Positions 1-64,000 of a stretch of 64,000 bases of DNA are shown piece by piece. Under the pieces are notes generated by a model. That model saw only the letters and a list, made by a program, of their open reading frames with translations, ran no database searches and was not told the DNA's origin. Location: the NCBI GenBank assembly GCA_964016885.1, contig OZ024753.1, forward strand, positions 25,792,001 through 25,856,000, in the 5' to 3' direction. Made by a program: the position numbers and the translations under genes. Positions within the stretch are counted from its first letter, which is position 1. The number at the start of each line of letters is the position of its first letter. The DNA comes from Eledone cirrhosa (lineage: Eukaryota).

Positions 1-2010
1 CGCAGACATGTGCTATCCCGTCCAGGTCCATCCACGACAACCTCCACCTCATGCGATACATCATAGAGAGGGTTGGGAACGAACCCGGCTTTGGTGGGGC
101 CCTGATCAACTTGGATCAATCTAAGACGTTCGATAGGGTAGACCATGGTTACCTGGATGCGGTGCTAGCGGCGGCAGGCTTCGGACTCGTTTTCAGGGGC
201 TGGATCACTGCTATGCACAGCAGCCGCATCTGCTCTAGAGTCAAGGTGAACGGCTACCTCTCGGAGCCGTTCGAAATCGCGCGGTCCATCCGACAGGGTG
301 CCCTCTCTCCTCCCTTCTTATGTATTGACTCTCGAGCCACTACTGCGGATATTGGAGTTGTTGCAGGGTATCCCTTTGGAACCGGGATTGCGGAAAGCGG
401 TGTCGGCCTACGCCGATGACGTGACAGTAATGGTGTCGACGGCCTCCGAAATCGGGCGATCGGCACATTACTGGAGGAGTACGAAAGGTTTACAGGGGCT
501 AAGCTGAACCGGAAAAAGTCGATCGGTTTGTAACTCGGCACGTGGAGGGAGAAACCGATGCACTCCGATGGCGTCGTCGGACGCTGGACGGAGGGCCCGG
601 TGAAGTTGCTCGGGGCTGGTTCGGACCAGACCTCCAGGTGGAGAAGAACTGGCGTGAGGTTACGAACAGGGTGTTTGCACTGAACAAGAAGTGGGCAAGT
701 TGCAAACTATCCCTGAAAGGACGGGTGGAGGTGGCGAACACCTATATAGCGTCCGTCATCTACTACCGCCTGACCGCCGTGCCTTGCCCAAGGGAAACCC
801 TCGCCAAGATGGAGCGCGCAATCTTCCAATTCCTTTGGAAGAAGCGGGCTCCTTTGGTGAGGAGATCCATCTGCTGTCAACACCCTTCGAAAAGAAGGCT
901 GGGAATGCCGTGGTTAATGATGCGTAAACACCCATTAAGGCTACGACACCTCCACGCATTCCTCACCGGTCAACCGGTGTGGGCCCCGTTTGTGAGACGA
1001 ACCTTTCCCAGACTCGTCTCACTCACCGAGCTGCAATCCTGGGTCAAGCAAAGACCGAGAAAACTGGGCGCCTGGCACACTGAGTGTGCCCAGGCGCTCA
1101 CGGCCCTCTGGCAAGCGGACCCGGTTGTCAGTGGAGACTCCACCTCGACATTCTATAGATGGCTGATTAGCAGCAGATGCGACGACGCCCTCGGAGAAGC
1201 TCTAGACATGGAGGAAGACGAACTGGCCAGCCTGTTCGGTAGGACATTCAGCCTGGGACCTATGGACAACTCCCTGAAGTCCCTAGCCTGGCAGTGCTAC
1301 CGAGGGGCTTTACCAGTTCGAGGAAAGCTCTACAGACACGGGCGCCCGGATAGGCACCCCGCCAAAAAGATCTGTCCCAGATGCGTGTGCGACGAGGAAA
1401 CCGTTGCACACGCATTAGTACACTGCTCGGGCGTTGCCGATCTGTGGGGCTATGTCGAACGACTGCTGTCACGGGTGGGACCGATCCGGTTGACCACCGA
1501 AGCCATTGTAACGATTAAGCCGCCTCCCCTCTTCAAGAATGAAGGAGAGGTGGTGTTTCTGTACGTAATAGCCATGGTGAAAGAGGTTGTATGGTGGACG
1601 TGTCTGAAAGGGCTGAGGTCAGACACCTTTCTCTCTGGCCAACAACTGGTCCTTTTCTTCCGATATCATTTCGGAAGAAGGATCAGGATGGAGAGAAAGG
1701 TGCTCCACCCCAGCCAGTTTTATGAAAGGTGGGTGAAAGTGGCGAGAATTGCCCGTGTGAATGGGCCATCTATCTACATCAGCCTGTAGATGGAAAAGAT
1801 GAAGTAACGAGGGAGCCCCCTCTCTCTGTGCTCCTGAGGAGAAGGGTTGCACACTTTATTCGGGGGTGTGTGCGACCCCCCAAAACGCCTCCTCCCTATT
1901 GAGGACTTTATTGTTAATTTTATATTTATTTGTTTTCTTTATTCGCCTTTTTGTGTAAACTCCCCCTTGTATTTGTCCCCTTCTTTTGTGCCCCTGTGGC
2001 TAATAAAGAA
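1..2010 (+). mobile_element. L1/Tx1-clade non-LTR retrotransposon, 3' portion (frameshifted RT, C-terminal zinc finger, 3' UTR)
   Basis: Split frames give LINLDQSKTFDRVDH, SIRQG, YADD (408-420), LSLKGRV..N, LGMP and CPRC..DEETVAHALVHC. Stop at 1789; AATAAA at 2002-2007 followed by (AC)n. Begins upstream of the window. Confidence 0.9.
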
Positions 2011-2011
2011 A

Positions 2012-2411
<400 letters not shown>

Positions 2412-3169
2412 TATCTATCTGTTCTATACTATTAACGACCCCATCTTCTCCATCCCTATCTGATCTCTTCAGTGTAGATAAAACACAGTATAGAAATATG
2501 TGAATAACGTTATATTTTTATCTATATTTTCTTTAGCTAATGTGTTTATTTGTTCTATAACATAACGCCAACACACATTAGCATACCCAGCCAACGGATT
2601 TTATAATTTGCAATGTTTCTAGCAATGCATGAATAATATATATGTTTACACTTTCAAATATCAAGAGAGGTTATGTTAAAGAACTCCGGAAAATAAAAGT
2701 AAATAGTTAAACCACAAGAAAAAAGATGCCATGGTATCATAATGATCTGACATTTAATAGAGATAAATTAGAGGAAAAATCCACAAATGGTGACGGACAT
2801 AGAAACTCCGTGTTAGAGAGGAACTAAACACGAATCATACCAAGCTGGACTGAAAACTTTATATGCTAACTATGAAGAAGTGATGCTAGAGCTGCGAAAT
2901 GTTGCATGCATTAATGTTAACTTTTCTTATTAATAACTGCATTGTTTCTCTCCAGGGACTATGCTGAAAAATAAACCCCATTTGGTGATTCCATGAGAGT
3001 ATCTTGGTCAGCCTATGAACTTTTCAGCCGAGTCTCGTACTTTAGGAGTTATATATAAGCTACAACAGTGGACTTTACGATGATTGAAATATGATGGTAG
3101 TGGTGGAACTGGTTACTGTTACATATATCTAGTCTTGGACAGCAAACAGACACGGTTCTCAAGAACGCT

Positions 3170-3680
3170 GAAAGCCCAGTGTTTAAGGCCAAAGTAAAGT
3201 TCCGAGTTAAATGCAAAGCTAAGATCATATTCGTAAGTCGAATTAGCAAAATAAAAATCAGTAGGAGATTCTAGTTTTAATATAATTTGTCTGAAACCTG
3301 TCAGATCACTAAAAGACGGATTTATGGCCAAAGAAAAGTTCCAAGTTATTTGCAAAGCTAAGAACTTATTCGTAAGTCGAAATAGCAAAACAGAAAACTG
3401 TAAGAGAATGTAGTTTTAATGGGGTACATTGTAAGAAAATGTAGTTTTAATTGTATATATTGTTGAAGAATGTAAGGTTAATGAGGTATATTGTTGAAGA
3501 ATCTAGTTTTAATGGGACGTGTTGTTCAAGAATGTATTTTTAATGGGGCATTTTGTCGAATACTTTAGTTTTAATGGGATGCATTTTAGGATGCTTTAGT
3601 TTTAATGGGTTGCATTGTAGGATAATGTAGTTTTAATGGAGTATATTGTCTGAAATCTCAGGTCACTGAGAAACGATTAA
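3170..3680. repeat. ~138-bp local duplication followed by a diverged ~36-bp minisatellite (core tagttttaatggg)
   Basis: aaggccaaag..aagttcc..gtta..tgcaaagctaaga..attcgtaagtcgaa occurs at ~3185 and ~3325. tagttttaatgg recurs about 7 times in 3410-3640. Confidence 0.75.
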
Positions 3681-3775
3681 AGTTCATTGTAAGGGGATCA
3701 ATTAAGCTATTGGTGGTTCCAATCAAATCTCATCAGATTTTGTCCTCTTAGAGGTGTAGCTCAGCGAGTGTTATA

Positions 3776-3944
3776 TAGAGGGTCGGACGCTATGCTTTGA
3801 CGTATGGAGTTACGGCCCTTGCCATTCTGAGTTCAAATCCCGCCGAGGTTAACTTTGCCTTTCATCCTTACGGGGTCGATAAAATAAAGTACCAGTAATG
3901 CACTGGGATAATTGCTGGCCTTGTGCCAAAAGTAGAAACAGTTA
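3776..3944 (+). mobile_element. tRNA-derived SINE, 5'-truncated copy
   Basis: B box gagttcaaatccc, central gcctttcatccttacggggtcgataaaataaagtaccag (Meta-domain-like) and tail ttgtgccaaaagtagaaaca. Matches the other copies in the window. Confidence 0.88.
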
Positions 3945-4508
3945 TACCTTTTACATTCAATGGAACATTGATTCAACAATATTTTCTCAGGTTAATTTAC
4001 ATACATAGGAAAATGAGAGTCATGTCTTTGTTTTAAGTCTTTTACGTGAAAGATAGTATATTGGATCCTCCGTCGATGTCGACTACTACCATATACTTTG
4101 GTTCAATACTAATTTCTCAGGTTAATTTACACACATACGGAAATGAGAGTCATATCATAGTAAGAGTAAAAACTAAACAGTGGCCACACTGGTAGCGTTT
4201 GAAGTTTATAGGGGATCGGATCAATGTGAGATAATACTTAGTGAGCCGCTCTTCCCTCCTTGGTATTATTGATGTAGACATGAAGCAAACAATACAATAA
4301 TAACAAAGAAAACAATAGAAAATAAAATATTCCCCTTTGAGAATGGCGAGTAACATTTTATTTGTTTTCGAAAGTTTGCTGGAGAGTTTTCATAACTGTA
4401 AGGTTAATTATATTCCCCAGTTGTCTGTGACTGGTTCTGGAAACATTGCCTTTATTTTCGGCGGATTGCAGAATTTCTCGTAAGATATAGGCACTCATAA
4501 TAATACGG

Positions 4509-4547
<39 letters not shown>

Positions 4548-4994
4548 TGAATATATATAAATGTCTGTGTATATATATATGTATACATATGTATATATAT
4601 ACGTGTATGTATATATAAACACGCGCATACACACACATATATATATATGTGTGTATCTATCTGTGTATATATATATATTTATATATATATATATGTTCAA
4701 TTCTATTCCAAGACTTAACATTAATAGATTCTCTTAAGAACTGTAAGCAGTGGGGAAGTGGTAGGTGTGGGTGGGGATGCTGCATATTTATCAATGTTCA
4801 CCTTGCTAATAGATTCCTTATGTAACAATATATTGTAAAGAAAATTTATTGAATCATTTCTTTGATAAACTCTTGACAATGAACGTTATTCAGCAGAGAT
4901 GAAAGTAAACTTATCTGAACGGGATTCTGAGTTTGATTTCAAACCCGTCTTAAGGTTTCTCTCTCATGTATCATATTTAAATATTTCGGTTATG

Positions 4995-5890
4995 CAAGTA
5001 TGGTCAGGTTAGGCTCTTGTCTATTATTGATATCATGTACATCCTGCTTCATGATCGAGTGGTCGGTGACTAAACCGGCTCCCCCATTACACTCTGCTGT
5101 GGTCAGGCTCTGTCTATTACTGGTATCATGTAACCCAGTACAATCTACTTTATGTGTGGTCAGCAACTGATTCAGCTCCACTACTAGACCTTGGTGTAGT
5201 CAGGCTCTGTCTATTACTGGTATCATGTAACCAGGTACAACCTGCTTCATGGTCAAGTGGTCGGCGACTAATGAAATGCACTGTCTATGTCATTAACCCA
5301 TTCATTATCATATTTATAATGAAAAACACTGCCTAAGTGTTTCAATTAATGTTGGAAATAATCAAGAATTTTGGGGGATTCAATAAAACATGCAACTTTC
5401 TCCCTATTGAGTTGGTGTCTGGTACATTGTGTCAAATCAGGCTTCAGCTTGCTTCTGGTACCATACAGCCCAGTACCACCAGCTTCGTAGTCGACTGATC
5501 AGTGACTAAATCGGCTCCCCCACTAGACCCCGGTCAGGTCAGGATTCTGCTTACAACTGGCAGCATGTAACTCAGTACATTCTACTTCAGGGTCTAAACC
5601 GGCTTACCCACCAGACCAGGGTTTGGTGAGGACGGCAACTGGAACGGCAATGAAAACAGAAAAAAAAAACCAACATGAGCTGTTAAACGGGCAAATGAAT
5701 TCCTCAGAATCAACGGCTATCCGCTCCAACTATAGGTTAAATAACCTCATCAACCTGCAATTGGCCAGGTGTGGGGAGTACGGCTACACCCCTGACATGA
5801 CCAAAACCAAACAGAAAGTAGTAGAGGTCAACCATGGAGGGGTTCCTCCGACAGGAGTGAGAAAGCCCTGGATTGAATTGGATTGCGTAG
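4995..5890 (+). mobile_element. Diverged tandem copies of an RTE-like 5' UTR sequence
   Basis: Repeated block ctggtatcatgtaacccagtacaa..ggtcggtgactaaaccggctcccc (about 5 copies), homologous to 11030-11110. The RTE assignment is by resemblance only. Confidence 0.5.
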
Positions 5891-5934
5891 AATAAGATTG
5901 TATATGTAATTTTGAATTGTTTGTACCGAAACAG

Positions 5935-7135
5935 CAAACAGTCTCTATATAAACGCCTTGACACTTCCTGAATCAAGGTCGAACTACTAGTGTTAGTGTA
6001 AGTATCTAGTGTTAGTGTAAGTATCTGATTAAATAATTGTATCGAAGTCGAGCAACACTGCGTGGTATATTTTAACCGCATCATGGTACTATAGATTCAC
6101 AGAAGGATATTCACTATACAAGTGTTAAATGTATTGTAAATATGATTTTAAAAAACAAATCTGGTCTTGGTTGTCATGATATAGAATCCTTTATTCATCA
6201 TGTCTTTACTCCGAATCTCGGTATTATGTTTACATAGCATAAATCTCTTGATGGTAGAATGCCGTTGCTCATTCCTTATTACATCAATATTTCCTGAAAA
6301 GAAATCTAGATGAGAATGCTGGAAGTTGTATTTTTAACGACATCCGACAGCTCATTTCTTTCCATGTTTTAAGGAAGTTCTCAAGTATTCTATACTTATA
6401 GGGTTTATTATTACCAAAAAGGTTTTCGCATTATTATTGAAAAAAGAATCCTGCCCAACATTTAATTCAAATGTATTGATGGTTTATTAAAATTCACTAT
6501 CCTTTAGAAACCCCTGATTTACACACTCCACCCACATCCACATTTCTTCCTTTATTTAAATTTGTTGTAACCACGTTTTGGATTTGTTTTAGAAAGATAG
6601 TGAAATCTTCTTTACCATTGCTTTCACAAACATTTCACTTAAATCTAAGATCAACTAAAACAACATATCTGATACTTCACTTAAATCTAAGATCAACTAA
6701 AACAACATATCTGATACTTCACTTAAATCTAAGTTCAACTAAAACAACATATCTGACAATTCCCTTAAATCTAGGATCAACTAAAACAATATATCTGATA
6801 CTTCACTTAAATCTAAGATCAACTAAAACAACATATCAGATGCAGCTCCTTTCTGGGATGTACGGTAACCATAGTGACGAGTCACATTTAATATAGTGAT
6901 CTTTGGTAGTATAAAACTCTCCTAGACAAACGGATGAAATTCCTATATTGTCTAAATATTTCTTGCTTACATATTAGCAGATCAATAACCTATAGACCCC
7001 TACAGAACTTCCATTGGTCCTTGGGATCGTAAAATAGTCTCTATATAAACGCCTTGACACTTCCTGAATCAAGGTCGAACTACTAGTGTTAGTGTAAGTT
7101 TCTGATTAATAATTGTATCGAAGTCGAGCAACAAT
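5935..7135 (-). mobile_element. Highly decayed element bounded by ~100-bp direct repeats, possibly an old Penelope-like copy with tandem pLTR
   Basis: gtctctatataaacgccttgacacttcctgaatcaaggtcgaactactagtgttagtgtaagt..gaagtcgagcaaca at 5941-6057 and 7037-7132. The minus-strand interior has remnants resembling KKCG..VCK and ..LSRR. Confidence 0.4.
6630..6840. repeat. 42-bp minisatellite, 5 copies (catatctgatacttcacttaaatctaagatcaactaaaacaa)
   Basis: Directly visible; unrelated in sequence to the large 42-bp satellite. Confidence 0.95.
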
Positions 7136-7159
7136 GCTATATAATGGTAGTGTATATTA

Positions 7160-7302
7160 TATAGAATATGTTATATAGATTATTTTATATAAAGTATGTT
7201 ATATAGAGTATGTTATATAGAGTATGTTATATAGAGTATGTTATATAAAGTATGTTATATAGAGTATGTTATATAGAGTATGTTATATAAAGTATATTAT
7301 AT
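7160..7302. repeat. 14-bp minisatellite (tatgttatatagag)
   Basis: About 10 copies visible. Confidence 0.9.
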
Positions 7303-7439
7303 ACGTGGCTTTGGATTTGAGCCGTTCAAAAAAAGTGAAATACGTGTTATGCGAATAAATATATTTTAAACTGAAACTTCATTCGCCAATTATTTGATGT
7401 ACATACATACACACATACATACAGACACACACACACACG

Positions 7440-10400
7440 TATGTATGTATGTATGTATGTATGTATGTATGTATGTATGTATGTATGTTCTTCTGGTTTT
7501 ATAATTTCACAAAGTTTTACCAATAGAGAGAGAGTCGGTTTCTAACATAGACACAAGACTCTCTCATTGGAATTTACACAACATCAACTAGGTAGATATG
7601 TATGTATGAATGCATGTGTAGATATGGATGTTATTGTATGAGTGGATGTGTATGTTTTGACTTGTATGTGTGCATGTGTATATGCTTTGCATCTGTATAT
7701 GTGTATATGCAGTTATTAGATGCAAAATATTTGGAATGTCTTACATATTTTTACTGTTCCATTAATGGATTGTACTTGTAATTTCCTAACTAGTTGTGTT
7801 CTTTCTGTTCCTGTGAAGCCTAGCTTCTCAAGATTTGTATTGAGGCAGTTACTAACATATCCCAGTGCCCCAATAATCACAGGCATAAATCTGAAGGTGT
7901 AATCAGGGTGGAGTATCTGCAGATTTCTCATCAGTTTTGCATAAATGTTCTCCTTTTCACTAATCTTTGATATTATATTGGCATATGCTGGGCAGCTAAT
8001 TTCCACTACTGTGCATGTTTTCTTCTCCCTGTCCCATATCATAATATCTGATCTGTTATGCCTACATTTTATTCGGGTTTTTACTGGAACATTCCACCAG
8101 TACTCTTTCATATTATGTACATGGATGTCTTCCACATTGTTGTAGCTTTTAATGTGTTTATTATCGGGGCTATCTTTTTTACGAACTGCATTGTACAGTG
8201 TTTTGGCCACTATATCATGCCTCATAGTTAGATAGTACCGCGATGACATATTTGGACAGCTGCTGACGACATGGGCGATATACTCGCTGTTAGTTCTGCA
8301 GAGTCTGCACTTGTTATCACATCTAGGTGTTTTGCCTGCATCCCTATCTCTTTTGAGAATCAGGTATTTCGTGCTAATCTCCTGTTCCTGGATTGCAAAA
8401 GCGTATCCTTCAAAGTGGGAGCCAATATAGCGGTTGTTGGTCCAAGATAGACTACTTTTCTTATCTATATTTCTCTCACTCTGGAGCTTCCTGGCAACAT
8501 ATCCATGCATGATTTTTTGCTGATAGACATGCAGATTTTCATTCATGGATTCACTGCGATACTTCTGAGCGACATCCATGGGTGTGAGTTTTTGATTATC
8601 ACACAGGCAATATCTATCGAGGAGTTCCTTCCCAACTCTCATGAACTTATCTGTTTCATTCAGATAGACTTGCTCGAGAAACGGGCTCCTACGCTTCGAG
8701 GTTCGTAGATATTGTCGGAGAGATATGATGCGACATTCAAATGTTGTTTGGACTGATGTTAGGCCTCTGCCTCCCTGCTTACGTTTCAAGTAAAGGCGGT
8801 CTATGTCACTGTTGATGTTGAAGTTTCCGGTGTTGTTCAGTATTTTTCGAGTTCCAACATCAACTGCTCGGATTTCGTCTATCGTCCAATTGAGTATTCC
8901 AAACGTTGGTGTTAGGACAGGCACAGCAAACACATTGTGAGCCACTGTTTTGTTTTGTGCAGAGAGTGTAGTATTCTTTAGTTACGCGTTCTGTATTACA
9001 GATACCATTATAGGATATGTTCTCATCTATCCCCAGGTATCTGTAGCAGTCCTCATCAGATATCGGTGAAACAGTTAGGCCATTGATGACAATGTTGCTA
9101 GATTGGGTTGTTGTTTTTCCCCGCGTTACAGTCATGTATGAGCATTTATCTTGGCCAAACTCCATTCCTATCTCCTTTGAGAACGTTGTAACCAGGTCAA
9201 GATTTTTCTTCATCCCATCCATGTTCTTGGCATAGAGTTTCAGATCGTTCACAAAGAAATTATGAGTTAGGTTCGTATTTCTGTCCTCCTGTGAGCCGAT
9301 GATGTATGCCTCACATTTCTTGAGCAGAAAGGACAAGGGGTTTAATGACAAGATTAATAATATCACAGAGAGACTGTCCCCCTGAAATATACCCCTGCAA
9401 TATTTTATTTTATCAGTGAAAATAGAGTCCTCCCTCTCTGTCTTTAACCTTAGGATAATAGCCCAAGAAGAAGACAGCCTCTCTATAGCTCTGACAATAA
9501 TGTCTGGGACTTTAGCAAGTTGGAGGGCCTCTATCATCCAAGAGTGGGGAACAGAATCAAAAGCTTTCCCGTAGTCCAGCCAGACTGTAGTCATATTCTT
9601 CCTAAGTTGTCGCACCTCCGACATCGCAGATTTGTTGATTAGGAGTTGTTCAGCACATCCCCAAACCCCTTTCTTTCCAGCTCTTGTTCATCTGTGATGA
9701 TGTTATTATTTTCACAGTGATTTTGGAGGAATAGGTTCAAGCAGGCTGTATACATCTTATACATCAGGTTCTGGCATGCAACGGGTCGGTAGTTTTTTGC
9801 CAAGTTGGTGTCTTTGTTCTTGGGGACCAGTAATGTTTGTGCTAATGTCAACCATTCTGGTATATGTATATCTCCCTTAAGAACATGTTAGTAAAGGTCA
9901 GCAAGATACCTCCGATAGAATATCATTTTTTTGTACCAGTAGCCGACAAACATGTCTCTTCCTGGTGTTTTCTTATCTTGAAGTTTTTCTGTCACAGTCT
10001 CAAGGGTACCCTCACTTATTTCGTATGTTTTTGTTGTAGTGTAGGAGCAATAGTTCTTTCGGATTTCTCTTAGCCACACTGCATCTTGGTTGAAATTCTT
10101 CTTTTCACCCCATATTTTTCTCCAAAAGGAATCTATGTCTTTCTGGGATGGGGCCTCAGTGACACTTATTATTTTGCCCTTCATACCTCTATAGACTGAT
10201 GTTTGGTTTCGTCTGAATCATTTATTAAGCACATTTCTCTCATCTACCTTCTTCAGGTATCGGCGTTTTTCGCTAACAGCTCTCAATTCTTGTTTGAGGG
10301 TGATCAGCTTATATTGGAGAGTTCTGTTACCAAACATCCTCTCTATTTTATTTTTCACTCTTTGTTGGTGAGGAGTGAGGTTTTTTTGTGTTTGTTTGCA

Positions 10401-10640
10401 TGTAGGGAGCATTGTCACATATCCTATGTTTTTTCGTAGGTCAGCAATCTTTTTTCTATTTTAGTTATATATGATGGTATTTTTGGTGGTGTTTTGTTCT
10501 TGTTAATATCTCTGCTATCACCGAGATAATGCTTCACTGTCGTTGCTAAGGCATATAAACAGGTGTTGATTTGCCAAAATGTTGGGGTTTTTATCCGTCG
10601 TAAATATTCATCCCCTATTTCGTCAATAACACGTAATATT
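7440..10640 (-). mobile_element. R4/Dong-clade non-LTR retrotransposon (RT plus restriction-like endonuclease), 5'-truncated and inactivated
   Basis: Consecutive minus ORFs give FWRKIW, NYRPVACQN, WLDYGKAFDSVPH, GIFQGDSLS, FFVNDLKLY (DD to ND), YRYLGI, RLYLKRKQGGRGL, CRLC..HVVSSC, RHD and HNRSDI..VEISCP. The 3' UTR has a stem-loop at 7521-7573 and a (CATA)n tail. Confidence 0.92.
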
Positions 10641-10799
10641 TCATGTATGTATGTATGCATGTATGTATGCATGTATGCATGTATCTTGGTTAAGAGAGTG
10701 GGACTGGCTTTGTGCAGTGCCTTTGCTCACTATAAAAGCTTCACGGCACAGGCATTGCTTTATATCTAGAGATCTCTCTGCACTTGTCGTCACATGGTA

Positions 10800-11015
10800 C
10801 CATGGGCCCAGCACTATGTGTCAATAATTGTCACAAGTGTAGTGTTTGTACCAAAGTTTTCAAGTCGCTGGCTGGACTAAAAAGTCACACTCGATCAGCG
10901 CATCGGTAGGGGTTCTCCTACATGGATATAAAGTAGTGGCCGTACTCGAAAACGAGTTGGCAGCCACCATGTGTGTATGTATGATGTATGTATGTATGTA
11001 TGTATGTATGTATAT
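10800..11015 (+). mobile_element. 3' end of an RTE-clade LINE (C-terminal C2H2 finger, short UTR, (TATG)n tail)
   Basis: 10832-10909 reads HKCSVCTKVFKSLAGLKSHTRSAHR*, the GLxSH-type finger typical of RTE ORF ends, followed by a microsatellite tail. Confidence 0.7.
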
Positions 11016-11017
11016 AT

Positions 11018-11420
11018 GTCGGGTCATTCACGAGTGCTACTGGTAACATGTAACCCAGTACAACCTGTCACATGGTCGGGTCATCGGTGACTAAACCGCC
11101 CCCCCCCCAAGTTTACTTGGTGAGGAGGGTGATTTTGGACACCCTGCAGGACAAAAACAAAACCTGACAAAGGGCGGCAGAACTCATAAGAGTCAACGAC
11201 CATCCAAAAGTGTGTAAATATGTAAATACACATGTACATGTATGTGTATATACATGGGTACATGTGTATGTATATGCGCGGGAACATAGAAATAGTCGGG
11301 CTGGACACCCGATCGCGCGGTTAAACCACTGGGAATGAAGGACCCCTAGCCTTTGTCAAGGCATTCTTCTAGGAGAAGGCAACTCAAGAAACTGAGATAA
11401 CTACGATATAACACCTGTGG
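11018..11420 (+). mobile_element. RTE-like 5' UTR fragment or RTE-derived non-autonomous element
   Basis: aaacctgacaagggcggc and tctaggagaaggcaactc motifs resemble RTE 5' regions. Shares a block with 5000-5620. Confidence 0.5.
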
Positions 11421-11579
11421 CTCAGTATTTACTGATGATGTTGATCTTTTCTTCTTTTGGGGTTATAGCTACTGTCGCTCAGAGACTGGGATTGGCTCAG
11501 TGCACAGTCTTTCCTCACTTTAAAAATATTCTTCACGCACAGGCATTGCATGATAGAAATAACGAAGGGGCAGCCATCA

Positions 11580-11662
11580 TATGTATATATGAATGTGTGT
11601 ATGTATGTATGTATGTATGTATTTATATATATATCTATGTATGAATGTGTATATGTATGTGC

Positions 11663-11693
<31 letters not shown>

Positions 11694-12180
11694 TGTATGT
11701 ATGTATGTATGTATGTATGTATGTATGTGTGTATGTGTATGTATATATGTATATGTATGTATGTATGTGTGTGTATGTGTGTGTATGTATATGTATGTAT
11801 GTATATATGCATGTATGTATATATATGTATATATATGTATGTATGTGTATGTATGTACACGTATGTATGTATGTGAATGTAAGTATGTGTATGTATGCGT
11901 ATGTATGTGTATGTATGTATATGTGTGTATGTGTATGTGTGTATGTGTATGTGTGTATGTATATGTATGTACGTATATGTATGTATTTGTATGTATGTAT
12001 GTGTACGTATATGTATGTATATGTATGTATGCGTATGTATATGTATGTATGTATATGTATGTATATGTATGTAAGTGTATGTATGTATATGTATGTGTAT
12101 GTATGCATATGTATGTATATGTATGTATGTATATGCATGTATGTATATGTATGGATGTATATGTGTGTATACATATGTCA
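11580..12180. repeat. (TATG)n/(TGTA)n cryptic microsatellite
   Basis: Directly visible. Confidence 0.96.
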
Positions 12181-12399
12181 AACAATAGTAATAATGGAAT
12201 TATATTTTAAACAATAGAATGTCGACGTTTCATAAATCTTCTGTTGTGTGGCAAAAATATTTCTTATTTGTTGTTCTTTTTTGGAGGCGTCTTTGTTTTT
12301 TGGTAACTTCCTTCATGTTTAGAACTATTGAAGAAATAAGTTCGATCTCTCATTAGCTGGCATTGTTCGGTGTGGTTTCTTTCGAAGCAAGCTGTTCAA

Positions 12400-12720
12400 A
12401 TACCAAAAATGGACCTGGATAAAACAACATTGAAAGGAGATGGCAAATAATGCAGTTATTTCCTATATAATAATCCTTTGTTTCTTTCTATAAGATATTG
12501 ATCCAGTCTTTCAAGTGTCTTCAACAATCTGTACTAATATGATAGGAGTTGTGGTATGCATTCATATCAGAACTTCTGCAGTTCAACAGGAGCTCTCCAT
12601 TGTTACATAACAAACTATAGCAACATGACTTGCTGAATAACGAATTATGGTGCCTCTAATGAAAGCAGAGTTGACAGAACTATTTCATAAAAAGTAGCAC
12701 AAAATAATTTCAAAACATAG
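12400..12720 (+). pseudogene. Possible very old Tc1/mariner transposase remnant
   Basis: 12573-12640 reads TSAVQQELSIVT*QTIAT*LAE, resembling the Tc1 HTH (VSxxTIxRRLxE). Many stops and no TIR found. Confidence 0.3.
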
Positions 12721-12878
12721 TAGCTTGTGTTAGAAGAACCTGTGTAGGGGAAAAGTAGAAATTATATGCTTAAACTTTAATCTGTATTAACAAATAAATA
12801 TTTGCTCTACGGGCTTAGACATACTTATATATATATATATATATATATATATAATGTATAAAAATCAATACAATATAA

Positions 12879-12954
12879 TTACCTCATTACCAGAGGTTTC
12901 CCGAATGAGGCGAATACGAAATAAATGACTTCATTCGTTCGTCAGACGAGGCAA
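12879..12954 (-). ncRNA. Type I hammerhead ribozyme, PLE1 main copy
   Basis: Reverse complement of 17156-17231. Confidence 0.85.
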
Positions 12955-15900
12955 TATAAAACATGGGCAAATACTTAGAAAAACACATCAAGAAAATCAA
13001 AAAAAGATATAGATAAATGAAATAGAAATTGAAATATATAAAAATCTATCAAGAAATATAGTTAGGTGTGTGTATATGTATGTATATACGCTCACAGATA
13101 TGCATATATGTATATGCGCACATGTATATGTATAGTGAGAAAGTGTGCGTAATTCTAAATTTTAGGGCAAATGTATCTATATGTCTGTATTATACAGACA
13201 TAAATGGTTACATCGTAAATATATGAATATGAAGGCGCGCGCATAAAACGCCAGCACACTCGTACACTTAGACGCGGAAAGAAAGGAGGTAAGGGAGTGT
13301 AATAATTAAAAGAAAAGTATCAGTCTCGATATATTTATAAAAATATAATAACGATAAATTAGAAAGAAAAGATATTAGAAAGAAAAAATTAAAAAATTAA
13401 AGAAAACAAAAAACAAAAAAAGGGGGGGGGGGGTACATGCATACACAGACACGCGTGTCTCACAAAAGAAATGTAAAAATAATTATGCTTATATACACAC
13501 GCGCACTTACACATCCATACGTTCGATACGTACATACACACACACACACATACTTATACTCACGCATATAAACCTGTTTGCATGCCCACGCATGAAACTG
13601 AGTAAGTAAAAAAAGGAAAGGGGGGGGGGAGAAGAGAAAAGGAACAAAACATAAAACCGAGATGTCAAAAACACGGATATAAAGACACGTACACATACGC
13701 ATAATATATACATACACACACACACAAACACATGTACACACACATATATATACATATATATATATATATATACATATACATACACGCACGCGCGCGCACA
13801 CACGTAGTCACTCATGTACATATATAAAAAGGATACACACATTAAGGCGTTCAGCCATATTGATACAGGGTGTAAAAAACTTGCGGATAAATAAGTACAA
13901 ATATAAAATTGTAAGATAGGCTGCGCAAAAATAAAATAAAAATAAAAATGAAAAATATATCTGGATTGAAAAACACAAAAGACATCTGTAATCAGTTAGT
14001 GGAGGAAAAAGGGAAGTAAAAGAAGGGGAAGTAAAAAATAGAAAATAGAAAGTGGATCGGAGAATAAGGGGGGGGGGGATGTGAAGTAAAAATAAAAGTG
14101 AAAATAAATGAAATTATTGACAAGGATAAAAATGAAAGTAAGTCAGAAAGGGTAATTAAAAAGAGAATAATAAGAGTTTATGGAGGATAAGTATCTGAAA
14201 GTGTGTTAAGTTTATATGAGCTGGAAAGCAGGTGTGATTTCATGTGTGGGCAACTGGTGAAAATTTCCGTCTTTGTGTTCAGGCAGGTCTTTGGTGATTT
14301 AAGATTTTGCAATATCCAAAATTTTTCATTTATGCAGAGCGTGCATTTTCTTGTTCCTCTAGCATATTTTTTAGATTGGTTCAAAATTGACCAATTGACC
14401 AATTGACCAATTGACCAATTGACCAATTGACCAAAATTGACCAATCTAGTTTATATTGGATGCCTTGGTCTTTCAAATCCCAAATTCTGCTAGCCAGAGC
14501 TGTTGTAAATCTTTTTTCTGGATGTCGAAAGGATGCGACATGTGAGTAATAACGCGTTTGAATCTGTCTTGCGTCATACCCACATATCGTTCACTGGTGG
14601 CTGGATGGTTGTTGCTGATGGTTGTCACTTTAGCCGCATATACAATGGCTTTGGTGTTGCATTTACCTTGTAATGGGCATTCACTTTTGATTCTACAGGA
14701 GCAAGTTTGATTTTCTCTAGGTGATATTTTGTTGAGGATATAGGACTTACTAGGGGGACCGCAGGAATAGCTAATTTTAACACAGTTTCTGTTAAAGATC
14801 TTATAGTATCTATGTGTTCTAGGGAAATGTTTATATAGGAGTTCTAGGAATTTTTTGCCTACATTAGTTTTAACTGCTAGAGAGTAGGGGGGTGTGAACT
14901 AGATTATTTTTCTTTTCCTATTTTTATGTTTAATAGAGTTAGTGTAGTTAGGTATGTATTTAATCGGTTCGCTAAAGCCGCTATTTTGGAGGGCTTTATT
15001 ATAGTAGGGGGATGCCTTATTAAAAATAGCTTCTGAGGAAGAGATGGTGGAGATCCTACGGCTAATATTAGGGATAAGGTTTTTAAAAACTATAGGTGGA
15101 TGGCAAGATCCTTTATTTATATATTTTAAGTTTTCATTAGGTTTATGGTATGGTTTATAAGAAGCAGTAGGCAAATCTAGGTTTATATCTAGGAAATCTA
15201 CGTTGGAAAGGTTAGTGTCAATAGTAATTTTAAGATTAAAACTAGCGAAGGTTTTTATTAAGTCTTTCCTTAATCTATCTAAGTTATGGCCTATGGTGGT
15301 ATGGGAAAGTATTAGACCATCATCGCGATAAAGCCCAAAAATATGGTTAGGAAATTTTTCTTTAAGTGTATGTAAGAGGAATAGGCCGACCAGATCACAA
15401 ACCTCGGCACTGTCATAAGAGCCCATTGAGACATCGAATGGGTTCTCTGGGTTAGATATTTTTACCCAAGTGTCATTATCATTAAAAAGTAGAGTGTTCC
15501 TAGCATGCAAGATGACATTCTCTTCAATATCGGAGATATTAGTGAACCCTCTAGCGAAATTTAAAGCTTTCACTAAAAGGGTCTGAGTAATAGATGGGTA
15601 GAAATCTACAATGTCAAATTGGGTGAATCTAGAACTGTTTGAAAGACCAAGGCATCCAATATAAACTAGATTGGTCAATTTTGAACCAATCTAAAAAATA
15701 TGCTAGAGGAACAAGAAAATGCACGCTCTGCATAAATGAAAAATTTTGGATATTGCAAAATCTTAAATCACCAAAGACCTGCCTGAACACAAAGACGGAA
15801 ATTTTCACCAGTTGCCCACACATGAAATCACACCTGCTTTCCAGCTCATATAAACTTAACACACTTTCAGATACTTATCCTCCATAAACTCTTATTATTC

Positions 15901-16293
15901 TCTTTTTAATTACCCTTTCTGACTTACTTTCATTTTTATCCTTGTCAATAATTTCATTTATTTTCACTTTTATTTTTACTTCACATCCCCCCCCCCCTTT
16001 ATTCTCCGATCCACTTTCTATTTTCTATTTTTTACTTCCCCTTCTTTTACTTCCCTTTTTCCTCCACTAACTGATTACACTTGTCTTTTGTGTTTTTCAA
16101 TCCAGATATATTTTTCATTTTTATTTTTATTTTTATTTTATTTTTGCGCAGCCTATCTTACAATTTTATATTTGTACTTATTTATCCACAAATTTTTTAC
16201 ACCCTGTATCAATATGGCTGAACGCCTTAATGTGTGTATCCTTTTTATATATGTACATGAGTGACTACGTGTGTGCGCGCGCGTGCGTGTATG

Positions 16294-16368
<75 letters not shown>

Positions 16369-17155
16369 GTGTGTGTACATGTGTTTGTGTGTGTGTGTAT
16401 GTATATATTATGCGTATGTGTACGTGTCTTTATATCCGTGTTTTTGACATCTCGGTTTTATGTTTTGTTCCTTTTCTCTTCTCCCCCCCCTTTCCTTTTT
16501 TTACTTACTCAGTTTCATGCGTGGGCATGCAAACAGGTTTATATGCGTGAGTATAAGTATGTGTGTGTGTGTGTATGTACGTATCGAACGTATGGATGTG
16601 TAAGTGCGCGTGTGTATATAAGCATAATTATTTTTACATTTCTTTTGTGAGACACGCGTGTCTGTGTATGTATGTACCCCCCCCCCCTTTTTTTTGTTTT
16701 TTGTTTTCTTTAATTTTTTAATTTTTTCTTTCTAATATCTTTTCTTTCTAATTTATCGTTATTATATTTTTATAAATATATCGAGACTGATACTTTTCTT
16801 TTAATTATTACACTCCCTTACCTCCTTTCTTTCCGCATCTAAGTGTACGAGTGTGCTGGCGTTTTATGCGCGCGCCTTCATATTCATATATTTACGATGT
16901 AACCATTTCTGTCTGTATAATACAGACATATAGATACATTTGCCCTAAAATTTAGAATTACGCACACTTTCTCACTATACATATACATGTGCGCATATAC
17001 ATATATGCATATCTGTGAGCGTATATACATACATATACACACACCTAACTATATTTCTTGATAGATTTTTATATATTTCAATTTCTATTTCATTTATCTA
17101 TATCTTTTTTTGATTTTCTTGATGTGTTTTTCTAAGTATTCGCCCATGTTTTATA

Positions 17156-17231
17156 TTGCCTCGTCTGACGAACGAATGAAGTCATTTATTTCGTATTCGC
17201 CTCATTCGGGAAACCTCTGGTAATGAGGTAA
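17156..17231 (+). ncRNA. Type I hammerhead ribozyme, PLE1 inverted pLTR
   Basis: Stem I ttgcctcgt/atgaggtaa (9 bp, 2 GU); core CUGACGA 17165-17171; stem II cgaatga/tcattcg; GAAA 17210-17213; stem III cc-tct-gg; cleavage triplet GUA ending 17222. Confidence 0.87.
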
Positions 17232-17332
17232 TTATATTGTATTGATTTTTATACATTAAATTTTGCTCTGATACTTACATAGAGCACTCTTCATTTCTAT
17301 GACCTTTTCTGTTTCCAACGGAAATTTCAATA

Positions 17333-17368
<36 letters not shown>

Positions 17369-17500
17369 CCTTATCGAACCCTTTTCGGATTTTGGTCTGT
17401 ATTTATTATTACTATATATATACACACACGCCTTCTGTTTTTCCTTTCTTTCTCTCTACCTTCGGCCGACAGATACTAAAGCAACTTCAATTATCGAATA

Positions 17501-18141
17501 CTAGCAGTGGTAACCGGCGTTGTACGGGATAAGGTATTTTGGAACGCGGGCCGCCAACAGACCTAATCGTGGAAAAACTGCATGCCTGGACAATATGTAA
17601 AGAAAATAAACCTAATACTCTGATGGCTGGATAATCTTTAAGATTTTCCTCGATGAAGCAGGAAAAATGCAGGTTTTAACCTAATGCGGGCCCTAGGGGA
17701 TCAAGAAAATGAATTTTTTTAATGTGCATAATACGCCTTGAAATTTCGGGAAAAAAGGCTAGACGTAACGCCTCTAAAAATCCCTAAAGAGCTGAAAAAA
17801 TGAAGTTGTTTACCTAATGCGGGCCCTTGACCATAAAAAAGTTGGATTTTCTTTGCTCACGGTATGAAGAAGAGACTGACTAATACATAGTTACAATTTC
17901 AAGCAAATTGGTCTGACGTACGCCTAAAAAAAAACCATAAAAAGCTGAAAAAAACGCAGTTTTTCACCTAATGCGGGCTCTGGGGATCAAAAAGACTGTA
18001 TGTGCAAAACACTCCCTGAAACATAAGTAATACGCATGTAAAGTTTTAAAAAAATCGGTTGGGAGCTTCTCGTGTTTTAGGGATTCAAACTCACAGACAC
18101 ACACACACAGACAGACATCCTCAGTTTTATATATATATAGA
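17501..18141 (-). mobile_element. Non-autonomous Helitron
   Basis: Minus strand starts A|TCTATATATATATAAAAC then (TGTC)/(TG)n, and ends with hairpin ccg-tacaacgc-cgg about 9 nt before CTAG|T. A|T insertion without TSD. Internal repeats acctaatgcgggc occur 3 times. Confidence 0.85.
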
Positions 18142-18194
18142 TTATCATCGGGAGTGGGAGCTCAAATCACACATTGAGTGAAACCTAATTTCTG

Positions 18195-21100
18195 CATACC
18201 GTAGTCTGTGTGGCTGAGATGAAAGGTTTGCCTTTTCATACCGTAGTCTGTGTGGCTGAGATGAAAGGTTTGCCTTTTCATGTCGTAGTCTGTGTGGCTG
18301 AGATGAAAGGTTTGCCTTTTCATATCGTAGTCTGTGTGGCTGAGATGAAAGGTTTGCCTTTTCATACCGTAGTCTGTGTGGCTGAGACGAAAGGTTTGCC
18401 TTTTCATGTCGTAGTCTGTGTGGCTGAGATGAAAGGTTTGCCTTTTCATATCGTAGTCTGTGTGGCTGAGATGAAAGGTTTGCCTTTTCATACCGTAGTC
18501 TGTGTGGCTGAGACGAAAGGTTTGCCTTTTCATGTCGTAGTCTGTGTGGCTGAGATGAAAGGTTTGCCTTTTCATACCGTAGTCTGTGTGGCTGAGACGA
18601 AAGGTTTGCCTTTTCATGTCGTAGTCTGTGTGGCTGAGATGAAAGGTTTGCCTTTTCATATCGTAGTCTGTGTGGCTGAGATGAAAGGTTTGCCTTTTCA
18701 TACCGTAGTCTGTGTGGCTGAGACGAAAGGTTTGCCTTTTCATGTCGTAGTCTGTGTGGCTGAGATGAAAGGTTTGCCTTTTCATACCGTAGTCTGTGTG
18801 GCTGAGATGAAAGGTTTGCCTTTTCATGTCGTAGTCTGTGTGGCTGAGACGAAAGGTTTGCCTTTTCATGTCGTAGTCTGTGTGGCTGAGATGAAAGGTT
18901 TGCCTTTTCATACCGTAGTCTGTGTGGCTGAGATGAAAGGTTTGCCTTTTCATGTCGTAGTCTGTGTGGCTGAGATGAAAGGTTTGCCTTTTCATGTCGT
19001 AGTCTGTGTGGCTGAGACGAAAGGTTTGCCTTTTCATGTCGTAGTCTGTGTGGCTGAGATGAAAGGTTTGCCTTTTCATGTCGTAGTCTGTGTGGCTGAG
19101 ATGAAAGGTTTGCCTTTTCATGTCGTAGTCTGTGTGGCTGAGATGAAAGGTTTGCCTTTTCATGTCGTAGTCTGTGTGGCTGAGACGAAAGGTTTGCCTT
19201 TTCATGTCGTAGTCTGTGTGGCTGAGATGAAAGGTTTGCCTTTTCATGTCGTAGTCTGTGTGGCTGAGATGAAAGGTTTGCCTTTTCATACCGTAGTCTG
19301 TGTGGCTGAGATGAAAGGTTTGCCTTTTCATGTCGTAGTCTGTGTGGCTGAGACGAAAGGTTTGCCTTTTCATGTCGTAGTCTGTGTGGCTGAGATGAAA
19401 GGTTTGCCTTTTCATGTCGTAGTCTGTGTGGCTGAGATGAAAGGTTTGCCTTTTCATACCGTAGTCTGTGTGGCTGAGATGAAAGGTTTGCCTTTTCATG
19501 TCGTAGTCTGTGTGGCTGAGACGAAAGGTTTGCCTTTTCATGTCGTAGTCTGTGTGGCTGAGATGAAAGGTTTGCCTTTTCATGTCGTAGTCTGTGTGGC
19601 TGAGACGAAAGGTTTGCCTTTTCATGTCGTAGTCTGTGTGGCTGAGATGAAAGGTTTGCCTTTTCATGCCGTAGTCTGTGTGGCTGAGACGAAAGGTTTG
19701 CCTTTTCATGTCGTAGTCTGTGTGGCTGAGATGAAAGGTTTGCCTTTTCATGTCGTAGTCTGTGTGGCTGAAAGGAAAGGTTTGCCTTTTCATGCCGTAG
19801 TCTGTGTGGCTGAGACGAAAGGTTTGCCTTTTCATGTCGTAGTCTGTGTGGCTGAGATGAAAGGTTTGCCTTTTCATGTCGTAGTCTGTGTGGCTGAGAT
19901 GAAAGGTTTGCCTTTTCATGCCGTAGTCTGTGTGGCTGAGATGAAAGGTTTGCCTTTTCATGTCGTAGTCTGTGTGGCTGAAAGGAAAGGTTTGCCTTTT
20001 CATGCCGTAGTCTGTGTGGCTGAGACGAAAGGTTTGCCTTTTCATACCGTAGTCTGTGTGGCTGAGATGAAAGGTTTGCCTTTTCATGTCGTAGTCTGTG
20101 TGGCTGAGATGAAAGGTTTGCCTTTTCATGCCGTAGTCTCTGTGGCTGAGACGAAAGGTTTGCCTTTTCATACCGCAGTCTGTGTGGCTGAGATGAAAGG
20201 TTTGCCTTTTCATGTCGTAGTCTGTGTGGCTGAGATGAAAGGTTTGCCTTTTCATGCCGTAGTCTGTGTGGCTGAGATGAAAGGTTTGCCTTTTCATACC
20301 GTAGTCTGTGTGGCTGAGATGAAAGGTTTGCCTTTTCATGTCGTAGTCTGTGTGGCTGAGATGAAAGGTTTGCCTTTTCATGTCGTAGTCTGTGTGGCTG
20401 AGATGAAAGGTTTGCCTTTTCATACCGTAGTCTGTGTGGCTGAGATGAAAGGTTTGCCTTTTCATACCGTAGTCTGTGTGGCTGAGATGAAAGGTTTGCC
20501 TTTTCATGTCGTAGTCTGTGTGGCTGAGATGAAAGGTTTGCCTTTTCATGTCGTAGTCTGTGTGGCTGAGACGAAAGGTTTGCCTTTTCATGCCGTAGTC
20601 TGTGTGGCTGAGATGAAAGGTTTGCCTTTTCATACCGTAGTCTGTGTGGCTGAGATGAAAGGTTTGCCTTTTCATGTCGTAGTCTGTGTGGCTGAGATGA
20701 AAGGTTTGCCTTTTCATGTCGTAGTCTGTGTGGCTGAGACGAAAGGTTTGCCTTTTCATGTCGTAGTCTGTGTGGCTGAGATGAAAGGTTTGCCTTTTCA
20801 TGCCGTAGTCTGTGTGGCTGAGACGAAAGGTTTGCCTTTTCATGTCGTAGTCTGTGTGGCTGAGATGAAAGGTTTGCCTTTTCATGTCGTAGTCTGTGTG
20901 GCTGAAAGGAAAGGTTTGCCTTTTCATGCCGTAGTCTGTGTGGCTGAGACGAAAGGTTTGCCTTTTCATGTCGTAGTCTGTGTGGCTGAGATGAAAGGTT
21001 TGCCTTTTCATGTCGTAGTCTGTGTGGCTGAGATGAAAGGTTTGCCTTTTCATGCCGTAGTCTGTGTGGCTGAGATGAAAGGTTTGCCTTTTCATGTCGT

Positions 21101-24100
21101 AGTCTGTGTGGCTGAAAGGAAAGGTTTGCCTTTTCATGCCGTAGTCTGTGTGGCTGAGACGAAAGGTTTGCCTTTTCATACCGTAGTCTGTGTGGCTGAG
21201 ATGAAAGGTTTGCCTTTTCATGCCGTAGTCTCTGTGGCTGAGACGAAAGGTTTGCCTTTTCATACCGTAGTCTGTGTGGCTGAGATGAAAGGTTTGCCTT
21301 TTCATGTCGTAGTCTGTGTGGCTGAGATGAAAGGTTTGCCTTTTCATGCCGTAGTCTGTGTGGCTGAGATGAAAGGTTTGCCTTTTCATACCGTAGTCTG
21401 TGTGGCTGAGATGAAAGGTTTGCCTTTTCATGTCGTAGTCTGTGTGGCTGAGATGAAAGGTTTGCCTTTTCATGTCGTAGTCTGTGTGGCTGAGATGAAA
21501 GGTTTGCCTTTTCATGTCGTAGTCTGTGTGGCTGAGATGAAAGGTTTGCCTTTTCATACCGTAGTCTGTGTGGCTGAGATGAAAGGTTTGCCTTTTCATG
21601 TCGTAGTCTGTGTGGCTGAGATGAAAGGTTTGCCTTTTCATGTCGTAGTCTGTGTGGCTGAGATGAAAGGTTTGCCTTTTCATACCGTAGTCTGTGTGGC
21701 TGAGATGAAAGGTTTGCCTTTTCATGTCGTAGTCTGTGTGGCTGAGATGAAAGGTTTGCCTTTTCATGTCGTAGTCTGTGTGGCTGAGATGAAAGGTTTG
21801 CCTTTTCATACCGTAGTCTGTGTGGCTGAGATGAAAGGTTTGCCTTTTCATGTCGTAGTCTGTGTGGCTGAGATGAAAGGTTTGCCTTTTCATGTCGTAG
21901 TCTGTGTGGCTGAGATGAAAGGTTTGCCTTTTCATGTCGTAGTCTGTGTGGCTGAGATGAAAGGTTTGCCTTTTCATACCGTAGTCTGTGTGGCTGAGAT
22001 GAAAGGTTTGCCTTTTCATACCGTAGTCTGTGTGGCTGAGATGAAAGGTTTGCCTTTTCATGCCGTAGTCTGTGTGGCTGAGATGAAAGGTTTGCCTTTT
22101 CATGCCGTAGTCTGTGTGGCTGAGATGAAAGGTTTGCCTTTTCATGTCGTAGTCTGTGTGGCTGAGATGAAAGGTTTGCCTTTTCATACCGTAGTCTGTG
22201 TGGCTGAGATGAAAGGTTTGCCTTTTCATGTCGTAGTCTGTGTGGCTGAGATGAAAGGTTTGCCTTTTCATGTCGTAGTCTGTGTGGCTGAGATGAAAGG
22301 TTTGCCTTTTCATACCGTAGTCTGTGTGGCTGAGATGAAAGGTTTGCCTTTTCATGTCGTAGTCTGTGTGGCTGAGATGAAAGGTTTGCCTTTTCATGTC
22401 GTAGTCTGTGTGGCTGAGATGAAAGGTTTGCCTTTTCATGTCGTAGTCTGTGTGGCTGAGATGAAAGGTTTGCCTTTTCATGTCGTAGTCTGTGTGGCTG
22501 AGATGAAAGGTTTGCCTTTTCATGTCGTAGTCTGTGTGGCTGAGATGAAAGGTTTGCCTTTTCATACCGTAGTCTGTGTGGCTGAGATGAAAGGTTTGCC
22601 TTTTCATACCGTAGTCTGTGTGGCTGAGATGAAAGGTTTGCCTTTTCATGTCGTAGTCTGTGTGGCTGAGATGAAAGGTTTGCCTTTTCATGTCGTAGTC
22701 TGTGTGGCTGAGATGAAAGGTTTGCCTTTTCATGTCGTAGTCTGTGTGGCTGAGATGAAAGGTTTGCCTTTTCATGTCGTAGTCTGTGTGGCTGAGATGA
22801 AAGGTTTGCCTTTTCATACCGTAGTCTGTGTGGCTGAGATGAAAGGTTTGCCTTTTCATGTCGTAGTCTGTGTGGCTGAGATGAAAGGTTTGCCTTTTCA
22901 TGCCGTAGTCTGTGTGGCTGAGATGAAAGGTTTGCCTTTTCATACCGTAGTCTGTGTGGCTGAGATGAAAGGTTTGCCTTTTCATACCGTAGTCTGTGTG
23001 GCTGAGATGAAAGGTTTGCCTTTTCATGTCGTAGTCTGTGTGGCTGAAAGGAAAGGTTTGCCTTTTCATGTCGTAGTCTGTGTGGCTGAGATGAAAGGTT
23101 TGCCTTTTCATACCGTAGTCTGTGTGGCTGAGATGAAAGGTTTGCCTTTTCATACCGTAGTCTGTGTGGCTGAGATGAAAGGTTTGCCTTTTCATGTCGT
23201 AGTCTGTGTGGCTGAAAGGAAAGGTTTGCCTTTTCATGTCGTAGTCTGTGTGGCTGAGATGAAAGGTTTGCCTTTTCATACCGTAGTCTGTGTGGCTGAG
23301 ATGAAAGGTTTGCCTTTTCATGTCGTAGTCTGTGTGGCTGAGATGAAAGGTTTGCCTTTTCATGTCGTAGTCTGTGTGGCTGAGATGAAAGGTTTGCCTT
23401 TTCATGTCGTAGTCTGTGTGGCTGAGATGAAAGGTTTGCCTTTTCATACCGTAGTCTGTGTGGCTGAGATGAAAGGTTTGCCTTTTCATACCGTAGTCTG
23501 TGTGGCTGAGATGAAAGGTTTGCCTTTTCATGTCGTAGTCTGTGTGGCTGAGATGAAAGGTTTGCCTTTTCATGTCGTAGTCTGTGTGGCTGAGATGAAA
23601 GGTTTGCCTTTTCATGTCGTAGTCTGTGTGGCTGAGATGAAAGGTTTGCCTTTTCATGTCGTAGTCTGTGTGGCTGAGATGAAAGGTTTGCCTTTTCATA
23701 CCGTAGTCTGTGTGGCTGAGATGAAAGGTTTGCCTTTTCATACCGTAGTCTGTGTGGCTGAGATGAAAGGTTTGCCTTTTCATACCGTAGTCTGTGTGGC
23801 TGAGATGAAAGGTTTGCCTTTTCATGTCGTAGTCTGTGTGGCTGAGATGAAAGGTTTGCCTTTTCATACCGTAGTCTGTGTGGCTGAGATGAAAGGTTTG
23901 CCTTTTCATACCGTAGTCTGTGTGGCTGAGATGAAAGGTTTGCCTTTTCATGTCGTAGTCTGTGTGGCTGAAAGGAAAGGTTTGCCTTTTCATGTCGTAG
24001 TCTGTGTGGCTGAGATGAAAGGTTTGCCTTTTCATACCGTAGTCTGTGTGGCTGAGATGAAAGGTTTGCCTTTTCATGTCGTAGTCTGTGTGGCTGAGAT

Positions 24101-27100
24101 GAAAGGTTTGCCTTTTCATGTCGTAGTCTGTGTGGCTGAGATGAAAGGTTTGCCTTTTCATGTCGTAGTCTGTGTGGCTGAGATGAAAGGTTTGCCTTTT
24201 CATACCGTAGTCTGTGTGGCTGAGATGAAAGGTTTGCCTTTTCATACCGTAGTCTGTGTGGCTGAGATGAAAGGTTTGCCTTTTCATGTCGTAGTCTGTG
24301 TGGCTGAGATGAAAGGTTTGCCTTTTCATGTCGTAGTCTGTGTGGCTGAGATGAAAGGTTTGCCTTTTCATGTCGTAGTCTGTGTGGCTGAGATGAAAGG
24401 TTTGCCTTTTCATGTCGTAGTCTGTGTGGCTGAGATGAAAGGTTTGCCTTTTCATACCGTAGTCTGTGTGGCTGAGATGAAAGGTTTGCCTTTTCATGTC
24501 GTAGTCTGTGTGGCTGAGATGAAAGGTTTGCCTTTTCATACCGTAGTCTGTGTGGCTGAGATGAAAGGTTTGCCTTTTCATACCGTAGTCCGTGTGGCTG
24601 AGATGAAAGGTTTGCCTTTTCATACCGTAGTCTGTGTGGCTGAGATGAAAGGTTTGCCTTTTCATACCGTAGTCTGTGTGGCTGAGATGAAAGGTTTGCC
24701 TTTTCATGTCGTAGTCTGTTGTGGCTGAGATGAAAGGTTTGCCTTTTCATGTCGTAGTCTGTGTGGCTGAGATGAAAGGTTTGCCTTTTCATGTCGTAGT
24801 CTGTGTGGCTGAGATGAAAGGTTTGCCTTTTCATACCGTAGTCTGTGTGCTGAGATGAAAGGTTTGCCTTTTCATACCGTAGTCTGTGTGGCTGAGATGA
24901 AAGGTTTGCCTTTTCATGTCGTAGTCTGTGTGGCTGAGATGAAAGGTTTGCCTTTTCATGTCGTAGTCTGTGTGGCTGAGATGAAAGGTTTGCCTTTTCA
25001 TGTCGTAGTCTGTGTGGCTGAGATGAAAGGTTTGCCTTTTCATGTCGTAGTCTGTGTGGCTGAGATGAAAGGTTTTGCCTTTTCATGTCGTAGTCTGTGT
25101 GCTGAGATGAAAGGTTTGCCTTTTCATGCCGTAGTCTGTGTGGCTGAGATGAAAGGTTTGCCTTTTCATGCCGTAGTCTGTGTGGCTGAGATGAAAGGTT
25201 TGCCTTTTCATGCCGTAGTCTGTGTGGCTGAGATGAAAGGTTTGCCTTTTCATGTCGTAGTCTGTGTGGCTGAGATGAAGGTTTTGCCTTTTCATACGTA
25301 GTCTGTGTGCTGAGATGAAAGGTTTGCCTTTTCATGTCGTAGTCTGTGTGGCTGAGATGAAAGGTTTGCCTTTTCATGTCGTAGTCTGTGTGGCTGAGAT
25401 GAAAGGTTTGCCTTTTTCATGTCGTAGTCTGTGTGGCTGAGATGAAAGGTTTGCCTTTTCATACCGTAGTCTGTGTGGCTGAGATGAAAGGTTTGCCTTT
25501 CATGTCGTAGTCTGTGTGGCTGAGATGAAAGGTTTGCCTTTTCATGTCGTAGTCTGTGTGGCTGAGATGAAAGGTTTGCCTTTTCATGTCGTAGTCTGTG
25601 TGGCTGAGATGAAAGGTTTGCCTTTTCATACCGTAGTCTGTGTGGCTGAGATGAAAGGTTTGCCTTTTCATGTCGTAGTCTGTGTGGCTGAGATGAAAGG
25701 TTTGCCTTTTCATGTCGTAGTCTGTGTGGCTGAGATGAAAGGTTTGCCTTTTCATGTCGTAGTCTGTGTGGCTGAGATGAAAGGTTTGCCTTTTCATGTC
25801 GTAGTCTGTGTGGCTGAGATGAAAGGTTTGCCTTTTCATACCGTAGTCTGTGTCTGAGATGAAAGGTTTGCCTTTTCATACCGTAGTCTGTGTGGCTGAG
25901 ATGAAAGGTTTGCCTTTTCATGTCGTAGTCTGTGTGGCTGAGATGAAAGGTTTGCCTTTTCATGTCGTAGTCTGTGTGGCTGAGATGAAAGGTTTGCCTT
26001 TTCATACCGTAGTCTGTGTGGCTGAGATGAAAGGTTTGCCTTTTCATGTCGTAGTCTGTGTGGCTGAGATGAAAGGTTTGCCTTTTCATGTCGTAGTCTG
26101 TGTGGCTGAGATGAAAGGTTTGCCTTTTCATGTCGTAGTCTGTGTGGCTGAGATGAAAGGTTTGCCTTTTCATGTCGTAGTCTGTGTGGCTGAGATGAAA
26201 GGTTTGCCTTTTCATACCGTAGTCTGTGTCTGAGATGAAAGGTTTGCCTTTTCATACCGTAGTCTGTGTGGCTGAGATGAAAGGTTTGCCTTTTCATGTC
26301 GTAGTCTGTGTGGCTGAGATGAAAGGTTTGCCTTTTCATGTCGTAGTCTGTGTGGCTGAGATGAAAGGTTTGCCTTTTCATACCGTAGTCTGTGTGGCTG
26401 AGATGAAAGGTTTGCCTTTTCATGTCGTAGTCTGTGTGGCTGAGATGAAAGGTTTGCCTTTTCATGTCGTAGTCTGTGTGGCTGAGATGAAAGGTTTGCC
26501 TTTTCATGTCGTAGTCTGTGTGGCTGAGATGAAAGGTTTGCCTTTTCATACCGTAGTCTGTGTGGCTGAGATGAAAGGTTTGCCTTTTCATGTCGTAGTC
26601 TGTGTGGCTGAGATGAAAAGGTTTGCCTTTTCATGTCGTAGTCTGTGTGGCTGAGATGAAAGGTTTGCCTTTTCATGTCGTAGTCTGTGTGGCTGAGATG
26701 AAAGGTTTGCCTTTTCATGTCGTAGTCTGTGTGGCTGAGATGAAAGGTTTGCCTTTTCATACCGTAGTCTGTGTGGCTGAGATGAAAGGTTTGCCTTTTC
26801 ATGTCGTAGTCTGTGTGGCTGAGATGAAAGGTTTGCCTTTTCATGCCGTAGTCTGTGTGGCTGAGATGAAAGGTTTGCCTTTTCATACCGTAGTCTGTGT
26901 GGCTGAGATGAAAGGTTTGCCTTTTCATACCGTAGTCTGTGTGGCTGAGATGAAAGGTTTGCCTTTTCATGTCGTAGTCTGTGGCTGAAAGGAAAGGTTT
27001 GCCTTTTCATGTCGTAGTCTGTGTGGCTGAGATGAAAGGTTTGCCTTTTCATACCGTAGTCTGTGTGGCTGAGATGAAAGGTTTGCCTTTTCATACCGTA

Positions 27101-30035
27101 GTCTGTGTGGCTGAGATGAAAGGTTTGCCTTTTCATGTCGTAGTCTGTGTGGCTGAGAGGAAAGGTTTGCCTTTTCATGTCGTAGTCTGTGTGGCTGAGA
27201 TGAAAGGTTTGCCTTTTCATACCGTAGTCTGTGTGGCTGAGATGAAAGGTTTGCCTTTTCATGTCGTAGTCTGTGTGGCTGAGATGAAAGGTTTGCCTTT
27301 TCATGTCGTAGTCTGTGTGGCTGAGATGAAAGGTTTGCCTTTTCATGTCGTAGTCTGTGTGGCTGAGATGAAAGGTTTGCCTTTTCATACCGTAGTCTGT
27401 GTGGCTGAGATGAAAGGTTTGCCTTTTCATACCGTAGTCTGTGTGGCTGAGATGAAAGGTTTGCCTTTTCATGTCGTAGTCTGTGTGGCTGAGATGAAAG
27501 GTTTGCCTTTTCATGTCGTAGTCTGTGTGGCTGAGATGAAAGGTTTGCCTTTTCATGTCGTAGTCTGTGTGGCTGAGATGAAAGGTTTGCCTTTTCATGT
27601 CGTAGTCTGTGTGGCTGAGATGAAAGGTTTGCCTTTTCATACCGTAGTCTGTGTGGCTGAGATGAAAGGTTTGCCTTTTCATACCGTAGTCTGTGTGGCT
27701 GAGATGAAAGGTTTGCCTTTTCATACCGTAGTCTGTGTGGCTGAGATGAAAGGTTTGCCTTTTCATGTCGTAGTCTGTGTGGCTGAGATGAAAGGTTTGC
27801 CTTTTCATACCGTAGTCTGTGTGGCTGAGATGAAAGGTTTGCCTTTTCATACCGTAGTCTGTGTGGCTGAGATGAAAGGTTTGCCTTTTCATGTCGTAGT
27901 CTGTGTGGCTGAAAGGAAAGGTTTGCCTTTTCATGTCGTAGTCTGTGTGGCTGAGATGAAAGGTTTGCCTTTTCATACCGTAGTCTGTGTGGCTGAGATG
28001 AAAGGTTTGCCTTTTCATGTCGTAGTCTGTGTGGCTGAGATGAAAGGTTTGCCTTTTCATGTCGTAGTCTGTGTGGCTGAGATGAAAGGTTTGCCTTTTC
28101 ATGTCGTAGTCTGTGTGGCTGAGATGAAAGGTTTGCCTTTTCATACCGTAGTCTGTGTGGCTGAGATGAAAGGTTTGCCTTTTCATACCGTAGTCTGTGT
28201 GGCTGAGATGAAAGGTTTGCCTTTTCATGTCGTAGTCTGTGTGGCTGAGATGAAAGGTTTGCCTTTTCATGTCGTAGTCTGTGTGGCTGAGATGAAAGGT
28301 TTGCCTTTTCATGTCGTAGTCTGTGTGGCTGAGATGAAAGGTTTGCCTTTTCATGTCGTAGTCTGTGTGGCTGAGATGAAAGGTTTGCCTTTTCATACCG
28401 TAGTCTGTGTGGCTGAGATGAAAGGTTTGCCTTTTCATGTCGTAGTCTGTGTGGCTGAGATGAAAGGTTTGCCTTTTCATACCGTAGTCTGTGTGGCTGA
28501 GATGAAAGGTTTGCCTTTTCATACCGTAGTCCGTGTGGCTGAGATGAAAGGTTTGCCTTTTCATACCGTAGTCTGTGTGGCTGAGATGAAAGGTTTGCCT
28601 TTTCATACCGTAGTCTGTGTGGCTGAGATGAAAGGTTTGCCTTTTCATGTCGTAGTCTGTGTGGCTGAGATGAAAGGTTTGCCTTTTCATGTCGTAGTCT
28701 GTGTGGCTGAGATGAAAGTTTGCCTTTTCATGTCGTAGTCTGTGTGGCTGAGATGAAAGGTTTGCCTTTTCATTCCGTAGTCTGTGTGGCTGAGATGAAA
28801 GGTTTGCCTTTTCATGACCGTAGTCTGTGTGGCTGAGATGAAAGGTTTGCCTTTTCATGTCGTAGTCTGTGTGGCTGAGATGAAAGGTTTGCCTTTTCAT
28901 GTCGTAGTCTGTGTGGCTGAGATGAAAGGTTTGCCTTTTCATGTCGTAGTCTGTGTGGCTGAGATGAAAGGTTTGCCTTTTCATGTCGTAGTCTGTGTGG
29001 CTGAGATGAAAGGTTTGCCTTTTCATGTCGTAGTCTGTGTGGCTGAGATGAAAGGTTTGCCTTTTCATGTCCGTAGTCTGTGTGGCTTGAGATGAAAGGT
29101 TTGCCTTTTCATGTCCGTAGTCTGTGTGGCTGAGATGAAAGGTTTGCCTTTTCATGCCGTAGTCTGTGTGGCTGAGATGAAAGGTTTGCCTTTTCATGTC
29201 GTAGTCTGTGTGGCTGAGATGAAAGGTTTGCCTTTTCATACCGTAGTCTGTGTGGCTGAGATGAAAGGTTTTGCCTTTTCATGTCGTAGTCTGTGTGGCT
29301 GAGATGAAAGGTTTGCCTTTTCATGTCGTAGTCTGTGTGCTGAAGATGAAAGGTTTGCCTTTTCATGTCGTAGTCTGTGTGGCTGAGATGAAAGGTTTGC
29401 CTTTTCATACCGTAGTCTGTGTGGCTGAGATGAAAGGTTTGCCTTTTCATGTCGTAGTCTGTGTGGCTGAGATGAAAGGTTTGCCTTTTCATGTCGTAGT
29501 CTGTGTGGCTGAGATGAAAGGTTTGCCTTTTCATGTCGTAGTCTGTGTGGCTGAGATGAAAGGTTTGCCTTTTCATGTCGTAGTCTGTGTGGCTGAGATG
29601 AAAGGTTTGCCTTTTCATGTCGTAGTCTGTGTGGCTGAGATGAAAGGTTTGCCTTTTCATACCGTAGTCTGTGTGGCTGAGATGAAAGGTTTGCCTTTTC
29701 ATGTCGTAGTCTGTGTGGCTGAGATGAAAGGTTTGCCTTTTCATACCGTAGTCTGTGTGGCTGAGATGAAAGGTTTGCCTTTTCATACCGTAGTCTGTGT
29801 GGCTGAGATGAAAGGTTTGCCTTTTCATCGTAGTCTGTGTGGCTGAGATGAAAGGTTTGCCTTTTCATGTCGTAGTCTGTGTGGCTGAGATGAAAGGTTT
29901 GCCTTTTCATGTCGTAGTCTGTGTGGCTGAGATGAAAGGTTTGCCTTTTCATGTCGTAGTCTGTGTGGCTGAGATGAAAGGTTTTGCCTTTTCATGGCGT
30001 AGTCTGTGTGGCTGAGATGAAAGGTTTGCCTTTTC
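18195..30035. repeat. 42-bp satellite, ~280 monomers (gtagtctgtgtggctgagatgaaaggtttgccttttcatgtc), runs into the gap
   Basis: Directly visible. Variants catgtc/catacc/catgcc and gagatg/gagacg/gaaagg. Confidence 0.99.
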
Positions 30036-30235
30036 NNNNNNNNNNNNNNNNNNNNNNNNNNNNNNNNNNNNNNNNNNNNNNNNNNNNNNNNNNNNNNNNN
30101 NNNNNNNNNNNNNNNNNNNNNNNNNNNNNNNNNNNNNNNNNNNNNNNNNNNNNNNNNNNNNNNNNNNNNNNNNNNNNNNNNNNNNNNNNNNNNNNNNNNN
30201 NNNNNNNNNNNNNNNNNNNNNNNNNNNNNNNNNNN
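30036..30235. other. Assembly gap (200 N)
   Basis: Run of N. Confidence 1.
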
Positions 30236-32480
30236 ATTATGTATGAAGATAGAGAGAAAAAAATAATAATTGTGGGTGAATATTCTAACGTCAAAAGAAG
30301 AAATGTATGTATTGTGGCAATTTCAAAATTAGCGAAGAGAAAAATTGTTAAGGTTTGTGTGTAGAAGGATTTGAGAAAAATAATGTGAAGTTAAAGTTTG
30401 TATATTGATAATATGTGCGAATAAAGAGTTAATATGTATTAATAATGAGTTCGTTGATGGGGAGAAAAAAAAAATAATAAATTAAGGATGAAATTGAGAT
30501 TAAAAAGATTTATGATAGAGAGAAAAAAATAATAGTGATTGCGGATGAATATTGTAAAATCATAACAAATGTTATGGTTTTACGAGAAGATAGAATGAGG
30601 GTAATGAGTAAACGAGTATTATAGAGTGTATAAGGCCCTTTAAAGTAAGGTAGATGGGTATATTTTAAAGAGGTGTATGTATATGTGCCTTTGAGAAAAG
30701 ATTCCAAGTTGATAAAGAATTGAATATTAACTGTATACTTTGTGAAAAGTTCTATGGAATTTATGCAGGCAGATAGAAAACAAATCTGAGCGTCTATTTA
30801 TTATAGAATCTAGGTTAGAGATAATGGTAAATTTTTCATTTAGGCAGAGATTACAGATTTTGGATAGAGAGCTGTTCAAGTATGAGGATGCAGAAGAAAT
30901 CTTCTTCCAAAAGATGGTATATTTAATGTTTTTGTCTTTTAAGGACCATATGAGTTCTGAGAGAGCAGTGTTAGTTCTTTTAAGTTTGTATTTGAAAGAT
31001 GAATGATGATTATAGAGACGAGCTTTAAAAGAGGTGGAAGTGGAGCCAAAATAGGTGAAGGAATTGGTGCTAGTTATAATTTTACATTCATAAATTAAGT
31101 TTTTATCGAGGCAATGGTTGTTGAGAGGACATTTATTTTTAATGCGGCAGTTGCAATTAGAGAGATTATTAATGAGTGATCTAGTGTTATCTATAGAAGG
31201 AATTGGATTGGAGAAGTTGTTTGCGATAGGAATAATAGGAATAATAGTTTCTTGATTTAGATTTGGATTATGAACATTTAGCGAAGTTGTGTTTGACGTT
31301 GTATTTGGGTTTACAGAAGTTAGCCTAGGGTTTACAATGACGTCGGGAGTACTATTACTGTTATTATGAAATTCAATATTGGAAGGAAGAGATTTAGTAT
31401 TTAATATTTTGTTGTTGTGTTTAGAGATGATGTTGGAAATATTGGAGGATGTAGAATACGAAAATTTGATGGTGTGTTTGTTAAATATTTTACTATAGAT
31501 ATGTGAGGGAGGGAAGCATTTATTTAAGGCACTAAAAAATAATTTAGGAATATTGTTATTAATAGAGATGGAGAAAGGAGCATTATACCAGATTATGTTT
31601 TTGTATCTAGGTCTTTTATTAAAATTATTGGAATGGTCATGATTAATTATTCTACTGTAAGTTTTTCTAGAATTTGTTTCTTTATTATATTTGATTTTAT
31701 CTGGATAGCCGGCTTTAGAAAGTGCGTTATTATAGTAATTGGCGTTAGCATCAAAGACGTTTTTATTAGAAGATATGTTAGATATTCTATTTCCAATATT
31801 ATTAACTATAGCATTCTTGATATTGGTAGGATGGTTAGATTTAAAGTTAACATAATTAAGGTTCTCATTGTTTTTATGGTAAGGGTAATATAGGCCAGTG
31901 TCAAGATTAAGAGATACATCCAAGAAATTAGCTAGTTTGATACTATTATCAAATTCAATTTTTAGGTTATGTTGGTTAAAGAGATTACGTATATTGTTCT
32001 TAATAATATTAAGTTTAACTATATTGCAATTTAGGATAGTAAAGAGTCCATCGTCACGATAAATTCCACCGCGATAAATTCCACCTCTCAGTTATAAAAA
32101 CTATCTCTTTCTCTCTATCACCCATCTCTCCCTCTCATCTCCTTCCCTTTTCATCCTTCCCCCCCCCTCTCTAAATAAAATATTTTCCCCAATATCACAC
32201 ATCAATCTAAAACCACTTTTCATATGTTGATTTAAAACTGCACTATCCGCGAGTGTTTTTTAGCCTTCATATCATGTTCTCCTGTTTTATCTGATGAAAA
32301 CACAAATATTATTGCTTGATGATGTTTGTTTTTGAAATGCGCATAATAAAATATATGGAACTCCTTTAACCATCTTTTGATCTTATATTATGCATACTCC
32401 AGTCCCACAAACTGTAGAGTGCTTCTTATCCGATATCTGCATTGCTTTATTGTACTACAATAAAACTCACCTCCTACATA
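30236..32480 (-). mobile_element. Penelope-like element 2 (Naiad-type), 5'-truncated at the RT active site, with an opposite-strand pLTR end at 32086-32480
   Basis: Uninterrupted minus frame 32070-30727 gives GGIYRDDGL, FLDVSLNL, SNHP, WYNAPFS, FSYST, CNCRIKNKCPLNNHC, LIY..YFGST, RLYNH and CNLCLNEK..CLH. The 3' UTR is cut by the gap. Confidence 0.92.
32284..32352 (+). ncRNA. Type I hammerhead ribozyme (minimal, palindromic stem III), PLE2
   Basis: Stem I gttttat/ataaaat; CUGAUGA 32291-32297; AU-rich stem II aaacacaaa../..tttgttttt; GAAA 32334-32337; palindrome tgcgca; UA cleavage site 32344-32345. Confidence 0.8.
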
Positions 32481-32633
32481 TATATGTATATATATATGTA
32501 TATCATATATATATATATCATATATATATATATATATGTATATCATATATGTATATCATATATATATATATCATATATGTATATCATATATATATATCAT
32601 TTATATATATATGTATATCATATATATAAATAT

Positions 32634-32680
<47 letters not shown>

Positions 32681-32705
32681 TATATATATATATATATATA
32701 TGTAT

Positions 32706-32785
<80 letters not shown>

Positions 32786-32955
32786 CATATATATATATAT
32801 ATATGTATATCATATATATATATATATATATATGTATATCATATATATATATATATATATATGTATATCATATATATATATATATATCATATATATATAT
32901 ATATATATATATGTATATCATATATATATATGTATATCATATATATATATGTATA

Positions 32956-32993
<38 letters not shown>

Positions 32994-33404
32994 TATATAT
33001 ATATATATATCATATATATATCATATATATATATATATATCATATATATATATATATATATCATATATATATATATATATATCATATATATATATATCAT
33101 ATATATATATATATATATATATCATATTTATATATTATATATATATATTATATTATATATATGGTGGATTGGCAGTATCGGTAGAGGGTCGGACGCCATG
33201 CTTTCCAGCATAGTTACGTCCCTTTATGATCTGAGTTCAAATCCCGCCGAGGTTGACTTTGCCTTTCATCCTTACGGGGTCGATAAAATAAAGTACCAGT
33301 AATGCACTGGATAATTGCTGGCCTTGTGCCTAAAGTAGAAACAATTATATTATATATATATATATTATATATATATATATTATATATATATATATATATT
33401 ATAT

Positions 33405-33440
<36 letters not shown>

Positions 33441-33466
33441 ATATATATTATATTATATATATATAT

Positions 33467-33498
<32 letters not shown>

Positions 33499-34013
33499 AT
33501 TATATATATATATATATTATATATATATATTATATATATATATATTATATATATATATTATATATATATATATTTTATATATATATTATATATATATATA
33601 TCATATATATATATATATATATATCATATATATATATATCATATATATATATATATATATATCATATATATATATATATATATATCATATATATATATAT
33701 ATATATATATCATATATATATATATATATATCATATATATATATATATATATATCATATATATATATATTATATATATATATATCATATATATATATATA
33801 TATATATATATCATATATATATATATATATATCATATATATATATATCATATATATATATATATATATATCATATATATATATATATCATATATATATAT
33901 ATATATATATCATATATATATATATATATCATATATATATATATATATATCATATATATATATATCATATATATATATATCATATATATATATATATATA
34001 TATATATCATTAT

Positions 34014-34044
<31 letters not shown>

Positions 34045-34063
34045 CATATATATATATATATAT

Positions 34064-34094
<31 letters not shown>

Positions 34095-34118
34095 CATATA
34101 TATATATATATTTATATG

Positions 34119-34166
<48 letters not shown>

Positions 34167-34316
34167 TATATATATAGATATATATATCATATATATATAT
34201 ATATATATATATCATATATATATATCATATATATATATATATATATCATATATATATATCATATATATATATATATATATCATATATATATATATATATA
34301 TCATATATATATATAT

Positions 34317-34355
<39 letters not shown>

Positions 34356-34510
34356 TATATATATATATATCATATATATATATATATATATATATATCAT
34401 ATATATATATATATCATATATATATATATATATATATATATCATATATATATATATATCATATATATATATATATATATCATATATATATATATCATATA
34501 TATATATATC

Positions 34511-34541
<31 letters not shown>

Positions 34542-35109
34542 TTATATATATATATCATATATATATATATCATATATATATATATATCATATATATATAT
34601 ATATATATCATATATATATATATCATATATATATATATATATATCATATATATATATATATCATATATATATATATATATATCATATATATATATATATA
34701 TCATATATTTATATATATCATATATATATATATATCATATATATATATATATATATCATATATATATATATATATATCATATATATATATATATATATCA
34801 TATATATATATATCATATATATATATATATCATATATATATATATATATATCATATATATATATATATATCATATATATATATATCATATATATATATAT
34901 ATATATATCATATATTTATATATATATATCATATATATATATATCATATATATATATATATATATATCATATATATATATATCATATATATATATATATA
35001 TCATATATATATATCATATATATATATATATATATCATATATATATATATATCATATATATATATATATCATATATATATATATATATATCATATATATA
35101 TATATATAT

Positions 35110-35143
<34 letters not shown>
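32478..35143. repeat. (TA)n/(TATC)-interrupted microsatellite field containing a SINE
   Basis: Directly visible. Confidence 0.97.
33163..33348 (+). mobile_element. tRNA-derived SINE, near full length
   Basis: A-box-like tggcagtatcggtag, B box gagttcaaatccc and Meta-like core. Confidence 0.92.
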
Positions 35144-35146
<3 letters not shown>

Positions 35147-35345
35147 TTAGTTATACTATTTATGGTTATGTAAACAAAACCTTAAGCAGTTGTAAGTATT
35201 TTACACACACCCTAAATAGTGGTAGGCAGTAATGTATTACTACCTTATTACCAGTAAGTTAAGTAGCTCAATGTAAAAACATCAGATGATTTACAGAGCA
35301 GTTATATGAAATATAAGAATCAAAGAACTGTTCAAAACATTATTG

Positions 35346-35394
35346 TGCTTACAGCTGTTTCCTCCAAACCGAGGTTTGGATTCTTCGGAGCAAT
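35346..35394 (-). ncRNA. Hammerhead ribozyme variant, PLE3 inverted pLTR
   Basis: Reverse complement of 39985-40033. Confidence 0.7.
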
Positions 35395-38300
35395 TTATTA
35401 ATGCATGGACAGTTATATGACCTCCTTTTCAGCCGAGAGACATACCAATACATATTCAAACATTGATACATATTCAAACATTGTGGGTCAACATTCATTA
35501 CAAAATTTAGAGTGGCAGTACACACTTCGAGATTACATTTATATTAATAGGTACAATCAAAAATCAAAGATATAGGTTAAAGTACAACATGAAGATAAGT
35601 GGTTATATAGTGCAAATGTTATATGTGTGGCACGCATGTGCGTCTTGTTTATATAGTGTGGCAGAGAGATATGTGTGGTAGAGGCACTTAGGTAGGTAAA
35701 TAAGAGTGTTAGGTTGGTAGATCTGGTGGCAAAGTCTTTATATGATTGATGTAGTCTGTGTGTGGAGAAATATTATAAGTATTAAAGATAGTGCAAGCAT
35801 TAAAAGTGTTATAAGTATTGGAGATGCACAACGCAGGGATGTCAAGTAATTCATGTACTTCGGCATTTTCATGGTCAAGGGAGTGTATATTTCGATTATA
35901 TGCCTTTCACATAATCCACTACAATCCAGTTAGAGATCGTAGTCTGGTGTTCTTTAGTTCGATACAGGAGGTTGTTACGTTTCGAGAGACGCCATTGAAT
36001 ACCGGAAGTGTGTGTGGCTAAGGGGAGTTAATGCATGCGGGGAGGTAACTCTGGGGTTTCTATATCTAGCCATTAAAATGTGTCCCAATATGGACCCTAA
36101 ATTCTATGGTGAGGTGCACCTTCCAAGAGAGACTTTTAAAGCATAAAGTGCACTAACTATAGAGTAGTTTAACTAAATTATGCTGAAGGTGATCATATTA
36201 TTATTAAGGTGGATTAACCCATCTTAAGGTGCTACAAATGGAAATAATAGATGATGAGCGAGGATTCTAAATTAATGATCTCTGTGGTTGTAGTCTGCTC
36301 ATATGACCAGGCGCGGTGATTGCAGGATTGCTTCAGGACCCAATGATCTCTGGTAAGATCTGGGTCATCGCTTGCTACATTGGATGTCGAAAGATAATCG
36401 TCCCCAGGCAGGCCAAAGGTCAATCCGCAGTCCTCGCGACCCCTCTCTGACCGTCAGATCATCCATATACGTACAACCCGCACGGCAGTTGCATTGCATT
36501 CACTCACTGCGCTCAGCAGCCCGGTCCTACTGGTCAACAGCGCTACTCGATTAAATCATTTTACATCTGTCTAAGGAAGGTGTTTCCTCTGCCCAACACC
36601 ATCCAACCGATCAATTCATGCTCAAATTACCCCTAGAGCGGTGTAGTGCCGTCCAGGTGGGTGGATGTTGTCACACCTGCCGTAGAGGTATAAATGGGTA
36701 TTTTCCCTGCGAAGGGTTCCAGAGGGATGTCGTTGTTTGTGTTATAATGGATCAGCTAGTGTTGGGTATGTAGTATAGGGTGTGTCTCTGGTGTTTGATG
36801 CTAGATGTGGTGTTAGGTTCCAGTCCGACATTGCTATATATAGGGCTTAAAGTTTTGGAAGGAATGTCTGAGGCGGTGTTGGCAAGTTGCAAACACCTCA
36901 GATTTTTTGTTAAGTAGGTTACGGTTGGAGAAGATAATATTGTGTGTCTCTAGTATACAGAGGTTACAGAATTTATTAGGTGGTTTGTACGAGGTCGCGC
37001 TGCCTATCACTTCCCATTTGAGTGTGTATGGTTTATTTTTAGATTTTAGATAGTGTATGTAGCTAGAAAGTGAGGTGGAGTTGGCTAGGCTGTGCTTTTT
37101 GAACGAGTGGATGTGCGAGTTATATCTAATTTTGAAGCAGTTAGAAGTGGAGCCTACATAGGTTTCTGAAGAGTTATTAGTCGTGACTGTGCATGAGTAT
37201 ATGACATCCTTGGTTAGGCATTTTTTATCTAAGGGGCAGGTTCTATTAGCTCTACAGTTACACTAAAAATGTTAACTTCCTAGACGCCACACTATACCTA
37301 GACTCAAAAATATATACACCTTTCCATAAGCCTAATGAGAAACTTATTTACGTAGATACCAAGTCTAATCACCCTAGATCAATATTAAACTCTATCTCTA
37401 AGGGGGTGTCCAATAGAATCTCTAGTCTGTCCTATGACGCAAACATATTTAGCAAAAACTCACAATATTACAATCAAGCATTAGCTAGCTCCGGCCATAA
37501 TATAGAAATAGAGTTCCTACCTAAGAAAACACATAGCTACAACATCATCTCGCACAACATGTCCATGAGGAAATCTAATAATAGGAATAGCAACCACAAG
37601 TACACCAAAGCGGAGGGTGCCACCGGAAGTAACCATTACCATGGAAACTACTGTGAGGCCTTAGGAGGAAGCAACACACCAAACACTAAAAGCAAAAATA
37701 GAAGAAGAAATAATACATTTTTCAACCCTCCTTTCAACCTAAATGTCTCCACCAACATACCTAGGGCTTTCTTCTCACTACTAGATAAAAACTTCCCTCT
37801 AGGACACAAGTACCACAACCTCTTAAACAAAAACACCATTAAAATCTCATACTCTACGACGCCTAACTTAGCATACCACATAGCTAGCAGCAATAATAGT
37901 AAAATTAGTTCTTACTTCCAACAAACAAAATCACAACGGGATGCAAACCCTCTAAATACCACTGTAGCAAGCAACAATAGCAACGGCAGTAACAATAGAA
38001 ATAACACTAGTATAAGTAATAACACCAGGGTTGTCAACCTGAACACCCAAAATCCTATATCCACCACACAGACTTCCGCATTGCATTATAACCAGCGGAC
38101 TAACGCACAGAATAATTGTAACTGTAGAGCTAATAGAACCTGCCCCTTAGATAAAAAATGCCTAACCAAGGATGTCATATACTCATGCACAGTCACGACT
38201 AATAACTCTTCAGAAACCTATGTAGGCTCCACTTCTAACTGCTTCAAAATTAGATATAACTCGCACATCCACTCGTTCAAAAAGCACAGCCTAGCCAACT

Positions 38301-39984
38301 CCACCTCACTTTCTAGCTACATACACTATCTAAAATCTAAAAATAAACCATACACACTCAAATGGGAAGTGATAGGCAGCGCGACCTCGTACAAACCACC
38401 TAATAAATTCTGTAACCTCTGTATACTAGAGACACACAATATTATCTTCTCCAACCGTAACCTACTTAACAAAAAATCTGAGGTGTTTGCAACTTGCCAA
38501 CACCGCCTCAGACATTCCTTCCAAAACTTTAAGCCCTATATATAGCAATGTCGGACTGGAACCTAACACCACATCTAGCATCAAACACCAGAGACACACC
38601 CTATACTACATACCCAACACTAGCTGATCCATTATAACACAAACAACGACATCCCTCTGGAACCCTTCGCAGGGAAAATACCCATTTATACCTCTACGGC
38701 AGGTGTGACAACATCCACCCACCTGGACGGCACTACACCGCTCTAGGGGTAATTTGAGCATGAATTGATCGGTTGGATGGTGTTGGGCAGAGGAAACACC
38801 TTCCTTAGACAGATGTAAAATGATTTAATCGAGTAGCGCTGTTGACCAGTAGGACCGGGCTGCTGAGCGCAGTGAGTGAATGCAATGCAACTGCCGTGCG
38901 GGTTGTACGTATATGGATGATCTGACGGTCAGAGAGGGGTCGCGAGGACTGCGGATTGACCTTTGGCCTGCCTGGGGACGATTATCTTTCGACATCCAAT
39001 GTAGCGAGCGATGACCCAGATCTTACCAGAGATCATTGGGTCCTGAAGCAATCCTGCAATCACCGCGCCTGGTCATATGAGCAGACTACAACCACAGAGA
39101 TCATTAATTTAGAATCCTCGCTCATCATCTATTATTTCCATTTGTAGCACCTTAAGATGGGTTAATCCACCTTAATAATAATATGATCACCTTCAGCATA
39201 ATTTAGTTAAACTACTCTATAGTTAGTGCACTTTATGCTTTAAAAGTCTCTCTTGGAAGGTGCACCTCACCATAGAATTTAGGGTCCATATTGGGACACA
39301 TTTTAATGGCTAGATATAGAAACCCCAGAGTTACCTCCCCGCATGCATTAACTCCCCTTAGCCACACACACTTCCGGTATTCAATGGCGTCTCTCGAAAC
39401 GTAACAACCTCCTGTATCGAACTAAAGAACACCAGACTACGATCTCTAACTGGATTGTCGTGGATTATGTGAAAGGCATATAATCGAAATATACACTCCC
39501 TTGACCATGAAAATGCCGAAGTACATGAATTACTTGACATCCCTGCGTTGTGCATCTCCAATACTTATAACACTTTTAATGCTTGCACTATCTTTAATAC
39601 TTATAATATTTCTCCACACACAGACTACATCAATCATATAAAGACTTTGCCACCAGATCTACCAACCTAACACTCTTATTTACCTACCTAAGTGCCTCTA
39701 CCACACATATCTCTCTGCCACACTATATAAACAAGACGCACATGCGTGCCACACATATAACATTTGCACTATATAACCACTTATCTTCATGTTGTACTTT
39801 AACCTATATCTTTGATTTTTGATTGTACCTATTAATATAAATGTAATCTCGAAGTGTGTACTGCCACTCTAAATTTTGTAATGAATGTTGACCCACAATG
39901 TTTGAATATGTATCAATGTTTGAATATGTATTGGTATGTCTCTCGGCTGAAAAGGAGGTCATATAACTGTCCATGCATTAATAA

Positions 39985-40037
39985 ATTGCTCCGAAGAATC
40001 CAAACCTCGGTTTGGAGGAAACAGCTGTAAGCACAAT
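39985..40037 (+). ncRNA. Type I hammerhead ribozyme variant (CCGAAGA core), PLE3 main copy
   Basis: Stem I tgct/agca (extendable); CCGAAGA 39991-39997; stem II tccaaacc/ggtttgga; GAAA 40018-40021; palindrome cagctg; GUA site ending 40029. Same position relative to the element end as in PLE1. Confidence 0.72.
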
Positions 40038-40064
40038 AATGTTTTGAACAGTTCTTTGATTCTT

Positions 40065-45189
<5,125 letters not shown>

Positions 45190-45190
<1 letters not shown>

Positions 45191-45613
45191 TTTCTTTTAT
45201 TTGCCACTAGGGCATCAAAAGTGGGACAAGTACAAAGGGGGGAGTTTACACAAAATGGCGTCCTCAATAAGGAGGAGGCAATAACAAAATATAAAAATAA
45301 AATAAGATATAACAAAAATTAAAATTTTTAAGAAAATCCTCAATAGAGAGGAGGCGCCTTGGGGGCAAGTGTGCAACCCTTCTCCTCAGGAGCACAGAGA
45401 AGGGGTGCTCCCTTGGTCTTTCATCTTCCTCACCTATAGTCTGATGTAGAGTGAAGGGCCATTCACACGGGCCATTCTCGCCACTTTCACCCATCTTTCA
45501 TAGAAACGGCTGGGGTGCAGCACCTCTCTCTCCATCCTGATCCTTCTTCCGAAATGATATCGGAAGAAAAGGACCAGTTGTTGGCCAGAGAGAAAGGTGC
45601 CTGACCTCAGTCC
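45190..45613 (-). mobile_element. 5'-truncated copy (3' ~420 bp) of the L1/Tx1 family at the window start
   Basis: Reverse complement matches 1610-2010, e.g. ttccgatatcatttcggaagaaggatcaggatggagaga and ctctctgtgctcctgaggagaagggttgcacact. Confidence 0.92.
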
Positions 45614-45774
45614 TTATAAATATATATATCATATATATGTATCATACATATATAAATATATATATCATATATATGTATCATACATATATAAATATATATA
45701 TCATATATATGTATCATACATATATAAATATATATATCATATATATGTATCATATAAATATATCATATAAACAT

Positions 45775-45959
45775 GTGGATTGGCAGTATCGGTAGAGGAT
45801 CGGACGCCATGCTTTCCTGCATAGTTACGTCCCTTTACCGTCTGTGTTCAAATCCAACCGAAGCTAACTTTGCCTTTCATCCTTACCGGGTCGATAAAAT
45901 AAAGTACCAGTAATGTACTGGCTAATTGCTGGCCTTGTGACAAAAGTAGAAACAATTAT
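45775..45959 (+). mobile_element. tRNA-derived SINE
   Basis: Same family, more diverged. Confidence 0.9.
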
Positions 45960-46009
45960 ATATATATATATATCATATAAATATATATTATATATATATA
46001 TATAATATA

Positions 46010-46275
46010 TAAGAAAAGAGTTTGGACTCCGACGGCTGAGCCCCGGAAGTTTCGTCAGCTAGATCCGACTCTAAGTATTGAGTACTCTGGTGCGTTATGG
46101 TTCACCTGGTTCCTTATCACAACTACATATATAAGAAAGGTGTACTCAATACTTAGGGTAACAGGAAAATGTATGACCCCGACGGCAGAGTTCAAGCCAT
46201 TTCGACGGCTATTTCTAGACTCAAATAGCCGTCGAAACGGCTTGAGCTCTGCCGCCGGAGTCATACATTTTCCTA
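46010..46275. mobile_element. Small inverted-repeat element (MITE-like) with a 52-bp-arm hairpin at 46162-46273, within (TA)n
   Basis: aggaaaatgtatgaccccgacggcagagttcaagccatttcgacggctattt, an 8-nt loop, then the reverse complement with 4 transitions. A related half-site gactccgacggctgag is at 46025. Confidence 0.6.
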
Positions 46276-46895
46276 TATATATAGATATATATATTACACA
46301 TATATGAATACAATATACATCTATTTAGGTATATATTTATATAAACTCCAACAGTGCTATTACATACATTCTGTAGCCTTATATATAGACTTCTAATGAC
46401 TGACAGTGATGCCTTAAAACAATTCAATTGACACCATATTGTACTGTTGTGCTATAAGATAATTATAAACTATCATTGTTTTGATAAGTTTCTACTTTCA
46501 CTGACAATTTTATCGATTTCTACAGGGATTTAAAGATATTTGTGTATGTCTAAATTATCACGATTGCCGAAACAAAATGTTTATTTGCTCTCTATTCGAG
46601 AGAAATCACGAGAAAGTTTATCAATCGTGAAGTTATATAGAGTATTGTAACAAACACATAAAGTTAATTCAATTCGATAGAAATATGTCTTCCGCCTCAG
46701 TTACTGGCATTTATTGTAAACAATGAAACAATTAACTTCTACCTTGCTATATTGACCTATCGGACTATATTCCTATCAAACTAACCATCTGTAATCACAT
46801 ACGGTTATCTCTCTGTCTCTATGTCAATATCATTTCCTAAATATTTAAAGATCTATCTATCTATCTATCCCTCTGTGTCTATATATGTGTATATC

Positions 46896-46958
<63 letters not shown>

Positions 46959-47285
46959 TCATTCTTCCCTCTGTCAAATTCTATACATGTATTTTGCTAT
47001 ATATGTATCACTGTCAATTTAACTACCCCTGACTAATAAAGCTCTTTATATACAATACACACCCCTTAACACAAGCAGACAGACTAAAACACCCGCAAAC
47101 ACACACACATCGACACATTCATACATGAAAGCACACAGCCACACATTCACACATTCTTCAATATATTTGTACGAGAGTTAAACTTTAGGAGATCTATAAT
47201 CGTTTATAGAAATACTCAAGTTACTCATATCCAGACGACATGAAATCTATGCATTCTCTCTTTATAACTCTAACATTTTATTATC

Positions 47286-47648
47286 AATAAATAATTGTTT
47301 CTACTTTTGGCACAAGGCCAGTACATTACTGGTACTTTATTTTATCGACCCGTAAGGATGAAAGGCAAAGTTAACCTTAGCGGGATTTGAACTCAGACCA
47401 TAAAGGGCCATAACTCTTTGCTTGCAAAGCATGGCGTCCGACCCTCTACCTCAATAAATAATTGTTTCTACTTTAGGCACAAGGCCAGCAATTACTCAGT
47501 GCATTACTGGTACTTTATTTTATCAACCCCGTAAGGATGAAAAGCAAAGTCAACCTCGGAGGGATTTGAACTCAGATCGTAAAGGGACGTAACTATGCTG
47601 GAAAGAATGGCGTCCGACCCTCTACCGATACTGCCAATCCACCGCCCC
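47286..47648 (-). mobile_element. Two tandem SINE copies (47286-47450 truncated, 47452-47648 full)
   Basis: Reverse complement of the SINE twice. ctcaataaataa(t) recurs at the junctions (TSD-like). Confidence 0.9.
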
Positions 47649-47899
47649 TCAATAAATAATAGTGTTTAATAAGAGAATTTGAAAATACATTGGACTTCTC
47701 CAAGCTGCAAATAAAAATTACATTTATTTCTTGAATTAAGAATTAATATTAACGGATTATCACTAGAAATTATATACCAATATATTATTTCCCTCGTATA
47801 ATTAGTCATTATTATCATTGAACATTATATATTGAATCACATCACTGAGAATTACAAAGCAAAAAGGCCGTGTTACCATTAATAGAAATTCTCTAGTGC

Positions 47900-48655
47900 T
47901 CATTCGACAATAAAACGCCATGCTTCTCCTTTAACTGGAGAGAACGCACAACATACTCCCACCCTCTTTAATTTTCGGCCGCATTCAGCTGTGTCTACTG
48001 TTTTAAGCTTTCGGTGCGATCATCGGAATTTCTTGGCACTTTCCTTTGAATTCCCAGTGAAATCTCGCAGAGGATGGCGCAGCTGTAGTTACGGGGAAAT
48101 AATTAAGACGGTAGAGGAAGTTCAGAGGTTGCGTGGAGGACTGCGAAATTTAGGGGAAGTTTTAATTTTTGCGAATCGGCTGTGTTGAAACTGACATTAC
48201 AGTTGAGTTGAACGTGGGATGAATGAAGGTGTCAATAAAGTTGAAAGGCCGCACCACGCAGCGTAAATTTTATGAGGGCGAAATATTTCCTCGGGAAGAA
48301 GGGTACGTGATATTCGTCGATGAAATTCACTTTCCCTGATCCTCGCCAAGTCAGCTTGTTTGGTCTTCAGACACTCTCGTATGGCTTTCGAAAGGACTGG
48401 AGAACCGAGAATGTAGGCATTGTCTGTTGGAGACTGATGAGCCCCAGTCAGTGTTCTGCGGATGAATGTTGAGTACGGCGTCTACATGTTCCGGCATAGC
48501 TCACATCACCAAAGAATTGAACGGATTAATATCAAGTTAAATTTTCTGAGAGTCCTCAACGATAGACTCAACAGAGTCACCCTCCCAGTGTCATCTAAAT
48601 ATCAGGCTTCTAAGATTGCAATGTTGTCGTGAAGTGAAGTGAATGGGCCATCTTT
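47900..48655 (-). pseudogene. Decayed CRE-like non-LTR retrotransposon RT fragment
   Basis: With frameshifts the minus strand reads A*YLDD..GDSVESIVED..LDINP, NAYILGSPVLSKAIRECLKTK, ..YFALIKFTLR and CNVSFN..KLPL..ELPLPS. This is collinear with CRE-type WYLDDGTLGG..LLGSPI..LPKL.Y.LR..QA.LP motifs. Confidence 0.65.
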
Positions 48656-49746
48656 CTGAACTATTACTAAAGTTACCACTCTTAAGCTGAACTATTATAT
48701 TCCTAAAGTTACCACTCTTAAGCTGAACTATTATATTACTAAAGTTACCACTCTTAAGCTGAACTATTATATTACTAAAGTTACCACTCTTAAGCTGAGC
48801 TATTATGTTACTAAATTTACCACTCTTAAGCTGAACTATTATATTACTAAAGTTACCACTCTTAAGCTGAGCTATTATATTACTAAAGTTACCACTCTTA
48901 AGCTGAGCTATTATATTACTAAATTTACCACTCTTAAGCTGAACTATTATATTACTAAAGTTACCACTCTTAAGCTGAGCTATTATATTACTAAATTTAC
49001 CACTCTTAAGCTGAACTATTATATTACTAAAGTTACCACGCTTAAGCTGAGCTATTATATTACTAAATTTACCACTCTTAAGCTGAACTATTATATTACT
49101 AAAGTTACCACTCTTAAGCTGAGCTATTATATTACTAAAGTTACCACGCTTAAGCTGAACTATTATATTACTAAAGTTACCATTCTTAAGCTGAACTATT
49201 ATATTACTAAAGTTACCATTCTTAAGCTGAACTATGATATTACTAAAGTTACCATTCTTAAGCTGAACTATGATATTACTAAAGTTACCACTCTTAAGCT
49301 GAACTATTATGTTACTAAAGTTACCACTCTTAAGCTGAACTATTATGTTACTAAAGTTACCACTCTTAAGCTGAACTATTATATTACTAAAGTTACCACT
49401 CTGAAGCTGAACTATTATATTACTAAAGTTACCACTCTTAAGCTGAACTATTATATTACTAAAGTTACCACTCTTAAGCTGAACTATTATATTACTAAAG
49501 TTACCACTCTTAAGCCAAACTATTATATTACTAAAGTTACCACTCTTAAGCTGAACTATTATATTACTAAAGTTACCACTCTTAAGCTGAACTATTATAT
49601 TACTAAAGTTACCACTCTTAAGCTGAACTATTATATTACTAAAGTTACCACTCTTAAGCTGAACTATTAGATTACTAAAGTTACCACTCTTAATCTGAGC
49701 TATTATATTACTAAAGTTACCACTATTATATTACTAAAGTTACCAC

Positions 49747-49938
49747 AGGGCGGTGGATTGGCAGTATCGGTAGAGGGTCGGACGCCATGCTTTCCAGCAT
49801 AGTTATGTCCCATTACGAATTGAATTCAAATCCCGCCGAGGCAGACTTTGCCTTTCATCCTTACAGGGTTGATAAAATAAAGTACCAGTAATGAACTGGG
49901 TATTTTGCTGGCCTTGTGCCTAAAGTAGAAACAATTAT
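49747..49938 (+). mobile_element. Full-length SINE inserted in the 36-bp satellite
   Basis: Starts agggcggtggattggcag and is flanked by ttatattactaaa(g/t)ttaccac on both sides. Confidence 0.93.
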
Positions 49939-50950
49939 ATTACTAAATTTACCACTCTTAAGCTGAACTATTATATTACTAAAGTTACCACTCTTAAGCT
50001 GAACTATTATATTACTAAAGTTACCACTCTTAAGCTGAACTATTATATTACTAAAGTTACCACTCTTAAGCTGAGCTATTATATTACTAAATTTACCACT
50101 CTTAAGCTGAACTATTATATTACTAAAGTTACCACTCTTAAGCTGAACTATTATATTACTAAAGTTACCACGCTTAAGCTGAACTATTATATTACTAAAG
50201 TTACCATTCTTAAGCTGAACTATTATATTACTAAAGTTACCATTCTTAAGCTGAACTATGATATTACTAAAGTTACCACTCTTAAGCTGAACTATTATGT
50301 TACTAAACTTACCACTCTTAAGCTGAACTATTATATTACTAAAGTTACCACTCTTAAGCTGAACTATTATATTACTAAAGTTACCACTCTTAAGCTGAAC
50401 TATTATATTACTAAAGTTACCACGCTTAAGCTGAACTATTATATTACTAAAGTTACCATTCTTAAGCTGAACTATTATATTACTAAAGTTACCATTCTTA
50501 AGCTGAACTATGATATTACTAAAGTTACCACTCTTAAGCTGAACTATTATGTTACTAAACTTACCACTCTTAAGCTGAACTATTATATTACTAAAGTTAC
50601 CACTCTTAAGCTGAACTATTATGTTACTAAAGTTACCACTCTTAAGCTGAACTATTATGTTACTAAAGTTACCACTCTTAAGCTGAACTATTATATTACT
50701 AAAGTTACCACTCTGAAGCTGAACTATTATATTACTAAAGTTACCACTCTTAAGCCGAACTATTATATTACTAAAGTTACCACTCTTAAGCTGAACTATT
50801 ATATTACTAAAGTTACCACTCTTAAGCTGAACTATTATATTACTAAAGTTACCACTCTTAAGCTGAACTATTAGATTACTAAAGTTACCACTCTTAATCT
50901 GAGCTATTATATTACTAAAGTTACCACTATTATATTACTAAAGTTACCAC

Positions 50951-51142
50951 AGGGCGGTGGATTGGCAGTATCGGTAGAGGGTCGGACGCCATGCTTTCCA
51001 GCATAGTTACGTCCCATTACGAATTGAATTCAAATCCCGCCGAGGCAGACTTTGCCTTTCATCCTTACAGGGTTGATAAAATAAAGTACCAGTAATGAAC
51101 TGGGTATTTTGCTGGCCTTGTGCCTAAAGTAGAAACAATTAT
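50951..51142 (+). mobile_element. Duplicate of the satellite-embedded SINE
   Basis: Same private variants (cgaattgaattc, ggcagact) and same junctions, 1204 bp downstream. Confidence 0.93.
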
Positions 51143-54100
51143 ATTACTAAATTTACCACTCTTAAGCTGAACTATTATATTACTAAAGTTACCACTCTTA
51201 AGCTGAACTATTATATTACTAAAGTTACCACTCTTAAGCTGAACTATTATATTACTAAAGTTACCACTCTTAAGCTGAGCTATTATATTACTAAATTTAC
51301 CACTCTTAAGCTGAACTATTATATTACTAAAGTTACCACTCTTAAGCTGAACTATTATATTACTAAAGTTACCACGCTTAAGCTGAACTATTATATTACT
51401 AAAGTTACCATTCTTAAGCTGAACTATTATATTACTAAAGTTACCATTCTTAAGCTGAACTATGATATTACTAAAGTTACCACTCTTAAGCTGAACTATT
51501 ATGTTACTGAACTTACCACTCTTAAGCTGAACTATTATATTACTAAAGTTACCACTCTTAAGCTGAACTATTATATTACTAAAGTTACCACTCTTAAGCT
51601 GAACTATTATATTACTAAAGTTACCACTCTTAAGCTGAACTATTATATTACTAAAGTTACCACTCTTAAGCTGAACTATTATATTACTAAAGTTACCACT
51701 CTTAAGCTGAACTATTATATTACTAAAGTTACCACTCTTAAGCTGAACTATGATGTTACTAAAGTTACCACTGTTAAGCTGAACTATTATATTACTAAAG
51801 TTACCACTCTTAAGCTGAACTATGATATTACAAAAGTTACCACTCTTAAGCTGAACTATGATATTACAAAAGTTACCACTCTTAAGCTGAACTATTATAT
51901 TACTAAAGTTACCACTCTTAAGCTGAACTATTATATTACTAAAGTTACCACTCTTAAGCTGAACTATTATATTACTAAAGTTACCATTCTTAATCTGAAC
52001 TATTATATTACTAAACTTACCACTCTTAAGCTGAACTATGATACTACTAAAGTTACCACTCTTAATCTGAACTATTATATTACTAAACTTACCACTCTTA
52101 AGCTGAACTATTATATTACTAAAGTTACCACTCTTAAGCTGAACTATTATATTACTAAAGTTACCACGCTTAAGCTGAACTATTATATTACTAAAGTTAC
52201 CATTCTTAAGCTGAACTATTATATTACTAAAGTTACCATTCTTAAGCTGAACTATGATATTACTAAAGTTACCACTCTTAAGCTGAACTATTATGTTACT
52301 AAACTTACCACTCTTAAGCTGAACTATTATATTACTAAAGTTACCACTCTTAAGCTGAACTATTATATTACTAAAGTTACCACTCTTAAGCTGAACTATT
52401 ATATTACTAAAGTTACCACTCTTAAGCTGAACTATTATATTACTAAAGTTACCACTCTTAAGCTGAACTATTATATTACTAAAGTTACCACTCTTAAGCT
52501 GAACTATTATATTACTAAAGTTACCACTCTTAAGCTGAACTATGATGTTACTAAAGTTACCACTGTTAAGCTGAACTATTATATTACTAAAGTTACCACT
52601 CTTAAGCTGAACTATGATATTACAAAAGTTACCACTCTTAAGCTGAACTATGATATTACAAAAGTTACCACTCTTAAGCTGAACTATTATATTACTAAAG
52701 TTACCACTCTTAAGCTGAACTATTATATTACTAAAGTTACCACTCTTAAGCTGAACTATTATATTACTAAAGTTACCATTCTTAATCTGAACTATTATAT
52801 TACTAAACTTACCACTCTTAAGCTGAACTATGATACTACTAAAGTTACCACTCTTAATCTGAACTATTATATTACTAAACTTACCACTCTTAAGCTGAAC
52901 TATTATATTACTAAAGTTACCAATCTTAAGCTTAACTATTATATTACTAAAGTTACCCCTCTTAAGCTGAACTATTATATTACTAAAGTTACCATTCTTA
53001 AGCTTAACTATTAGATTACTAAAGTTACCACTCTTAAGCTGAACTATTATATTACTAAAGTTACCACTCTTAATCTGAACTATTAGATTACTAAAGTTAC
53101 CACTCTTAAGCAGAACTATTATATTATTAAAGTTACCACTCTTAAGCTGAACTATTATATTACTAAAGTTACCATTCTTAAGCTGAACTATTATATTACT
53201 AAAGTTACCACGCTTAAGCTGAACTATTATATTACTAAAGTTACCATTCTTAAGCTGAACTATTATATTACTAAAGTTACCATTCTTAAGCTGAACTATG
53301 ATATTACTAAAGTTACCACTCTTAAGCTGAACTATTATGTTACTGAACTTACCACTCTTAAGCTGAACTATTATATTACTAAAGTTACCACTCTTAAGCT
53401 GAACTATTATATTACTAAAGTTACCACTCTTAAGCTGAACTATTATATTACTAAAGTTACCACTCTTAAGCTGAACTATTATATTACTAAAGTTACCACT
53501 CTTAAGCTGAACTATTATATTACTAAAGTTACCACTCTTAAGCTGAACTATTATATTACTAAAGTTACCACTCTTAAGCTGAACTATGATGTTACTAAAG
53601 TTACCACTGTTAAGCTGAACTATTATATTACTAAAGTTACCACTCTTAAGCTGAACTATGATATTACAAAAGTTACCACTCTTAAGCTGAACTATGATAT
53701 TACAAAAGTTACCACTCTTAAGCTGAACTATTATATTACTAAAGTTACCACTCTTAAGCTGAACTATTATATTACTAAAGTTACCACTCTTAAGCTGAAC
53801 TATTATATTACTAAAGTTACCATTCTTAATCTGAACTATTATATTACTAAACTTACCACTCTTAAGCTGAACTATGATACTACTAAAGTTACCACTCTTA
53901 ATCTGAACTATTATATTACTAAACTTACCACTCTTAAGCTGAACTATTATATTACTAAAGTTACCACTCTTAAGCTGAACTATTATATTACTAAAGTTAC
54001 CACGCTTAAGCTGAACTATTATATTACTAAAGTTACCATTCTTAAGCTGAACTATTATATTACTAAAGTTACCATTCTTAAGCTGAACTATGATATTACT

Positions 54101-56014
54101 AAAGTTACCACTCTTAAGCTGAACTATTATGTTACTAAACTTACCACTCTTAAGCTGAACTATTATATTACTAAAGTTACCACTCTTAAGCTGAACTATT
54201 ATATTACTAAAGTTACCACTCTTAAGCTGAACTATTATATTACTAAAGTTACCACTCTTAAGCTGAACTATTATATTACTAAAGTTACCACTCTTAAGCT
54301 GAACTATTATATTACTAAAGTTACCACTCTTAAGCTGAACTATTATATTACTAAAGTTACCACTCTTAAGCTGAACTATGATGTTACTAAAGTTACCACT
54401 GTTAAGCTGAACTATTATATTACTAAAGTTACCACTCTTAAGCTGAACTATGATATTACAAAAGTTACCACTCTTAAGCTGAACTATGATATTACAAAAG
54501 TTACCACTCTTAAGCTGAACTATTATATTACTAAAGTTACCACTCTTAAGCTGAACTATTATATTACTAAAGTTACCACTCTTAAGCTGAACTATTATAT
54601 TACTAAAGTTACCATTCTTAATCTGAACTATTATATTACTAAACTTACCACTCTTAAGCTGAACTATGATACTACTAAAGTTACCACTCTTAATCTGAAC
54701 TATTATATTACTAAACTTACCACTCTTAAGCTGAACTATTATATTACTAAAGTTACCACTCTTAAGCTTAACTATTATATTACTAAAGTTACCCCTCTTA
54801 AGCTGAACTATTATATTACTAAAGTTACCATTCTTAAGCTTAACTATTAGATTACTAAAGTTACCACTCTTAAGCTGAACTATTATATTACTAAAGTTAC
54901 CACTCTTAATCTGAACTATTAGATTACTAAAGTTACCACTCTTAAGCAGAACTATTATATTATTAAAGTTACCACTCTTAAGCTGAACTATTATATTACT
55001 AAAGTTACCACTCTTAAGCTGAACTATTATATTACTAAAGTTACCATTCTTAATCTGAACTATTATACTACTAAAGTTACCACTCTTAATCTGAACTATT
55101 ATATTACTAAACTTACCACTCTTAAGCTGAACTATGATACTACTAAAGTTACCACTCTTAATCTGAACTATTAGATTACTAAAGTTACCACTCTTAAGCA
55201 GAACTATTATATTATTAAAGTTACCACTCTTAAGCTGAACTATTATATTACTAAAGTTACCACTCTTAAGCTGAACTATTAGATTACTAAAGTTACCACT
55301 CTTCAGCTGAACTATTATATTACTAAAGTTACCATTCTTAAGCTGAACTATTATATTACTAAAGTTACCCCTCTTAAGCTGAACTATTATATTACTAAAG
55401 TTACCACTCTTAAGCTTAACTATTAGATTACTAAAGTTACCATTCTTAAGCTGAACTATTATATTACTAAAGTTACCACTCTTAAGCTGAACTATTATAT
55501 TACTAAAGTTACCACTCTTAAGCTGAACTATTATATTAGTAAAGTTACCACTCTTAAGCTGAACTATTATATTACTAAAGTTACCACTCTTAAGCTGAAC
55601 TATTATATTACTAAAGTTACCTCACTTAAGCTGAACTATTATATTATTAAGTTACCTCTCTTAAGCTGAACTATTATTTTACTAAAGTTACCACTCTTAA
55701 GCTGAACTATTAGATTACTAAAGTTACCACTCTTAAGCTGAACTATTATATTACTAAAGTTACCACTCTTAAGCTGAACTATTATATTACTAAAGTTACC
55801 ACTCTTAAGCTGAACTATTAGATTACTAAAGTTACCACTCTTCAGCTGAACTATTATATTACTAAAGTTACCAGTCTTAAGCTGAACTATTATATTACTA
55901 AAGTTACCACTCTTAATCTGAACTATTATATTACTAAAGTTACCACTCTTAAACTGAACTATTATATTACTAAAGTTACCATTCTTAAGCTGAACTATTA
56001 TATTACTAAAGTCA

Positions 56015-56235
56015 TAATTGATTCTACTTTAGGCACAAGGCCAGCAATTACCCAGTGCATTACTGGTACTTTATTTTATCGACCCCTTAAGGATGAAAGG
56101 CAAAGTCAACCTCGGCGGGATTTGAACTCAGATCGTAAAGGGTGGTAACTATGCTAGAAAGCATATATTACTAAAGTAATAATGATGGTGGATTGGCAGT
56201 ATCGGTAGAGGGTCGGACGCCATGCTTTGAAGCAT
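56015..56235. mobile_element. SINE pieces at the satellite edge: 3' part on minus (56015-56163), 5' part on plus (56187-56235)
   Basis: Reverse-complement SINE body, then ggtggattggcagtatcggtagagggtcggacgccatgc. Confidence 0.85.
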
Positions 56236-56621
56236 GGTTAACTTTGGTAACTCTTATCTGAACTATTATATTCGTCAGTAATCAGTGTTTGGGTTTGTCT
56301 CCTATTATAATTTTAATTCGAGAATTGATGTTAAAGACAATGTAGAGCTCTGGTGTTATACAAACAAGATCTGCTGGTTTGCTACCAAGTGTCACCCACA
56401 ATCTCTGATACTCATATATTATGAAAGCCTCACTGAACATATGTTTGTAGGTCCCTTTCCAACTATATCGCACATCATGTGCGATGGTCGGCTGTTACTT
56501 TCATAGGCAGGGTTCGAAGGAGTGATGCTAGAGCTGTGAAACCTTGCATGCACTAATTTCAACTCTTTTAATTAATAACTGCATTGTTTCTTTGCAGGGA
56601 CTATGTTGTAATATAAACCTC

Positions 56622-56895
56622 ATTTAGTCATTCCATGAGAGTATCTTAGTCAGTTTATTCCAGTTGGTCATTCCATAAGAGTATGTTGGTCAAGCTATTC
56701 CAGTTGGTCATTCCATGAGAGTATCCTGGTCAACCTATTCCAGTTGTTCATTCCATGAGAGTATCTTGGTCAAGCTATTCCAGCTGGTCATTCCATGAGA
56801 GTATCTTGGTCAAGCTATTCCAGTTGGTCATTCCATGAGAGTATCCTGGTCAACCTATTCCAGTTGTTCATTCAATGAGAGTATCTTGGTCATTT
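56622..56895. repeat. 40-bp minisatellite, ~7 copies (cagttggtcattccatgagagtatcttggtcaagctattc)
   Basis: Directly visible. Confidence 0.95.
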
Positions 56896-56944
56896 TATTA
56901 ACTGTTCAACTGCCCCTCGTATACCAGCGAATTTTGCTAGTAAT

Positions 56945-59900
56945 TTCTTCCTAATAATAACATTAGTGTCCCTCTAGTGATGTCCCTGTTGGTACAATCT
57001 AGTCTTCCTACTAATTACATTAGTGTCTCTCTAGTAATGTCCCTATTGGTACAATCTAGTCTTCCTACTAATAACATTAGTGTCCCTCTGGTAATATCCA
57101 TGTTGGTACAATCTAGTCTTCCTACTAATTACATTAGTGTCCCTCTAATAATGTCCCTGTTGGTACAATCTAGTCATCCTACTAATAACATTAGTGTCCA
57201 TGTAGTAATGTCCCTGTTGGTACAATCTAGTCTTCCTACTAATAACATTAGTGTCCCTCTGGTAATATCCATGTTGGTACAATCTAGTCTTCCTACTAAT
57301 TACATTAGTGTCCCTCTAGTAATGTCCCTGTTGGTACAATCTAGTCTTCCTACTAATAACATTAGTGTCCCCCTAGTAATGTCCCTGGTGGTACAATCTA
57401 GTCTTCCTACTAATAACATTAGTGTCCATGTAGTAATGTCCCTGTTGGTACAATCTAGTCTTCCTACCAATAACATTAGTGTCTCTCTAGTAATGTCCCT
57501 GTTGGTACAATCTAGTCTTCCTACTAATAACATTAGTGTCCCTCTAGTAATGTCCCTGTTGGTACAATCTAGTCTTCCTACCAATAACATTAGTGTCTCT
57601 CTAGTAATGTCCCTGTTGGTACAATCTAGTCTTCCTACTAATAACATTAGTGTCTCTCTAGTAATGTCCCTGTTGGTACAATCTAGTCTTCCTACTAATA
57701 ACATTAGTGTCCCTCTAGTAATCTCCCTGTTGGTACAATCTAGTCTTCCTACTAATTACATTAGTGTCCCTCTAGTAATGTCCCTGTTGGTACATTCTAG
57801 TCTTCCTACTAATTACATTAGTGTCTCTCTAGTAATGTCCCTATTGGTACAATCTAGTCTTCCTACTAATAACATTAGTGTCTCCCTAGTAATGTCCCTA
57901 TTGGTACAATCTAGTCTTCCTACTAATAACATTAGTATCCCTCTAGTAATGTCCCTGTTGGTACAATCTAGTCTTCCTACTAATAACATTAGTGTCTCTC
58001 TAGTAATGTCCATGTTGGTACAATCTACTCTTCCTACTAATTACATTAGTATCCCTCTAGTAATGTCCCTGTTGGTACAATCTAGTCTTCCTACTAATAA
58101 CATTTGTGTCCCCCTAGTAATGTCCCTGTTGGTACAATCTACTCTTCCTACTAATTACATTAGTGTCTCTCTAGTAATGTCCATGTTGGTACAATCTACT
58201 CTTCCTACTAATAACATTAGTGTCCATGTAGTAATGTCCCTGTTGGTACAATCTAGTCTTCCTACTAATAACATTAGTGTCCCTCTAGTAATGTCCATGT
58301 TGGTACAATCTACTCTTCCTACTAATTACATTAGTGTCTCTCTAGTAATGTCAATATGGTACAATCTAGTCTTCCTACTAATTACATTAGTGTCTCTCTA
58401 GTAATGTCCATTTTGGTACAATCTAGTCTTCCTACTAATTACATTAGTGTCTCTCTAGTAATGTCCCTGTTGGTACAATCTAGTCTTCCTACTAATTACA
58501 TTAGTGTCTCTCTAGTAATGTCCCTGTTGGTACAATCTAGTCTTCCTACTAATTACATTAGTGTCTCTCTAGTAATGTCCATTTTGGTACAATCTAGTCT
58601 TCCTACTAATTACATTAGTGTCTCTCTAGTAATGTCCCTGTTGGTACAATCTAGTCTTCCTACTAATTACATTAGTGTCTCTCTAGTAATGTCCCTGTTG
58701 GTACAAGCTAGTCTTCCTACTAATTACATTAGTGTCTCTCTAGTAATGTCCATTTTGGTACAATCTAGTCTTCCTACTAATGACATTAGTGTCCCTCTAG
58801 TAATGTCCATGTTGGTACAATCTACTCTTCGTACTAATTACATTAGTATCCCTCTAGTAATGTCCCTGTTGGTACAATCTAGTCTTCCTACTAATAACAT
58901 TAGTGTCCCCCTAGTAATGTCCCTGTTGGTACAATCTAGTCTTCCTACTAATAACATTAGTGTCCCTCTAGTAATGTCCCTGTTGGTACAATATACTCTT
59001 CCTACTAATGACATTAGTGTCCCTCTAGTAATGTCCCTGTTGGTACAATCTTGTCTTCCTACTAATAATATTAGTGTCCCTCTAGCAATGTCCATGTTGG
59101 TACAATCTACTCTTCCTACTAATTACATTAGTGTCTCTCTAGTAATGTCCATTTTGGTACAATCTAGTCTTCCTACTAATTACATTAGTGTCTCTCTAGT
59201 AATGTCCCTGTTGGTACAATCTAGTCTTCCTACTAATAACATTAGTGTCCCTCTAGTAATGTCCATGTTGGTACAATCTAGTCTTCCTACTAATTACATT
59301 AGTGTCCATGTAGTAATATCCCTGTTGGTACAATCTAGTCTTCCTACTAATAACATTAGTGTCCCTCTGGTAATGTCCATGTTGGTCCAATCTAGTCTTC
59401 CTACTAATTACATTAGTGTCCATGTAGTAATATCCCTGTTGGTACAATCTAGTCTTCCTACTAATAACATTAGTGTCTCTCTAGTAATGTCCCTGTTGGT
59501 ACAATCTACTCTTCCTACTAATTACATTAGTGTCCCTCTAGTAATGTCCCTGTTGGTACGATCTAGTCATCCTACTAATAACATTAGTGTCCCTCTAGTA
59601 ATGTCTCTGTTGGTACAATCTAGTCTTCCTACTAATTACATTAGTGTCCCTCTAGTAATGTCCCTGTTGGTACAATCTAGTCTTCCTACCAATAACATTA
59701 GTATCTCTCTAGTAATGTCCCTGTTGGTACATTCTAGTCTTCCTACTAATTACATTAGTGTCCCTCTAGTAATGTCCCTGTTGGTACATTCTAGTCTTCC
59801 TACTAATTACATTAGTGTCTCTCTAGTAATGTCCCTATTGGTACAATCTAGTCTTCCTACTAATAACATTAGTATCCCTCTAGTAAAGTCCCTGTTGGTA

Positions 59901-62900
59901 CAATCTAGTCATCCTACTAATAACATTAGTGTCTATGTAGTAATGTCCCTGTTAGTACAATCTAGTCTTCCTACTAATAACATTAGTGCCCCTCTGGTAA
60001 TATCCATGTTGGTACAATCTAGTCTTCCTACTAATTACATTAGTGTCCCTCTAGTAATGTCCCTGTTGGTACAATCTAGTCATCCTACTAATAACATTAG
60101 TGTCCCTCTAGTAATGTCCCTGTTGGTACAATCTAGTCTTCCTACTAATAACATTAGTATCCCTCTAGTAATGTCCCTGTTGGTACAATCTAGTCTTCCT
60201 ACTAATTACATTAGTGTCTCTCTAGTAATGTCCCTATTGGTACAATCTAGTCTTCCTACTAATAACATCAGTATCCCTCTAGTAATGTCCCTGTTGGTAC
60301 AATCTAGTCATCCTACTAATAACATTAGTGTCCATGTAGTAATGTCCCTGTTGGTACAATCTAGTCTTCCTACTAATAACATTAGTGTCCCTCTGGTAAT
60401 ATCCATGTTGGTACAATCTAGTCTTCCTACTAATTACATTAGTGTCCCTCTAGTAATGTCCCTGTTGGTACAATCTAGTCATCCTACTAATAACATTAGT
60501 GTCCCTCTAGTAATGTCCATGTTGGTACAATCTAGTCTTCCTACTAATTACATTAGTGTCCCTCTAGTAATGTCCCTGTTGGTACAATCTAGTCTTCCTA
60601 CTAATGACATTAGTGTCCCTCTAGTAATGTCCATGTTGGTACAATCTACTCTTCCTACTAATTACATTAGTATCCCTCTAGTAATGTCCCTGTTGGTACA
60701 ATCTAGTCTTCCTACTAATAACATTAGTATCCCTCTAGTAAAGTCCCTGTTGGTACAATCTAGTCATCCTACTAATAACATTAGTGTCTATGTAGTAATG
60801 TCCCTGTTAGTACAATCTAGTCTTCCTACTAATAACATTAGTGCCCCTCTGGTAATATCCATGTTGGTACAATCTAGTCATCCTACTAATTACATTAGTG
60901 TCCCTCTAGTAATGTCCCTGTTGGTACAATCTAGTCATCCTACTAATAACATTAGTGTCCCTCTAGTAATGTCCATGTTGGTACAATCTACTCTTCCTAC
61001 TAATTACATTAGTATCCCTCTAGTAATGTCCCTGTTGGTACAATCTAGTCTTCCTACTAATAACATCAGTATCCCTCTAGTAATGTCCCTGTTGGTACAA
61101 TCTAGTCATCCTACTAATAACATTAGTGTCCATGTAGTAATGTCCCTGTTGGTACAATCTAGTCTTCCTACTAATAACATTAGTGTCCCTCTGGTAATAT
61201 CCATGTTGGTACAATCTAGTCTTCCTACTAATTACATTAGTGTCCCTCTAGTAATGTCCCTGTTGGTACAATCTAGTCATCCTACTAATAACATTAGTGT
61301 CCCTCTAGTAATGTCCATGTTGGTACAATCTAGTCTTCCTACTAATTACATTAGTGTCCCTCTAGTAATGTCCCTGTTGGTACAATCTAGTCTTCCTACT
61401 AATGACATTAGTGTCCCTCTAGTAATGTCCATGTTGGTACAATCTACTCTTCCTACTAATTACATTAGTATCCCTCTAGTAATGTCCCTGTTGGTACAAT
61501 CTAGTCTTCCTACTAATAACATTAGTGTCTCTCTAGTAATGTCCCTGTTGGTACAATCTAGTCTTCCTACTAATAACATTAGTGTCCCCCTAGTAATGTC
61601 CCTGTTGGTACAATCTAGTCTTCCTACTAATAACATTAGTGTCCCTCTAGTAATGTCCCTGTTGGTACAATATACTCTTCCTACTAATGACATTAGTGTC
61701 CCTCTAGTAATGTCCCTGTTGGTACAATCTTGTCTTCCTACTAATAATATTAGTGTCCCTCTAGCAATGTCCATGTTGGTACAATCTACTCTTCCTACTA
61801 ATTACATTAGTGTCTCTCTAGTAATGTCCATTTTGGTACAATCTAGTCTTCCTACTAATTACATTAGTGTCTCTCTAGTAATGTCCCTGTTGGTACAATC
61901 TAGTCTTCCTACTAATAACATTAGTGTCCCTCTAGTAATGTCCATGTTGGTACAATCTAGTCTTCCTACTAATTACATTAGTGTCCATGTAGTAATATCC
62001 CTGTTGGTACAATCTAGTCTTCCTACTAATAACATTAGTGTCCCTCTGGTAATGTCCATGTTGGTCCAATCTAGTCTTCCTACTAATTACATTAGTGTCC
62101 ATGTAGTAATATCCCTGTTGGTACAATCTAGTCTTCCTACTAATAACATTAGTGTCTCTCTAGTAATGTCCCTGTTGGTACAATCTACTCTTCCTACTAA
62201 TTACATTAGTGTCCCTCTAGTAATGTCCCTGTTGGTACGATCTAGTCATCCTACTAATAACATTAGTGTCCCTCTAGTAATGTCTCTGTTGGTACAATCT
62301 AGTCTTCCTACTAATTACATTAGTGTCCCTCTAGTAATGTCCCTGTTGGTACAATCTAGTCTTCCTACCAATAACATTAGTATCTCTCTAGTAATGTCCC
62401 TGTTGGTACATTCTAGTCTTCCTACTAATTACATTAGTGTCCCTCTAGTAATGTCCCTGTTGGTACATTCTAGTCTTCCTACTAATTACATTAGTGTCTC
62501 TCTAGTAATGTCCCTATTGGTACAATCTAGTCTTCCTACTAATAACATTAGTATCCCTCTAGTAAAGTCCCTGTTGGTACAATCTAGTCATCCTACTAAT
62601 AACATTAGTGTCTATGTAGTAATGTCCCTGTTAGTACAATCTAGTCTTCCTACTAATAACATTAGTGCCCCTCTGGTAATATCCATGTTGGTACAATCTA
62701 GTCTTCCTACTAATTACATTAGTGTCCCTCTAGTAATGTCCCTGTTGGTACAATCTAGTCATCCTACTAATAACATTAGTGTCCCTCTAGTAATGTCCCT
62801 GTTGGTACAATCTAGTCTTCCTACTAATAACATTAGTATCCCTCTAGTAATGTCCCTGTTGGTACAATCTAGTCTTCCTACTAATTACATTAGTGTCTCT

Positions 62901-64000
62901 CTAGTAATGTCCCTATTGGTACAATCTAGTCTTCCTACTAATAACATCAGTATCCCTCTAGTAATGTCCCTGTTGGTACAATCTAGTCTTCCTACTAATT
63001 ACATTAGTGTCCCTCTAGTAATGTCCCTGTTGGTACAATCTAGTCTTCCTACTAATGACATTAGTGTCCCTCTAGTAATGTCCATGTTGGTACAATCTAC
63101 TCTTCCTACTAATTACATTAGTATCCCTCTAGTAATGTCCCTGTTGGTACAATCTAGTCTTCCTACTAATAACATTAGTGTCTCTCTAGTAATGTCCCTG
63201 TTGGTACAATCTAGTCTTCCTACTAATAACATTAGTGTCCCCCTAGTAATGTCCCTGTTGGTACAATCTAGTCTTCCTACTAATAACATTAGTGTCCCTC
63301 TAGTAATGTCCCTGTTGGTACAATCTACTCTTCCTACTAATAACATTAGTGTCCCTCTAGTAATGTCCCTATTGGTACAATCTTGTCTTCCTACTAATAA
63401 CATTAGTGTCCCTCTAGTAATGTCCATGTTGGTACAATCTAGTCTTCCTACTAATAACATTAGTGTCTCTCTAGTAATGTCCCTGTTGGTACAATCTAGT
63501 CATCCTACTAATTACATTAGTGTCCCTCTAGTAATGTCCTTGTTGGTACAATCTAGTCTTCCTACTAATTACATTAGTGACCCTCTAGTAATGTCCCTGT
63601 TGGTACAATCTAGTCTTCCTACTAATTACATTAGTGTCCATGTAGTAATGTCCCTGTTGGTACAATCTAGACTTCCTACTAATAACATTAGTGTTCCTCT
63701 AGTAATGTCCCTGTTGGTACAATCTAGTCTTCCTACTAATAACATTAGTGTCCCTCTAGTAATGTCCCTGTTGGTACAATCTAGTCATCCTACTAATAAC
63801 ATTAGTGTCCCTCTAGTAATGTCCCTGTTGGTACAATCTAGTCTTCCTACTAATAACATTAGTGTCCCTCTAGTAATGTCCCTGTTGGTACAATCTACTC
63901 TTCCTACTAATAACATTAGTGTCCCTCTAGTAATGTCCCTATTGGTACAATCTTGTCTTCCTACTAATAACATTAGTGTCCCTCTAGTAATGTCCATGTT
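56945..64000. repeat. 57-bp satellite, >120 monomers (ctagtaatgtccctgttggtacaatctagtcttcctactaataacattagtgtccct), continues past the window
   Basis: Directly visible. Confidence 0.99.

What the first reader, a model, noticed from the sequence alone, without database searches (positions are those of the whole stretch)
12852..40076. Three unrelated Penelope-like families in 27 kb, each ending in its own hammerhead ribozyme and each with an inverted pLTR next to (TA)n
Seen: three PLEs with dissimilar nucleotide sequence share RT, a CxCx5CPLx3C-type linker, GIY-YIG and a C-terminal CxxC..CxH. Each has a type I hammerhead at the distal end of the 3' UTR (17156-17231, 32284-32352, 39985-40037), and each 5'-truncation point is joined to an opposite-orientation pLTR. 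Known: PLEs carry hammerheads in pLTRs and can have inverted pLTRs, and these Cys motifs match the Naiad/Chlamys clade. Inference: these are young, probably undescribed cephalopod Naiad families sharing one integration pathway targeted to (TA)n.
Basis: partly seen in the sequence, partly recalled or inferred. Interest (0 to 1): 0.75.

Follow-up and report, generated by a model that had tools for sequence, protein, structure and literature searches.

The report
Three young Hydra-clade Penelope retrotransposons
The three elements are real, young members of an already described group of jumping genes (Hydra-clade Penelope elements, not Naiads); their back-to-back copies nearly always pair one short with one long end, each lying just before one of two conserved small hairpins, which likely tell the copying enzyme where to start on each strand of a cut TA repeat.

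Summary
Observation confirmed; clade label wrong. The window holds three 5'-truncated, head-to-head insertions of three Penelope-like families (34-40% aa identity), each with a type I hammerhead motif and (TA)n flanks; one flank is lost in an N gap. The reverse transcriptase precedes the endonuclease, with CxCx5C linker, DKT, no CCHH and CxxC/CxH. That defines the Hydra clade (PMC8557442), already reported from octopus with hammerheads and (TA)n targets. Naiads have an N-terminal endonuclease. All three families are young, with intact 719-832-codon frames elsewhere in the genome. Beyond the published description: 80 of 85 inverted insertions pair one short with one long 3' end; each end lies 2-6 nt before one of two GCTC..GAGC hairpins, kept in 26 of 48 distant relatives; family 3 carries a U4C core (2,718 versus 22 matches); one insertion repeats a 507-nt unit on both arms, as if copied from one RNA circle. 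Likely mechanism: priming from both strands of a cut (TA)n on one RNA. Untested; no RNA data. This scan noted the twin hairpins and two-arm model before on other DNA.

The parts
12826..12853 (.). (TA)14 target at the short (S) end of E1
12849..15636 (-). E1 long arm (family 1, unit positions 847-3572): 5'-truncated RT-EN, 3' UTR, hammerhead, S end
14181..15636 (-). E1 ORF remnant (aa 251-719 of the 719-codon frame): premature TAG at 14899-14901, a frameshift near 14530-14581, 8-bp tandem expansion 14385-14445
12879..12954 (-). Hammerhead motif of the E1 long arm (core at 12945)
15638..17334 (+). E1 short inverted arm (unit 2007-3645), ending at the long (L) end
17156..17231 (+). Type I hammerhead motif HHR1 (CUGACGA; predicted cut after GUA 17222)
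17257..17334 (+). 78-nt tail of family 1, with hairpin H1 GCTC..GAGCAC at 17265-17287
17335..17364 (.). (TA)15 target at the L end of E1
30237..32074 (-). E2 long arm (family 2, unit 1134-2986); open frame 30727-32073 (aa 374-821); 3' end lost in the N gap 30036-30235
32057..32085 (.). E2 arm junction with a 15-bp duplication
32084..32479 (+). E2 short inverted arm (unit 3296-3692), L end, followed by the TA-rich array 32478-35143
32284..32352 (+). Type I hammerhead motif HHR2 (CUGAUGA; palindromic stem III AUGCGCAU; predicted cut after AUA 32345)
32392..32422 (+). Hairpin H1 of family 2 (ACTC..GAGT, compensatory first pair) in the 91-nt tail
35141..37262 (-). E3 short inverted arm (family 3, unit 2075-4185): linker, EN, 3' UTR, hammerhead (core 35388), 165-nt tail, L end
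35266..35299 (-). Hairpin H1 of family 3 (GCTC..GAGC)
37260..40076 (+). E3 long arm (unit 1218-4022); open frame 37262-38545 (aa 406-832); S end, followed by the TA-rich array 40072-45189
39985..40037 (+). Type I hammerhead motif HHR3 with U4C core CCGAAGA; palindromic stem III ACAGCUGU; predicted cut after GUA 40029

Best explanation
These are 5'-truncated, head-to-head insertions of three young Hydra-clade Penelope-like retrotransposon families, likely made when the element's protein cuts both strands of a (TA)n repeat and primes reverse transcription from both cut ends on one RNA, at two start points that are likely set by two conserved GCUC..GAGC hairpins. Shown: identity, youth, (TA)n flanks, two fixed 3' ends (S and L) each 2-6 nt before a hairpin, and one S plus one L end per inverted insertion. 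Inferred: (1) the protein, possibly as a dimer, binds the two hairpins, and the UA-rich stretch before each pairs with the nicked (TA)n primer; (2) the two cDNAs stop at variable points and are joined by microhomology or short templated inserts; (3) full-length copies with an upstream pLTR come from a circular or multimeric RNA, which the hammerhead may help produce. Steps 1-3 are untested; step 3 is the weakest.
For: Clade: motifs match PMC8557442 section 11: R.RW[K/T/R], DKT and CxCx5C in all three; C562/C564/C570/C576 in 118 of 118 aligned proteins, CxxC 117, CxH 116/115, no CxxC inside GIY-YIG in 0 of 118. An RT tree groups the three 100/100 with P0108 (matches published Hydra-2_Amil by eye) and L315 (carries the published Penelope-1_NV hammerhead), against 6 canonical PLE proteins from the same genome. 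The AlphaFold model's best PDB matches are telomerases. Youth: 150 of 150 scored family-3 EN matches are 100% identical; intact frames differ by 0.4%, 1.2% and 2.7% (20, 7 and 6 copies). Ends: S or L at 60/61, 84/85 and 95/95 outer ends; S+L in 80 of 85 inverted insertions (16/18, 34/37, 30/30; 80 of 83 against 0.5, p=2e-20). Either arm may be the longer (family 1: 8 S, 8 L). Arms of one insertion are closer than arms of different ones (mean mismatches 3.4 vs 14.8, 2.2 vs 6.3, 3.1 vs 12.2). Hairpins: after S and after L in all three families; two in 26 and one in 13 of 48 metagenome relatives, against two in 0 and one in 27 of 4,800 shuffles; 3' ends lie -1 to 5 nt before the next hairpin in 16 of 18 informative metagenome loci; also visible in published Hydra-1/2_Ajap, Hydra-2_Amil and Hydra-1_Crog. 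Precedent: purified Poseidon PAc cuts and extends both strands from two internal RNA start sites that bound the tail (PMC11167929). Circle: L366 repeats a 507-nt unit on both arms, four copies 0-1 nt apart; its junction occurs 4 times in the genome, all at this locus. 13 of 95 family-3 ends repeat their last 7-10 nt 2-5 times, as expected from primer realignment at the start.
Against: No biochemical or RNA evidence here. The hairpin stem is nearly invariant, so covariation is thin (family-2 H1; Hydra-1_Crog by eye), and the octopus-side copies deviate from GAGCAC after the stem. Many insertions show a single arm: inverted clusters are 16/81, 35/63 and 20/71 by exact pattern, and several 10-kb loci show no inverted arm. 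3 of 85 pairs have like ends and 2 an odd end. The partner arm is not the nearest sequence in 6/16, 8/18 and 5/29 cases, and arm similarity could come from one source locus or from later conversion. A circle is not required: L364 holds two full tandem units and could serve as a linear multimer source (1 of 100 listed family-3 junctions; 0 of 100 for family 2). The L366 junction is not the hammerhead cut site, and in PAc the hammerhead was dispensable for insertion in vitro. Terminal repeats were not seen in families 1 and 2 (0/60, 0/84). Loci were chosen for intact frames or as the first matches on contig C1, not at random.
Confidence: 0.6

Rival explanations
1. One priming event, then fold-back: the first cDNA (or an antisense transcript) snaps back and copies itself, giving the inverted arm (self-priming reading of PMC3846280).
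For: Arms of one insertion are very alike. Many family-2 minis are near-perfect hairpins centred on CATATG at unit 3434. Self-priming on an antisense template was proposed for head-to-head PLEs (passages).
Against: A fold-back arm can only copy what the first arm holds. In E1 and E3, and in 8 of 16 family-1 pairs, the longer arm has the S end while the shorter arm carries the tail that the longer arm lacks. It does not explain two fixed ends each before a hairpin.
Confidence: 0.08
2. Both strands are primed, but on two separate RNA molecules, or the two ends are set by staggered endonuclease resolution of an intermediate (the tail reading of PMC8557442); the hairpins serve another role such as promoter, translation or protein loading.
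For: Genome data cannot tell one RNA from two RNAs of one locus. The hairpins lie just upstream of the start codon (11-48 nt before the protein match). D. virilis EN needs the tail for recognition (as cited).
Against: Independent starts would give about half like pairs; 3 of 83 were seen. Ends track hairpin position across families with tails of 78, 91 and 165 nt and across 16 of 18 distant loci. L366 shows one private junction on both arms.
Confidence: 0.25
3. These are Naiad/Chlamys elements.
For: Cys-rich linker, (TA)n preference and inverted arms are shared with Naiads.
Against: EN is C-terminal; DKT, not DKA; no CCHH; no IFD (66 residues from FD to MG against 68 in a canonical PLE, counted by eye); canonical hammerheads are present; 41-43% identity of family 1 to Hydra-type references. 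No Naiad was in the tree.
Confidence: 0.01
4. The hammerheads, above all the U4C form, are decayed passengers without function.
For: Rfam finds none; monomer folds are unremarkable; U4C lowers activity in vitro (PMC3088659); the PAc hammerhead was not needed in vitro; many arms run through the cut site, so the copied RNA was uncut or rejoined.
Against: Family-3 stem III variants keep the palindrome (ACAGCUGU 102, ACAGUUGU 16, ACAAUUGU 9 of 128). U4C is a known natural variant that still supports viroid infection, and it also occurs in 17 of 100 listed family-1 copies. The motif sits at the same place across the clade.
Confidence: 0.25

Closest known systems
Hydra clade of C-terminal EN+ Penelope-like elements (Craig et al. 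2021, PMC8557442; e.g. Hydra-1_Obim, Hydra-2_Amil, Penelope-1_NV)
   Same: Single RT-EN frame, RW(K), DKT, CxCx5C linker, no CCHH, CxxC and CxH, canonical hammerhead near the 3' end, (TA)n targets, inverted 5'-truncated arm, one-sided tail.
   Different: Units are longer (3.6-4.2 kb against <3 kb) because of 1.1-1.7-kb 3' UTRs and Asn-rich inserts in families 2 and 3; tails are 78-165 nt, not 30-40; U4C core in family 3. A 22-nt piece of the Hydra-1_Obim hammerhead has 0 matches here at up to 1 mismatch. The paper's main text has no 'hairpin' or 'stem-loop'.
Poseidon PAc of Anolis, in vitro (Frangieh et al. 2024, PMC11167929)
   Same: Two internal start sites bounding the tail; both target strands cut and extended; AT-rich target; predicted dimer.
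   Different: PAc starts lie inside the ORF in one AC-rich stem-loop, described as not homologous to the target. Here they lie in non-coding RNA, each in a UA-rich stretch that matches (TA)n and each before its own hairpin. One-S-one-L pairing was not reported in the parts read.
PLE hammerheads and the circular-RNA proposal (Cervera and de la Pena 2014, PMC4209133); animal retrozymes (bioRxiv 10.64898/2026.07.22.740005, abstract only)
   Same: Type I motif in the pLTR, extra base after A9, palindromic stem III (families 2 and 3), tandem read-through copies; an ORF-less tandem derivative (L366).
   Different: The L366 unit is closed at a non-ribozyme junction. U4C, and A-G opposite each other at the base of stem II (families 1 and 3), are not among the PLE variants in the parts read.
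Naiad/Chlamys (PMC8557442)
   Same: Microsatellite targeting, inverted arms, tail.
   Different: Opposite domain order; they have CxC, IFD and mostly no hammerhead, and Naiads have DKA and CCHH.

Membership tests
Hydra-clade PLE | Single ORF, RT followed by C-terminal GIY-YIG EN | tested here: met
   Intact frames of 719, 821 and 832 codons. RT by motifs and by Foldseek matches to telomerases. EN by motif conservation only; Pfam and PDB sequence searches gave nothing.
Hydra-clade PLE | RWK motif and DKT in place of DKG | tested here: met
   RMRWK, RLRWT, RVRWR; DKT in all three
Hydra-clade PLE | CxCx5C linker | tested here: met
   CSCRIKSEC, CNCRIKNKC, CNCRANRTC; a fourth Cys is also invariant, 118 of 118
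Hydra-clade PLE | No CCHH in EN; CxxC and CxH around the conserved E and N | tested here: met
Hydra-clade PLE | No IFD and no N-terminal CxC | tested here: met
   66 vs 68 residues FD-to-MG, by eye; no CxC before RT
Hydra-clade PLE | Canonical hammerhead near the 3' end | tested here: met
   Families 1 and 2 have CUGANGA; family 3 has the U4C variant
Hydra-clade PLE | Insertion in (TA)n | tested here: met
   224 of 241 outer ends vs 6.3% background
Hydra-clade PLE | RT groups with Hydra references | tested here: met
   100/100 with P0108 and L315, which were matched to published families by eye; 12 of 120 homologs and 6 outgroup frames used; no Naiad or TERT row
Hydra-clade PLE | Short element (<3 kb) | tested here: not met
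   Units of 3645, 3692 and 4185 nt; the paper says 'generally'
Naiad/Chlamys | N-terminal GIY-YIG EN | tested here: not met
Naiad | CCHH in EN, DKA, IFD, no canonical hammerhead | tested here: not met
Neptune/Nematis/Penelope-Poseidon | CCHH inside GIY-YIG and DKG | tested here: not met
   22-33% identity over short stretches to such elements of the same genome
Type I hammerhead ribozyme | Core CUGANGA..GAA, stems I-III, NUH triplet | tested here: inconclusive
   Met by motif for HHR1 and HHR2; HHR3 has U4C and a 4-bp stem I; no Rfam match
Type I hammerhead ribozyme | Self-cleavage | not testable with these tools
   needs an assay

The most novel reading that the evidence does not exclude
Hydra-clade Penelope elements carry a two-site RNA origin: one protein complex binds twin GCUC..GAGC(AC) hairpins on a single, often circular RNA, anneals the UA-rich bases before each to the two nicked strands of a (TA)n repeat (realigning like telomerase at the start) and copies the same RNA into both ends of the break. 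This would explain the tail, the inverted pLTR, microsatellite targeting and retrozyme arrays at once; family 3 would be a still-active system doing so with a U4C hammerhead.
Probability: 0.4. Interest if true: 0.8.

Novelty: new member of a known kind. Interest (0 to 1): 0.5.

Why it matters
The value lies in the by-products. How Penelope-like elements, the closest relatives of telomerase, form inverted arms and tails, and what their hammerheads do, is still open (PMC8557442 discussion; PMC11167929). These families give a sharp genomic rule (one short plus one long end, each before a hairpin) and near-identical intact frames, so the rule can be tested directly in the published in vitro assay. 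Family 3 is also a natural test of whether a U4C hammerhead works in a spreading element.

Tried and rejected
ATACT(TA)14 as a target-site duplication of E1: rejected, it is the family's own L end. Rfam at E<=1: no hammerhead. Pfam: nothing over cut-off for fragments or whole proteins; PDB by sequence: nothing. Hydra-1_Obim hammerhead 22-mer: 0 matches; this does not show absence. 'A circle is required because no copy has hairpin 2 downstream of a whole ORF': weakened by L364. U4C as a private mutation of the window copy: rejected. Splicing as the origin of the L366 junction: no GT/AG, only a TT microhomology. Sequencing runs: no RNA holder listed. Empty-site test with contigs of other runs could not be done, so that (TA)n was there before insertion is inferred, not shown. 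Homodimer prediction for residues 8-480 of the family-1 protein: no verdict. The stem III tally for family 1 used a wrong pattern and is not used. Junction tally (overlap in 51, insert in 26, blunt in 2 of 79) was read by hand, leaving out L193, L196, L205, L212, L220 and L246, and BLAST overlaps include chance extension. Literature searches for the hairpin or the two-arm rule (word counts) found no description; subscription journals, Repbase/Dfam and the supplements of PMC11167929, PMC3846280 and PMC13282606 were not seen, and of the PMC8557442 supplement only parts 1, 2, 52 and 53 of 59.
Full report
1. Observation. The window lies on contig C13 of a 3.0-Gb genome. It holds three insertions, each of two arms joined at their truncated 5' ends with the 3' ends pointing out. 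Mapped on unit-length copies from elsewhere in the genome: E1 is unit 847-3572 on the minus strand (15636 to 12849) plus 2007-3645 on the plus strand (15638-17334). E2 is 1134-2986 (32074 to 30237, then an N gap) plus 3296-3692 (32084-32479). E3 is 1218-4022 (37260-40076) plus 2075-4185 (37262 to 35141). All lack the first third or more of the ORF; E1 also has a stop, a frameshift and an 8-bp expansion. Five outer ends abut (TA)n; the sixth is in the gap. The hammerhead motifs are at the stated places, with mirrors at 12945 and 35388. Rfam does not detect them and their free folds are unremarkable.

2. What they are. Genome searches gave intact frames of 719, 821 and 832 codons. RT comes first and EN last. 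Pfam and PDB sequence searches gave nothing, but the AlphaFold model (pLDDT 72) matches telomerases best. Craig et al. 2021 (PMC8557442; seen: abstract, sections 3, 6, 11, 12, passages, supplement parts 1, 2, 52, 53 of 59) define Naiad/Chlamys by an N-terminal EN and absence of canonical hammerheads, and define the Hydra clade by C-terminal EN, RWK, DKT, CxCx5C, no CCHH, CxxC and CxH, canonical hammerheads and (TA)n. All three families fit Hydra, except in length. In an RT tree (3 families, 12 of 120 listed homologs, 1 metagenome frame, 6 canonical PLE frames from the same genome; no Naiad) they group 100/100 with P0108 and L315, which match published Hydra-2_Amil and Penelope-1_NV by eye. Families 2 and 3 are sisters (96/100). 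The labels of the outgroup frames are mine, from their motifs. An octopus family, Hydra-1_Obim, is already published; a 22-mer of its hammerhead has no match here. A 2026 octopus repeat annotation lists 30 recently active 'Penelope' families without clade names (PMC13282606, passages), so these may be catalogued there. The host was not tested.

3. Age and number. Exact hammerhead patterns match 1,198 (family 1), 7,903 (family 2) and 2,718 + 22 (family 3) times; these count arms, not insertions. Intact frames differ by 2.7%, 1.2% and 0.4% on average (6, 7 and 20 copies; chosen as best matches, so biased to young).

4. Ends. Every family has two fixed 3' ends: short (S) and long (L), 78, 91 and 165 nt apart. 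Of 241 distinct outer ends, 239 are S or L, and 224 have (TA)5 within about 24 nt, against 6.3% of positions in 20 arbitrarily chosen 10-kb stretches. Of 85 inverted insertions, 80 have one S and one L; 2 are SS, 1 LL, 2 have an odd end. Among the first 100 matches per family, inverted clusters always point outward, apart from two adjacent insertions, but many matches are single: 16/81, 35/63 and 20/71 clusters are inverted. Either arm can be the longer. The two arms of an insertion are on average much closer than arms of different insertions, though not always nearest. Arm junctions show short overlaps (51 of 79) or inserts (26), often templated. A one-sided tail and an inverted arm are published PLE traits; the near-strict pairing was not found in print.

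5. Twin hairpins. In the unit, S and L are each followed within 2-6 nt (after allowing for TA microhomology, by eye) by RCTC..GAGY; H1 folds in all three window copies. In 48 distinct metagenome relatives with enough upstream DNA, 26 have two GCTC..GAGC[AGT]C hairpins, 13 one and 9 none; 4,800 shuffles gave two in 0 and one in 27. In 16 of 18 informative loci the element's 3' end lies -1 to 5 nt before the next hairpin, 8 at each (some loci are the same family). The hairpins are visible in four published Hydra consensus sequences, but the paper's main text never mentions a hairpin. The bases before them are T/A-rich, so they could pair with a nicked (TA)n primer; 13 of 95 family-3 ends repeat their last 7-10 nt 2-5 times, which looks like primer realignment (the likeness to telomerase is recalled). 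Families 1 and 2 showed none.

6. Hammerheads. Family 3 has C at core position 4 in 2,718 of 2,740 matches; the 22 with T may be CpG decay (inference). Family 1 has C4 in 17 of 100 listed matches, family 2 in 0 of 100. U4C is a known viroid variant, slower in vitro but viable (PMC3088659, passages). Stem III of families 2 and 3 is a loopless palindrome, and family-3 variants keep it (102, 16 and 9 of 128), as in the dimeric PLE hammerheads of PMC4209133 (parts 1-2 of 4). Cleavage is untested.

7. Template. Full-length arms run on from the unit's 5' start into an upstream L end, often past the predicted cut site, so the copied RNA was circular, multimeric or uncut. L366 is the best sign of a circle: a 507-nt unit (3820-4185 + 1-142) crossed three times on the S arm and once on the L arm, four copies 0-1 nt apart, with its junction found nowhere else in the assembly. 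It is one case, and its junction is not the ribozyme site. Against a need for circles, L364 has two whole tandem units. In family 2 both arms start at unit 3421-3439 in 12 of 37 pairs (read), which suggests an RNA 5' end or a block there.

8. Mechanism. Most likely the protein cuts both strands of (TA)n and primes from both on one RNA, at the two hairpin-marked sites; the cDNAs are joined head to head. Purified PAc cuts and extends both strands and starts at two internal sites that bound the tail (PMC11167929, parts 1-3 of 4). Fold-back cannot make E1 or E3, where the shorter arm carries the tail that the longer arm lacks. Two separate RNAs, or ends set by the endonuclease, remain possible. 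Hairpin binding, a dimer and the ribozyme's role are inferred.

9. Verdict. The twin-hairpin, one-S-one-L rule is not in the papers searched and is directly testable with these intact young elements. I reached it before consulting the scan's notes, which show it recorded on other DNA of this and other genomes; those notes are not evidence. Interest 0.5.

Noticed in passing
L366:4594-6757 (G000:C2, near 284.70 Mb): Family-3 insertion built from a 507-nt ORF-less unit repeated on both arms; junction unique to this locus; looks like a PLE-derived retrozyme copied from one circle.
   Followed up: yes
L364:519-9040 (G000:C3, near 133.89 Mb): Two complete tandem family-3 units; possible multimeric source copy.
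   Followed up: partly
L139, L141, L143, L145, L147, L151, L156, L218, L229: Family-2 mini-palindromes of about 430 bp with both arms starting at unit 3434-3437 and different junction bases: a recurrent stop point, perhaps the RNA 5' end. Family 3 has a weaker cluster near 3825.
   Followed up: partly
L072, upstream of 2789: An unrelated tandem repeat of about 310 nt with a CUGAUGA hammerhead in each unit (retrozyme-like), next to a family-2 copy.
   Followed up: no
window 46008-46290: Short fold-back element in (TA)n with the motif AAGTATTGAGTAC, resembling the 3' strand of the hairpin; the same end flanks several family-1 and family-3 copies (L082, L123, L171, L238).
   Followed up: no
window 14385-14445: An 8-bp unit repeated about 7 times in E1's long arm, about 35 nt from the unit position where the other arm starts; possibly stuttering during junction formation.
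   Followed up: no
P0001-P0003, linker and C-terminus: The linker has four invariant Cys (CxCx5CPLx3C, 118 of 118), one more than the published CxCx5C; CxxC plus CxH could form a second zinc site in place of CCHH.
   Followed up: partly
L120/L121: Both outward flanks of one family-3 insertion read the same sequence (inverted flanks), unlike a target-site duplication.
   Followed up: no
L369, L371, L372, L375, L379, L383: The genome also holds long frames of canonical PLEs (DKG, CCHH-type EN; several with a Cx4CxxC linker).
   Followed up: partly
window 18200-30035, 48662-56012, 56946-64000; 503-1789; 7716-10726: Satellites of 42, 36 and 57 bp; remnants of two non-LTR retrotransposons.
   Followed up: no
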